Origin: an uncultured Muribaculaceae bacterium
GTDB lineage: Bacteria; Bacillota_I; Bacilli_A; RF39; UBA660
DNA: 64,000 nt
Assembly: GCA_964650315.1 (NCBI GenBank)
Contig: CAZYQE010000005.1
Span: 23,076 to 87,075, forward strand
Direction of reading: 5' to 3'
The notes beneath the pieces are model-generated. The model was given only the letters and a program-made list of their open reading frames with translations. It ran no database searches and had not been told where the DNA came from. Both the position numbers and the translations under genes were made by a program. This document shows positions 1 through 64,000 of this stretch, one piece after another. The stretch's first letter is position 1, and every line of letters begins with the position of its first letter.

Positions 1-225
1 ATAATCATTTCTTTTTCTTAATTCATCTTTTGTTTTAGAATCAATTTCTGTATTAAGTAATTTAAATATAAAACCACCTAATCCATTATCTGCAATATAC
101 TTATTAATAGTTTTATTATCTTTGAAAATTCTTTTTGGATTATTATATAAATCTAAAATTAAATTAAAAACATTTTCATCAAATAAATAATTAGCATCTT
201 CTATATTACTTAAATAATCATTCAT
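1..225 (-). CDS. hypothetical protein, N-terminal fragment (ORF runs off the left edge)
   Basis: ATG at 225-223 lies 5 nt downstream of the SD GAGGGGAGGA (231-240, minus strand). The frame MNDYLSNIEDANYLFDENVF... stays open to position 1. It is absent from the supplied track because it has no stop in the window. Confidence 0.4.
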   Translation of the reverse strand, partial: MNDYLSNIEDANYLFDENVFNLILDLYNNPKRIFKDNKTINKYIADNGLGGFIFKLLNTEIDSKTKDELRKRNDY

Positions 226-270
226 AATAATCCTCCCCTCAAAAATCGTTATATATTATAACATATATGT

Positions 271-651
271 CTATTTATGTAAATCATAATTCCATAAACC
301 TAGTTTACCTTTAACATAAATAGGTTCTTTATATTTCTTAATATTAGCTAATTTCCAAGCATATATTCCAATATGATTAGACCCATATATTAGTTTATCT
401 TCTTTTATTAATTTTTTATTAAAACCTGCATCTACTAATATACAATCTACTATTTCTGCTTCTCCTATGATTGCTCCACATATATAATTAAGATTATAAT
501 TAGTAAATTTATTTGTATTTTTATCTTTAGATAAACTTGCATGTATTAATATTTTTCCTCTATAATTAGTTTTCCAACTTCTAAATTCAAACTTTTTATA
601 ACCTTCTATTATTAAAGAAGCATAAGGTTGTTTTATAGTTAATACTTTCAT
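271..651 (-). CDS. ASCH (PUA-like) domain protein
   Basis: 126 aa. The N-terminus MKVLTIKQPYASLIIEGYKKFEFRSW...ILIHAS follows the pattern I recall for ASCH-domain proteins (IKQPWA..I..G.K..E.R.W). Confidence 0.6.
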   Translation of the reverse strand: MKVLTIKQPYASLIIEGYKKFEFRSWKTNYRGKILIHASLSKDKNTNKFTNYNLNYICGAIIGEAEIVDCILVDAGFNKKLIKEDKLIYGSNHIGIYAWKLANIKKYKEPIYVKGKLGLWNYDLHK

Positions 652-730
652 ATAATCACCTAATAAAATTATACCATAACTGTTTTAAATATTAGTTATT
701 TATGATAAAATTAATAAAGGAAGTGATAAT

Positions 731-1732
731 ATGAAGAAAACTATATTAACAGGACTACGTCCTACCGGTAATTTACATTTAGGACATTACTTTGGTGCAG
801 GACAAAATTATTTAAAATTACAAGATGATTATGATTTCTATTTAGAGATTGCAGATGTCCAAGGATTAACTGATAATTTTAATGATCCTGAAAAAGTTAG
901 AATTAATACTAAAGAAATAGCAATAGATTTATTAGCTATTGGAATTGATCCTGAAAAAGTTAATTTATTTGTACAATCTACTATACCAGAAATTGCAGAA
1001 CTTACAGTATTCTATTCTAATTTAGTAACAGTATCAAGATTACAAAGAAATCCTACTGTTAAATCAGAAATAGAACAAAAGAAAGAATTATTTGGTAATA
1101 AGGGTGAAAGTATAACTTATGGATTTTTAGGTTATCCTGTTTCTCAAGCTGCAGATATTACATGTTTTGATGGCGAATTAGTTCCAGTTGGAGATGATCA
1201 ATTACCTCTTTTAGAACAATGCCGTGAAATAGTTAGAAAATTTAATAATATATATGGTGAAACTTTAAAAGAACCAGAACCAGTACTTAGTAAAACTACA
1301 AGAGTTAAAGGATTAGATGGTAGCGAAAAAATGGGTAAAAGTTTAGGTAACGCTATTTTCTTAGTAGATGATGAAGATACTATTAGAAAAAAAATTATGG
1401 GTGCAGTTACTGACCCTAAAAAGATTAAAAAAGATGATCCTGCTGATCCTAATGTATGTATGGTTTATTATTATCACAAACTTATTAATAATTCTAATTT
1501 AGATACTATATGTAATGAATGTAAAAAAGGAGAACGTGGTTGTGTAGCTTGTAAAAAAGAACTTATTGAAAAAATGAATGAATTCTTAAAACCAATAAAA
1601 GAGCGAAGAAAGAAATATGAAGATAATCCAGAACTTGTAGATAAAGTGCTAAGTGATGGAAATAAAAAAGCTAAGGAAAAAGCTGAAGAAACTATTAAAA
1701 GAGTTAAGAAAGCAATGAAAATAGACTATTAA
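731..1732 (+). CDS. trpS: tryptophan--tRNA ligase
   Basis: 333 aa class I aaRS with HIGH-type motif TGNLHLGHY and KMSKS-type motif KMGKS. Size and layout are typical of TrpRS. SD AAAGGAAGTGA lies upstream. Confidence 0.92.
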   Translation: MKKTILTGLRPTGNLHLGHYFGAGQNYLKLQDDYDFYLEIADVQGLTDNFNDPEKVRINTKEIAIDLLAIGIDPEKVNLFVQSTIPEIAELTVFYSNLVTVSRLQRNPTVKSEIEQKKELFGNKGESITYGFLGYPVSQAADITCFDGELVPVGDDQLPLLEQCREIVRKFNNIYGETLKEPEPVLSKTTRVKGLDGSEKMGKSLGNAIFLVDDEDTIRKKIMGAVTDPKKIKKDDPADPNVCMVYYYHKLINNSNLDTICNECKKGERGCVACKKELIEKMNEFLKPIKERRKKYEDNPELVDKVLSDGNKKAKEKAEETIKRVKKAMKIDY

Positions 1733-1737
1733 ATAGT

Positions 1738-2382
1738 CTATTTTTTTTGATAACTTAATCTAACTATACTATATAAATTATTATATTTATAATTGTAATT
1801 ATTTTTAATATCTTCTATTATTCTTTTATATTTATTTTCTATCTTTTTATTGTCCTTACCAAATACTTCTTCATATAAATAATTAAACTTGTCATAATAC
1901 TTATCTCTATATATACTTTCTATTTCTTTTAATAAATATCTTCTTTTAAAAATTTCCTTTCTTGTTAAAAATATATTTTTATCTGTGCTATCTAATACTT
2001 TATAATTAAAATCATAATCTTCAAATAAAGACACCTCATCTAATATATCTTCTTCTTCATCTAATAATAAACTACTTTTACATATAATATTACCATCATT
2101 ATTAAATTCTACCCCTACTACTTTATTCATATCACAAAATAAAGTACCATATTTTATATTACTAGTCTTTTTATAACCAATAGTTTGATTTTTTATTTTA
2201 TTTAAAAACATCTTACTAACTTTTATATTACTATTTATAATATTGTTCATATCAATAGAGGATATTTTAAATAATGGTATTTTCTTTATATGTTCTAACC
2301 CATCTTTACTATCCCATTCATAAAATTCTATTAATCTATCACCATCAATGAAGTTTAATAGTAAATCATATATATAAATCAT
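1738..2382 (-). CDS. hypothetical protein
   Basis: 214-aa ORF with no recognised motif. It overlaps the upstream small ORF by 4 nt. Confidence 0.5.
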   Translation of the reverse strand: MIYIYDLLLNFIDGDRLIEFYEWDSKDGLEHIKKIPLFKISSIDMNNIINSNIKVSKMFLNKIKNQTIGYKKTSNIKYGTLFCDMNKVVGVEFNNDGNIICKSSLLLDEEEDILDEVSLFEDYDFNYKVLDSTDKNIFLTRKEIFKRRYLLKEIESIYRDKYYDKFNYLYEEVFGKDNKKIENKYKRIIEDIKNNYNYKYNNLYSIVRLSYQKK

Positions 2383-2585
2383 TTATTTATCCCCTTTCTA
2401 TATTTAAAATAATTAAACATTATAAAACCAATTATAAAAAAATAACATTCATACCTAGTAAATAAAAAACATAAATAATCTTTTAAACTAACACCAAAAC
2501 TTAATAAATTTAAATATAATATAAAATAACTAAAACCAATAATCATAAGTATATAACTAATTATAATACCTAGTGTTCTATTCAT
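2379..2585 (-). CDS. small hydrophobic membrane protein
   Basis: 68 aa with two hydrophobic stretches, coupled to the downstream ORF by a 4-nt overlap. Confidence 0.4.
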   Translation of the reverse strand: MNRTLGIIISYILMIIGFSYFILYLNLLSFGVSLKDYLCFLFTRYECYFFIIGFIMFNYFKYRKGINK

Positions 2586-2640
2586 ATTAAAGTTTATGAT
2601 ACTTCTTTTTTTAGTATACTTTTATTTATTATTTATATAC

Positions 2641-2670
2641 AAAAAAATAGTAAAATTATTTACTATTTTT
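2641..2670 (-). terminator. rho-independent terminator of rmuC
   Basis: On the minus strand: AAAAATAGTAAA-TAAT-TTTACTATTTTT, then more T. The rmuC stop codon sits in the loop. Confidence 0.6.
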
Positions 2671-3729
2671 ATTTTCTAATTTATTAACTTCTACTTTATT
2701 AATAGTATCAAATTTCTTAGTAATCTTATCTGTAGTAATAGATACATTTTCGATATCTTTATTAACAGTTTGAATACTTCTAGATAATTTATCCCAACGT
2801 TCTTTATATCTAGAAAATTCTATTCCAAGTTTATTTAATTCTTCATGAATAATAGATGTATATTTATCTCTTTCCATATTTTTAATAATCATTTCTACTA
2901 CAGTAAGTGTTGAGATTAGAGTTGTTGGTGAAGTTATCCATACACGTTTTTTATAAGCATATTCTATAATATCAGAATGATATGCATTAATTTCTGCAAA
3001 GATTGCTTCTGCAGGTAAGAATAGAATAGCTTGATCTGTAGTTTCTCCTGGAATTATATATTTATTACTAATAGCATCTATATGCTTCTTCATATCTTGT
3101 TTAAATAGTTTTTCTGCTGCAGTCCTTTTATCATTAGGTAAATTCTTATCCACCATAATTTGATAGTTTTCCAGTGGAAATTTAGAATCTATGGCAATAG
3201 TTCCTAAAGGTTCTGGTGCAAATATTACTGAATCTGCAATTACCCCAGTACTTAAAGTATATTGCAATTTATATACTTTATCATTCTTCTCACCAAATAC
3301 ATTAACTAAAATATGTTTTAAATTAACTTCTCCAAAGATACCTCTAGTTTTCTTATCAGTTAGAATACTTTGCAGACTAACAATATCAGTAGATAGATTC
3401 TCTATTTTCTTTTGAGCTTCATCTATCTTAGATAATCTTTCTATAACATTCATAAAAGTCTTATTAGTCTTTTCAAAGTTTTGATCTAATCTTTCATTAA
3501 CTTTCTCATTAATAGCTAATAATCTTTTTTCTACTTGATCATTTAATTTATTAAAATCACTATTTAAGTTATTATTTAAATTATCTTTAAATTCACCTAA
3601 CTCTTTTATCATATTAACTTCAAGTCTTCCAAGTCTTTCAGTAATTCTAGCTTCATTAATATTTTTAAATAATGAAATAATAGTTAAAATAATTAATATA
3701 ATTAATAATCCTATAATAATATAATCCAT
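2656..3729 (-). CDS. rmuC: DNA recombination protein RmuC
   Basis: 357 aa with an N-terminal TM helix, a long coiled-coil region and a C-terminal nuclease-like region containing IAIDSKFPLENY, typical of the RmuC family. Confidence 0.85.
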   Translation of the reverse strand: MDYIIIGLLIILIILTIISLFKNINEARITERLGRLEVNMIKELGEFKDNLNNNLNSDFNKLNDQVEKRLLAINEKVNERLDQNFEKTNKTFMNVIERLSKIDEAQKKIENLSTDIVSLQSILTDKKTRGIFGEVNLKHILVNVFGEKNDKVYKLQYTLSTGVIADSVIFAPEPLGTIAIDSKFPLENYQIMVDKNLPNDKRTAAEKLFKQDMKKHIDAISNKYIIPGETTDQAILFLPAEAIFAEINAYHSDIIEYAYKKRVWITSPTTLISTLTVVEMIIKNMERDKYTSIIHEELNKLGIEFSRYKERWDKLSRSIQTVNKDIENVSITTDKITKKFDTINKVEVNKLENKNSK

Positions 3730-3739
3730 ATAAACACCT

Positions 3740-4327
3740 CTAATCTATATTAAATCTTTTACTAACAATTTTAGATATAATATAAGCTACTACTAACATA
3801 ATACAAACAATAATAATTGTCATAATATCAGTCATACTTTCTATTATACTTTTACCTACATAACCCCAAAATATTACCATAAATATCTTTCCAATTAGTA
3901 TAGATGTGATAAACTTTCTTTTAGAAACTTCCGCAACACCACAAATAATATTAATTAAAAAAGCTGGCGTAAATGGTAATGCTACTAATAATACTAATCC
4001 TGAAAAAGATATATTTTTTATTTTCTTTACCCCTCTTTTAACTTTCTTTTTATATTTGCCCTTAAATATACGATATAAATATTTATCAGATAAATAATAA
4101 AATAACAAATATGATAAGAAACATCCTGTACATGTTGCAATCCAAGATATAGATATTCCTACTACAGGTCCAAAAGCATTAGTATTTAAAGCTACAAACA
4201 CTGCTAATGGTAAAACAGGAAGAAATGATTCTATTAATACTAATAAGAATCCAAATAAAATACCACCTGATGAAATAAAATTAGTAGAAAACTCTACAAA
4301 TGAATTTATTATATCCATAAGTATCAC
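3740..4327 (-). CDS. DedA / TVP38-TMEM64 family membrane protein
   Basis: 195 aa polytopic membrane protein with SNARE-associated (DedA-like) architecture and a basic loop KGKYKKKVKRGVKK. Confidence 0.7.
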   Translation of the reverse strand: MILMDIINSFVEFSTNFISSGGILFGFLLVLIESFLPVLPLAVFVALNTNAFGPVVGISISWIATCTGCFLSYLLFYYLSDKYLYRIFKGKYKKKVKRGVKKIKNISFSGLVLLVALPFTPAFLINIICGVAEVSKRKFITSILIGKIFMVIFWGYVGKSIIESMTDIMTIIIVCIMLVVAYIISKIVSKRFNID

Positions 4328-4351
4328 CTTATAACTAATTATATTACATAT

Positions 4352-4633
4352 TTATTTTATTAACAAGTAATAGTTATATCCACCTACTACATTTATAGTA
4401 TTAAATCCCATACTATTTAATTCATTAGAAACTCTATTACTTATAACTCCACTATCACAATATAAATAATAAGTTTCATTTTTATTCAGATAATCACTTG
4501 GATTAATAATTAAATAATTACTAGGAATATTAATTGCTCCTGGAATATGAGAATTATTATATTTAAATTTATCTCTAATATCTATTATATTAACATTATT
4601 TAATTCTAATAAATCTTCCATACTTATATTCAA
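4352..4633 (-). CDS. rhodanese-like domain protein
   Basis: 93 aa single rhodanese domain. It has IIDIRD...H IPGAINIP and the active-site loop YCDSGVISNR. Confidence 0.75.
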   Translation of the reverse strand: MNISMEDLLELNNVNIIDIRDKFKYNNSHIPGAINIPSNYLIINPSDYLNKNETYYLYCDSGVISNRVSNELNSMGFNTINVVGGYNYYLLIK

Positions 4634-4658
4634 AGTATCACCCCTAATATAAAATATG

Positions 4659-4689
4659 AAAAAAAAAGAATCTAAATAATTATAGATTC
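4659..4689 (-). terminator. rho-independent terminator closing the Tad/T4SS array
   Basis: On the minus strand: GAATCTA-(8 nt loop)-TAGATTC followed by a 9-T run. It starts directly after the stop of the 429-aa gene. Confidence 0.65.
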
Positions 4690-5979
4690 CTATTTTACTA
4701 TATATGGTTTTGATTTAGTTCCTTTTCCACCTTTAACCATAGTATCACTAGCTAACATAATAACTGGTCTTATATCAGAAACTGTCATTGCCTCTGTAAT
4801 AGAAATTTCTCCAGTATTACTAATATAGAAAATATCAGTATTATTATTCTTTGAAGCAGTTCCTAATAACCATTCATAATCAGTAGCTAAGAAATTATAA
4901 TTTTGACACGAAGGATCAGTATCTTTTTTACAATTTGGATCTAAACTTACAAACATATAATCAGAAACAGTAAGTAATCCTATTTTTTGTTGTGATAGAA
5001 TTTCACTACATTCTGCAGAATTATCTTTAACGGCACTACCTACTGCTCTTTTTCCTATACACACATCAAAAGGAACCATTTTAGCTTTATCGCTAGCTGT
5101 TAAAAATTTCGTATCTTTGTCTTTGTCTTTATATGCTTTTTTTAGAAATTGACGCATTCTACTAGCTTTATAGTCATTGATACCTGCATTATATCCTTCC
5201 GCAGTATTATATCTATCATCCCATGTTGAAGAATTATCATAAACACTATTTAAAACTAGCATAACTTCATTATTACCACTAATTTTTACTGCACGCCATT
5301 TTTTCTTTCCCATCTTAACGTAGTTTCTAAGTTTTTCTCCACGATATACATAACCATTATTAACACTATATAAACCTTCACCACTAGTTACAGTTTTTTC
5401 TTCTAATTTTTTATATAGTTCAGTAGTATTATAATCAGAACCACAATTTAAATATGGAGTATATACATATTTACCATCTATTTTCTTTACACTAACTTTA
5501 CCAGAACAACTAGCATCCTCACCAAGATATTTTGTAAAATCATCCATATACTCATTATTAATTAAAGTTGTTGAAGTAATTTCAACTACTTGTTTACTAT
5601 TAGGTAATTTTTTCTTATTATCAGCAAAATATGATTTGGCAGCATCTTTTAATACATCTTCTACATCTTCATATGAATAAGAAGGTCCACTAAATATAGA
5701 TGCAATACCCATAATAAGACCTATTACTAGAAAAGCTCCTAAAATTCCACCCATAATAAATATTAAGCGTCTCTTCAATTCTCTATTTCCACCAAAACCT
5801 CTAGGAGATGAACTAGGATTATCATCCACTATTGGATCAATATCTATTTCTAAATCTTCATTTTCATTTTCTACAGTAGCAGCACTATCTTGTGAAACCT
5901 CTTTTTCTTCTACTTCTGTTTCCATAGTAGAATCTTCTTCTTTTTTATCTTCTTTTATAGTTTCAACTTTATCATCCAT
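4690..5979 (-). CDS. membrane-anchored surface protein (acidic N-terminus, one TM, extracellular module shared with the 601-aa protein)
   Basis: 429 aa. It has the acidic head MDDKVETIKEDKKEEDS..., TM helix LIFIMGGILGAFLVIGLIMGIASIF and 7 Cys. The ectodomain contains KKWRAVKISGNNEVMLVLNS ... IRPVIMLASDTMVKGGKGTKSKPYIVK. The same start and end motifs occur twice in ORF 26236-28041. Confidence 0.6.
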   Translation of the reverse strand: MDDKVETIKEDKKEEDSTMETEVEEKEVSQDSAATVENENEDLEIDIDPIVDDNPSSSPRGFGGNRELKRRLIFIMGGILGAFLVIGLIMGIASIFSGPSYSYEDVEDVLKDAAKSYFADNKKKLPNSKQVVEITSTTLINNEYMDDFTKYLGEDASCSGKVSVKKIDGKYVYTPYLNCGSDYNTTELYKKLEEKTVTSGEGLYSVNNGYVYRGEKLRNYVKMGKKKWRAVKISGNNEVMLVLNSVYDNSSTWDDRYNTAEGYNAGINDYKASRMRQFLKKAYKDKDKDTKFLTASDKAKMVPFDVCIGKRAVGSAVKDNSAECSEILSQQKIGLLTVSDYMFVSLDPNCKKDTDPSCQNYNFLATDYEWLLGTASKNNNTDIFYISNTGEISITEAMTVSDIRPVIMLASDTMVKGGKGTKSKPYIVK

Positions 5980-5993
5980 AATAATACCTCCTA

Positions 5994-8201
5994 TTAATTA
6001 TCAAAAAAATCATCAAAGAATTCATCGTCTTCCTCGTCTTCAATAACTAAGTTATTTTTAGCAGGAGGAACAGTTTGTAGCTTATTTTCTTTCTTATCAT
6101 TAAGTGTTTCAACAACTTTAGGTTTTTCATCAAGAGTCTCCACAGGAGTTTCATCTTTCTTCTCTGATACAGGAATTTCACTAGTACCACTAGAAATCTT
6201 ACCTTTAGCTTTCTTTTCTTCCTCTTCTTCTTTCTCTAATTCTGCAATTTTAGCATCAATTTTCTTTACTAAATCATCTACATTAAATCCAGAAGGTTCT
6301 TCCTCTTTTTCTTCTCTTTGAGTTACAGGACTAGTAGGTTTAGAATTTGCTAGAGGATCTTCAATGTTTGGAGCAAAAGGACTAGCAGCAGGTCTTTGCA
6401 TTCCAGATAATCCTGGAGGCGGACCAGCCATTCCTCTATGCATAGGCATTTCTTCCATTGTATTATCTGAACTAGCATTCATCATATCTAATAACTTTTT
6501 CTTTTTACGTTCTTTAACAAATTCTTTTATATCAAAAGTATGAACTTCTTCTTTTTGTCTATGAGGATATTTAGCAATAGGATATCTTTCACCCCAGTTT
6601 AATTTATAAAATGGAGTAAATTTAGTTTTAAATGGTTGTTTTCTAAGTCTTAGGATAACAACCTCAAATTGTTTCATTCTTTGTAGATCAGAAACTGTTA
6701 CCAATGGTGTAGATGCTGTTTTATCATCTTTCTTAGACTTCTCCTCACCACACATCTTAGAAATTTCTTCTAAAGCCTTCAACTCAGTAGTAATCAAATA
6801 AATAATATTACCACAGTTACCTCTAATAGTCTCTGCTTCTTCTTTACCATAAACTTGATCTAACTGAGCAAAGTTTTGAATAATCATTGTAAATCTAATT
6901 TTTCTAGAACGAGCTGCTGTAATCATAGTAGTAACATCTTTTAATGGTGGCATATTTGCAAACTCATCAAGTATGAAGTTAGTTCTAACTGGAAGTCCAC
7001 CACCATGTTTTTGTGCAACTCTAATTAATGTTTCATATATTTGCTTCAATAAGATTGTAACTAATGAGTGATATGTTTTCTTTTCATCTTGAATAACTAT
7101 GAAAACAGCTGTTGGTCTTTCACCAATAGACTCTAAATTTATATCACTATGAGATAACATTTCACTCAAATTCTCACGTGATGCAAATAATTTAACTTTT
7201 TGTTTAAATACTGATAAGATACTACCTTTAGTATCTGTAGGAGCCATAATTGTACTAGAAGCATTAATTGCAGCTGCACTAGCTGGATCCTTTTCTGCAA
7301 AATATTCTTTAATATATGTAGAACCACCAAATTTTTCTTCACCAACTGTAGTAGCTAGTGAAATACTATTGATGTTAATCTCATCTTCTTTAGCATCTTC
7401 AAATAAACCTAAAGCAACCCCAGAAAAATAATCTGCAGAAGTCTTTTCCCAGAATGGGTCAGCATTCTTATTTGAATCATCATATAATATATTTAAAGCT
7501 AAGTCATCTAATAACTCTATTGCTTTATCTTGATTACCTGATTTATACATTTGATAAGGTAAAGACATAGGATTCCAAGCATTACCATTTTGTGGATCAC
7601 GGAAATTAAGTAATAATATTTGATATCCTCTTTTACGTAGCATATTACTTGTTTTCTCATAAATTTCACCTTTAGGGTCAGTAATAATCATTGATTCTTT
7701 ACTTTTTGCTAAACTATAAACTAAAGGTAATACAACAGCTTGAGTTTTACCAGAACCAGTAGCACCAATAACTAATGAGTGATATTCACTATTATCTACC
7801 CACATTTCTTTTTCATTTAAAATTAAGGAAACTCCAGATGATTTAGAATTTTTTTGTCTAATCTCAACTCTATCTAATTCTTCTTTTATTTCACGGTCTT
7901 TTGCCCATCTAGAATAACCTTTATCCTTTTTATCTGTAGTAAGACCAAATCCTTTATCCATATCAAAAAAATAAGAACTAACACTAGCAAATAATCCTAC
8001 TAATACTAATACATACAATACAAGTGTAGCAACAATAAATCTAGGCCCAAAGGCAGGTAATGGATTTAATCCATACAAATAACCTTCAGTAGCAAAACTA
8101 TTGACATTAAGTACACCTATAGCAACAACATAAAGTAAAAATACAGCAAATATTCCAAATATAGTAAGATCTTCTGGATCTGCTCTAAATTTTAGTTTCA
8201 T
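5994..8201 (-). CDS. type IV secretion coupling protein (VirD4/TraG family ATPase)
   Basis: 735 aa with two N-terminal TM helices, Walker A VIGATGSGKTQ and Walker B-like NFILDEFANMP. Conserved TraG/VirD4 stretches include PFWEKTSADYF and RSRKIRFTMIIQNFAQL. A ~190-aa acidic tail ends in DDEFFDDFFDN. Confidence 0.9.
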   Translation of the reverse strand: MKLKFRADPEDLTIFGIFAVFLLYVVAIGVLNVNSFATEGYLYGLNPLPAFGPRFIVATLVLYVLVLVGLFASVSSYFFDMDKGFGLTTDKKDKGYSRWAKDREIKEELDRVEIRQKNSKSSGVSLILNEKEMWVDNSEYHSLVIGATGSGKTQAVVLPLVYSLAKSKESMIITDPKGEIYEKTSNMLRKRGYQILLLNFRDPQNGNAWNPMSLPYQMYKSGNQDKAIELLDDLALNILYDDSNKNADPFWEKTSADYFSGVALGLFEDAKEDEININSISLATTVGEEKFGGSTYIKEYFAEKDPASAAAINASSTIMAPTDTKGSILSVFKQKVKLFASRENLSEMLSHSDINLESIGERPTAVFIVIQDEKKTYHSLVTILLKQIYETLIRVAQKHGGGLPVRTNFILDEFANMPPLKDVTTMITAARSRKIRFTMIIQNFAQLDQVYGKEEAETIRGNCGNIIYLITTELKALEEISKMCGEEKSKKDDKTASTPLVTVSDLQRMKQFEVVILRLRKQPFKTKFTPFYKLNWGERYPIAKYPHRQKEEVHTFDIKEFVKERKKKKLLDMMNASSDNTMEEMPMHRGMAGPPPGLSGMQRPAASPFAPNIEDPLANSKPTSPVTQREEKEEEPSGFNVDDLVKKIDAKIAELEKEEEEEKKAKGKISSGTSEIPVSEKKDETPVETLDEKPKVVETLNDKKENKLQTVPPAKNNLVIEDEEDDEFFDDFFDN

Positions 8202-8223
8202 ATCACTACACCCTCTCTAGTTT

Positions 8224-8252
8224 ATTTTATCACGATTTTATATCTCTATCAA
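8224..8252 (-). promoter_or_regulatory. candidate sigma-A-type promoter upstream of the VirD4-like gene
   Basis: Minus strand: TTGATA (8252-8247), 17-nt spacer, TGaTAAAAT (-10 at 8229-8224). Such hexamers occur often by chance in AT-rich DNA. Confidence 0.3.
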
Positions 8253-8272
8253 CTCACAAGTCCAAATTAGAC

Positions 8273-8782
8273 TTACCATTCCCCGCCTTCATCAGGAGGT
8301 GGTAACCCTTTATCTGATGCATCTATTTCATCTTGTTCTTTTTCCTCTTTTTTATATTTTTTAGGATTCATAATCTGTAAATATGTTTTGTTTGTAACTT
8401 TTGATTTAATATCATAACTAATATTATCACCCATCCACTTACAACTTAAAACATCTTCATTATATTCACATTCAATTAGTGTTCTAAATTCGTTATCTAA
8501 ATAAAAGTATATATATATTTCACCAACAGTGTCTACTTCTTTAAATGTAATAGTACGATAATAATTATATTTTCTACTATTTAAATAATCAATAATGTTT
8601 GAATATAGTTTTTCTTTTCTTTTTTTATCCATTTTTAGAACTTTACTATTTTCAAAAGAAACATCATTAATACTAACCTTTTTAAAATATGGATCATTAT
8701 TCATGTTAGATATAATAAATGCAGCAACAATAACACCTAAAATAAACAATACTGCTAATAGACTTTTTAATTTATTATTCAT
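8273..8782 (-). CDS. membrane-anchored T4SS accessory protein (VirB8/TcpC-like topology only)
   Basis: 169 aa with an N-terminal TM (LLAVLFILGVIVAAFII) and a ~130-aa extracytoplasmic domain. Its start overlaps the hydrolase stop (TAATG). The assignment rests on position and topology, not on motifs. Confidence 0.4.
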   Translation of the reverse strand: MNNKLKSLLAVLFILGVIVAAFIISNMNNDPYFKKVSINDVSFENSKVLKMDKKRKEKLYSNIIDYLNSRKYNYYRTITFKEVDTVGEIYIYFYLDNEFRTLIECEYNEDVLSCKWMGDNISYDIKSKVTNKTYLQIMNPKKYKKEEKEQDEIDASDKGLPPPDEGGEW

Positions 8783-17578: not shown

Positions 17579-18046
17579 CTAATCTTCCTTTATTAATTTA
17601 GTATTTCCTGTTAATCTAAAAACCTTCATATTAGTAATTATATTGTTTACTATCGGAATACTTATATCAATAGCTGTCTCAACTTTATAATATACTTTCC
17701 TATAATCAGAACTAGTACCTACAGTACTGCCTGGAGTACCAGTACATCTTGCGACAAAATAACCATCCTTCTTAAATTTATCTTTATTAATAGGTGTACA
17801 ACCATCTGCATCACCATCAAATTGTGCAGGACTATAACCTATTTGTTGAATATAAGCATGAATTTTGTCATAGCACTCCTGATTAGTATCACATTTACCC
17901 TCATATTGTTCTATTGTGGTAATTATTTTATTTTTAACACGGAACGCCTTTGTATAACTAACATTAAACGCTAAATAACCACTAACAATAACTAGAAACA
18001 CGACAATCATAGAAATATTAATTATTCCACCAAAAGCATCACGCAT
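17579..18046 (-). CDS. N-terminally anchored pseudopilin-like protein (TadE/TadF position)
   Basis: 155 aa with a hydrophobic N-terminus GGIINISMIVVFLVIVSGYLAF and 5 Cys. It lies directly downstream of the Flp-like gene. No canonical TadE motif is present. Confidence 0.35.
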   Translation of the reverse strand: MRDAFGGIINISMIVVFLVIVSGYLAFNVSYTKAFRVKNKIITTIEQYEGKCDTNQECYDKIHAYIQQIGYSPAQFDGDADGCTPINKDKFKKDGYFVARCTGTPGSTVGTSSDYRKVYYKVETAIDISIPIVNNIITNMKVFRLTGNTKLIKED

Positions 18047-18060
18047 TTAAAACACTCCTT

Positions 18061-18282
18061 TTACATATTTACTTCATAAACATGATCTTCTGAGATAACA
18101 AAACCAATACACTTTCCGCTTGCATCTCTCTTAGTACAATTAATATCATCCCATTGAGTATTTATAGCAGTTTGGATACTTGGCCACATTATCCAAAAGA
18201 AAGTTATTACTGCTGCTATTGCTATTAAAGTAATAACTGTCAAATTTAATTCACCTGTTGCTGCTTTCATCAATAAACACAT
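18061..18282 (-). CDS. Flp-like small pilin candidate
   Basis: 69-73 aa (alternative start at 18270). It has a short leader ...MKAATG, then the hydrophobic ELNLTVITLIAIAAVITFFWIMW, and a C-terminal Cys-X8-Cys. It lies next to the TadB/TadC genes behind its own promoter. Confidence 0.5.
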   Translation of the reverse strand: MCLLMKAATGELNLTVITLIAIAAVITFFWIMWPSIQTAINTQWDDINCTKRDASGKCIGFVISEDHVYEVNM

Positions 18283-18325
18283 CCTTTCAAAATTAACCTA
18301 TATAGCCTACTCTATATACATTACT

Positions 18326-18354
18326 ATTATACCAATAATAGTTTTTTTTAACAA
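18326..18354 (-). promoter_or_regulatory. candidate strong promoter in front of the pilin gene
   Basis: Minus strand: TTGTTA (18354-18349), 17-nt spacer, extended -10 TGgTATAAT (-10 at 18331-18326). It sits in the 99-nt gap between the TadC-like and Flp-like genes. Confidence 0.45.
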
Positions 18355-18381
18355 TATTTTTTTGAATAATACTTTCTATCT

Positions 18382-19164
18382 TTACACACTAAACATCATA
18401 AACATAGAAATTAAAATAACTAACATAACTCCTACTCCAGTCACTACTAACATTATCATAGTTTGACCTTCCATATGGTTTAATCTTTCTTTATACTTAG
18501 TTTCTCTCGCTTTATTTTGCAGATTAGAGACTGTTCTAGAAAACATCATAAGTCTCTCGTGTTTTTTTTCTTGAGATCCTAAACCTAAACGATATAACAA
18601 TCTCATCATTCTCATAGAATCTCTAACTGGATAAGTATTAGCAAATTCCATATATGGATCAATACTAGAATCACCAGAATTAATTCTTTCCACTAATTTT
18701 CTTAATCCAGGCTTAAATATCTCTGGCGCATCATTTATAGATTTACCTAAAGCTACTGGAACCGTATAATGCTGGATTAAAACTTCTAAGCTCTTTAGAT
18801 AATATGGAAGCATAACATCAATATCATGCAAATGAGCCTTATATGCTCTTTTCAATTGTGTATATGGCATCTTAAATACCAATACAGCAAGTACTCCAGC
18901 TAATACTACATTTATAGCAGAAAGCTGTGATAAGAAAACGAATAAAAATGCTATACCAGCTATAAAAGCATATAATACTCTACTTCTAAACAATTTATCT
19001 GGATCAACATCTTCACCATATTTAGCATAAACTAAAAATGTATAATCATCTTCTCTTATAAGTTCAAAATATTTTTCATTATCAGCAATAAACTTATTTT
19101 TATCAATAGTATTATTATATACTAGAACAAAAACAATAATTGCACTTGCTACAAATACCGCCAT
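18382..19164 (-). CDS. TadC-like pilus platform protein (T2SS-F domain family)
   Basis: 260 aa with TM helices flanking a cytoplasmic helical domain (YYLKSLEVLIQHYTVPVALGKSI...SSIDPYMEFANTYP). Its start overlaps the TadB-like stop (TAATG). Confidence 0.65.
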   Translation of the reverse strand: MAVFVASAIIVFVLVYNNTIDKNKFIADNEKYFELIREDDYTFLVYAKYGEDVDPDKLFRSRVLYAFIAGIAFLFVFLSQLSAINVVLAGVLAVLVFKMPYTQLKRAYKAHLHDIDVMLPYYLKSLEVLIQHYTVPVALGKSINDAPEIFKPGLRKLVERINSGDSSIDPYMEFANTYPVRDSMRMMRLLYRLGLGSQEKKHERLMMFSRTVSNLQNKARETKYKERLNHMEGQTMIMLVVTGVGVMLVILISMFMMFSV

Positions 19165-20066
19165 TATTCAGCACCTACATTCTCATTATAATATTTTTCT
19201 CCCTTAAGCAAGAAATATGAATTAATAATTAATACACCATGTAATAAAACATTTATATACCATCTATTAAGTAAGATTAAATAAGTCTCTCTTCCTAATA
19301 AATATTGAACTAACATAACCATTAAATAAAGCATTATACCAAATTGTAAAAATTGCTTATGGAATGTTGCTCTTTCAATTCTATCTCTATAAACACTCTC
19401 AACTAACATATCAATATCAAGTTGCATATTTTCTAAAGACTCAGCTGAATCTTTAGCACCTTCTTTTGTAATTTGTAAGAATAGTTGATGCATGTTCTTA
19501 ACAATATAATATGGATATTTCTCACTCATATATACAAGTGATTCATCTATACTACCATTTTTATATGCTAAATCTATCATATGTTCAACATCACTTTTTA
19601 CTGGATCTTCAAGTATTCCAGAATTTTTAACACCCTCTAAAGATTTTACAAAAGATTGAGTAGTTGCAAACTCCATAATAGTGTTTGATGTATATACCTG
19701 TATTTGTTCAAATAAGAATTCACTATATACTCTTTTACATCTTAAATAAGATAAATATGGAATAAATGATACTACAATAGCCATATATACAATACAAATT
19801 ATTAAATTATAAAAATATAAATATGTAACAACTCCTGTAAATCCAGCCATAACAATAGCTTGAATTAAATATTGTCTAGGAGTATATTCTTGTCCCAATT
19901 GCTTAGTTTTTTCTCTAACCAATTTAAATGAATATGGCGCAAATTTATTATAAGCACCTTGTACTTGAGTTGTAATAAATTTTCCAACATTTTCACCTTG
20001 ATAATTTCTATATAATACAAGGAAAGTAAATATTGCTATTAAAAATACCAATTCCAATACGTACAT
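19164..20066 (-). CDS. TadB-like pilus platform protein (T2SS-F domain family)
   Basis: 300 aa with the same architecture as its neighbour (...FVKSLEGVKNSGILEDPVKSDVEHMIDLAYKNGSIDESL...). It lies immediately downstream of the CpaF-like ATPase. Confidence 0.65.
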   Translation of the reverse strand: MYVLELVFLIAIFTFLVLYRNYQGENVGKFITTQVQGAYNKFAPYSFKLVREKTKQLGQEYTPRQYLIQAIVMAGFTGVVTYLYFYNLIICIVYMAIVVSFIPYLSYLRCKRVYSEFLFEQIQVYTSNTIMEFATTQSFVKSLEGVKNSGILEDPVKSDVEHMIDLAYKNGSIDESLVYMSEKYPYYIVKNMHQLFLQITKEGAKDSAESLENMQLDIDMLVESVYRDRIERATFHKQFLQFGIMLYLMVMLVQYLLGRETYLILLNRWYINVLLHGVLIINSYFLLKGEKYYNENVGAE

Positions 20067-20080
20067 ATGAATTCTCCTTT

Positions 20081-21367
20081 CTAAGCAGTTGCTTTAGTTA
20101 CAGGTTTTACTGCAGGTTTTGCAGGTGCAGCCTGTTTAGCAGGCTGTGCTGTAGCAGGTTTTGCTACTGGCGCTTTAGTTGGTGCAGTAGATACTGTAGG
20201 CTTTGCTGCAGCAGGTTGCACCACTTTAGGTTTAGCACCACCACTACTTTGTGGTTGTTGAACTTGTTTGTTTTGAACACTAGGTGCACTAACATCTCCA
20301 AATGGCTTATCATTAATATGTGAAGTGACTTCACTAATATTAATATTTTGATTTTCTAAATACTCAATTAAATGTGCACTTGGTTTGTTTAAAACAGGTT
20401 CACCATCAAATTGTTTTTGATAAATTATATGACTTTGTGGTTTATTATCTTCATCTACATAAAATTCAACAACTTCATCAACTTCACGATGGAAACAACC
20501 CTTTTCTTTACTATAATAAGCCTTTATATGAACTCCTAATTGGATATATCTATATATAGTAGTTAAAAATTGATTTACATCTAAATCTGTCTCCATTAAA
20601 CTGTAAAGACGATATGGTATAGCAGATGCTTTATCCGCATGAATTGTTGATAAAATATTATGACCTGATGATATAGAGTTACGTACAGCAGAAACAGCTT
20701 CTGCACTACGAACCTCTGATAATAAAATCCACTTTGGATTCTGTCTCATACAAGTAACTAAAACATCAGTATAACTAGCAACATTATTAGTCTTCATTGC
20801 AACAATATCTCTTTGTGGAAATATTTTATCTAAATGAAGTTCTAATGTATCTTCAATAGTTATAACTTTTTCATTTACTTTTGTATGACTAGCCAAGTAT
20901 TTAACAAACTCAGTTTTACCAGAACCAGTTTCACCACAAACCATGATATTACAATGTCCTTCAACACATTTTATTAAAATATCATGTATATCTTGAGTAA
21001 AATAATCATCTTTTATTAATTTTTCTTTCTCTAATCTTATTTTTGCTGGAGTCTTACGAATTACCATAGCTATTCCATTAGTTGCAATAGATTGATGTAC
21101 AAAGTTAAGACGCAATTCGCTAGATTCAGCATCTAAAAAGGGTTTAGCATTATTGAAAGTTGTCCCCATTACGTTAGAGCATTGAAAAGCAAGTTTTTCA
21201 ATAAAATCTGGGGTAACTCCCTGTATCTCAACCCTTAAAGATCCTTGAGTTAGAGAACGCACCCAAATTTGACCACCATTGTCAAAAGAGATATCTGTGA
21301 TATCATCATTATCCAACAATGCTCTTAAGGGTCCAAAATCTAACTTGTCAAATATATTTTCGTTCAT
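20081..21367 (-). CDS. cpaF: CpaF/TadA (VirB11-superfamily) secretion ATPase with a basic Pro/Ala/Lys-rich C-terminal tail
   Basis: 428 aa with Walker A VCGETGSGKTEF, ITIEDTLEL, Asp-box/Walker B RQNPKWILLSEVR and His box GHNILSTIHA. The last 69 aa are low complexity (AKPKVVQPAAAKPTVSTAPTKAPVAKPATAQPAKQAAPAKPAVKPVTKATA). Confidence 0.9.
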   Translation of the reverse strand: MNENIFDKLDFGPLRALLDNDDITDISFDNGGQIWVRSLTQGSLRVEIQGVTPDFIEKLAFQCSNVMGTTFNNAKPFLDAESSELRLNFVHQSIATNGIAMVIRKTPAKIRLEKEKLIKDDYFTQDIHDILIKCVEGHCNIMVCGETGSGKTEFVKYLASHTKVNEKVITIEDTLELHLDKIFPQRDIVAMKTNNVASYTDVLVTCMRQNPKWILLSEVRSAEAVSAVRNSISSGHNILSTIHADKASAIPYRLYSLMETDLDVNQFLTTIYRYIQLGVHIKAYYSKEKGCFHREVDEVVEFYVDEDNKPQSHIIYQKQFDGEPVLNKPSAHLIEYLENQNINISEVTSHINDKPFGDVSAPSVQNKQVQQPQSSGGAKPKVVQPAAAKPTVSTAPTKAPVAKPATAQPAKQAAPAKPAVKPVTKATA

Positions 21368-21402
21368 CTAACCCATCTCCCTTTTTATTCTTTAATTCTT
21401 TT

Positions 21403-22215
21403 TTATTCTCCAGTCCATACTGTCCACTCATTAATCTTATCTTTTAACTCTGAACTACTAATTTCTAATTGTCCAGGTTCATCTTTAAGACTTTCATTAG
21501 TTGGAACAGGTATTAATGAAGAATCATATGTTCTCAAATAACTAGCTTTCTTAAGTAAGATATAATAATCTTCAGGTAAAGCAAACACAATCATAGCTGG
21601 TGTTTTAGAATCATCTACATTAGAAAATACCGGTTGTCCACTACTATCTTTAACAGCTAGAACCTTAACATTTTCTATAAGTTTACCATACATGATTTTA
21701 TCTGCATCTTTATTACCTTTAGCTATTTGTTCATCTGATAATTTATTTACAGCTTTTAAATAAATATCAATATAATTACCTGGATAAATTGAGTTACCAT
21801 ACGTAGTCTCCGTATCAACAGGCATATTATATAAAACATAACCTTTAGGATAATCTAATATGATATTAGCAGGTAATTGTTCTTTTTCAACAACATTCCT
21901 AGCATAAAATAGACTTCCTTCAGGAATTACTGTATCTGCATTAGAGTATTTATCAATAACATCAGCTTGATTTTTAATAACATCACCTTTTAACATTGAT
22001 GGTGGTATATCCATAGTACCAACCATACTTTCAGTAATTTGTGTACCAGGCGATATAGTTTCCTTAGCATAAGGTACGCTAATTGGATTAATAGCTGCTT
22101 TCACACGAGCATTATATGAAATATATAAAACTACAACAGCCAATACAACTCCTAAAACAGTTACTGTATTTTTATTACCTAATAACTTTTTAATACCAGA
22201 ATTTGCATTTCCCAT
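21403..22215 (-). CDS. cpaB: CpaB/RcpC-like Flp pilus assembly protein (SAF-domain type)
   Basis: 270 aa with an N-terminal TM (VTVLGVVLAVVVLYISY). This is followed by ISVPYAKETISPGTQITESMVG...VIPEGSLFYARNVV, matching the CpaB SAF-domain pattern. Confidence 0.7.
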   Translation of the reverse strand: MGNANSGIKKLLGNKNTVTVLGVVLAVVVLYISYNARVKAAINPISVPYAKETISPGTQITESMVGTMDIPPSMLKGDVIKNQADVIDKYSNADTVIPEGSLFYARNVVEKEQLPANIILDYPKGYVLYNMPVDTETTYGNSIYPGNYIDIYLKAVNKLSDEQIAKGNKDADKIMYGKLIENVKVLAVKDSSGQPVFSNVDDSKTPAMIVFALPEDYYILLKKASYLRTYDSSLIPVPTNESLKDEPGQLEISSSELKDKINEWTVWTGE

Positions 22216-22230
22216 TTTATTCCCCTCTTT

Positions 22231-22671
22231 CTAATTCATTTCTCTTTTTATTTTACCAGCACAATATTGATCATAATGATAATTTTCTTCTAATATTGCG
22301 TCTACAGTAGTATGTATAGGTGTAGACTCACCTTTAACCTTTAGTACAGTATTAGAATCAATTTTAACACTAGCTTTAGGTGGAATTTCACTTATATCGT
22401 AAAATCCAACTGTATATTCACGAGTATTATCTACTGTATCAGCAAATCTACAAAGAAAATTTTCTACAAATTTTTCTCTATCAATTCTAAGCATACATGT
22501 TCTTCTATAGTAAGCAATATCTACTGCATCACTCATAGATGCTTCTGTTGTTTCCTTCAACAGGTAATAATCTAACTCACTACCTGTTGAATAATTAGAA
22601 ATAACATTTATCATTAATAACGCTACTAAACTTAAAAGTATAATACCAACTGTTAACATTGCCTTATTCAT
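22231..22671 (-). CDS. N-terminally anchored small protein (pseudopilin-like topology)
   Basis: 146 aa with the N-terminal hydrophobic segment MLTVGIILLSLVALLMINVI and 3 Cys. It sits between the Cys-rich giant and CpaB. No family was recognised. Confidence 0.35.
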   Translation of the reverse strand: MNKAMLTVGIILLSLVALLMINVISNYSTGSELDYYLLKETTEASMSDAVDIAYYRRTCMLRIDREKFVENFLCRFADTVDNTREYTVGFYDISEIPPKASVKIDSNTVLKVKGESTPIHTTVDAILEENYHYDQYCAGKIKREMN

Positions 22672-22681
22672 AATTTACCTC

Positions 22682-25396
22682 CTATTTAGCATACCTACTA
22701 ATGCTATCTTTAGTACTACTGTTTATATAGTATTTATCAACATATTTTCCGATATCTCTAAGTAATCCTGATCTATATCTATAAATACCATATTTATCAG
22801 CTGTTGTCTCAACTTTTCCCATAAATGTTGCATAATTTCCATTCTTACCACTAGCTGCTGTTGAGAAATTACGTATAGACATTAGATTTGCCTTACTTAA
22901 AGTAAATTCATAATCTAGATTTGATTTATCATAAATAACCTTTTTACTTTGAATTGATTGAATTACAGATTTAATATTAATATCCGCTGTATTAGCAGCT
23001 TCAGTCCAGTTAAATCCTACATTAGTACCTGAATTATTCTCATTAGGGAATAAATTTGCCGTATCAACAATTCTAAACTCAAAGTCGTTTGCACCATCAG
23101 TAGTTGTTGTTTTATTACAATCACCAATACATGTACTTGTACATTTACTAGTCGTTTTATCACATTTATCTACTGTTGTTGTTTTACAACATCCAGTTGA
23201 ATTAGGAACACATTCCTCATTTCTTATAGCATAGAAACAAGATATATCAAAATTCCATTTAAAGTGTCCAAAATCAATAGTTTTAGCATAAATATTATAA
23301 TTTATATCTCCACCAGTATATTGACTTGAATTTCCATAGCATGTATTACCTAACTGATTCCATTGCCACCACTTATCATTAGTAGTTTGAGCATTTAATG
23401 GTAAACAGAATTTATTTGTTTCTTCTTTCCAACCATCATCAGTTTTGCTTGTATAAGAAATATCTCCTGTTTTATTATTAATCCATGTTCCTGGGAATGA
23501 CCACTCAGCTTGATACCAAACATCATTTGGATTTGATGTATAACATGATCTATCACCTTGTTTTGGCAATAATAATGTTGTATCTTTATCAGTGTTTGTT
23601 GCTGTACAAGTTGAAGAACTAGATTCTTCTGGATTCTTAGAACATAAATAATCTTCTTTTTTAGTTGTCATAGGGAAATCTTTTTTCTTCATTTCTCCTT
23701 TAATTGAATAATAAGTACCTATAGTATAAGTAGATGTTGAAGTAGTACAATTTGCTTTAGCTGTACATAAATCAACTTTTTTCTTCCATGCTGCAACCGC
23801 TTTTTTGTAATCACGTTCTGCATGTGTATCATTTAAGTATTCGCTCTTACCATCACATTGTGTCCATTTACATGGCTCTGGACAAGAACTACCTCCACGA
23901 TACTGTGCTCTTATAAATCCTTCTTTTACATAATGATTTACAGTTTTAGATGTCCATTTTGGTTTATAATTAGCTAGTGTATACCATCTTCCTTGAGTAG
24001 TACTAACATTCCATCTTACTTTACTATCATCACCAAGATAATAACATCCTGCTGAATTACCACATAATTCTTTATTTTTATTTACTTTTTTAGTTTTATT
24101 ATTCTTTTTCTTACTATTCTTCTTAGTATTTTTTACTTTAGTTACTTCAGCAGATGTATCTCTCATTGAAAGTGATTCATTAGAAGATTCACCATATACT
24201 TCTTCGTAACATTTATTACTACATTTCTTACTATATTTTCCTCCATCACATTTTTCTACACAATTATCAAATGCTACATTAGGACCAGCTTGATGTCTAT
24301 ATTTAATTGTTCCATTACAAACCGGTGATGGAACACAATAAGCATAGTTTTCTCTTCTAGGAATACTATTTTTATTAGGTTTAACATTACATTTTACATA
24401 ACTAGTAACTTTAACTTGATATTCAAAACAAAGTCCTGCTTTTGAAGCAACCGGTGCTCCATATTCAACTTTTACTCTTTCAATACACTCTTGTTCACAT
24501 ACATTTAAGTTCTTTTCAGTTGACTTACTAGTATATTTTTTATTAGCACCATAATCATGTGTATAAGTAATAGTTGCCCCATCTATTGGTTGTGTTTCAC
24601 TAGTTTCAAAATATTTTTTATTTGCATAAATATAATTATTGTTACTATCTCTTGTTGTTTTAAGTTTAGAATTAGCATCACATATTAATTCTCCAACTTT
24701 TTTAACATCTTTCACATCAAATGGAGTTGGATTATGTGTTCCTAATTCTTCCCATTCAGCATAATAAGTATAATTATAATTATTTGCTTTCTTATCTGCA
24801 TACTCATACATGTCATTAGTCTTATCCTTTGGCATACCCTTGAAAGCATCACCTTGACTAGTAATCTCTTCAATTATCTCTAGAGTACCCTTAGCATCAT
24901 AATACTTATCACAACTTAAAATCTTATCTGTAGCTTTATTATTTTTACCTATACAAACTCTATATTTACCTGATGTTTTAACAACCCTTAAACCAATTCT
25001 AACATTACCATTAGAGTTTGCTTTAATATTTAAATCTTTAGAATGACCATTCTTAATTATATCTCCAATATATTTACCTGATGTTTTACCATTGATAGAA
25101 GAAATTTTAAGTTCATCACCTTTACATCCATCTGCCTTACAAGCAACTTTAACCGTAAATACACCAGATTTTTTCTTAGATATATTAACATTGTAATAAG
25201 AATAAATATCATATTCTTCTTCCTTACAATAGTCTTTTACATCTTTATTATATTTTTTAGATCCTACTGTTTTATTATCAGAATAATTTTTAGTCTTATT
25301 TCCGATTTTACAACTCTTAGCTTCTACATTAACATTTATAAATAGAAAACTAATTAATAAAACAACCCCAAATAATATATTTCTATACTTTTTCAT
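22682..25396 (-). CDS. secreted cysteine-rich giant protein (candidate fiber-tip adhesin)
   Basis: 904 aa with the signal peptide MKKYRNILFGVVLLISFLFINVNVEA. I counted ~37 Cys, including the cluster GCCKTTTVDKCDKTTSKCTSTCIGDCNK, and there is a Lys/Asn linker KNTKKNSKKKNNKTKKVNKNKE. There is no C-terminal sorting signal. Its start overlaps the sortase gene by 14 nt. Confidence 0.6.
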   Translation of the reverse strand: MKKYRNILFGVVLLISFLFINVNVEAKSCKIGNKTKNYSDNKTVGSKKYNKDVKDYCKEEEYDIYSYYNVNISKKKSGVFTVKVACKADGCKGDELKISSINGKTSGKYIGDIIKNGHSKDLNIKANSNGNVRIGLRVVKTSGKYRVCIGKNNKATDKILSCDKYYDAKGTLEIIEEITSQGDAFKGMPKDKTNDMYEYADKKANNYNYTYYAEWEELGTHNPTPFDVKDVKKVGELICDANSKLKTTRDSNNNYIYANKKYFETSETQPIDGATITYTHDYGANKKYTSKSTEKNLNVCEQECIERVKVEYGAPVASKAGLCFEYQVKVTSYVKCNVKPNKNSIPRRENYAYCVPSPVCNGTIKYRHQAGPNVAFDNCVEKCDGGKYSKKCSNKCYEEVYGESSNESLSMRDTSAEVTKVKNTKKNSKKKNNKTKKVNKNKELCGNSAGCYYLGDDSKVRWNVSTTQGRWYTLANYKPKWTSKTVNHYVKEGFIRAQYRGGSSCPEPCKWTQCDGKSEYLNDTHAERDYKKAVAAWKKKVDLCTAKANCTTSTSTYTIGTYYSIKGEMKKKDFPMTTKKEDYLCSKNPEESSSSTCTATNTDKDTTLLLPKQGDRSCYTSNPNDVWYQAEWSFPGTWINNKTGDISYTSKTDDGWKEETNKFCLPLNAQTTNDKWWQWNQLGNTCYGNSSQYTGGDINYNIYAKTIDFGHFKWNFDISCFYAIRNEECVPNSTGCCKTTTVDKCDKTTSKCTSTCIGDCNKTTTTDGANDFEFRIVDTANLFPNENNSGTNVGFNWTEAANTADINIKSVIQSIQSKKVIYDKSNLDYEFTLSKANLMSIRNFSTAASGKNGNYATFMGKVETTADKYGIYRYRSGLLRDIGKYVDKYYINSSTKDSISRYAK

Positions 25397-26204
25397 TTTC
25401 TACATCACCTTTCAACTTTCTTTCAATTTTTTTATATTTATTTGATTTATTAACACTATAATTAGTATATCTTTCTCCTTTTCTAACTAATCTAGCACTA
25501 ACAACAAATTCACGCTCATCATCTGTACCAAACATTCTAGTACATGTAATTAAAGAAATAATTTTATCATTTTCGTTAACATCTACACCAAAATCATAAA
25601 TACTTTTTTTCTTTAATTTTTCTATATACTTTTGAAGTTGTTTTTTTGAATAATTACCATTATTATTAACATCTAAGTTATATTGATAATCAAAACCTAC
25701 TGCAAAAATTTTATAAACATAATCTTTACCGCCTATAGTATACTGTATATATTTATTATCTTTAATAAAATTATAATATACAAATGACATCAAATCATCA
25801 AATCTTGAAAATTCTTTCAACCCTACTTCTGGTTTAGCAGATAGATTTAATAAATTATGTCCCATTATACTAACTTTATTAAACAACTTTTCTTCTTTAT
25901 TTAAATTCCACAAATAATTGTTTTTGCTAGCCATAGAATTCTCATCATCATCTAAATATGTAATTATAGGTGTATCTATATTAGTTCCCTGAACTCTAAG
26001 CCATCCAATAGTTTTAAAATTATTACTATTATCTTTCTTTTTCTCTTCACTAATATTTTTAACTCTATTACTTTTCTCATAAATAACTTCTTTAGAAGAT
26101 TCAAGTATAAAAGTTACACCTATAACAGAAAGAATTAAAAGTATAATTATTAAAATAATAACCATAACTTTTAATTTCTTTGTTTTTTTATTCTTAATGA
26201 GCAT
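25383..26204 (-). CDS. srtB: class B-like sortase
   Basis: 273 aa with an N-terminal TM anchor and GWLRVQGTNIDTPIITY. The catalytic residues appear in the order IMGHN (His), ISLITCTR (TLxTC Cys) and VVSARLV (Arg), as in SrtB. Confidence 0.85.
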   Translation of the reverse strand: MLIKNKKTKKLKVMVIILIIILLILSVIGVTFILESSKEVIYEKSNRVKNISEEKKKDNSNNFKTIGWLRVQGTNIDTPIITYLDDDENSMASKNNYLWNLNKEEKLFNKVSIMGHNLLNLSAKPEVGLKEFSRFDDLMSFVYYNFIKDNKYIQYTIGGKDYVYKIFAVGFDYQYNLDVNNNGNYSKKQLQKYIEKLKKKSIYDFGVDVNENDKIISLITCTRMFGTDDEREFVVSARLVRKGERYTNYSVNKSNKYKKIERKLKGDVENEKV

Positions 26205-26235
26205 ACAAACATCACCCCAATTTGTTTTATAAAAA

Positions 26236-28041
26236 TTATTTAGTTATTGTATATGGATTATCTAATGTTCCTTTACCACTAACAATTTTTATATTTTTAT
26301 TTAAGTGTCCAACCAATCTAATTCCAAATTGATCATAATCACCGATATCTTCATTTAGTGGAACACCAACATCTGCCATAGCAGCTTTTATATTTTTGTT
26401 CTTAGATGAATTTCTAAACCAATATGATTCCATCTCTTCTTCTAAAAATTCACCTGCACTAAACATTTCATACATATCTGGTGCTGCAAAAGTAACATTA
26501 TATCTCTTTGTATCCACTTCTTTTTTATAAGCTATTTTATTTTTATAAATAGGAACTTCTATTTCGTGTTTTACAAAATATTTGTTTTTAACATATCTAC
26601 TAGTTTTATTATTGATAAAGTATCCTATATTTCCTTTTTGGTTTGGATTATATAATTTTGATTCACTGTTTGTATCATAGAAAGTTGTAACTGACTCTCC
26701 ACCACTCTTTAAATTGTTATTAGCAATCACCTTAACAGTACTATCATCTGCAACATCAATGATTCTCCATAGATAACCAGAATATTTAACATATTCTCCA
26801 GTATATCTAGTATTTAAGTAATCACCACTTCTAGCTTTTTTAATATCTCCTATTGAATATGGTTTTTCAGAAGTACCATCTCCACCTTTAATTAATGTAG
26901 AACCCTTAATTGTTAAAACAGGTCTAATACCATAATTATATTTATTAGGGAATTTAGCGACTGTTTTACCATATTCTTCTCCTAAGAAATTATCCCTTGT
27001 AGTATATGATTCTTTATTATCATATTTATTAGCTGTCCATGATACTGAAGATGATTTCAAAAAGCTTTCTTTATTTTCTAAACTTTTATTAATTTCATCT
27101 GTAGAAACTACATATGCTTTTTTCTTTCCTGTATATGAATCACACTTTACAGTATTTGTTTTACTATCAGTTAATTTCATATTACAGTAATTATTTTCAA
27201 CTATATATTCTTTAGATTTCTCACTTAAATGTTCATAGTAATAGTCTAACCATTTATCTATACCATTGTAATTAATATTACTTATATCTTGATCAGCTAT
27301 TACCTTAACATTCTTACCAGAATTACCAATTATTCTAAATAGCATCCCAGAAAAATAAATGTAATTAGCAGGATCTTCTCCTTGGTAGTATCCTAAATCA
27401 TCAGTATCATTCTTAACTACATTTTTTAATTTAGATACAACTTTTACTGTTCTAGTCTTAACAGTTTTATTTCCAAAACTATCAACAGCAGTATAAGTAA
27501 CATCATAATTACCAACTTTTTTAGTATTTACTTGTTTAGAATTAATAGCGACATTATCTTTACTCATAGTTCCATCTGTATTATCTTTAACAGACTTAAC
27601 ACCAAATTCAATATAGTCATCACCTTTATCTACAGAAATAACATCATCACCTTTTAATGTTATTTCTGGTCCTTTATGATCAACTAATGAATTCATAACA
27701 CCACATTTTAAATAAACATAATATTTATCTTCACCATCTTTTCGTTTAACTTTAACCCAACTATCTGTAACTGAACATGATTTATTAGTTATAGGCACTT
27801 CTAAATCATCTTTCAAAAATGATTTTGTATAAAGTGTTTGTAAAGAAACAGTACCTACTCTATTTCCAGTAGGACGTAAATTTTGATTTACTTCAAAATA
27901 TCTTTTAGCTGCCTTTAACATCTTACTTTCATTTGATTTAAATTTAATTATTGGTCCTAATATTAAAAACCAAACAAATAATAATACAACTAATAAAACA
28001 CCAACTCTTTTAACTAACTTAATTATTCTTTCTTTTTCCAT
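26236..28041 (-). CDS. membrane-anchored surface protein: Ig-like (DUF5011-type) domain + two copies of the module also found in ORF 4690-5979
   Basis: 601 aa with an N-terminal TM. The Ig-like stretch is PEITLKGDDVISVDKGDDYIEFGVKSVKDNTDG...VGNYDVTYTAVDSFGNKTVKTRTVKVV. Module copy 1 runs MLFRIIGNSGKNVKVIADQ ... IRPVLTIKGSTLIKGGDGTSEKPYSIG. Module copy 2 runs YLWRIIDVADDSTVKVIANN ... IRLVGHLNKNIKIVSGKGTLDNPYTITK. Confidence 0.6.
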   Translation of the reverse strand: MEKERIIKLVKRVGVLLVVLLFVWFLILGPIIKFKSNESKMLKAAKRYFEVNQNLRPTGNRVGTVSLQTLYTKSFLKDDLEVPITNKSCSVTDSWVKVKRKDGEDKYYVYLKCGVMNSLVDHKGPEITLKGDDVISVDKGDDYIEFGVKSVKDNTDGTMSKDNVAINSKQVNTKKVGNYDVTYTAVDSFGNKTVKTRTVKVVSKLKNVVKNDTDDLGYYQGEDPANYIYFSGMLFRIIGNSGKNVKVIADQDISNINYNGIDKWLDYYYEHLSEKSKEYIVENNYCNMKLTDSKTNTVKCDSYTGKKKAYVVSTDEINKSLENKESFLKSSSVSWTANKYDNKESYTTRDNFLGEEYGKTVAKFPNKYNYGIRPVLTIKGSTLIKGGDGTSEKPYSIGDIKKARSGDYLNTRYTGEYVKYSGYLWRIIDVADDSTVKVIANNNLKSGGESVTTFYDTNSESKLYNPNQKGNIGYFINNKTSRYVKNKYFVKHEIEVPIYKNKIAYKKEVDTKRYNVTFAAPDMYEMFSAGEFLEEEMESYWFRNSSKNKNIKAAMADVGVPLNEDIGDYDQFGIRLVGHLNKNIKIVSGKGTLDNPYTITK

Positions 28042-28050
28042 AATATTCTC

Positions 28051-29601
28051 CTATTTAATTTTTAATGTATATTGTCTATTACGAACCACATATACAAGAT
28101 TAACTTTTTCTGCATTTAGAACTTCAGACGGTACTTTAAAATAAATATACTGTCCCATATATTTTCTACCGACTGCATCCTTTACTTTCACACTTCTAGT
28201 CTTATTATTATCTATATAATATATTTTACCATATTTACTAGAAAAGTCAATGAAATCTTTACCCTCAAAGACATCAGATAAAAATTCAATTTCTACGATT
28301 TTTTCAGTTGAATTTACATTTATAGTACCAACTTCTGAAGCACAACTATCTTCATCATCACACTCTTCATAAGAATACTCAGCACTATCAACTATATCAA
28401 TAGATTCTACATTAAGATCTTTCTTCTTACTTCCCTCTTGAATATTTGTTTTTTTACCTATCTTTATATTATTTTTTTCTATTATTTTAGATACATCTTC
28501 TATATTAAGTTTAATCTTTCTTATAAAAGGTTCCCCATTAATATATTCCTGGTATCCCAAAACAAATCCATTCTTATCTAATTTTTTATCTACTTTAAAT
28601 ACTAATATTAAATCTACTTTTTCATCTTGTTTAATATCTTTAGAATTAGATGTTTCACCTAAATCATCAAAATCTGTACCATAAGTTCTAACAGTATATC
28701 CATAATTCTTTATACCATTCATAATATGATATCTACTTAAATCAAGCTTTCTCTTTAATGCATTATTTTTAATACTTAAATCAACTATTACAAAATTACT
28801 ACTATCAGAAATAATATCTCCTTTATAATCTTTATCAGTATAATAACTATTATTAACAATTACAGTATAACCATCAATATCAAAACTACTACCCTGTTTA
28901 AAAGATCTATGTACTATAAAAACATTATAGATAGTATACCCAATAACTATAATCAAAAATGCACTAATGGTAGTTCTAATTAAATATTTATGTTCTTCAT
29001 ATACATAACCAGCATTTCTTTTAAATTTTTTATACCCACTAATAAATGAATGTTTATCAACATTAATATTAATTTCAAATTCATCTCTATCATCAGAATC
29101 TAATTCTAGATATTCTTGATCCATCTTAAAATTAAAATTATTAATATCTATACCAAAAATTCTAATTAATAATATTATAAATACTGGATATTGTCCTAAA
29201 GAAGAAATAAGCAATAAATCTCTAACAGCTCTAACACCTGTAGTTCCATCACCCAGATAAGTCGCAAAAAAATTAGTAGTAATAATAAATACAATAAACA
29301 TAAACACATATACAACTACTGGAATTAAATATAATTTCCATGGCTTGTTTTTACGTTTCAATAAAACCACTAAAGTAATAAATAAAGCTATAACTATTAA
29401 TAAAGCTAATATTACAAAAATATTTATATGTCTACTAATTGGTTCATTATACATATCATATGTTCCAAAATTCAAAAATTCTGTTACAAATAATCTAGTT
29501 TGAGAATTCTTATAGAATATATAAGCGCACAAAAATAACATAAAGATATGTATCTTTCTAAAGTTCTTCACTAAAAATGCATATGGTTTTCTAAAAATCA
29601 T
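28051..29601 (-). CDS. polytopic membrane protein with extracellular beta-rich (DUF4352-like) domain; first gene of the array
   Basis: I prefer the start at 29601 (SD GAAGGTG 6 nt upstream) over the track start at 29658. It has ~5 N-terminal TM helices plus one more TM. The ectodomain contains FVIVDLSIKNN...VDLILVFKV, reminiscent of DUF4352-type sandwich domains. Confidence 0.5.
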   Translation of the reverse strand: MIFRKPYAFLVKNFRKIHIFMLFLCAYIFYKNSQTRLFVTEFLNFGTYDMYNEPISRHINIFVILALLIVIALFITLVVLLKRKNKPWKLYLIPVVVYVFMFIVFIITTNFFATYLGDGTTGVRAVRDLLLISSLGQYPVFIILLIRIFGIDINNFNFKMDQEYLELDSDDRDEFEININVDKHSFISGYKKFKRNAGYVYEEHKYLIRTTISAFLIIVIGYTIYNVFIVHRSFKQGSSFDIDGYTVIVNNSYYTDKDYKGDIISDSSNFVIVDLSIKNNALKRKLDLSRYHIMNGIKNYGYTVRTYGTDFDDLGETSNSKDIKQDEKVDLILVFKVDKKLDKNGFVLGYQEYINGEPFIRKIKLNIEDVSKIIEKNNIKIGKKTNIQEGSKKKDLNVESIDIVDSAEYSYEECDDEDSCASEVGTINVNSTEKIVEIEFLSDVFEGKDFIDFSSKYGKIYYIDNNKTRSVKVKDAVGRKYMGQYIYFKVPSEVLNAEKVNLVYVVRNRQYTLKIK

Positions 29602-29654
29602 ATAAACACCTTCTATCCTATAATAGATTATAACGTAAAACACAAAAAAAGAAA

Positions 29655-29684
29655 ACAAAAAAAATAATCTTTTCAGATTATTTT
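29655..29684 (-). terminator. rho-independent terminator of greA (upstream boundary of the array)
   Basis: Minus strand: AAATAATCT-GAAA-AGATTATTT followed by TTTTT. The greA stop codon lies within the 5' arm of the stem. Confidence 0.65.
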
Positions 29685-30148
29685 ATTTCTATAATTTCTA
29701 CTTCATAATTACCATTAGGACTATCTACTGTTACAGTATCTCCTACTTTATGATCAAATAATGCTTGCGCAATTGGACTTTCATTAGAAATTCTACTTTC
29801 AAATGGATCTGCTTCTTGAGAACCAACAATCTTATATTCATCTTCTTCATCATCTTCAACATACTTGATTGAAACAGTATTACCAATACCTACTTTATCA
29901 GTAGATACTTCTTCTATGATAGAAGCTTTCTCTAACATTTTTTCTAATTGCTGAATTCTACCCTCTATTTGCGCTTGTTCATCACGAGCTGCATCATACT
30001 CAGCGTTTTCAGATAAATCACCTAAAGAACGCGCTTCTTTTATAGCTTGTATATTTTCAGGACGTTTAACATTTATTAAATCATCCAACTCTTTCTTTAA
30101 TTCATCCAAACCCTCTTGTGTTAAATAAACAACATCTTTATTTTTCAT
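29678..30148 (-). CDS. greA: transcription elongation factor GreA
   Basis: The sequence LTQEGLDELKKELDDL...KRPENIQAIKEARSLGDLSENAEYDAARDEQAQIEGRI is canonical GreA. The start at 30148 follows the SD GAGGTG; the track start at 30169 adds 7 aa with no SD. Confidence 0.92.
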   Translation of the reverse strand: MKNKDVVYLTQEGLDELKKELDDLINVKRPENIQAIKEARSLGDLSENAEYDAARDEQAQIEGRIQQLEKMLEKASIIEEVSTDKVGIGNTVSIKYVEDDEEDEYKIVGSQEADPFESRISNESPIAQALFDHKVGDTVTVDSPNGNYEVEIIEIK

Positions 30149-30219
30149 ATAAATCACCTCGTATTTCAATCATAACTTTCAAAAGTATAACATATAAAAA
30201 ATTATTTAGCAATATTTTT

Positions 30220-30855
30220 TTATTTAGTTTTAACAAACCCTATATTCTTTTCTCTATCGATATTTTTTACAAAATATTCTAGATCTTCAAGACTATATTC
30301 TTCAATTCTATTAGCGTTAGGAACATCTTTACCATCTACTTTAGTTATTAAAAGATCATACTCTTCTGCTTCAGCAGCAAAATCATCATCTGATAAAGCT
30401 AAAGCATTAGGATATTTTTCAAGATGTTTTAAATCATCCATATTCTTAGAAATAATTTCTGCTTTTTCAATTTCTTTTACATCTTTATTTCTACTTCTAG
30501 CATTTATTCCAGCATAAACTACTACTCCTAAAGAAACTACTCCAGCAAAGAATACTACTTTATTATGAGTAAAAATTGATGCTGTTCCTACAACAGCACC
30601 AGCTGTAGTAATAACTCTAGAAATATCTCTTTTTAACTTATACTTAGCTTTATTTTTTATACCATAATTTAATTGATCATTCATCTTCTTGTTTAACTTT
30701 TCAATATTTTCTTCATTACTCTCTATTTGATCAAATTTTGTAGGTCTTTCAAACTTCCCATTTGAAACATAACTACAAATACTTTCCCCATCGTTAGTAT
30801 AACCAAGTATATAGCTATCTTTCTTCTTATCATTTCCTAATCTATAATCTCTCAT
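30220..30855 (-). CDS. hypothetical membrane protein
   Basis: ~211 aa with the start after SD GGGGGAG. A central pair of TM helices is present (VITTAGAVVGTASIF / FFAGVVSLGVVVYAGI). No family was recognised. Confidence 0.45.
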   Translation of the reverse strand: MRDYRLGNDKKKDSYILGYTNDGESICSYVSNGKFERPTKFDQIESNEENIEKLNKKMNDQLNYGIKNKAKYKLKRDISRVITTAGAVVGTASIFTHNKVVFFAGVVSLGVVVYAGINARSRNKDVKEIEKAEIISKNMDDLKHLEKYPNALALSDDDFAAEAEEYDLLITKVDGKDVPNANRIEEYSLEDLEYFVKNIDREKNIGFVKTK

Positions 30856-30900
30856 AATTTCTCCCCCTGTCAAAAATTAATATCAAGATTATACCACAAA

Positions 30901-32040
30901 TTAGTTATTTTTGCAAGCTTTTTTGACTTCATTTAAGAAGAAATCATCAGTCATCCCCGCAATAAAATCAATAACGATTCTCTTATTAGAATTATTATTA
31001 ATATAATTATCACTCTTATTATTTAAAAACATTCTATATATTAAACTATCTTTATTGTTACTATCTAAATCTTTTAAATAATTATTAAATATCATATTCA
31101 TACCATTTCTATAATATTCTAATTCTTTATCACTAATACTTTTCGAATATATATTTTCATAATTAAACTTCTTTAAATCAAATAAAGCTTTATATATATC
31201 TTCACTCATCATAATATAATCTTTATCCATACTATTTTCTATAATATCTAAGATAATACTATTAACTATATCTTTATTAGTATCACCTAATACTTTTACT
31301 ATTTCATTAGGTACTAAAGATCTTTTCATATCACCTAAAACAATAGCATCTTCTATATCTCTACCAATATAAGCAATAACATCACTTATTCTAACTACAC
31401 AGCCTTCTAATGTCATAGGTCTATATTTCTTAAAACTTTCTTTATCAGTATAACTTTCTTTGTATTCACGTAATACTTCATCTTTATCTTTTTTCATTAC
31501 TTCATATTTATTAGATAACATTTCTCCATTATGACACATAATACCATCTAGTGTTTGAACACATAAATTTAGACCATTACCACCATTTTCTACTTCCATA
31601 AAATCTCTAACACTTTGAATATTATGCATAAAGTTTTCGTCTAGTTCTCTTTTAGAAATTTCATCTAATAAATATTCTCCAGTATGACCTAATGGAGTAT
31701 GCCCAATATCATGACCTAAAGCAATCGCTTCTATCAAATCACAATTTAGTCTTAAAGCTCTACCAATAGTTCTAGATATTTTACTAACTAATTGTACATG
31801 AATAATTCTTTTAGAAATATGATCATTTTCTTTAAAAGAATAAACTTGTGTTTTATCTGAATATCTTGTGTAACTAAGAGAATGTATTATCTTATCTACA
31901 TCCCTAAAAAAAGCAGGTCTAATATCATCAACAATTTCATTATATCTTACTGCTTCACTACTCTTAGTAGCATAATCACTTAAAAATTTTTCACTAAGTA
32001 AAAAATTATCTTTTGCTTTAGATAATTTCATATTAATCAA
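30901..32040 (-). CDS. HD-domain dNTP triphosphohydrolase-like protein (dGTPase family)
   Basis: 379 aa with HVQLVSKISRTIG...ALGHDIGHTPLGHTGE and RISDVIAYIGRDIEDA, the typical dGTPase-family HD motifs. Confidence 0.8.
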   Translation of the reverse strand: MINMKLSKAKDNFLLSEKFLSDYATKSSEAVRYNEIVDDIRPAFFRDVDKIIHSLSYTRYSDKTQVYSFKENDHISKRIIHVQLVSKISRTIGRALRLNCDLIEAIALGHDIGHTPLGHTGEYLLDEISKRELDENFMHNIQSVRDFMEVENGGNGLNLCVQTLDGIMCHNGEMLSNKYEVMKKDKDEVLREYKESYTDKESFKKYRPMTLEGCVVRISDVIAYIGRDIEDAIVLGDMKRSLVPNEIVKVLGDTNKDIVNSIILDIIENSMDKDYIMMSEDIYKALFDLKKFNYENIYSKSISDKELEYYRNGMNMIFNNYLKDLDSNNKDSLIYRMFLNNKSDNYINNNSNKRIVIDFIAGMTDDFFLNEVKKACKNN

Positions 32041-32386
32041 TCTCCTTTTTCATAACTTTTTCTTCTTTAGGAGAAGAAATATATTTATTAAAGGCAGACT
32101 CTTCAAAAGAATCAACATAATACTTCATCATATTATCACTAAACTTACGTCTGTTCTCTTTTTTGATATCACTTTTAAATACAATTAAATTTGTATCATC
32201 ACTTATTTTTTTATCATCCATAGAATCTACAAAAGCTAAAGGCTCTCCTGTACAAAATTCATTTACTTTATTAAAAGATATACCTTCAGGTAATACATTA
32301 ATAATAACATTATCTAAAAAACTAATTAAATCGACACCATTAACATTCATCTTTTTATAAACTTTTACTTTATATAAATTAAACAT
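32033..32386 (-). CDS. hypothetical protein
   Basis: 117-aa ORF whose end overlaps the HD-domain gene start by 8 nt. No motif was recognised. Confidence 0.4.
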   Translation of the reverse strand: MFNLYKVKVYKKMNVNGVDLISFLDNVIINVLPEGISFNKVNEFCTGEPLAFVDSMDDKKISDDTNLIVFKSDIKKENRRKFSDNMMKYYVDSFEESAFNKYISSPKEEKVMKKEID

Positions 32387-32400
32387 AATATCACTTCTTT

Positions 32401-33603
32401 CTAATCTTTAACTTCATAATCGCTTTTATATATTAATCTTATCATAGAATAAGTATCAATTACTAGGTCTGTATCTAAATAAATATAATAAATATTATCT
32501 GGATGTCTCGCAACATCAATTTCTTCCATATCTTCTGTATATATTTTGTCTATAGAAAAAACAATATTATCTCCTTTAGGAGTAAATAATTCTACTTTAT
32601 CTTCTAATTTAAAATAATTTCTTTCATATATTTTTAATAATTTATTCTTCTTATCATAAGAAATTACTTGTCCTAAATAATCTTGATTAGATTCTTCTTT
32701 TCTACCAGTATAATATTGATCGGTATAATCTGCTTCTTTTAAGAAATATTGAGAACTAACTTCTCTATTAGCTACTCTACTTAATCTTTCTTCATAAATA
32801 TTTAATTTTTCTTCAGTTAAATTATTATCATAATAATCATCTATTATCTTACGATAAGTACCAATTACGGTAGCTAGATAGTATAAAGATCTCATCCTTC
32901 CTTCTACTTTTAAACTAACTACTCCAATATCTATTAAATCACTAATATATCTAGCCATATTTAAATCTTTAGTAGCCATAGTAAACTCTTTATTATCTTT
33001 ATTAATAAAACTAAATCTACATACTTGAGCACATCCACCCCTATTAGCATCTCTATTAGTTACATAGTTAGATAGTGCACATCGACCACTAAAACAAGTA
33101 CACATAGCTCCATGTATAAATACTTCTATATCTACCCCAACTTTATCTATAATTTCTTTTATTTCAGACTTAGAAAGTTCACGAGCAAGTACTACTCTAT
33201 CAATACCTTCATCTTTAAAATATTTAACTGTCTCATAATTAGTAGTAGAGTTCTGTGTAGATAAATGAACCTCTACATCAAAATTTTCTTTTATATAAGA
33301 AATAATACATGGATCGCTTACTATAAAAGCATCTATTCCAGCATCCACTACTTCTTTTATATAATCTTCTACTTCATCTATATCTTCATTATGAAATACT
33401 ATATTTAATGTTAAATAAACTTTCTTATTAAGTTTATGAGCAAACTTACATCCTTCTTTAATTTCATCAATACTAAAATTAGTGGCATTGGCACGCAATC
33501 CAAATCTTTCTCCACCTATATATACTGCATCTGCACCATATAATAAAGTAACTTTTAATCTCTCTAAGTTTCCTGCAGGAGATAACAACTCTACTTTTTT
33601 CAT
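32401..33603 (-). CDS. trhP2: peptidase U32 family protein (YrrO/TrhP-like, tRNA ho5U-related)
   Basis: 400 aa with ELLSPAGNLERLK...GADAVYIGG and the U32 signature FIHGAMCTCFSGRCALSNY. Its position matches B. subtilis yrrO in the yrrM-N-O block. The gene symbol is assigned by synteny only. Confidence 0.8.
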   Translation of the reverse strand: MKKVELLSPAGNLERLKVTLLYGADAVYIGGERFGLRANATNFSIDEIKEGCKFAHKLNKKVYLTLNIVFHNEDIDEVEDYIKEVVDAGIDAFIVSDPCIISYIKENFDVEVHLSTQNSTTNYETVKYFKDEGIDRVVLARELSKSEIKEIIDKVGVDIEVFIHGAMCTCFSGRCALSNYVTNRDANRGGCAQVCRFSFINKDNKEFTMATKDLNMARYISDLIDIGVVSLKVEGRMRSLYYLATVIGTYRKIIDDYYDNNLTEEKLNIYEERLSRVANREVSSQYFLKEADYTDQYYTGRKEESNQDYLGQVISYDKKNKLLKIYERNYFKLEDKVELFTPKGDNIVFSIDKIYTEDMEEIDVARHPDNIYYIYLDTDLVIDTYSMIRLIYKSDYEVKD

Positions 33604-34442
33604 TTTATCACCCTATATATAGTATTTTTAAAGAAGAACCCCGTATTATCACCTAGTTTTTTATATTTAGAAATATATTCATCATCTCTACACTCATTAG
33701 AAATATATTCTTTAGTATCTTTAACTAATTCTAAGAAATCATCTATTTCTCTCATTAAAATATAAGAAGTACCACTATTATATAACTCTTTAATTACACT
33801 AGTACCATTTAATACTTCATCCAAAATAAATCCAGTACCAGCATTTTCTTCTTTAACAATATACTCTTTATTAGTAACTTTCTCTAATACTTTTAAGTCT
33901 TTAAAATTACTATTATTATCTTTGTTGTAGTTAGTTACTAATTTTCTTTTACTAAAACCAACACTAGGTAGGCTAACTACTTCTACTATTGTATTAATCT
34001 TAGATAATTTATTTATAGTTTTAATCTCATCCAAAGTAATCTCTTTAGAAACAAGTGCATACTTAACACCTTTATCATAATAATAATTACAAGTCTTATA
34101 ATTATTAACCATATGAGTTTGACTCCATACTAAGTCTATATCTAGCTTTAATTCTTTAACTAATTGTAATACACATATATCATAAAACATAACTTTTACA
34201 TTTAATTTAGATAATTTTAGTAATATATCTTTTAAAGAATCTATCTCATCATTAAATATATTTTTATCTATTTTTACAAACATTTCTAAGTCTTCATACT
34301 TATTAGATAATTCTTTTATTTCATCTATATCATAAACTACATTATTAAACACAGAAAAATTACGAAGTCCTAGTACAACTCCATCTATATAGTCAACATA
34401 ATCATTAATATTTTTCTTATTTAACTCAGTAATTAATTTCAT
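33600..34442 (-). CDS. trhP1: U32-related protein (YrrN-like partner)
   Basis: 280 aa, coupled by a 4-nt overlap to the U32 gene. It occupies the yrrN position between the O-methyltransferase and the U32 gene. Motif support is weak. Confidence 0.5.
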   Translation of the reverse strand: MKLITELNKKNINDYVDYIDGVVLGLRNFSVFNNVVYDIDEIKELSNKYEDLEMFVKIDKNIFNDEIDSLKDILLKLSKLNVKVMFYDICVLQLVKELKLDIDLVWSQTHMVNNYKTCNYYYDKGVKYALVSKEITLDEIKTINKLSKINTIVEVVSLPSVGFSKRKLVTNYNKDNNSNFKDLKVLEKVTNKEYIVKEENAGTGFILDEVLNGTSVIKELYNSGTSYILMREIDDFLELVKDTKEYISNECRDDEYISKYKKLGDNTGFFFKNTIYRVIK

Positions 34443-34493
34443 GCGACACCTCAGTCGTATTATACAATAATTAATAAAAAAAAGATAGTAAAA

Positions 34494-35093
34494 CTATCCT
34501 TTTACACTTACAGAAATACCATCACCTAGATCATAAAACTCTGTATAGAAATTTTTATTTTTCTTTAAAAACTCTTTATATTCTTTAATCTTTCTAACTA
34601 ACGCCCTAACATTTCTGTTTTTAATATCTTCTTCATCTTTAAATACCATTCCATGAAAATTTAAATTATCAGTAATAATAGCACCACCAGTATTTAAATT
34701 ATTTTCAAACATTTTAAAGAATTTCATATTTTGAGCTTTAGCAGCATCTATAAATATTAAATCATATTCATCTTCTAATTTAACATTAGCAGCATCATTA
34801 TAAATTAAAGTGATTCTATCTTCTAAATCTAACTTCTTAATATTATTTAAAGCTTCTAAGTATCTTTTTTCATCCCTCTCTATAGTAGTAACTTTAACAT
34901 TAGGACTACAAAGACACATCATAATAGCAGAATATCCTACTGCAGTACCTATTTCCAAGATATTTTTAACTTGTTTTTTTATAATATAATTAGTTAAAAA
35001 ATTAATTCCATCATCCATCATAATAGGCACTTTATTATTTAAAGCATCTTCTCTTATTTTTTTAACCATTGAATACTTTTCTACCATATCCAA
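34494..35093 (-). CDS. trmR: SAM-dependent O-methyltransferase (YrrM/TrmR-like)
   Basis: 199 aa class I methyltransferase with ILEIGTAVGYSAIMM and LIFIDAAK (family 3 O-MTase pattern). It is syntenic with B. subtilis yrrM next to mltG. Confidence 0.7.
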   Translation of the reverse strand: MDMVEKYSMVKKIREDALNNKVPIMMDDGINFLTNYIIKKQVKNILEIGTAVGYSAIMMCLCSPNVKVTTIERDEKRYLEALNNIKKLDLEDRITLIYNDAANVKLEDEYDLIFIDAAKAQNMKFFKMFENNLNTGGAIITDNLNFHGMVFKDEEDIKNRNVRALVRKIKEYKEFLKKNKNFYTEFYDLGDGISVSVKG

Positions 35094-36163
35094 TCACCCT
35101 TTTCTTTAAGTTCTTTTACTTTTTTATCATGTTCAGCCATAGTATTTGTATAATATATTTTTCCATGTTTATCCGCAACAAAGAATATATAATTATTAGT
35201 AGTAGGATATAAACTAGCTTTAATACTAGATAATCCTGGATTACATATAGGCCCAACTGGCATTTTACCGTTCATAGTTTTACTTCTAGTATTATATGGA
35301 TTAACAGTATTAAATTGTTTAGCTGTTAAATCACTAGTCATAGGATATTGTAATGCATAATAAGTAGTAACATCACTACCTAAACTCATATTTTTCTTTA
35401 ATCTATTATTAAATATTCCTACAATCATCTTTCTATTCTTAGTATTAGTACCCTCTAATTCTACAATAGAAGCCATAGTAATATAGTGATGTACTCTATT
35501 ACCTAAAACACTCTTATAAGGAGTAAGTTTTCTATCTGTTTCATTTAATATTTTTTCTATAATTTCTTTTACAGATATTTTATTACTCTTAAATTCATAT
35601 GTATCTGGAAATAAATATCCTTCTAATGGATAATAAATATCATTATTTAAAATACTATCACTTAAGAACCAATATTTATTTATTAACTCTTTAGTATAAG
35701 TTTTATCACTGACTACATTAATTACATCTTCATATGTATTAGTAGTATGAGCCGCAATCTTTCTAGCATAATCTGTTACTCTTAATCCTTCTTTAAAGGT
35801 TATTCTAATATGATCTGGATTATAATTATTACCATCATGTAATATATCTATAATCTGATTCATAGACATACTTTTACTTAAAGCATATTTAGATGCTTTT
35901 AAGCTTCTTCTACCAGTAATGGTTGCTGCTACATGGAAAAATGCTTTACTTCTAATTAAATCTTTCTTCTTTAAAATATCTGCAATATCTCCTACTCCAG
36001 AACCTTTAGGAATAACTACAATAACTTCACTTTTATCTAAAGGATTAATTGGTCTACCTATAAAACTAAAAATACCACCAAGCAGCAACAAAAAACTCCC
36101 CAATACTATAAGTATTGCGGCAAAAGACTTATATTTGAATTTAAGCTTTTTCTTTACTGCCAT
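35081..36163 (-). CDS. mltG: endolytic murein transglycosylase MltG (YceG-like)
   Basis: 360 aa with an N-terminal TM and the YceG motifs FLSD...YPLEGYLFPDTYEF, ITMASIVELE and NPYNTR...PVGPICNPG. Confidence 0.9.
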   Translation of the reverse strand: MAVKKKLKFKYKSFAAILIVLGSFLLLLGGIFSFIGRPINPLDKSEVIVVIPKGSGVGDIADILKKKDLIRSKAFFHVAATITGRRSLKASKYALSKSMSMNQIIDILHDGNNYNPDHIRITFKEGLRVTDYARKIAAHTTNTYEDVINVVSDKTYTKELINKYWFLSDSILNNDIYYPLEGYLFPDTYEFKSNKISVKEIIEKILNETDRKLTPYKSVLGNRVHHYITMASIVELEGTNTKNRKMIVGIFNNRLKKNMSLGSDVTTYYALQYPMTSDLTAKQFNTVNPYNTRSKTMNGKMPVGPICNPGLSSIKASLYPTTNNYIFFVADKHGKIYYTNTMAEHDKKVKELKEKGDWIW

Positions 36164-36190
36164 AATTAACCTCCAGAAAAAAACAAAGAG

Positions 36191-36484
36191 TTATTCTTCT
36201 TCATTATTAGATGTAGATTGCTTTTGTACTTCTTCTTGTAATGTTTCTAAGATTGTTTCAATAACCTTCCATTCTTTTTCTGTAGTAATCGCTTCAAATT
36301 TACTATTAGGATTTTCAGGATCATAAATTGAAGCATAAACTTGTATATTACCTTCTTCATCTTTAGTATTATCTGTATATACTATATAACTCTTCTTAGT
36401 TTCATCACTATCAAAAGTAAATAAAACATCATAAACTGTTTCTTTCCCCTTATCATCTATCATTGTAAATGTATTCTTTTTCAT
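36191..36484 (-). CDS. DUF1292 family protein (YrzB-like)
   Basis: 97 aa with TMIDDKGKETVYDVLFTFDSDETKKSYIVYTDN...IQVYASIYDP. It occupies the conserved position between ruvX and mltG. Confidence 0.75.
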   Translation of the reverse strand: MKKNTFTMIDDKGKETVYDVLFTFDSDETKKSYIVYTDNTKDEEGNIQVYASIYDPENPNSKFEAITTEKEWKVIETILETLQEEVQKQSTSNNEEE

Positions 36485-36900
36485 TGTCTATTCTCCTTAT
36501 CTAAATATGATTGTAATATTATAGTAGCTGCAACACTATCAACTACTTTTTTTCTATTTTTACGTGACACATTACCACTAATTAATACATCAGTAGCACT
36601 TTTAGTAGATAATCTTTCATCTTCTAAATATATTGGAATAGATAACTTAGATTCTAACTTTTCTTTAAAACTTTTACTAAGTTCTCCTTTAGGCCCAATA
36701 GTATTATTCATATTCTTAGGAAACCCTAATACTATAGCATCTATATCTTCTTCTTTAACTATATTAACTACATCATTTACTAATCTATTATACTCTTCAT
36801 TATGATTAATAGTTTTATAACTAGACGCAATTAACCCAGTCTTATCACTAATAGATATACCTAAAGTTCTACTACCTAAATCAAGTCCTAAATATCTCAT
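36481..36900 (-). CDS. ruvX: Holliday junction resolvase-like / pre-16S rRNA nuclease RuvX (YqgF)
   Basis: 139 aa with [19 protein letters not shown]...AIVLGFPKNMNNTIG...DERLST. Confidence 0.9.
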   Translation of the reverse strand: MRYLGLDLGSRTLGISISDKTGLIASSYKTINHNEEYNRLVNDVVNIVKEEDIDAIVLGFPKNMNNTIGPKGELSKSFKEKLESKLSIPIYLEDERLSTKSATDVLISGNVSRKNRKKVVDSVAATIILQSYLDKENRQ

Positions 36901-37148
36901 TAAGCCTTCTTTTGGAATTCTTTTAAAAGTACTTCCATTATCTTAGCTCTATCCACTTCTTGAATCTTATTTCTAGCATCTTTATAACTAGAAATATATC
37001 CAGGATCACCACTAATAAGATAACCAACTATTTGATTAATAGGATTATAACCTCTCTCTTCTAAAGCATCATAAACATCTTTTAAAATAGCTCTAATAAC
37101 TCCAGAATCAATCTTTTCTAAATCAAATAAACTAGTTTTATCAGTCAT
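36900..37148 (-). CDS. IreB family regulatory phosphoprotein (UPF0297/DUF965, YrzL-like)
   Basis: 82 aa with [38 protein letters not shown], located directly upstream of ruvX. Confidence 0.8.
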
Positions 37149-37209
37149 TGTATCACCTCATCACAATCTATATTATAATTCTAACAAAATTTTATAATAA
37201 TTACAATAA

Positions 37210-38352
37210 TTAACCCACTTTAAATACAAATGCCATATATATAACAAATGCTAGGAATAAAGCTGATATTATAAACCCGTTTACTCTTTCAAAAGTAGTA
37301 CTTTTACCATCAACACCTAGTCCTACAGAAATAATACTACCTCCAATAAGACCACCTATATGAGCAAAATTATCTACACCTGTAAGCATAAAACCTAAAG
37401 CTAAATTTAATACTATTAATGGTAATATTTGACTCTTAATTACATTACCTAGATAAACTCTATAATGATATCCAAAATATACTAAAGAACCCATAAGTCC
37501 AAATATAGCTCCACTAGCTCCAATAGAAGCTGCATCATTAAAAGTCATAGATAAAAGAGAACCCATCAATCCAGAGAATAAATAAATAATAATATATTTT
37601 AACTTACCATAAAAATTTTCTATTTGACTTCCAAGTACAAATAAAGCATAACAGTTAAATAACAAGTGTAATATACTACCATGTAAGAAAATACCAGTAA
37701 TTAAACGATAATATTCTCCCGCTCTAATACTATCTGCATGTACACAAAAACTATCTATAATATTAGGATATATTCCTAATACATAAGGAATTACAAAACA
37801 TAATACATTTATACCAATAAGTATATAAGTAATAATAGGTAACTTCTCTTTAAATACCTTATTAACCTTTTCAGCATCTTTCTTATTATGTTCATTTATA
37901 TCATTAGTAATCTTAGAAAACAACTCTATTCCCTCTTCATTATAAGTTAACTTCTTAACTAAATCAGGAAAAGACTTCTTAATTAAATCACTATTATCTA
38001 AATCATCTTCACTCTCTACTTTTATATAATTAAAGTTAGAAACATCTTTATTAGAAACATTATCTCCTAAATCTAAAAATATACTTAAAGAATTCATACT
38101 TAAAGATAAAGTCTTTTTCTTTATCTTCTTCATGATTCTCTTAGTTTTAAACACATCAAAATTAAATTGCTCATCATTATGTATATAATTAGAAACAATT
38201 CTTACTACTTTATAATCTTCATCTAAATTTTCTAACCAAATCTCATTTTCTACCCCTTGTAGAATAATAGGATTATAATTCTTCTCTGTAATAAAATAAT
38301 GAAGTAACTTCATAACCATAATGTTTTTATCATCTAATAGATCTGTATTCAT
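37210..38352 (-). CDS. rhomboid family intramembrane serine protease with cytoplasmic N-terminal domain
   Basis: 380 aa. The C-terminal 6-TM core has YRLITGIFLHGSILHLLFN, the catalytic GASGAIFGLMG and AHIGGLIGG. Confidence 0.85.
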   Translation of the reverse strand: MNTDLLDDKNIMVMKLLHYFITEKNYNPIILQGVENEIWLENLDEDYKVVRIVSNYIHNDEQFNFDVFKTKRIMKKIKKKTLSLSMNSLSIFLDLGDNVSNKDVSNFNYIKVESEDDLDNSDLIKKSFPDLVKKLTYNEEGIELFSKITNDINEHNKKDAEKVNKVFKEKLPIITYILIGINVLCFVIPYVLGIYPNIIDSFCVHADSIRAGEYYRLITGIFLHGSILHLLFNCYALFVLGSQIENFYGKLKYIIIYLFSGLMGSLLSMTFNDAASIGASGAIFGLMGSLVYFGYHYRVYLGNVIKSQILPLIVLNLALGFMLTGVDNFAHIGGLIGGSIISVGLGVDGKSTTFERVNGFIISALFLAFVIYMAFVFKVG

Positions 38353-38420
38353 TAAATTTCCTCCTAAAATACTAATATTATTATAACCTAAAACATAAAA
38401 TAAAGAAAGAGGTGTTGATT

Positions 38421-38876
38421 ATGAAAAAAATATTATTATTTATAGGTTTATTATTACCTTGGTTTTTATCTTCTCTACTACCAGTAGATTACAATTATTA
38501 TAAAACTTTAACTCTACCCTTCTTCGCTCCACCAAATATATTTTATATAATAGCTTGGACTATCACTTATATATTTATTACTATAAGTATCTACCAAGTA
38601 ATCACAAAATATGAACTTAAAAATATACCTAAAAATTATAAAAATATATTAATTATAAATTATATATTTAATCAAAGTTTTCAATTAGTATTTTTTATAC
38701 TAAAGAATAATTTTCTAGGTTTTATATCATGTTTAGGAACATTTATAACTCTATTACTATTAAGAAAAGAAACAAAATCTATTAATAAGAAAAGTAATAA
38801 ATATTTAATTCCATATTTATTACTATCTATATTCGCAACTATATTATCTTTATCTATATATTTATTAAACCTATAA
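38421..38876 (+). CDS. TspO/MBR family membrane protein
   Basis: ~151 aa with five hydrophobic helices. The Trp/Pro-rich N-terminal pattern (LPWFLSS...LTLPFFAPPNIFYIIAWTITY) resembles TspO. The start at 38421 follows the SD AAGAGGTG. Confidence 0.55.
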   Translation: MKKILLFIGLLLPWFLSSLLPVDYNYYKTLTLPFFAPPNIFYIIAWTITYIFITISIYQVITKYELKNIPKNYKNILIINYIFNQSFQLVFFILKNNFLGFISCLGTFITLLLLRKETKSINKKSNKYLIPYLLLSIFATILSLSIYLLNL

Positions 38877-38877
38877 T

Positions 38878-38901
38878 AAAAAACGTCAATATGACGTTTT
38901 T
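38878..38901. terminator. bidirectional hairpin terminator between convergent genes
   Basis: AAAACGTCA-ATA-TGACGTTTT, flanked by A-runs and T-runs on both sides. Confidence 0.6.
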
Positions 38902-39163
38902 AATTTATATTCATTTCTTTTTTTAATACTTTACCTGACATTTTCTTCTTTATCTTCCTACACTCATTAGCATTAAAAGCTACTACTATAGCAGGAATAA
39001 CAACAAAAGACGACATAAGAGAAAGAACTGATAAATCATAAATATGTAAATTAGAAATGCCAACATTTAAAGCAGCACCTGTTACTGTAGCAACTGTTCC
39101 AATCTTCATATTTCTTTTACTTTCAGCTAAACTAGTTTTTAAATTCATCTCTTTATCCGCCAT
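38900..39163 (-). CDS. small membrane protein
   Basis: 87 aa with two hydrophobic helices. No family was recognised. Confidence 0.4.
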   Translation of the reverse strand: MADKEMNLKTSLAESKRNMKIGTVATVTGAALNVGISNLHIYDLSVLSLMSSFVVIPAIVVAFNANECRKIKKKMSGKVLKKEMNIN

Positions 39164-39235
39164 CTAATAACCCTCTTTCTTTATATAAGTGACATTTACT
39201 ATAACACAGAAGATATATAAAAACAAGCATAAAAA

Positions 39236-41500
39236 TTATGCTTGTTTCTTATAATCTTTAGCAATATTAATCACTTTAGTTAATTCTTCTTCAAGTTTTT
39301 CAAAATTATCATTTACAAAGCCACTATCATTTTCTTTGCTCTTTAATTCATGCTGATATGCAATATCAGCAAAATCCATAAATCCTAAGTATTTAGCATC
39401 ACTCTTCATAGAATGTACTAATACACTATATTCTTTCATATTATTCTCTTCTTTATATTTCTTTAACTCTTCTAACTTAGAATCTATTTCACTTAAATAG
39501 TCATCCAACGTATCATTATACATTTCCATATCACCAAGTAATTCTAATGCCTTATCCATATCTACACCATTATCTCTTAAATACTTCTCTCCATCAAAAC
39601 TACTATCTTCTTTGGATTCTTCTTCTACAGGTTTTTCTTCTACTTCCATAGATTCATCTGCCTTAATTTCAGTACCATCCAATACTCTATTCATAACAGT
39701 AATCAAATCATTCTTCTCTATTGGTTTTGCTAAATAATCATCAAAACCACTAGATAAATATTTCTCTTTCATACCAGTAATAGCGTTAGCTGTTAAAGCA
39801 ACTACAGGAATATTAAATCCATCTATTTCTTTTAACTTATTAAGTGTTTCAACACCACTCATCTTAGGCATCATATCATCAAGTAATATAACATCATACT
39901 TATTACCAGCATTTATTTTATCTAAGCATTCAAATCCACTCTCAACACAATCTATATCAGTAGCATTATATCTACCTAATAGTTTAGTTGCGACTTTTAG
40001 ATTTAAAGTATTATCATCTACTAATAATATTTTCTTATTACTTAAATCCAAGCTATCACTAACAGTTTTCTTTTCTTCTTTAATTTCTTCTTTTTCTATT
40101 TTTTGAGTTAACATAACAGTAAATTTACTACCTTCACCATAAACAGTATGAACTATTATCTTACCACCCATTAACTCAACTAACTGTTTAGTAATTGCAA
40201 GTCCTAAACCTGTTCCTTCTATAGTAGTATTTTTATCTTCTTCCACTCTTTGGAATTTAGTAAATAATTTATCAACACTTTCTTTCTTAATTCCACGACC
40301 AGAATCCTCTACAGAGATTATTAATTTACAAGTATCATTATTTCTAATACAATGAACTTCATACTTAACAAAACCTTTATCAGTATATTTAGAAGCATTA
40401 CTTAATAAATTAGTAACAACTTTCTTTATACTAGCATGATCTCCATATAATACTGGTGGTAAATCAGGCGCAATATAGTATTTAAAATCTAATGCTTTAT
40501 CATCCATTTTAGGTTTAATTAACTTAGCTAATTCTTCAAACAATTCTTTAGAATCATAATCAGAATTAACTATTTCAAGTTTACCTGCTTCTATCTTAGA
40601 AATATCTAAAATACCATTAACTATTTCAAGTAAAGTCTCAGAAGCATTAACTATATCTTTAGCATTCTCTTTAGCTTCATCTAAACTTTCAGCCTCTGTT
40701 ATACAATCACTAAAACCAACTATAGCATTTAATGGTGTTCTAATCTCATGAGACATACTGCTTAAGAAATCAGTCTTAGCCCTATTAGCTTTATCAGCAC
40801 TACTCTTAGCAATTTCTAACTGTTCTATCATTTTCATATCCGGGTTTTCTATCGTGAAATACATTATATAACTTAAGAATGTTAACGTAAAAGACACTAT
40901 TACTAGGGTTGGATTGTATTTTTGTAACAAAAGATTTATTAACAACAACATAAACACAACAAATATAGGCAAATATTTTATATTTAATAATTTTTTATAA
41001 TGCTTTATTGATAATAATACCCATGATATCATAAAAACCAAAAGTATAATTCTCATAAAATCAACTGATAGTCCATAGGAATACATTAATGTTCCCTGCC
41101 TAAAAATTGATATTGGTAAAAACATTATAATAACGTTAAGAGATACACACAAAAAATTGTGCATTTTATTAATGATTGCATACCTATTCATAAATTTTTT
41201 AGCATCATAATTATTACTAGGCTTAAATATATAAAATATATACTTAGAAAATATAGTAAACCACAACACAATTGAAACCAAATAAATTTTGCCCATTATT
41301 TTTAATAAAAAATTATCTTGATTTAAATTTAAAGTCAATATTTGCAATAACAACTCTGAAAAAATACTAAATAATCCAACAAATATAAGCCTTTTAAAAA
41401 GTCTATTTTCCAAAGAATCAATATGCTGCTTTATAATATAAAAAAATAAAAGTAAAAGTGAAAATCCTATACAAACACCAAAATATATATAATTCCACAT
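39236..41500 (-). CDS. hybrid sensor histidine kinase / response regulator with C-terminal HPt domain
   Basis: 754 aa with a ~7-TM N-terminal sensor, HisKA H-box SHEIRTPLNAI and HATPase motifs DSGRGI and GTGLGLAI. The REC domain has ILLVDDNTLNLKV...DVILLDDMMPKMSG and the HPt-like motif is VHSMKSDAKYLG. Confidence 0.9.
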   Translation of the reverse strand: MWNYIYFGVCIGFSLLLLFFYIIKQHIDSLENRLFKRLIFVGLFSIFSELLLQILTLNLNQDNFLLKIMGKIYLVSIVLWFTIFSKYIFYIFKPSNNYDAKKFMNRYAIINKMHNFLCVSLNVIIMFLPISIFRQGTLMYSYGLSVDFMRIILLVFMISWVLLSIKHYKKLLNIKYLPIFVVFMLLLINLLLQKYNPTLVIVSFTLTFLSYIMYFTIENPDMKMIEQLEIAKSSADKANRAKTDFLSSMSHEIRTPLNAIVGFSDCITEAESLDEAKENAKDIVNASETLLEIVNGILDISKIEAGKLEIVNSDYDSKELFEELAKLIKPKMDDKALDFKYYIAPDLPPVLYGDHASIKKVVTNLLSNASKYTDKGFVKYEVHCIRNNDTCKLIISVEDSGRGIKKESVDKLFTKFQRVEEDKNTTIEGTGLGLAITKQLVELMGGKIIVHTVYGEGSKFTVMLTQKIEKEEIKEEKKTVSDSLDLSNKKILLVDDNTLNLKVATKLLGRYNATDIDCVESGFECLDKINAGNKYDVILLDDMMPKMSGVETLNKLKEIDGFNIPVVALTANAITGMKEKYLSSGFDDYLAKPIEKNDLITVMNRVLDGTEIKADESMEVEEKPVEEESKEDSSFDGEKYLRDNGVDMDKALELLGDMEMYNDTLDDYLSEIDSKLEELKKYKEENNMKEYSVLVHSMKSDAKYLGFMDFADIAYQHELKSKENDSGFVNDNFEKLEEELTKVINIAKDYKKQA

Positions 41501-41563
41501 CCAGCATCACCTATTATAAATTATACCATATTTTATTAAAAATAAAAAACAAAAATTATAGTA

Positions 41564-43546
41564 TTATAATTTTTGCTTCTTATATACTTTGTTTTCTACT
41601 TTTTCATGGTTTTCTTTATATACATCTAATTCAACTTCTTCATAAAATACATTATATTCCTCACCATTTTTATACTTTTTAAACCCATCTAAATCTTTAG
41701 TTCTTGGTTTTAACGTTGTTGGATCAATTGGTAGAGAATCTACATGCTCTTTATATCCTCCCATTTTTATTTTTTTAGTTGCAAAATATTCATCTAACTT
41801 TTGCAAAATTTCTTTTTGATCCCTTTTTTCTGTTTCCTTTTGAACAAAATAAGTTACAAGAGATGGATCAGCATCCTTTATTGCTTTTTTTTCAATTATT
41901 ATATCATAAAGATTAAATTTCTCTCTAGCACCATTTGCAAGATCAAACAAATAATTAACATTGTTATTTACAATTATGTTATTCTTTACTCTTCCATAGC
42001 AATATATATTTCCATTATTATCTATTTCACATAAATCACCACTATGTATCCATCCATCGACCATCGTATTCTCTGTTAATTCTTTTTTGCCATAGTATCC
42101 TTCCATATTTGATGGAGCTTTAATCCATAACTCTCCACGTTTTCCAGTCCCATACGGTAATTCATTACCATTTTTATCAAATAATCCCACTAAATATCCT
42201 GGAAGTGGAGCCCCTACACTAATAACTGGTTTTTTGTTTTCTGATTCTCTATAGTTTCCATTGTATTTATTGACAGATAACACTCCAAAAACTTCAGAAA
42301 ATCCATAACCTACACATATATCTCTTTGAGATCCTCTATCTCTTAATACTTCGTTCATATGGTTTAATATTTCCGGTGTTGTTCCAGAACCACCCATAAT
42401 AAAGTAATCAATCCATGACAAATCGTGCTTCTTACCTTTTCTTTCATTTTTTAAGATATCTTGAACAAATTTTTCCCATACAGAACCTGTAGTTATAGTT
42501 ATATCTGGTTTTTGTTTCATCAATTGGGAATACCACAAAGACGTATCTACTCTTGGATCAAAAATAATTGTACCTCCAGTAAACGTTGGCAACAGTTGTA
42601 AACAATTTATGGATGTGGATGCCGTAGGAGGTAAACAAGTTAACGTTCTTTTACCCTCTGTAAATCCTGTCTCAGCATTTATTGTGCAAGCAAGTGAAGC
42701 TAGCATGCTCTCATTAGTATCCATAATTCCTTTCACAACATGACTTGTAGTACCACTAGATGTAGTAATACCAGCAATAGCATTTGGTGTAAATTCTTGC
42801 TTATAATTACCAGTAAAATATTTTGCCATTTTTACCGCATCATCTGTCCATACAAACTTAGGACTTTTTGGAACTGTGTGCCCTTTCTTTCTAGAAAAGT
42901 ATTCTTTCAATTTCATTAATTCACGCAAAGGAAACATCATAGAGTCAGCAGCAGATGTAACAATAATATTTTTAAATCTTGGATTACTAAACACATCAGA
43001 AACGTTTTCCCATAAGGCATCAAAAACTACGGCTATTTTTGCTTCTTTTGTTTCAATATCAAGAGCTGCTTTTGAAATATCTAATTTTTGATAATATGGA
43101 ATCGCTCCTATTGAGTTACATGCGAAAAAAATCGCAAAAGATTCTGGAGTAGAAGGAACATACAAAGGAACATAATCGCCTTTTTCTACTCCTAAAGCCC
43201 TTAAAGTCCTAGCCCAAGTTTCAACATATTCATGAAAATCTTCCCTAGATATTATTCGACCAAAATATTCTATTAATGGTATATCAGAATATTTTTCTAA
43301 CATTTCTTCCGTTACATCCCAAATTGTCCTATTTGCAATATATTTTGAATCACGCGAAGAATCATAATTTTTATATTGCTGCAACCACGGCTGGTCAATA
43401 GTAGCATATCCAGTTTTTTCTCCATTATTAATTTTTTGTAACAATTCATTTTTCTGTTCACTAGTAAGATTAACAGTAATTCTCTTATAGGATTCCCATT
43501 TTTCTTTTTCTTTTTTTAATTCTTCAATCTCATTTTTCATATTCAT
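41564..43546 (-). CDS. ANL-superfamily adenylate-forming enzyme (acyl-CoA synthetase-like)
   Basis: 660 aa with core motifs TSSGTTSHVVKG, GYGFSE, GELWIKAPS and WIHSGDL. Confidence 0.85.
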   Translation of the reverse strand: MNMKNEIEELKKEKEKWESYKRITVNLTSEQKNELLQKINNGEKTGYATIDQPWLQQYKNYDSSRDSKYIANRTIWDVTEEMLEKYSDIPLIEYFGRIISREDFHEYVETWARTLRALGVEKGDYVPLYVPSTPESFAIFFACNSIGAIPYYQKLDISKAALDIETKEAKIAVVFDALWENVSDVFSNPRFKNIIVTSAADSMMFPLRELMKLKEYFSRKKGHTVPKSPKFVWTDDAVKMAKYFTGNYKQEFTPNAIAGITTSSGTTSHVVKGIMDTNESMLASLACTINAETGFTEGKRTLTCLPPTASTSINCLQLLPTFTGGTIIFDPRVDTSLWYSQLMKQKPDITITTGSVWEKFVQDILKNERKGKKHDLSWIDYFIMGGSGTTPEILNHMNEVLRDRGSQRDICVGYGFSEVFGVLSVNKYNGNYRESENKKPVISVGAPLPGYLVGLFDKNGNELPYGTGKRGELWIKAPSNMEGYYGKKELTENTMVDGWIHSGDLCEIDNNGNIYCYGRVKNNIIVNNNVNYLFDLANGAREKFNLYDIIIEKKAIKDADPSLVTYFVQKETEKRDQKEILQKLDEYFATKKIKMGGYKEHVDSLPIDPTTLKPRTKDLDGFKKYKNGEEYNVFYEEVELDVYKENHEKVENKVYKKQKL

Positions 43547-43601
43547 CCCCCATTAATTGCGCTATATTATATCATATTTTGTTATTAATATCAACTTATA
43601 C

Positions 43602-43635
43602 ATAAAAAATATAATACTTATATAAGTATTATATT
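43602..43635 (-). terminator. A/T-only hairpin terminator after the NUDIX gene
   Basis: Perfect 28-bp palindrome AATATAATACTTAT|ATAAGTATTATATT (43608-43635), followed on the minus strand by TTTTTT. Confidence 0.5.
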
Positions 43636-43688
43636 ATAAAATTATCTTTTTCTCAACTTATGTAATAATTGGTAAAATATGGTAATTA

Positions 43689-44177
43689 TTATTTATTAAT
43701 ATAATTATTAAATATATATGCATGTGATTCTAAGAATTTATTATCAGTAATTAACTTTTTTATTTCATCTTTATTCATCCATTTTATGGATTCTACTTCT
43801 TCTTGTTGTAGTTTGATATTATTTATATTTAAATTATTTATTTCTAATAAATAAACATTAAAAATACATTGTTTATTAGGATACTTGAATGTATCTATAT
43901 ACTTTATTTCTTTTGGATTAGTATTAATACTAAGTTCTTCTTTTAATTCTCTAATAATAGTACTTAATCCATCTTCATTATGAACTACATGTCCTCCAGT
44001 AGATGAGTATTTAGAACCTTTTTCTTTAGAAGTTTTTTGTATTAAATATTTATTATCATTATTTTTTATATAAATAACTGATAACATAATATTCCTACCT
44101 TTAATAGGTGTATTTCCTCTAACTATAGTTTCATTTAATAAATTGCAATTATCATCATATAAATCTAATATTTCCAT
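43689..44177 (-). CDS. NUDIX hydrolase
   Basis: 162 aa with the Nudix box GGHVVHNEDGLSTIIRELKEELSI. Confidence 0.8.
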   Translation of the reverse strand: MEILDLYDDNCNLLNETIVRGNTPIKGRNIMLSVIYIKNNDNKYLIQKTSKEKGSKYSSTGGHVVHNEDGLSTIIRELKEELSINTNPKEIKYIDTFKYPNKQCIFNVYLLEINNLNINNIKLQQEEVESIKWMNKDEIKKLITDNKFLESHAYIFNNYINK

Positions 44178-44185
44178 AATTACTC

Positions 44186-44530
44186 CTATCTTATTATAAT
44201 AGATTCAAAATATTGTTCTTGAAATTCAGTTAATGCTCTTATTTGATCATCTGTATAATTATTATTTTTATCTACTACTATTAATTTATCATCATTATCA
44301 TTAGTTCTATGTATGATAGCAATTACTTTCCCTGTATATTCTTCTACTGGTTCAAATACTCCTAATAAATAAGCATCTAATTCTTCACTATCACCACTTA
44401 TAGTATCTGGAACATATCCATAATTAACAGTATATATAAAACCATGTTTCGGATGTTTACTACCTAGTTTTCTATCTATTTTTATACTCATAGTTTTACC
44501 TAAATAATCTTTAGAATCTACTTTATTCAT
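44186..44530 (-). CDS. short inorganic-diphosphatase-like protein
   Basis: 114 aa. The sequence KIDRKLGSKHP...YTVNYGYVPDTISGDSEELDAYLLG...DDKLIVV resembles the family I pyrophosphatase core (NYGFIP.T...DGD.LD). Confidence 0.55.
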   Translation of the reverse strand: MNKVDSKDYLGKTMSIKIDRKLGSKHPKHGFIYTVNYGYVPDTISGDSEELDAYLLGVFEPVEEYTGKVIAIIHRTNDNDDKLIVVDKNNNYTDDQIRALTEFQEQYFESIIIR

Positions 44531-45047
44531 TGTAATCCCCCACTATTATTTCACTTCTAACTTTATTATTAATAGAATTAACTCCTCTTAAACTAACACA
44601 AGTATGAGTAGCTTCTATTTCTACTTTAATCCATTCTAGAGATAAATTATCATATAGGAAGTTAGCTATTTCACTAGTTAAATCTTCTTGTAATTGTAAT
44701 CTTCTAGAAAAGTTATCTACTATTCTATAGAATTTACTTAATCCTAACACTTTAGCATCTTTTTTATACTTTAAAGTTATTTTGGCTTCTCCAAAGAATG
44801 GTAACAAATGATGTGAGCATAAAGATTTAACTGGAATATTATCTACTACAAGTATAGAATCAGTATTATCTTTTCTATCAAATAATTTAATATAGTCTTT
44901 TGGATCTTTTTTATATCCAATCAATAATTCATCTTTATACATTCTATATAATCTATCTGGTGTTTCTATAATATTAGAATTATTTTTATCTATATCACTA
45001 TACTTACATATAGCATTTACTAAATCTCTAAATACTTTATCTTCCAT
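44523..45047 (-). CDS. folE: GTP cyclohydrolase I
   Basis: 174 aa with TPDRLYRMY...VKSLCSHHLLPFFGEAKI...RRLQLQEDLT, matching the FolE type I motifs. Confidence 0.8.
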   Translation of the reverse strand: MEDKVFRDLVNAICKYSDIDKNNSNIIETPDRLYRMYKDELLIGYKKDPKDYIKLFDRKDNTDSILVVDNIPVKSLCSHHLLPFFGEAKITLKYKKDAKVLGLSKFYRIVDNFSRRLQLQEDLTSEIANFLYDNLSLEWIKVEIEATHTCVSLRGVNSINNKVRSEIIVGDYNE

Positions 45048-45133
45048 AAATATTCCTCCTATATATAAATATAATCAAAATTATTTTAGCACATTACATT
45101 TCTAATTACAAAAATAGTTCACTAATTTGTGAA

Positions 45134-45574
45134 CTATTTTATTTTATAACCCAATTTTTCTAAAGCATATATTGTAAAAGAAGAAAGATTTTCTCTAGTA
45201 ATTTCATCTATACTATACCAATCTGCTCCTTCAGAATCTAACCCATCAGCTTCCTCTTTCAATTTAGATTCTTTTACTTTTACAGTATATAAAATACCTA
45301 TATGATGAAGATCTTCTATAATATCTTCTTCCATTTGCCATTTAAATGTTTTCGATGTAGCATCTAACAACTCATAAGATGTAACTGTTACACCCGCTTC
45401 TTCCATCAATTCTCTTTTTAAAGCTTCTACAGGAGTTTCATCGTGTTCTATACCACCACCAGGTAAATCAAGTTTTCCCTTGTATCCTCCTCTAGCTTTC
45501 TTAATTAAAACAATCTTTTCATCACGTATAATTATTCCATATGAACCTACATGCGTAGAAATAACTTCTTTCAC
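45134..45574 (-). CDS. NUDIX hydrolase
   Basis: 146 aa with the Nudix box GGGIEHDETPVEALKRELMEEAGV. Confidence 0.85.
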   Translation of the reverse strand: MKEVISTHVGSYGIIIRDEKIVLIKKARGGYKGKLDLPGGGIEHDETPVEALKRELMEEAGVTVTSYELLDATSKTFKWQMEEDIIEDLHHIGILYTVKVKESKLKEEADGLDSEGADWYSIDEITRENLSSFTIYALEKLGYKIK

Positions 45575-45583
45575 TATAACCTC

Positions 45584-48223
45584 CTATTTATCAACTATAT
45601 AAAACTCTGTTTTAGCCCTACCATTATTAGATAGAATTATTTCTATTTTATGTTTTCCTTTATCTAGATTATCTAAGAATTCTTTTCTTAATGTAATACT
45701 AGTTCCTTCTAAATCATAAAAACTATCAGAAATAATACTATTATCTACTTTTACTTTTATATTTTTAAATAAAGATCCAGCAGCATCTACTTGAAATTTT
45801 ACTAAGTTGTTAGAATCTTTTATATATTCTTGATTATCAATTTCAGAGAAATTATATATGTAATTATTAGCTAAAACTTCTATATTAAGTCTTTTATTAG
45901 GAAGTAGATTATAATTAATTAATTCAATATAATTTAATACTTTAGTAAAGAATTCATTACTTCCTTTTTTAGATTCCCAAATAACATATAAAGTATAATT
46001 ATGTTTTATTTCTTTATTTGCAGGCATTACACCATTCTTATAATGCTTAGTATCTTCTATATTATCTTCTGAAATACATTTTCCTTTTCCTGCATTACAC
46101 TCTAAACGATACTTAAATGGTAATTTGTTTTTATTAATAACTATTGAATAATTCATTTTATTTTTTAATATACCATTTTTATCACTATTTTTAACCTCAA
46201 AGTGTACTTTTTTAGTATCTCCTGGTTCTATATCCAAAAACTTATATGAGAAGTCATTTACTGGTTTTAATAAAGACATAGAATTTGTTTTAGTTAAATA
46301 TTGATTACCATAATCTAAATCTTTATAGTAATTTACACTAAGTATTGGGATTCCTATCATAATTACAAGTAGTGCAATAAGTGGTAATAAATTTACTTTT
46401 TTAAATACATTTTTATTTTTAAAAGTAACATGATAAAAATGTGGTGTTAGTAAGAAAGGCATTGTAATTATACCTAATAATATATAAGCAATAGTAAGTT
46501 TGGTTAAAACTAGTGAATAATGTCTTGTCATAACACTAACTAATCTATCTATACATAATATTGCAATTACTAAGAAACTCATATTATGCGCAATATAATC
46601 ATTCATCAGTATTACACCTTCACTAAAACAATAATTTATTGTACTAACTGGAGATGCAGGTAAAGATTTATTCTTTCTTTTAAATTTATTTACAATATAC
46701 TGAATAGCTGCCATAAAAGATGAATATGAATATCCTAAATATGAAACAGCTAATACTACTGCTTGTTTTAAAGAAAATAAATATCTCTTATCAATCTTTC
46801 TTCCTAATACTATTCTTCTAATAAAAGGAGTAATCATAAAGGCAAACTGACTTATCATAAATCCTGCCCACATTATATTAATATCACCAGCAAACGTTAC
46901 AAACAATACATATGGTATTGTCATAACTATATATACTTTAGATAAGAAATAAATTATCATATAGAATACATCTCTTTTACGAGCTCTTTTAAAATCAATA
47001 GTTCCTTCAAACATCATTTCAAATAATCCATATGTATATCTATATTGCTTAGCAGCCTCTTCTGTATAAGTTCTACTAGCGTATTCAGTAAATTCTAATC
47101 CATGTACTTGTGCATATTTACCATGATAACCATGTGAATATAATTGAAGAGCTGCATCATAATCTTCACTAACTTTAGCAGAATCCCAATAATCAATTTC
47201 TTTTAATGCACTCTTCCTAATAAATGCATTATGTCCAACAAGCGGAACAAAGAATCCCTTTAAAGCATTACATGGCCATATATTGTGAAATAAGTTATTA
47301 ACATGAGTACCCATTGTTTTTACAAAAAAACTATCTTTCATATTATAAGCATTAGTAGCACATTGTACATAAGCTAATTCTTCTTCATATACAAATTCAG
47401 GCATTATAGATTCAATTATATTTTGATTAACACCAGAATCTTTATCTAATAACAAAATTATGTCATTAGTTATTACATCACCTTCTATATAACCATTTTC
47501 AAACTTACCACCACTATTAGTTAAATGTTCTAAAGCTCTACCTCTTTCTAATTCATCACCTAAAGTTAACGTATAATTCAAATTGGATGCTTTTTTAAAT
47601 AAACCTTCTCTATTTTCTTTAGGCCTAGCAACAAAAGCTACATCATTTTCTCTATAGAATATTATTCTATCTAAAATCATCGCAACATCTTCAGACATAC
47701 TTCTAGGAGTTGCTTTATATTCTTCAATTAATTCATTAATCTTATCTTCATTACAATCTTCTCTTAATACTGCACCTATTCCATCATCAGATACAATTAT
47801 ATTAGCTTTCTTACCACTAACATTTTTATATCTATTAATTGCTCTTATACTATCAACTATGGTTTGAAAAATAACTTTATTATCTTCTAAATATACTGGA
47901 ATACTTACTGTTACGTCATAGAATTTATCTTTATCAACATTATCACGTATTTTATTCATATAGTATTTTCTATTAACAAGTTTAGTACCATTAAGTAGTT
48001 TAACTACAGAAGGTCTCATAGACCAAAATATATCCAATACATAACATACTGGATATGTAAAGAATATATATGAAACTACAAAATGTCCAATATCGTAATA
48101 CCAAAAATTATACGCAAAAAACAAAGCAACATGAATTATTGCATTTATTATGAACGCCAAAACGTAGTGGCTTACACCACTACTTCTATTTCCTAACTTT
48201 TCCTTCCTGTTTCTTTTTATCAT
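45584..48223 (-). CDS. integral-membrane family 2 glycosyltransferase (processive beta-glycan synthase-like) with C-terminal extracytoplasmic domain
   Basis: 879 aa with N-terminal TMs and a GT-A core (VSIPVYLED, IVSDDGIG, LLLDKDS, KVSEDYD, AAKQYRYTYG as a Q-x-x-R-W-like motif). This is followed by ~6 TMs and a ~270-aa beta-rich C-terminus. Confidence 0.7.
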   Translation of the reverse strand: MIKRNRKEKLGNRSSGVSHYVLAFIINAIIHVALFFAYNFWYYDIGHFVVSYIFFTYPVCYVLDIFWSMRPSVVKLLNGTKLVNRKYYMNKIRDNVDKDKFYDVTVSIPVYLEDNKVIFQTIVDSIRAINRYKNVSGKKANIIVSDDGIGAVLREDCNEDKINELIEEYKATPRSMSEDVAMILDRIIFYRENDVAFVARPKENREGLFKKASNLNYTLTLGDELERGRALEHLTNSGGKFENGYIEGDVITNDIILLLDKDSGVNQNIIESIMPEFVYEEELAYVQCATNAYNMKDSFFVKTMGTHVNNLFHNIWPCNALKGFFVPLVGHNAFIRKSALKEIDYWDSAKVSEDYDAALQLYSHGYHGKYAQVHGLEFTEYASRTYTEEAAKQYRYTYGLFEMMFEGTIDFKRARKRDVFYMIIYFLSKVYIVMTIPYVLFVTFAGDINIMWAGFMISQFAFMITPFIRRIVLGRKIDKRYLFSLKQAVVLAVSYLGYSYSSFMAAIQYIVNKFKRKNKSLPASPVSTINYCFSEGVILMNDYIAHNMSFLVIAILCIDRLVSVMTRHYSLVLTKLTIAYILLGIITMPFLLTPHFYHVTFKNKNVFKKVNLLPLIALLVIMIGIPILSVNYYKDLDYGNQYLTKTNSMSLLKPVNDFSYKFLDIEPGDTKKVHFEVKNSDKNGILKNKMNYSIVINKNKLPFKYRLECNAGKGKCISEDNIEDTKHYKNGVMPANKEIKHNYTLYVIWESKKGSNEFFTKVLNYIELINYNLLPNKRLNIEVLANNYIYNFSEIDNQEYIKDSNNLVKFQVDAAGSLFKNIKVKVDNSIISDSFYDLEGTSITLRKEFLDNLDKGKHKIEIILSNNGRAKTEFYIVDK

Positions 48224-48293
48224 ATAATCCCCTATTACTCTATATTCTCATATTACTTATATATATAATAACATCTTTTTTTAAATTTGTTAA

Positions 48294-48330
48294 TAAAAAA
48301 ATCTCTATTGTTTATACAATAAAGATTTTT
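48294..48330 (-). terminator. rho-independent terminator after the giant glucan-synthase-like gene
   Basis: Minus strand: AAAATCTTTATTGT-ATAA-ACAATAGAGATTTT (one mismatch) followed by TTTTT. It overlaps the stop codon. Confidence 0.6.
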
Positions 48331-51300
48331 TATAAATAAACTTCTACACTATGTGTTTTATTATCATCCACTAAATCTATACAATTATCACTCTGCTTTT
48401 TACCATCCAGTAATAATTCTTTTTTATTCTTTCTTTTAACATGTATATTATAAGTAGAATCATAATATTTATAGGAAACTTTAAATTCTTTCCAATCATC
48501 AGGTATATTAGGATCTATTACTAATTTTTTATCTCTAACTTTAATACCTAATATATCTTCAATACCAACTTTATAGAACCATCCAGCTGAACCAGTATAC
48601 CAAGTCCAACCTCCTCTACCAATATACTTATCTGCTGAATAAATATCAGCTGCAATAACATAAGGTTCTACTTTATATTTATCAACATCTTTTAATTCTA
48701 TTGTTCTATTAATTGGATTTATCATTTGATAGTATTCATAAGCTTTATTATAATATCCTTCTTTTATTAAAGCCATTAAATACCAAGAAACAGCATGAGT
48801 ATATTGTCCACCATTTTCTCTAATACCTTTTGGATAATTCATTATATATCCAGGATTATTAGTAGATTTAGCAAAAGCTGGAGTAAGTAGTTTAACAATA
48901 TCATTATTATTATCAACTAACTCTTCTTCTACTGAATTTATAACTTTAGAAACACGATCTTTTGGTATTACATTACTTAATATTGAGAAACTTTGAGATA
49001 TTAAATCAATCTTACATTCTTTATTATTTTTACTACCTAGACTATCTCCATTATCAAAGAATGCTCTTAAATAATATTCTCCATCCCAAGTATTTCTATT
49101 AAGATTATCTTTTAATTTAGAATTAAATGTTTCATATTTATCTACTTTAAAACTCTTATTATATTTTTTCATAATATTAACAAATAAATCTATAACACTA
49201 TATAAGAAGAATCCTAACCAAACACTTTCACCTTTACCTTCAATACCAACTTTATTCATACCATCATTCCAGTCTCCTCCACCCATAAGTGGAATCTTAT
49301 GAATACCTAATGAATTCATTGATATATCTATAGATTTTAAACAGTGTTCTAATAATGTAACTTTCTCTTCAGAGTAACTAAATATTATTCCTCTTTCATT
49401 TTCTTTTTCAGATAAAGCTTCCCCTATTACATATGGAACTTTCTCATCTAATATTTTATAATCACCTGTTGTATTAATATAATTACAAGTAGCATAAACT
49501 AACCATAAATAATCATCTTTATATTTACTTCTAAGTCCAAATCTATTCTTTTCAAGCCACCAATGTAATACATCTCCTTCTACAAATTGATGTGAAGCAT
49601 TATTAAGAATTTGTTCTCTAGTATATTCTGGTTCTACCATAGATATATTCATAGCATCTTGTAATTGATCTCTATAACCAAAAGCCCCACTAATTTGATA
49701 GAATCCAGCTTTAGCCATTATTCTAGATGATAATGTTTGATATAAATACCATCCATTCATAACAGTATTAAAACTATTATCTGGAGTAGATACTTTAATA
49801 TTACCTAGTTTATTATTCCAATACTCTTTAACATTCATAAGTTCTTTTTCACTAGTTTTAATATCTGTATATTTCTTCATTAATTTAAGATTTTCTTCAT
49901 CACTTAAACTACAACCTAATACGAATGCTAAAGACTTTTCTTCTCCTGGTTTTAAAGAAGTATTGATAGTAATACTTTTAACTAACATCTTATCACATAT
50001 AGCACTATTTATTTTCTCAGAAGCTGACATAAATACATTAACATTATTATAACTATTATGATAAACATTTCTTAGTTTTAAATAATTATCTTGTCCCATA
50101 AATTCAGATAATATATGTCTAGAAGTTTTCTCTTCAAAATTACCAAATACAGGATTTATCCAGAACTCAACATTAGTATTATAATCATCTTTTGTCTTAT
50201 TCTTTAATTTCATTAAATAAATCTTAACATTATCTTCTACTGCAACAAATTCAGTAACTTTGTGTTTCAACTCTTTAGTTTCACTTTCTAAAATACTATA
50301 TCCAAATCCATGAGTACATTTCTCTGGATCAAATAAACTATCATTAAATTTAAAACCTTCACTTTTATCATTACTAACTATATCATTAGTCCAAGAAGTA
50401 ATCTTAAACTCTCCTGAATTATATGCATATGTATAACCACAACCATTATTAGTAACAATAGTACCAAAGTTTTTATTAGTAATTACATTACTCCATGGAG
50501 TTGGTGTATCTTTATTATATATAATATATTCTTTACCATCTTTACTAAATCCACCATATCCATTATCAAATAATAGTTTATCTTTATTCTCAAGTTTTAT
50601 ATTTACTTCTTCGGTATATTCTGGATAGTCATTAACCTTATTATAACTTTGAAGATTAAATACAGCTTCTTCTAAAGAAATATGATTATTAATAGTAAAC
50701 TTTAATCTAGAAACAATATCTAATAGATTTTGATCTTCTTTAGTAATATTAGATCCATCTAATACTAATACTTCTCCTGGTGTATTATAAAAACTGTTTA
50801 ATGTATATATTCTATACATTTCGTCATCTATTTCTTTCTCTACTAACTCAGAGAATTGTCCTAATTCATTATTTATAATAACTACATCTACAAAAATAGA
50901 TTTATTTTTATAATATTCAAAAGCTTTTAATATATCTCTAATGAATCCCATATCCCTAATATCATTTATTTCTACAGTAATAATAGGTCTATCTCCACTA
51001 ATACCAAACTTCCATAAATCAGATTGCCCTAATCTATTAGTTCTAAGTAAATTCATATGTTCTTCTGTAACAGACATACTAGTTGTTTGGAATAAATAAT
51101 TAAGCATAATATTATAAATCTTCATATCACTACCAGTAATATTCATATTCTTATTATCCATAATATTCATTAATGTAGATATTTCAAATTCATTATCTAA
51201 AGCTAACTTATTATTATAATTATTAACTATTTCAAATATTTGTTCCTTACTTCTACCAAATCCAGTTAACATATAAACACTAACAGATTCATTAGCAGGC

Positions 51301-54300
51301 ACAACAATTCTATTTCTTAAAGTCATTATTGGATCTAGATTATCTCCTGCATAATTAGTTAATTTTTCATCTATACCTTTAGCATTATTAATAGTTTTAT
51401 TTCTACCTATAAAACTACTTCTTTCAGTTTCATAACTATATTTATCTACTGGATCATTAATAATTAACTTAGTAAACATATAACTATTAACATTTTCTTC
51501 TTTTCTTTCTTTTCTCTTAGCAATTAAACAATTAGTTACTTCATCATACTCAGTAGATACAAACATACTATTAAATACTCTATGACTAATATCATCCATA
51601 TTCTCAGATAATATTGGTTCAGTATAACTAGTTAATTCTAAGTCTTTATCAACATCAGAATCATTTCTAAAAGTAACTTTTCTAATCTCAGCATGATAGT
51701 TTTTAGAAACAGCTATTTCAGTCTTAGTAGTAACTTCATTATCTCTTCTTAAATATTTAATTTTATCTGCTGCAAAAACCACTTCATACTTCTCTGGTTT
51801 AACATTTAGAGGTGCAAAAGTATTAGACCATACTTCTTTAGTATTAATATCTTTTATAAACAAGAACATTCCATAATCTTGTTCTGTTACTTTACGATAT
51901 CTATTTAACTGTAAAGCTCTATATCTAGAGAAACTATTACCCCTATCATTCATAATTAATGAATATTTTTTATTTGATAAAACAGACATCTCTGGTAAAT
52001 AAGAAATATAATTATATACTCTAATATCATTTTCAATAACTTCTTTATTATAATTATATTTTTTATAATCTACCATCTTCATATCAATACTAGTCTTTAT
52101 TTGTACTTTTTCTTTTAGTAATAATTCAAAAGTTCTAATATTAACATTAGAATGGAAATAATCTTTAATTACTCCTTGTTTTAAATAATTAGTTATTCCA
52201 AGTAAAGACATACCTTGATGATGAGCAAAATATGCTTTTACTACACCTTTATTATCATAATCATATGATTCATAATAACCATACTTAGAATACATATCTA
52301 ACTTATTAAACTTCATTACATTCTCATATACTTCTTTAGGGAATAAATCTATTGCGATTAATGAAGCATATGGAGATATTACTATTCTATTTTCTTTATC
52401 TGGTTTTGCTTTTAAATATGGTGTTGAGAATGATTTATATTTATAATTTAATGAATTATCTAACTCATTATATGCAGCTTCTGAAATACCCCAAGGTAAT
52501 TTAGAATTAACACTCTTCATATATTCTTTTTGACATACATAAGCAAAATTATATGCTTCATCTAATAAAGTATTAGGATAATTCTTCATAAATAGTAATG
52601 GCATATAATACTCAAATGATGTACCACTCCAAGATATAAGCCCTTTATGATTTTTATATAATGCTAATGACTTATCCAAACAGAACCAATGTTTATTAGA
52701 TACTTCTCCTAAACTAATAGCTAAATAACTAGTTAATCTAGATTCACTAGCAAACTTATTATAATTATATTCTGATAGTTTACCTTCATTTTGGTCATAT
52801 CCAATACTAAACACATGTCTTTTAGTATATAGTTTTCTAAAATTAGCACTCTTAATTAATCTATCACATAATTCAACTAATTTAACATTATCATTCTTAT
52901 CTAAAAATTCTCTAACAACTATAATACTTGCGATTAAGTTACCAGAATCAACTGTCGATACAAAGTTTGGATATAATACTTTTTTAGTCTTAATATCATA
53001 CCAGTTATATAAATGACCATGCCATTTCTTTAATGAATCAATAGATTTTAATATTTTTTCTAACAAGAATAAAGCCTTCTTCTTATCAATAAATTCTAAT
53101 TCATATGCACTAACAACAGAAGTTAAAGAGAACCCTATTGCTGTAGGAGAAGTTCTAGTATCAAACTTATTCTCTCTATTTTCTTGATAGTTATCTGATA
53201 TTAAATAATTGTTTTCACTACATAGATTATCATCAAAATATTTCCATGTTCTATAAGCTAAATGTTTTAAATTATCTATATCTCTAGTTTTTAAATTTAG
53301 AATACTATGATCTATTTCTCTACTAACATAATATGTTACAAAAGGACCACTAGTAAATATAAAAGCAATTATATAAGCCAAAGGATTATGAGTATAAACA
53401 CCAATAACTACAAATACTATTGCCATTATAAAGTTAAACATAAAAGCCTTAATATAACTTTTTAAACTACCATCAGCAGTCTTTTCTACTTCTTCTGCAG
53501 TTACCCAATTAAGTAAGTTTTTATGACTAATTAATAATCTATATAATGTTCTAAAGAAAGCATCCATATATAGTTTTGTATAAAATGGAATAGTAGAAAA
53601 TACTATATAAGCTCTAGATATTATACTTTTACCACCTATATAGAATTTCTTATAATATACTTCTTTAACATCTTTATTCTTTTTATTTATTTTACTTCTT
53701 AAGAAGAATATTATAGATATCGCAATCTCTAATACTACTAATAAGAACCACATAATAGAAATAGTCTTACTACAAGTAAATGCAAGTAATAATATTAATA
53801 ATAACATTGGGTTTAAAAACATTCTAATTATATTATCTAATATTTTATATTTACCTAATAAGTTAATTGGATTCTTAATATAACTATTATTTTTATTAAG
53901 AACTCTACTCTTAAGCCATCCAATTATTTGAACATCTCCCCTAGCCCATCTATGATGACGAGAAACATCTACTAAGAATTTAGCTGGGAAATCACCAATT
54001 AATTCTACATCAGAAACATAACCACATCTTAAGTAATTACCTTCTAATAAATCATGAGATAATATCAAATTATCTGGTAATGTATTACCTAATACTTGGT
54101 CAAATGCTTTAACATCATATATACCTTTACCTACAAAACTACCCTCATAGAAAGAATCTTGATATACATTAGGTATAATAGCTGAATAAGTATCAAATCC
54201 ACCAATACCTGCAAATATTTGAGAATATAAACTATTATTAGTAGATTCAATATCAACACTAACACGAGGTTGCATTATACCATAACCTCTAATTACTTTA

Positions 54301-55952
54301 GTACCCTCTTGATTAAATACTGGTTTATTCATAGGATGAGCCATAGCCCCTACTAAATTAATTGCTGAATTAAGAAGTAATTTAGTATCTGAATCTAATG
54401 TAATAACATATTTAATATCTAACTCATGATTATGAAGAGTATTAACATTAAAATACTTATCTTCATCAATAGATTTATTTAATAATATTTGATTAAATTG
54501 AAGTAGTGCTCCTCTTTTTCTCTCATAACCTAAATAACTATTCTCTTTAGCATTCCAAATACGTTTTCTATATATAAAATAGAAAATATCTTTTTTATAT
54601 TTTTTATTTAACTTCTCTGCATATTTCTTACCAAAATCAGATATTTCTTTATCTATATTTAAGTTCTTTTTATTACTAGATTTAACATCTCCTAATAAAG
54701 TAAAATATAAATTATTAGATTTATTAACTAAATAGAAAGACTCTAATACATCAAATATCTCTTCTACTTTTTCTACATCAGAAACAATAGTAGGTATAAC
54801 TACCATAGTTTTCTCATTATCAGGTATACCTTTAGAAAAATCTAATTTAGGTATCTCTTTAATAGATACATTATGTAGTAATATCTCATTAATTATTTGA
54901 ACTATTAATTGACTAATAGGTATTAATAAAATAATAAATCCTAATACTTGCCATTTACCAAAGAATCCTGATAAAAAGAATGATACTCCTACTGTAGATA
55001 AAATAATAGCTAAAATATAAATTATTACTCTAAAAGTATTACTTTTATGTGGAAACAACTTATAACCAATATGTTCTTCACTATTATAAATACTCTTTAA
55101 GTAATTATACTCTTCCATCTTTTTCTTCTTAGCAAGTTTTAATAAACGAGCTCTATACATTTTCTTAGAATCATCAGTCATCTTTTTATATACAGGATCT
55201 TTTAAGAATAATCTCTCAGTCTCAGAAACTTTACTAAATAAATCTTCTTCACTAACCTCAAAAAACTCTTTAAAATTACCAAATATATTAGAAATAATTA
55301 AGTTATTATCAATCTTTCTTTGTAACTCATCATTAATAATACCCTTAATACTAACATTATTATTTTTTAAATATTCATTTAACTCTTTAAATATTTGGTT
55401 ATTATTTTCTACTTTATATAATTTATTATTTAACTCATATATATAATTAACATTTTTATTAATATCAAAATCACTATCTATAAATGATCTTAAACTTAAT
55501 TTATCATTCTTACTAATAATAGATTCTATTTTCTCATTATCTGCAAACTTCTTATATTCTTCATTACATAGCTTATTAAGTTTCTCAGTATATATAATTA
55601 TTAATAAAGGAATAATTAATTTTAATTCTTTATAAGTATATACTTCATTAGTATCTTTTTGATATTTTCTTAACTCTTCTACTAAGTATTTAAAATCAAC
55701 ATTATAGTATTTCTTATGAACAATACTTCTTAAATGATAATAGTGCTCATTAATTTTCTTGTTGTTTCTTTTGAACTTATTCTTCATATTTAATAGTTCA
55801 TTTTTATGTTCTACAAGTAAATAATAATTATCTATTAACCACTCATTAGCAATTCCTACATACTCATGTTTTTTAGTTTTGTTTATTAAGAAATTATAAT
55901 ATTTAGTAATATTTTCAAAATTATTTACAAATCTCTTCATCATACTCTTCAT
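48330..55952 (-). CDS. cyclic beta-1,2-glucan synthase-like giant protein (membrane GT domain + GH94 glycan phosphorylase-like domain)
   Basis: ~2540 aa. The start at 55952 follows the SD AGGAGAG. The membrane-embedded GT region has MVVIPTIV, LDSDTKL, ILSHDLLEG and RHHRWARGDVQI. The C-terminal GH94-like region has MGGGDWNDGMN and ENGGQYTHA. Confidence 0.85.
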   Translation of the reverse strand: MKSMMKRFVNNFENITKYYNFLINKTKKHEYVGIANEWLIDNYYLLVEHKNELLNMKNKFKRNNKKINEHYYHLRSIVHKKYYNVDFKYLVEELRKYQKDTNEVYTYKELKLIIPLLIIIYTEKLNKLCNEEYKKFADNEKIESIISKNDKLSLRSFIDSDFDINKNVNYIYELNNKLYKVENNNQIFKELNEYLKNNNVSIKGIINDELQRKIDNNLIISNIFGNFKEFFEVSEEDLFSKVSETERLFLKDPVYKKMTDDSKKMYRARLLKLAKKKKMEEYNYLKSIYNSEEHIGYKLFPHKSNTFRVIIYILAIILSTVGVSFFLSGFFGKWQVLGFIILLIPISQLIVQIINEILLHNVSIKEIPKLDFSKGIPDNEKTMVVIPTIVSDVEKVEEIFDVLESFYLVNKSNNLYFTLLGDVKSSNKKNLNIDKEISDFGKKYAEKLNKKYKKDIFYFIYRKRIWNAKENSYLGYERKRGALLQFNQILLNKSIDEDKYFNVNTLHNHELDIKYVITLDSDTKLLLNSAINLVGAMAHPMNKPVFNQEGTKVIRGYGIMQPRVSVDIESTNNSLYSQIFAGIGGFDTYSAIIPNVYQDSFYEGSFVGKGIYDVKAFDQVLGNTLPDNLILSHDLLEGNYLRCGYVSDVELIGDFPAKFLVDVSRHHRWARGDVQIIGWLKSRVLNKNNSYIKNPINLLGKYKILDNIIRMFLNPMLLLILLLAFTCSKTISIMWFLLVVLEIAISIIFFLRSKINKKNKDVKEVYYKKFYIGGKSIISRAYIVFSTIPFYTKLYMDAFFRTLYRLLISHKNLLNWVTAEEVEKTADGSLKSYIKAFMFNFIMAIVFVVIGVYTHNPLAYIIAFIFTSGPFVTYYVSREIDHSILNLKTRDIDNLKHLAYRTWKYFDDNLCSENNYLISDNYQENRENKFDTRTSPTAIGFSLTSVVSAYELEFIDKKKALFLLEKILKSIDSLKKWHGHLYNWYDIKTKKVLYPNFVSTVDSGNLIASIIVVREFLDKNDNVKLVELCDRLIKSANFRKLYTKRHVFSIGYDQNEGKLSEYNYNKFASESRLTSYLAISLGEVSNKHWFCLDKSLALYKNHKGLISWSGTSFEYYMPLLFMKNYPNTLLDEAYNFAYVCQKEYMKSVNSKLPWGISEAAYNELDNSLNYKYKSFSTPYLKAKPDKENRIVISPYASLIAIDLFPKEVYENVMKFNKLDMYSKYGYYESYDYDNKGVVKAYFAHHQGMSLLGITNYLKQGVIKDYFHSNVNIRTFELLLKEKVQIKTSIDMKMVDYKKYNYNKEVIENDIRVYNYISYLPEMSVLSNKKYSLIMNDRGNSFSRYRALQLNRYRKVTEQDYGMFLFIKDINTKEVWSNTFAPLNVKPEKYEVVFAADKIKYLRRDNEVTTKTEIAVSKNYHAEIRKVTFRNDSDVDKDLELTSYTEPILSENMDDISHRVFNSMFVSTEYDEVTNCLIAKRKERKEENVNSYMFTKLIINDPVDKYSYETERSSFIGRNKTINNAKGIDEKLTNYAGDNLDPIMTLRNRIVVPANESVSVYMLTGFGRSKEQIFEIVNNYNNKLALDNEFEISTLMNIMDNKNMNITGSDMKIYNIMLNYLFQTTSMSVTEEHMNLLRTNRLGQSDLWKFGISGDRPIITVEINDIRDMGFIRDILKAFEYYKNKSIFVDVVIINNELGQFSELVEKEIDDEMYRIYTLNSFYNTPGEVLVLDGSNITKEDQNLLDIVSRLKFTINNHISLEEAVFNLQSYNKVNDYPEYTEEVNIKLENKDKLLFDNGYGGFSKDGKEYIIYNKDTPTPWSNVITNKNFGTIVTNNGCGYTYAYNSGEFKITSWTNDIVSNDKSEGFKFNDSLFDPEKCTHGFGYSILESETKELKHKVTEFVAVEDNVKIYLMKLKNKTKDDYNTNVEFWINPVFGNFEEKTSRHILSEFMGQDNYLKLRNVYHNSYNNVNVFMSASEKINSAICDKMLVKSITINTSLKPGEEKSLAFVLGCSLSDEENLKLMKKYTDIKTSEKELMNVKEYWNNKLGNIKVSTPDNSFNTVMNGWYLYQTLSSRIMAKAGFYQISGAFGYRDQLQDAMNISMVEPEYTREQILNNASHQFVEGDVLHWWLEKNRFGLRSKYKDDYLWLVYATCNYINTTGDYKILDEKVPYVIGEALSEKENERGIIFSYSEEKVTLLEHCLKSIDISMNSLGIHKIPLMGGGDWNDGMNKVGIEGKGESVWLGFFLYSVIDLFVNIMKKYNKSFKVDKYETFNSKLKDNLNRNTWDGEYYLRAFFDNGDSLGSKNNKECKIDLISQSFSILSNVIPKDRVSKVINSVEEELVDNNNDIVKLLTPAFAKSTNNPGYIMNYPKGIRENGGQYTHAVSWYLMALIKEGYYNKAYEYYQMINPINRTIELKDVDKYKVEPYVIAADIYSADKYIGRGGWTWYTGSAGWFYKVGIEDILGIKVRDKKLVIDPNIPDDWKEFKVSYKYYDSTYNIHVKRKNKKELLLDGKKQSDNCIDLVDDNKTHSVEVYL

Positions 55953-56039
55953 AAGACACACTCTCCTATTTAAAATTATAACATAAATAAAGAAAATAGT
56001 AATTAAAAATATGCCATTTTTCTACATATTTTTTATATA

Positions 56040-56066
56040 GAAAAAAAACAACTTATTTAGTTGTTT
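56040..56066 (-). terminator. rho-independent terminator of rluD
   Basis: Minus strand: AAACAACT-AAATA-AGTTGTTT followed by a T-run. The stop codon lies in the loop. Confidence 0.6.
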
Positions 56067-56949
56067 CATTTCTTAAATTTTCTAACTTTTTCATAAATTC
56101 TTTTGGGGGATCTACTTCAAAAAATAATTTTTTATTTGTAATTGGATGTTTAAACTTTATACTTTTAGAATGAAGCATTTGTCCAAAAGAAGTAGATTTA
56201 CCTTTTCCATATAATGGATCATTATTAACAGGATATCCTATATATGAAAGATGTACTCTTATTTGATGAGTTCTACCTGTTTCTAAAATACATTCTAATA
56301 ATGTATTATTATTAAATCTTTCTAATACTTTAAAATTAGTAATTGCTTCTTTAGAATTAATATCAGTAACAGCCATCTTTTGTCTATTATTTAAATCTCT
56401 TCCAATAGGAGCATCTATAGTACCAGTATCATGAGTAATAACTCCATCTACGATCGCTAGATAGTGACGATCCACTTCTTTTTTAGAAATCATAGAACTT
56501 AACTTATCATGAGTTTTTTCATTTTTCGCAACTAACATTAAACCACTAGTATCCTTATCTAATCTATGTACTATACCAGGTCTAATCTTATCTTTACTTT
56601 CAATATTAAATTTATATAAAAGCGCATTTACTAAAGTACCACTATAATGTCCAGGAGCAGGATGAACTACCATACCACTACATTTATTAATAACTAATAA
56701 GTCATTATCTTCATATACCACATCTATATCTATATCTTCAGGTTCTATATTTATCTCATAATCTAATTCATCTTTAATTTCAATTTCATCTTTATCTTTT
56801 ACTTGATAATTACTACTAACTACTTTGTCATTAACAAGTACTTGCTTCTCTTTAATAAGTTTTTGAATCTTACTACGAGAAAGATCTAATTCACTAGATA
56901 AATATTTATCTATTCTTATCTTTTTTTCTACTTCTACTTTTACTTTCAT
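56053..56949 (-). CDS. rluD: 23S rRNA pseudouridine synthase, RluA/RluD family
   Basis: 298 aa with an N-terminal S4 domain (RIDKYLSSEL.LSRSKIQKLI), the catalytic HRLDKDTSGLML and GRTHQIRVH. Confidence 0.9.
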   Translation of the reverse strand: MKVKVEVEKKIRIDKYLSSELDLSRSKIQKLIKEKQVLVNDKVVSSNYQVKDKDEIEIKDELDYEINIEPEDIDIDVVYEDNDLLVINKCSGMVVHPAPGHYSGTLVNALLYKFNIESKDKIRPGIVHRLDKDTSGLMLVAKNEKTHDKLSSMISKKEVDRHYLAIVDGVITHDTGTIDAPIGRDLNNRQKMAVTDINSKEAITNFKVLERFNNNTLLECILETGRTHQIRVHLSYIGYPVNNDPLYGKGKSTSFGQMLHSKSIKFKHPITNKKLFFEVDPPKEFMKKLENLRNETTK

Positions 56950-57403
56950 TTATACTCCTCCTAATAAGTTCAATTATATAAAGTAAACAACCTACAGTAA
57001 TACCAATATCTGCAATATTAAATACTGGGAAGTTATAACCAAATATATTAAAAGATAAATAATCTATTACTGAGTGATATAATAATCTATCTATCAAATT
57101 ACCTACTATACCACCAATAATCATACCTAAAGATATAATACTAAGTTTAGTAAACTTCTCTTCTTTTAAATATCTATCTATTAAGAATAGTAATACTAAA
57201 GCTACTATAATAAATATATAAGTTTTACCATTTAATATAGAAAAAGCAGCTCCCTTATTCTTAACATAATATATAGAAAAGAAATTAGGTATTATCTTAA
57301 TTTCAGTTAATACTTTCATCTTAGTATTTATTAATAATTTAACAAACTGATCTATTATTAATAAAATAGCTGCAACACTATAAACTTTCTCTTTATTTTT
57401 CAT
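56906..57403 (-). CDS. lspA: lipoprotein signal peptidase (signal peptidase II)
   Basis: 165 aa with NKGAAFS, GNLIDRL and FNIADIGI. The lspA-rluD pairing is conserved in Firmicutes. Confidence 0.9.
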   Translation of the reverse strand: MKNKEKVYSVAAILLIIDQFVKLLINTKMKVLTEIKIIPNFFSIYYVKNKGAAFSILNGKTYIFIIVALVLLFLIDRYLKEEKFTKLSIISLGMIIGGIVGNLIDRLLYHSVIDYLSFNIFGYNFPVFNIADIGITVGCLLYIIELIRRSINESKSRSRKKDKNR

Positions 57404-60353
57404 CTTTTTTACTCTTTTCTTTTAAATATTTTATTTTTTCTACTACTATTTGATACTTATTTAGTCTTTTTTCTACTTTACCTCTAATTTTTAATAAATC
57501 TCCTCTTTCAATAGCAAAATATAATTTATATATTTTAGGGAATAAAGTAAAGTCCATTCTAGCAGTTTCATCACTACCAGTAATAAAAGACATTTTATCT
57601 CCTTTTTTAGTATCAATAACTTTCACTTTATCAACTAATATTAAACAATCTACTGTTTTATTAAAATGTTCTGGTATTGTATTTAGTGGAATACAATACT
57701 TATTATCTTTAATATATGCAGTAGTTGGGTGTTGTGAAAGATAGAATCCATATACTTCTTTTTCTTTTTCTAGTAAATACTCATCAGAGAATTCTTGTTG
57801 TTTTTCTATATCTGGTCTCATTACTAAATCAGGCTCTATATCTTTAGTAAGTTCTGCATAGTTGAATAAACTATCTAAATTATATATTAGAGTAGCTCTA
57901 TTTATACCAAAACTACTAAATGTATCTGCAAATATTAAAGTTTCTAAATTCTTTTTACCTAGACCTGCTAAGTATAGTCTACTAAAAGCATCATATATAT
58001 CTTCAAATTCTCCATCACTCCTTGCTTTTAATATTTCACTAGCTACTACAGTACCAATAGATTTAATATTAGATACAGGATATATTATCTTATTATTAGT
58101 AACTACATATCTATTACTACTCTTATTTATATCAGGTTTTAAAACTTCTATTCCATTAGCTTTAGCTTCCATAATATATTCATGAGTTTTAGATTCTGAT
58201 CCAATAACATTAGTTAATAAGTTAGCAAAAAATATAGTCTTATAATGACTCTTTAGATATGCCATTTTATAAGCAATTATTGAATACGCTACAGAGTGAC
58301 TTCTATTAAAACCATAACCTGCAAAGTTTAATACTAAGTCAAATAGTTTCTTAGCTTGGTCTTTATTATGACCCTTCTCTACACTCTTTCTAATAAACTT
58401 CTCTTCTTCACTCTTTAGTAAACTAACTTTTTTCTTAGACATAGCACGTCTTAAAATATCAGCTTCTCCTAAAGTATATCCTGCATAAATATTAGCAAGC
58501 TGCATTATTTGTTCTTGATATATTAAGATACCATAAGTATTCTTAGTAATTGGTTCTAAACATGGATCTAAATATGTAACTTTTTCTTTACCATGTCTTC
58601 TTCTAATATATGAATCAATGTTAATTGCTGCTCCTGGTCTAAATAAAGCGATTGCTGAGAATACATCTTCAAATGTATTAGGTTTTAAATTTCTTAAAAA
58701 ATTTCTCATACCAGTAGATTCAAATTGGAATATTCCACTAGTATTAGCTTCTTCAAATATCTTTAAAGTTTCTTTATCATCAAGTGGTATTTTATTAAAA
58801 TCAACTTCTTCATTATATATTTCTTTTATATCATTAATTATATTATTAATAATAGTTAAATTTTTAAGTCCTAAGAAATCCATCTTGAGTAAACCTAAAT
58901 CTTCTAAGTATTCCATAGAATAACTTGTTAAATACATTCCTTCACTCATAGTTAAAGGAATTACTTCATCTAAATCTACTCTACTCATTACAATACCAGC
59001 AGCATGAGAAGATGTATGTCTAGGGAACCCTTCTATCTTAACCGCAATATCAAACATCTTAGATAATAACTCATCACTATCTATTCTAGTTTTAAATACT
59101 TTATTCTTATTATAAAAATCTTTTAATTTATCTTTAGTAAAAGCTGGAATAAATTTAGATAATCCATCTATTTTATAATTAGGAATATTTAAAACACGTG
59201 CAACATCTCTTAATACTTGTTTAGCACCTAAAGTACCAAAAGTAACTATTCCAGAAACTCTCTTTTTACCATATTTTTCTACTACATAATTTATTACTTC
59301 ATCTCTTTTATCATCAGGAAAATCTGTATCTATATCAGGCATAGTTTTTCTTTCTGGATTTAAGAATCTTTCAAATAATAAATCATATTCTATTGGATCA
59401 ATATCAGTAATACCTAATGAGTAAGATACTAATGATCCTGCCGCACTTCCTCTACCAGGACCAACTAATATTTTATTCTTTTTCGCATACTTTATAAAAT
59501 CATATACTACTAAAAAGTAATTAGGAAATCCCATATCATTAATTATCTTTAATTCATAACTAAGTCTTTTCTTATAATTATCTGGAATAGATCCACCTAA
59601 TCTTTTAGTAAGACCTGCTTTACATAATTCAAATAAATATTTACTTGGATCATCACATTCATATATAGGAAGTAAATTATCTCTCTTAGGTATTTCTAAA
59701 TTACAAGAATCAGCAATTTTTATACTATTAATAAGTCCAGTATTATCACTTAGTTCTAATACATCACTAATCTTTAATTCATGTTCTTCTACTTCATAAG
59801 TTACCTCATCACTAATAGTTTTAGAATCTCTTATTCTATATAAATAAGGCAATATTTCGACATTACTTTTATATAAATATAAACTTTCTCTAAAGAATAC
59901 TACATTTTTAGTAAGAATAAGCGCTTCTTTTTCTTCCTTTTTATTAGAATATCCTAAATATAATTCATCATATATCTTAGATAAATCTTTATACTTATCT
60001 CTATATTTAAAAGGTACTATTCCAATTACATTTTTATTATATTTTTTTAAGTCTTTTCCTTCTACTACTCTTTCATTTTGTATAGTAGATAGTTTTATTA
60101 ATGATTGATATCCTTCATAGTCTTTAGCATATAATACTACATTAAAATCTTTAAGTACTATATCCAAACCAATTATTGGTTTAATATCATTACTCTTACA
60201 TTTTTTAATAAATTCCATAACTCCATACATATTAGTATCAGTTAAGGCAATACTTTGGAGGTTACTTGCTTTTGCATACTTAACAATATCATCTATTCTT
60301 AATAAACTAGATAATAATGTATAATTACTTTTGTTATATAATGGTATATACAT
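57393..60353 (-). CDS. dnaE: DNA polymerase III alpha subunit, DnaE type
   Basis: 986 aa with an N-terminal PHP domain, GLLKMDFLGLKNL, FESTGMR, PGAAINI and a C-terminal OB-fold region. Confidence 0.92.
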   Translation of the reverse strand: MYIPLYNKSNYTLLSSLLRIDDIVKYAKASNLQSIALTDTNMYGVMEFIKKCKSNDIKPIIGLDIVLKDFNVVLYAKDYEGYQSLIKLSTIQNERVVEGKDLKKYNKNVIGIVPFKYRDKYKDLSKIYDELYLGYSNKKEEKEALILTKNVVFFRESLYLYKSNVEILPYLYRIRDSKTISDEVTYEVEEHELKISDVLELSDNTGLINSIKIADSCNLEIPKRDNLLPIYECDDPSKYLFELCKAGLTKRLGGSIPDNYKKRLSYELKIINDMGFPNYFLVVYDFIKYAKKNKILVGPGRGSAAGSLVSYSLGITDIDPIEYDLLFERFLNPERKTMPDIDTDFPDDKRDEVINYVVEKYGKKRVSGIVTFGTLGAKQVLRDVARVLNIPNYKIDGLSKFIPAFTKDKLKDFYNKNKVFKTRIDSDELLSKMFDIAVKIEGFPRHTSSHAAGIVMSRVDLDEVIPLTMSEGMYLTSYSMEYLEDLGLLKMDFLGLKNLTIINNIINDIKEIYNEEVDFNKIPLDDKETLKIFEEANTSGIFQFESTGMRNFLRNLKPNTFEDVFSAIALFRPGAAINIDSYIRRRHGKEKVTYLDPCLEPITKNTYGILIYQEQIMQLANIYAGYTLGEADILRRAMSKKKVSLLKSEEEKFIRKSVEKGHNKDQAKKLFDLVLNFAGYGFNRSHSVAYSIIAYKMAYLKSHYKTIFFANLLTNVIGSESKTHEYIMEAKANGIEVLKPDINKSSNRYVVTNNKIIYPVSNIKSIGTVVASEILKARSDGEFEDIYDAFSRLYLAGLGKKNLETLIFADTFSSFGINRATLIYNLDSLFNYAELTKDIEPDLVMRPDIEKQQEFSDEYLLEKEKEVYGFYLSQHPTTAYIKDNKYCIPLNTIPEHFNKTVDCLILVDKVKVIDTKKGDKMSFITGSDETARMDFTLFPKIYKLYFAIERGDLLKIRGKVEKRLNKYQIVVEKIKYLKEKSKKDEK

Positions 60354-60476
60354 AATAAAACCTCCTTCTACATATATTCTACCATAAATAACGTTTATTT
60401 TACTATGTTTTGTTTGACTTTATAATACTTTTATGGTAAAGTTATAAAGCGAGAGAGAAACCGAAGGAGGGATATT

Positions 60477-60656
60477 ATGGCAGTTAATGCATCACAAAGA
60501 AAAGGTAATGTAAAAAATATGAGATCACATGCGATGAACGCAACTAAAAAAAGACAAAAATTAAATCTTCAAGTACATAGACTAGAAGATGGTACTAAAG
60601 TAAGAATCTCAACTAAAGAAAAAAGAACTTTATTAAAGGGTCAAAAAACTGCATAA
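60477..60656 (+). CDS. rpmB: 50S ribosomal protein L28
   Basis: 59-aa ORF, too short for the supplied track, with the SD GGAGG 6 nt upstream. The sequence GNVKNMRSHAMNATKKRQKLNLQ matches the L28 core (GN.VSH.NNKTKRR..PNLQ). Confidence 0.8.
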   Translation: MAVNASQRKGNVKNMRSHAMNATKKRQKLNLQVHRLEDGTKVRISTKEKRTLLKGQKTA

Positions 60657-60676
60657 TATATGCAGTTTTATTTTTT
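60643..60676. terminator. bidirectional terminator between rpmB and the convergent minus-strand gene
   Basis: AAAAAA-CTGCATA-ATA-TATGCAG-TTTTATTTTTT. Confidence 0.65.
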
Positions 60677-61346
60677 AATTACAAGTATATCCAGATTTAA
60701 TTAAATCTTCTCTAACTTTTAAAGCATTATCTTTATACTTATAAGTAATATTTAAATATTTATTAGATTTATCTTTTATTTTAGAATCATCATACTTTTC
60801 TAAATTAATAATTAGTTTTAAAGTATATTTACTTATAACATTCTTTTTACTTTCATTATTACTAGTAATAGTATAACCAGTTATTGATTCTTTTTTTATG
60901 TCTTTAACTTTATTATCTAAATCAGTTATAAACTTAGGAGTCTTATCTAATTTGGAATCGACTACTGTACTTACTATTACATTTTGATAATTATATAATT
61001 TATTCTTTTTAAAGTTTAAAGTAACAGTTTCATTAACAGTTATTTTATTATTTTCTTCATTAGAATTCTTAGTACAAATAAGCTTATCTATTTTCTTAGT
61101 TACTTTAGTAGTCTTTCTATATTTAGAAGGATTACTATCTTTTTTATTTAAAGAATATGTATTAGAATATACTATTCCAGAAAAAATTGCAAATATTCCA
61201 ATAAAAGCTATTATAATAGCTGGTTTCTTACTTGTCTTTTTTTCATACTTAGCAACTTTCTCTACTTCGTTAAAATTTAAAACTAAAGTTTTTGTTAACT
61301 CAAGTGATTCTTGCTTTGATCTTTTTTTAGTTTTGTCTTTTGCCAT
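60675..61346 (-). CDS. hypothetical membrane-anchored protein
   Basis: ~223 aa. The start at 61346 follows the SD GGTAGGGG. It has a basic N-terminus, one TM (PAIIIAFIGIFAIFSGIVY) and a Lys/Asn-rich ectodomain. Confidence 0.45.
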   Translation of the reverse strand: MAKDKTKKRSKQESLELTKTLVLNFNEVEKVAKYEKKTSKKPAIIIAFIGIFAIFSGIVYSNTYSLNKKDSNPSKYRKTTKVTKKIDKLICTKNSNEENNKITVNETVTLNFKKNKLYNYQNVIVSTVVDSKLDKTPKFITDLDNKVKDIKKESITGYTITSNNESKKNVISKYTLKLIINLEKYDDSKIKDKSNKYLNITYKYKDNALKVREDLIKSGYTCN

Positions 61347-61402
61347 AAAAATCGCCCCTACCTGAAACAATTATATAATAAAAACAATATAAATAGCAAT
61401 TA

Positions 61403-61426
61403 AAAACAGCTAATTTTAGCTGTTTT
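61403..61426 (-). terminator. rho-independent terminator of typA
   Basis: AAAACAGCTA-ATTT-TAGCTGTTTT. Confidence 0.6.
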
Positions 61427-61429
61427 TTC

Positions 61430-63244
61430 TTATTTTCTCTTCTTTGCATCAAATTTCTTACGTTCTTCAGTATTTAAAATCTTTTTTCTTAATCTAATAT
61501 TATTAGGAGTTATCTCTACTAACTCATCAGAATTAATATAATCAAGAGCATATTCTAATGTGATAGGACGTGGTCTTTTTAATACTACTGTGTGATCACT
61601 TCCTGCAGCACGTGTATTAGTTAATTGTTTTCCTTTAACAACATTAACTGCCAAGTCATTATCTTTATTACACTCACCTACTATCATACCTTCATATACT
61701 TCAGTACCTGGTTCAATAAACATAGTACCTCTATCTTCTAAGTTACCAATAGAATAAGCTGTAGAATTTCCATTTTCCATAGAAACTAAAACTCCAAGTT
61801 TTCTTTCCCCTACTTCTACATTTTCATAAGGCATATATTCTTTAAAAGTATGAGACATAATTCCATAACCTTTAGTTAAAGTCATAAAGTCTGTAGAAAA
61901 ACCAATTAATCCACGAGATGGAATAGTATATAAAAGTCTAGTTTGTCCTTCCATATTAGTCATATTTTCCATCTTAGCTCCACGAAGACCTAATTGTTCT
62001 ATAACAGAACCAACAGACTCTTCAGGAACATCTATTTGTAGTTCTTCATATGGTTCGTGTTTAACACCATCTATTTCTTTTATAATTACTTTTGGTTTAG
62101 ATACTTCAAGTTCATAACCTTCTCTTCTCATATTTTCTATTAAAATACTTAAATGTAATTCTCCTCTACCACTAACTAAGAATGACTCGTTAGAAGCTTG
62201 CTCTACCTTAAGACTAACATCTCTTTGAGTTTCTCTATTTAATCTTTCTTCTATCTTGCGAGCAGTTACTATATCACCATCTCTTCCTACAAAAGGAGAT
62301 GAATTAGTACCAAAAGTCATTTGTAATGTTGGTTCATCTATATGTAGTTTAGGAAGAGGTATTATATTATCACTATCACATAAAGTTTCTCCTACTGAAA
62401 TATCAGATAGACCTGCAACTGCAACTATATCTCCAGCTTCAGCTTCTTCTATTTCAATTCTTTTATATCCATAAAAACCAAATAGTTTTTGAATTCTAAA
62501 TTCTTTAGTAGAACCATCTAATCTAGAACAAGTAACCATACTACCTGTTTTAATCTTTCCATTATGTACTTTACCAATACCAATTCTACCTACAAATTCA
62601 TTGTAATCAAGTAGAGCTGGTTGAAATTGTAATGGACTGTTAGAATCTCCTTTAGGTTCTGGAATCTCATCTATTATTAAATCTAAAACTTCTTCAAAAC
62701 CTTCAGTTTGAGTAGATAAATCTGCATCTTTAGAACAAGTACCATTTAATGCACTAGCATATAATACTTTAAAATCTAATTGATCATCATCTGCACCTAA
62801 CTCAATAAATAAATCTAAGACTTCATCTAAAACTTCATCACATCTAGCACTTTCTTTATCAACTTTATTAATAACCACAATAGGTTTAACTCCTGCTTCA
62901 AAAGCTTTCTTTAATACAAATCTAGTTTGTGGCATAGCACCTTCATAAGCATCAACAACAAGTAATACACCATCAACCATCTTCATAATACGCTCTACTT
63001 CTCCACCAAAATCAGCATGTCCTGGAGTATCTAGTATATTAATCCTATAATCTTTATAATCTAAAGCAGTAGTCTTAGCTAAAATAGTAATACCACGTTC
63101 TTTTTCTAAATCATTTGAATCCATTGATATATTAGAAACATCTTCATTATCTCTAAACATACCAGAAGATTTTAATATACCATCTACTAAAGTTGTCTTA
63201 CCATGATCTACATGCGCAATTATCGCAACATTTCTTTTTTTCAT
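61430..63244 (-). CDS. typA: translational GTPase TypA/BipA
   Basis: 604 aa with the G-domain motifs [21 protein letters not shown] and NKVD. The EF-G-like domain order and length are typical of BipA. Confidence 0.92.
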
Positions 63245-63290
63245 ACTTCCACCTCTAATTACCGCAACTCATTATAACACAATATAAAAA

Positions 63291-63313
63291 AAAATACTAG
63301 TATCTAGTATTTT
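63291..63313 (-). terminator. rho-independent terminator
   Basis: AAAATACTAG-TAT-CTAGTATTTT, directly after the stop at 63314. Confidence 0.6.

Positions 63314-64000: not shown

Follow-up and report, generated by a model that had tools for sequence, protein, structure and literature searches.

We found that a 25-kb operon in the window (the whole 64-kb stretch of DNA analysed here) encodes a type IV secretion system (T4SS) channel together with a Tad-like fibre motor. Our best explanation, to which we give a probability of roughly 55%, is that this island is a chromosomal, relaxase-less, lineage-fixed descendant of the mating apparatus of a pXO2/pAW63/pLS20-type conjugative plasmid. A literature search turned up no earlier account of the RF39 locus. 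Its novelty lies in domestication: it is a core chromosomal locus in uncultured, small-genome RF39-type gut Bacilli.

Organisation of the island

The ORF listing of the window contains 22 co-directional minus-strand ORFs at 4690–29658. The likely start of gene 1 is the ATG at 29601, preceded by AGGTG, which matches the array end given in the preliminary description. Its five gene overlaps were likewise reproduced (1 nt at 8782, 1 nt at 19164, 4 nt at 12712–12715, 14 nt at 25383–25396, and 23 nt at 13235–13257, the last counted with the 181-aa start), as was the hairpin with T-run at each end of the array. A consensus terminator scanner detected neither end hairpin because their stems have fewer than three G–C pairs; scan and direct reading together placed terminator-like hairpins at the two operon ends only. 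Gaps between genes measure 9–111 nt; only three are longer than 60 nt, and these precede the VirD4 gene, the pilin gene and possibly gene 14. The flanks carry housekeeping genes, as had been proposed. In order of transcription, the features are:

29602–29680, minus: greA terminator hairpin (TAATCT-GAAA-AGATTA + T8 at 29680–29657), then gene 1 promoter/RBS region (direct reading)
28051–29601, minus: gene 1, polytopic membrane protein, extracellular domain (weak DUF4352), 4 TM-like segments (Pfam, TM prediction)
26236–28041, minus: gene 2, surface protein, N-terminal anchor, bacterial Ig-like domain (PF16403, 8e-15; conserved in relatives)
25383–26204, minus: gene 3, membrane-anchored sortase, class-B type (PF04203, 29.5 bits; TIGR03064, 61.7 bits, below cutoff)
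22682–25396, minus: gene 4, 904-aa secreted protein, 37 Cys (no family match)
22231–22671, minus: gene 5, N-anchored DUF5411 protein (PF17424, 1.7e-46)
21403–22215, minus: gene 6, CpaB/RcpC-like (SAF-type) pilus alignment protein, N-terminal TM segment (RcpC, 2.3e-06)
20081–21367, minus: gene 7, secretion ATPase, TadA/CpaF-VirB11-FlaI group, low-complexity Pro/Ala/Lys tail (T2SSE PF00437, 3.5e-26)
19164–20066, minus: gene 8, TadB/TadC-type (T2SSF-like) platform protein (profile–profile)
18382–19164, minus: gene 9, gene 8 paralogue, second platform protein (profile–profile)
18061–18270, minus: gene 10, Flp-size pilin candidate, about 50–69 aa (alignment of 31 relatives)
17579–18046, minus: gene 11, N-anchored 155-aa protein, minor-pilin candidate by position only (TM-like segment 1–32)
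16570–17547, minus: gene 12, TadZ-like cytoplasmic protein (predicted fold)
16161–16511, minus: gene 13, VirB2-like T4SS pilin, two-helix hairpin, conserved Cys near both ends (PF18895 at family level)
15665–16072, minus: gene 14, second VirB2-like paralogue, signal peptide (alignment and family-level PF18895 search)
13569–15647, minus: gene 15, VirB6-like polytopic channel protein, long C-terminal extension (TrbL_4 PF19597, 7e-11; 6 TM-like segments)
13235–13552, minus: gene 16, VirB3-like, PrgI family, weak (PF12666, 0.0012; conserved position)
12712–13257, minus: gene 17, VirB4 N-terminal domain as its own ORF (TraC-like PF26593; NF045975, 2e-15)
10925–12715, minus: gene 18, VirB4 ATPase domain, P-loop (Pfam)
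8782–10899, minus: gene 19, membrane-anchored cell-wall hydrolase, CHAP + lysozyme (Phage_lysozyme2; Pfam)
8273–8782, minus: gene 20, N-anchored 169-aa protein, VirB8-like candidate by position only
5994–8201, minus: gene 21, VirD4 coupling protein, CD1115 family, long acidic C-terminal tail (PF02534, 4e-57; NF045973, 307 bits against a cutoff of 250)
4690–5979, minus: gene 22, N-anchored surface protein, DUF6273-like domain (PF19789, 7e-05)
4659–4689, minus: operon-ending intrinsic terminator-like hairpin, GAATCTA-N7-TAGATTC + T9 (direct reading)

T4SS channel genes

Pfam and NCBIfam searches bore out the first reading of the VirB6-like, VirB3-like (weak) and VirD4 proteins, the CHAP + lysozyme hydrolase and VirB4 in two ORFs. 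The name VirB2-like held at family level, where PF18895 matches 27 of 42 gene 13 family members (best 1.3e-07), and did not hold for the window copy taken singly, which scores only 0.71. Relatives carry between one and four of these paralogues.

The VirB4 split recurs in all relatives compared (80 loci) and in the B. thuringiensis plasmid pBMB67 (227 + 630 aa; 3e-15 to gene 17), so that we rejected the idea of gene 17 as a pseudogene. The layout of pLS20 is similar by size and position (192 + 633 aa), its 192-aa ORF giving no blastp match to gene 17. Judged from these sequences, the split is ancestral. Gene 19 is, by its domains, the apparent functional equivalent of VirB1; in relatives, other catalytic modules (SpoIID, C39-like and NlpC/P60-like, assessed by eye) take the place of those in gene 19. 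Gene 20 had no Pfam or NCBIfam match and is poorly conserved, with a tblastn match in 3 of 80 loci. VirD4 is strongly conserved among relatives (63–88% identity). The VirD4 family is otherwise found in DNA-conjugation systems, an observation that counts against our best explanation.

Tad-like motor genes

The CpaB and CpaF/TadA assignments stood up as well. Gene 6 falls just under the RcpC/CpaB gathering score (27.9 versus 28.8 bits; TIGR03177 7e-09, below cutoff), and gene 7 matches the NCBIfam models VirB11 (1e-31), TadA-conjugal (3e-29) and FlaI (3e-27). The TadB/TadC reading of genes 8 and 9 was recovered by profile–profile comparison only: searches with Pfam and PDB sequences gave no direct match for gene 8, whereas its diversified family profile aligned with canonical Rhizobium/Ralstonia TadB/TadC (hhalign probability 91%, E 1.1e-06, 156 columns), and gene 9 aligned with the gene 8 family profile (90.8%, E 1.2e-06). 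TadZ-like is likewise a name given by predicted fold only. The gene 12 model (AF2, pLDDT 82) has an alpha/beta domain at its N-terminus and, after it, a ParA/MinD-fold domain whose P-loop is degenerate, and the top Foldseek matches were ParA-family 3ea0, FleN, HypB, BcsQ and MinD; there are 4345 homologues at E ≤ 0.001, and none of the 120 matches listed carries a Pfam domain.

Across the 31 aligned relatives, the gene 10 N-terminus, MKAA(T/S)G|ELNLTVITLIAIAAV, is almost invariant and the tail is variable; the protein had no Pfam match. Gene 11 had no family match across 32 relatives. Compared with canonical Tad/Flp systems (type IVc; Caulobacter Cpa, Aggregatibacter Tad), the window shares the gene order CpaB, ATPase, TadB, TadC, together with a ∼50-aa pilin and a ParA-like TadZ. 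It differs in having no secretin (the host is monoderm), no TadE/F match and platform proteins undetectable by the Pfam T2SSF model. No prepilin peptidase was found in the 64-kb window and the Flp G/XXXXEY motif is missing from the pilin, so that fibre assembly is putative.

Surface proteins and sortase

In relatives, too, gene 1 comes first after greA, with 517–518-aa equivalents after GreA in two of their loci (L093 and L094). The Ig-like surface protein and the SrtB-like sortase were both confirmed. Genes 2 and 22 have a C-terminal GxGT..PY.I.K motif in common (repeat D11), and gene 22 was found in 60 of 80 loci. The catalytic His116, Cys221 and Arg238 of the sortase are invariant in an alignment of six relatives; no island protein carries a classical sorting signal, leaving the enzyme without a recognisable island substrate. 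A Gram-positive transfer locus with a sortase is already known from pCP13 (pcpD).

Gene 4 is lineage-specific, the fastest-evolving component of the locus, and without a Pfam or NCBIfam match. It has 129 homologues at E ≤ 0.001. Among the 120 matches listed, most are 27–38% identical (one 98%) and nearly all are free of Pfam domains (one has PF09479). At E ≤ 0.001, no fold in the PDB matched its beta-rich AF2 model (mean pLDDT 64). We regard it as a candidate adhesin or fibre tip.

Mobility genes

The array had been described as a single unit without DNA-processing or integration genes, and our data support this. No relaxase or integrase was found among the window ORFs scanned with Pfam/NCBIfam, or among the flank ORFs assessed by eye only (for example 34494–35093, 36191–36900, 38412–41500 and 43689–45574). 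The 64-kb window also contains no tRNA and no flanking direct (att-like) repeat beyond chance. Around the loci of four relatives, no relaxase or integrase was recognised by eye among unassigned flanking ORFs, and a tblastn search of related loci totalling 2.68 Mb gave no match to the plasmid relaxases MobP3 and MobL. The inspected DNA comprised 64 kb here and about 20 kb per relative, so a relaxase gene could lie in another part of the genome.

Conservation in relatives

At least 500 matching stretches were present among GTDB species genomes, and we examined the best 80. The named relatives belong to the order RF39, to which Ca. Faecimonas (CAG-877) has been assigned (PMC8035907). The whole locus is syntenic in 80 of the 80 species-level genomes retrieved and sits between greA and rhodanese-dedA-rmuC; the downstream flank rhodanese-dedA-rmuC-trpS is conserved in the 80 loci and the upstream flank U32-HD-greA in L093 and L094. 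Wherever a locus is long enough to show the Tad-like and T4SS halves, both are present and their order is the same.

VirB4 (gene 18) is the most conserved protein of the locus, 81–97% identical in the best 80 of the at least 500 matches, with a mean pairwise identity of 87% compared to 79.5% for RmuC. The identity matrices of VirB4, VirD4, TadB-like and TadZ-like proteins correlated with that of RmuC (Spearman 0.58–0.73; observed values reached in 0/500 permutations). Pairwise identities of the ATPase correlated poorly with those of RmuC (0.21), probably an effect of its variable tail, and weakly with those of VirB4 (0.18). Synteny, conserved flanks and co-divergence with rmuC all agree with the term 'domesticated' used in the preliminary description. 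RmuC-anchored loci of more distant relatives lack the island beside rmuC (missing or relocated), and it may not be universal in the order.

Relation to conjugative plasmids

The combination of Tad-like and T4SS genes, first thought to be a novel fusion, already exists on pBMB67 and, in reduced form, on B. subtilis pLS20. The premise that Gram-positive conjugative T4SSs lack a pilus-type module therefore fails for this plasmid family. The pXO2/pAW63-like backbone has been described (Van der Auwera 2005, PMC1196294), and we infer that pBMB67 is a member of that family.

Pairwise homology between window and pBMB67 was found for eight proteins, at identities of only 21–32%. VirB4 has its best plasmid match there (29%, 6e-87); the other matches are VirD4 (31%, 2e-67), the SAF-domain protein (32%, 4e-24 to gene 6), the ATPase (27%, 6e-35), a PrgI-family protein (26% to gene 16), and 305-aa (24%, 1e-07) and 244-aa (5e-05) counterparts of genes 8 and 9; a 134-aa DUF5411 protein (8.9e-06) lies at the equivalent position. 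The T4SS side of pBMB67 comprises VirD4 (CD1115), a small VirB2-like protein, TrbL/VirB6, PrgI/VirB3 and a split VirB4 (about 200 + 600 aa). Its Tad-like side has CpaB/SAF, a ParA-like ATPase, the T2SSE ATPase, two platform proteins, small pilin-like protein(s), DUF5411, a large secreted protein and DUF4320. Unlike the window, pBMB67 is a plasmid; it encodes a MobP3 relaxase and carries partition genes as well as transposable elements. Its modules lie about 6 kb apart in a different order, with the ParA-like gene before the ATPase, and no sortase, Ig-like or DUF6273 genes were seen in the stretch inspected.

In pLS20 (PMC8557374), the 'VirB11'/tadA ATPase gene 37 (36% identity to gene 7) precedes two polytopic proteins (genes 38 and 39) and small one-TM proteins (genes 40 and 41), after which come VirD4 of the CD1115 family (27%), VirB6 (p028 family), a VirB3-like protein and the split VirB4 (23%). 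Its authors described genes 38–41 as unknown and stated that Gram-positive elements make no conjugative pili (PMC8557374). In contrast to the window, pLS20 has been shown by experiment to conjugate; it has a MobL relaxase and oriT, no recognised CpaB or TadZ-like gene, and an upstream thioester adhesin instead of the Cys-rich protein.

Proposed function and alternatives

Under our best explanation, the ancestral apparatus would already have joined a T4SS channel (VirB3, split VirB4, VirB6, wall hydrolase, VirB2-like pilins and CD1115-family VirD4) to a Tad-like fibre motor (TadA/VirB11-type ATPase, two TadB/C-type platforms, CpaB, TadZ-like ParA protein and ∼50-aa pilin). The RF39-type lineage would have lost the DNA-processing genes and retained the machine at a fixed chromosomal site under strong purifying selection. 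The sequence comparisons establish what the genes are, their ancestry, the lack of mobility genes nearby, conservation and vertical inheritance. We infer the working of the machine, including fibre formation, the coupling of the two modules and the direction of transfer, as follows. The hydrolase would open the wall; the Tad-like motor would extend, and perhaps retract, a short fibre; the Cys-rich, Ig-like and DUF6273 surface proteins, aided by the sortase, would give target-specific contact with another cell; and VirD4 and VirB4 would power the passage of a substrate other than a relaxase through the VirB6/VirB3/VirB2-like channel. The cargo might be one or more effector proteins directed outward, or macromolecules or nutrients exchanged with the partner cell; no substrate or effector was identifiable in the island.

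Alternatively, the machine could transfer DNA with a relaxase encoded elsewhere, serving integrative mobilisable elements or an Hfr- or Mycoplasma-like chromosomal transfer, in which case a small-genome lineage would gain a form of sex. The core proteins are all homologous to those of proven conjugative plasmids, VirD4 lies above the NCBIfam cutoff of the CD1115 conjugal family, the VirB4 N-domain resembles that of Mycoplasma ICEs (NF045975), and T4SS-dependent chromosomal transfer is known (review PMC12857230). We nevertheless consider this rather unlikely: no relaxase was found near the loci inspected, and a fixed position, co-divergence with the chromosome and a VirB4 more conserved than the housekeeping RmuC are unusual for the device of a parasitic element.

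The machine might instead import DNA or other macromolecules in a ComB- or Ced-like manner, the pilus capturing them and the T4SS channel taking them up, whether for transformation or to let an auxotroph scavenge nucleotides. In Micrococcus, Tad genes have been connected with transformation, and T4SS-based import is known from H. pylori ComB and archaeal Ced. RF39 genomes are indeed reduced and auxotrophic (PMC12306168). However, ComB-type importers lack the VirD4 that is so well conserved here, no DNA-binding or nuclease component was recognised in the island, and comEC-dependent uptake in Saccharibacteria is separable from T4SS essentiality (PMC12857230), making import improbable.

We also doubt that the island holds two independent adjoining systems, a Tad adhesion pilus with adhesins and sortase for colonisation and a separate T4SS. 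Internal promoter-like sites precede the pilin gene (extended −10, 18354–18326, in the 111-nt gap upstream of gene 10), the VirB2-like gene and virD4, which would fit such an arrangement, as would the weak VirB4–ATPase correlation and the spacing of the pBMB67 blocks. Yet terminator-like hairpins are confined to the operon ends, the TadZ-like gene has the pilin genes on one side and the VirB2-like genes on the other, and the halves keep company both in relatives' loci and on two distinct plasmid families (pBMB67, pLS20). Finally, an ordinary or decaying ICE with misplaced borders, to which the higher G+C of the island (28–33% versus 22–26% in the flanks) might point, is effectively refuted by the lack of mobility genes, tRNA and att-like repeats in the window, the intact ORFs (22/22, with the VirB4 split ancestral) and an insertion context common to many species and co-diverging with the chromosome.

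Comparison with other systems

The mechanism we favour parallels that of Saccharibacteria (Patescibacteria; Southlakia epibionticum), whose relaxase-less (MOB-less) T4SS with VirB2-like pilins, the closest functional analogue, is required for epibiotic growth (PMC12857230, PMC12102498). Both loci are chromosomal, lineage-widespread and relaxase-less in monoderm, reduced-genome hosts; the Saccharibacteria system has a VirB1/3/4/6/D4-type set of MPF-FATA ancestry and several VirB2-like paralogues, and needs a pilus system alongside. The phylum differs, and essentiality has been demonstrated for the Saccharibacteria system; type IV pilus genes have not been described within the Saccharibacteria T4SS locus, while the RF39 Tad-like motor shares the T4SS operon. 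In the Myxococcus Kil system (PMC8460266, PMC12075869), a Tad-like fibre has been proposed to work together with the basal body of a secretion system at the site of cell–cell contact. That host is diderm, the partner is a needleless T3SS-like body, homology is confined to the Tad core, and prey killing is its demonstrated function.

Retention under purifying selection at a fixed site would mean that the machine serves the host cell and not a mobile element, which suggests that RF39-type bacteria use it for interaction with other cells.

Gene order and boundaries of the island

The 22 co-directional genes claimed in the preliminary description were found as minus-strand open reading frames (ORFs) running from 4690 to 29658, numbered here 1-22 in transcription order and referred to as the island. 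The most probable start of gene 1 is the ATG at 29601, preceded by AGGTG, which agrees with the earlier end coordinate. The five overlaps described between neighbouring genes are all present: 1 nt at 8782, 1 nt at 19164, 4 nt at 12712-12715, 23 nt at 13235-13257 (counted from the 181-aa start, also chosen by gene callers) and 14 nt at 25383-25396; the remaining intergenic gaps measure 9-111 nt. Both terminators said to bracket the island are readable in the sequence, and a consensus terminator scan flagged neither because their stems are A+T-rich. Gene content on both sides bears out the housekeeping character of the flanks:

4689-4659, minus strand: terminator at the island end, GAATCTA/TAGATTC followed by T9, read directly
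29680-29657, minus strand: greA terminator, TAATCT/AGATTA followed by T8, read directly
Left flank: TrpRS, RmuC, DedA/VTT and rhodanese
Right flank: GreA, HD phosphohydrolase, two U32 peptidases, MltG/YceG, rhomboid, AMP ligase, GT2, GH94, RluD-type pseudouridine synthase, LspA, DnaE and BipA

The window has a G+C content of ~24%, and the island core (5000-24000) reaches 28-33% versus 22-26% in the flanks. Given the vertical inheritance of the locus across many species, recent acquisition is a less likely cause of this difference than amino-acid constraint on strongly conserved proteins. Three strong sigma-70-like sites on the minus strand (18326-18354, 16538-16566 and 8224-8252), two with an extended -10, fall in longer gaps (111, 71 and 58 nt), immediately 5' of the pilin gene, the first VirB2-like gene and virD4. 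Their position, the sole argument given that promoter-like counts overall lie below the shuffled expectation, hints at internal promoters in the island. Elsewhere in the window (45584-55961, minus strand), a 2543-aa protein with GH94 catalytic, GH94 supersandwich and glucoamylase-like domains adjoins an 879-aa family-2 glycosyltransferase membrane protein; the 7.6-kb GH94 gene is a large investment in a ~1.5-Mb genome. This domain set recalls cyclic beta-1,2-glucan synthases.

The T4SS module

Gene 18 encodes the VirB4 ATPase, with AAA_10, P-loop_TraG and DUF87 domains, of a putatively MPF-FATA-like T4SS. Its N-terminal (TraC-like) domain is a separate 190-aa ORF upstream. We considered and rejected the possibility that the split gene is a pseudogene, because the same split is kept in all relatives as well as in the plasmids pBMB67 and pLS20. 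Gene 21 encodes a VirD4-type coupling protein (PF02534, 4e-57), not TcpA, and scores 307 bits against a cutoff of 250 for the CD1115 conjugal family (NF045973). The VirB6-like gene 15 matched TrbL_4 (7e-11) and the VirB3-like gene 16 weakly matched PrgI (0.0012). Genes 13 and 14 are paralogous two-helix hairpins, and their designation as VirB2-like is backed at family level by PF18895 (Pfam T4SS_pilin), which matches 27 of the 42 family members, the best at 1.3e-07. Gene 19, the wall hydrolase, combines CHAP and Phage_lysozyme2 domains with a TM segment. The 169-aa N-anchored protein of gene 20 (8273-8782), which has no Pfam or NCBIfam family match, is by position only a candidate for the VirB8-like (NTF2-fold) component.

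Several features of these proteins deserve separate mention. The C-terminal ~230 aa of VirD4 (5994-6700) form a long low-complexity tail ending in the highly acidic, aromatic motif EDEEDDEFFDDFFDN, at which substrates or adaptors may dock. In the VirB2-like pilins (15665-16511; family alignment A7, related loci L007-L087), a conserved Cys precedes the first helix and another follows the second. T-pilin undergoes head-to-tail cyclisation, and by analogy this Cys pair may act as a disulfide clamp. Each locus carries 1-4 VirB2-like paralogues, some with 290-420-aa extensions. At the hydrolase position, catalytic modules are swapped between species (related loci L008, L010 and L077), with CHAP and lysozyme here and SpoIID and a C39-like peptidase elsewhere; relatives also have an extra 449-aa protein at this position, NlpC/P60-like by eye, and deeper relatives show 2-4 added genes between the hydrolase and virD4.

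The Tad-like module

The gene 7 ATPase is a member of the T2SSE family in Pfam (PF00437, 3.5e-26). Since the NCBIfam models for VirB11, conjugal-type TadA and archaeal FlaI score nearly equally, we assign it to the TadA/VirB11/FlaI group and no more finely. Pfam, NCBIfam and PDB-sequence profiles gave no match for the platform proteins of genes 8 and 9, including 10 remote representatives and 52 family members. A diversified gene 8 profile, built from an exhaustive representative search, did align with canonical Rhizobium/Ralstonia TadB/TadC across the T2SSF region (hhalign 91%, E 1e-06), and gene 9 aligned with the gene 8 family profile (hhalign 91%, E 1e-06), identifying it as a paralogue. 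The names TadB and TadC are thus backed by profile-profile comparison only, as a remote homology and not a textbook match; against single pLS20 proteins, the platform profiles from the window were weak by hhalign.

The pilin candidate, gene 10, is Flp-sized (50-69 aa) and has a near-invariant N-terminus, MKAA(T/S)G-ELNLTVITLIAIAAV, laid out as a short basic leader, a Gly and then a hydrophobic helix; it has no Pfam match and lacks the EY of the G/XXXXEY processing motif. A prepilin peptidase (TadV/CpaA) was found neither among the 22 island proteins nor in the flanks (profile search for the island and for larger flank ORFs, inspection by eye for the others), and could be encoded elsewhere in the genome. 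The family of the N-anchored 155-aa gene 11 product, earlier called pseudopilin-like, gave no TadE/DUF4320-type match, and the island DUF5411 protein is a direct Pfam family match. Gene 6, the CpaB-like protein, scores 27.9 bits with RcpC, slightly below the gathering score of 28.8, and 35 bits with TIGR03177, where the cutoff is 71; its homology to the pBMB67 SAF-domain protein is clear (4e-24).

For gene 12, searches of Pfam, NCBIfam and PDB sequence profiles yielded no sequence-level relative of known function, and its P-loop, as read in the sequence, is degenerate. Its AlphaFold2 model (pLDDT 82) comprises an N-terminal alpha/beta domain and a second alpha/beta domain, with ParA-family proteins, FleN, BcsQ and MinD as the best PDB matches in Foldseek (E 4e-05 to 6e-03). 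This predicted fold is the TadZ/CpaE architecture, in keeping with the TadZ-like name.

Surface proteins and sortase

The Ig-like surface domain, the sortase and DUF6273 are direct Pfam matches. In the sortase, the His/Cys/Arg triad is invariant in the alignment with relatives, and the class B model TIGR03064 gives 61.7 bits, the cutoff being 153.75. C-terminal sorting signals were found in none of the island proteins. Genes 22 (4702-4736) and 2 (26857-26891) share a C-terminal motif, GGKGT.SKPY / GDGTSEKPY, and the extreme C-terminus of gene 2 reads NPYTITK, an NPxTx pattern like class-B sortase motifs but with no membrane anchor after it. The 904-aa product of gene 4 contains 37 Cys and is restricted to this lineage: among the matches listed, its homologues are mostly 27-38% identical, with one near-identical at 98%, and nearly all are without a Pfam domain. 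Its AlphaFold2 model, of moderate confidence only, has no significant match to a known fold.

Relationship to conjugative plasmids of Gram-positive bacteria

Among plasmids, VirB4 has its closest relatives in B. thuringiensis (29% identity) and the ATPase in the pLS20 family of B. subtilis (36.7%). We take the B. thuringiensis plasmids, which include pBMB67, to be pXO2/pAW63-like. Eight proteins of the window are homologous to proteins of the two pBMB67 blocks:

pBMB67, block 1: MobP3 relaxase, VirD4 (CD1115 family), 126-aa hairpin protein, TrbL, PrgI, 227-aa protein and VirB4
pBMB67, block 2, ~6 kb away: SLH protein, 851-aa protein, DUF5411, SAF/CpaB, ParA-like ATPase, T2SSE ATPase, 305-aa and 244-aa polytopic proteins, 89-aa protein and DUF4320
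pLS20: tadA/'VirB11' (gene 37), two polytopic proteins, small TM proteins, VirD4, VirB6 (p028 family), VirB3-like protein, split VirB4 and MobL

The preliminary description had spoken of one array fusing Tad and T4SS genes. As a novel fusion this did not hold: pBMB67 already carries the same combination and pLS20 a reduced form of it, so that the pairing is an old property of this Gram-positive transfer family and did not arise here. A sortase in a Gram-positive transfer locus likewise has a precedent, in pCP13.

On the plasmids, the Tad-like module lies at 26119-36982 of pBMB67 (L092) and 9446-14265 of pLS20 (L091), and also occurs at two further matches, an Enterococcus faecalis plasmid (H52) and a 181,769-bp B. 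anthracis plasmid (H57). It comprises SAF/CpaB, ParA-like, T2SSE ATPase, two platform-like and small pilin-like proteins, annotated only as 'VirB11' and hypotheticals. The pAW63 ATPase is named VirB11 and its Listeria pLM80 counterpart 'Flp pilus assembly ATPase'. For the pLS20 family, genes 38-41 are given as unknown and Gram-positive elements are said to lack conjugative pili (PMC8557374). We found no recognition of a Tad-like module in pLS20/pXO2-type systems in the open-access literature. Judged from gene content, the conjugation systems of these plasmid families may build a Tad-type fibre, contrary to the pilus-free view. The module on pXO2/pAW63-like and pLS20 plasmids puts the textbook picture of pilus-free Gram-positive conjugation in question, and this is directly testable in B. 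subtilis.

Occurrence and inheritance of the island

The TadZ-like protein has 4345 metagenomic homologues; among the 120 listed, none has a Pfam domain and the sole source name given is 'hypothetical protein'. The 20-gene order recurs on contigs whose homologue is 53-66% identical. With the VirB4 alignment as query, at least 500 stretches were matched across GTDB species, each represented by a single genome; the 80 best, at 81-97% identity, come from 'Bacilli bacterium', 'uncultured Tenericutes', Mycoplasma sp. CAG:877, Clostridium sp. CAG:417, Ca. Faecimonas and Ca. Onthousia; for one of these relatives the chromosome is closed, at 1.52 Mb. The uncultured order RF39 is widespread in the gut of humans and animals, and RF39-type Bacilli are common in people and in livestock. 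Ca. Faecimonas corresponds to GTDB genus CAG-877 of this order, with a 1.4-Mb genome (PMC8035907), and RF39 members have reduced genomes and auxotrophies (PMC12306168).

Comparison of the greA-to-rhodanese interval, proposed earlier as a check, placed the island at the same site in many relatives, with conserved genes on both sides. Downstream, most loci continue with rhodanese, dedA, rmuC, a 214-aa ORF and trpS; the upstream U32-HD-greA context is kept even in relatives whose 904-aa protein is only ~32-35% identical. The identity matrices of VirB4, VirD4, the TadB-like and the TadZ-like protein correlated with that of RmuC (Spearman 0.58-0.73; 0 of 500 permutations reached the observed values), and mean pairwise identity was higher for VirB4 (87%) than for RmuC (79.5%).

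We also took a metagenome sample anchored on RmuC (L123-L170), which is hence unbiased as to the island. In this sample, the island adjoins rmuC in every relative with RmuC identity of at least 78%. At 77% or below, the island is usually missing from its place beside rhodanese/rmuC, where greA is not found either; deeper branches have thus lost or relocated the locus. Two loci (L132 and L171) hold divergent versions of the island (VirB4 64-70%) at the same site, and no clean 'empty site' between greA and rhodanese was present in the RmuC-anchored metagenome loci. Some VirB4-anchored loci have other housekeeping flanks (by eye NAPRT/nicotinamidase-, SepF/DivIVA- and RluB-like), in which inspection by eye revealed no mobility-like ORF.

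Proposed function and alternative readings

The loss of all DNA-processing genes, the fixed chromosomal position, and co-divergence with conservation above housekeeping level argue that the host keeps the machine for its own benefit. We propose that the island is a contact-dependent transfer apparatus, with a probability of roughly 0.55. The wall hydrolase would breach the wall and the Tad-like motor would build a short fibre, while the rapidly evolving Cys-rich, Ig-like and DUF6273 proteins would make the contact specific, helped in some manner by the sortase. VirD4 and VirB4 would then move a non-relaxase substrate through the channel; fibre formation, the coupling of the two modules, direction and cargo are all inferred.

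Both MOB-less T4SSs and exapted conjugation systems are established concepts (Guglielmini et al.). The best-documented analogue of the island is the MOB-less, MPF-FATA-derived T4SS of Patescibacteria, which has several VirB2-like pilins; for Southlakia to grow as an epibiont, both this T4SS and type IV pili are essential, independently of ComEC (PMC12857230, PMC12102498). Compared by description, both are chromosomal, relaxase-less and lineage-wide and possess VirB2-like paralogues. A precedent for a Tad fibre working jointly with a different secretion body where cells make contact is the Myxococcus Kil system.

Scans with Pfam/NCBIfam revealed no relaxase, recombinase or transposase families among the window ORFs covered (remaining flank ORFs by eye only), and tblastn found no match to the MobP3 and MobL plasmid relaxases in 2.68 Mb of related loci. 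The claim that the island and its flanks are free of DNA-processing and mobility genes therefore stands within the 64-kb window. An apparatus for DNA transfer served by a relaxase in trans is, in our judgement, unlikely, and one for import of DNA or other macromolecules improbable. We likewise give little credence to two merely adjacent systems: wherever a locus is long enough to cover both, the tblastn matrix shows the Tad and T4SS halves together and in an unchanged order. We rejected an integrative element (ICE) with misplaced borders, as there is no recombinase domain among the scanned ORFs, no tRNA in the 64-kb window and no flanking direct repeat beyond chance, and the flanks are conserved housekeeping genes in relatives; a decaying ICE is very improbable. 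The term 'domesticated' holds for the island, given its fixed site, vertical inheritance and the lack of mobility genes nearby.

Beyond the contact-dependent transfer apparatus itself, we tentatively put forward a broader and rather speculative scenario, in which RF39-type gut Bacilli would be partner-dependent epibionts or parasites of gut microbes or host cells. The Tad-like and T4SS organelle would be their essential contact and exchange device, exapted from Bacillota conjugation independently of, and convergently with, the Saccharibacteria T4SS, and the 904-aa protein would set partner specificity.

Significance

The component families of the island are already known. Open-access literature on T4SS, Tad and pili yielded no description of this locus in RF39/RFN20 or related Bacilli. 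Occupying ~1.7% of a ~1.5-Mb genome and under tighter conservation than a housekeeping gene, this 25-kb, 22-gene machine is a strong candidate for the organelle by which RF39 cells depend on, or attack, other cells. The island offers a concrete way into the biology of this prevalent gut order, which is uncultured. If the proposal is true, it would be a second, independent instance, alongside Patescibacteria, of a monoderm retaining a conjugation apparatus for its own use. The locus also suggests revising the pilus-free view of Gram-positive conjugation, a revision that can be tested.
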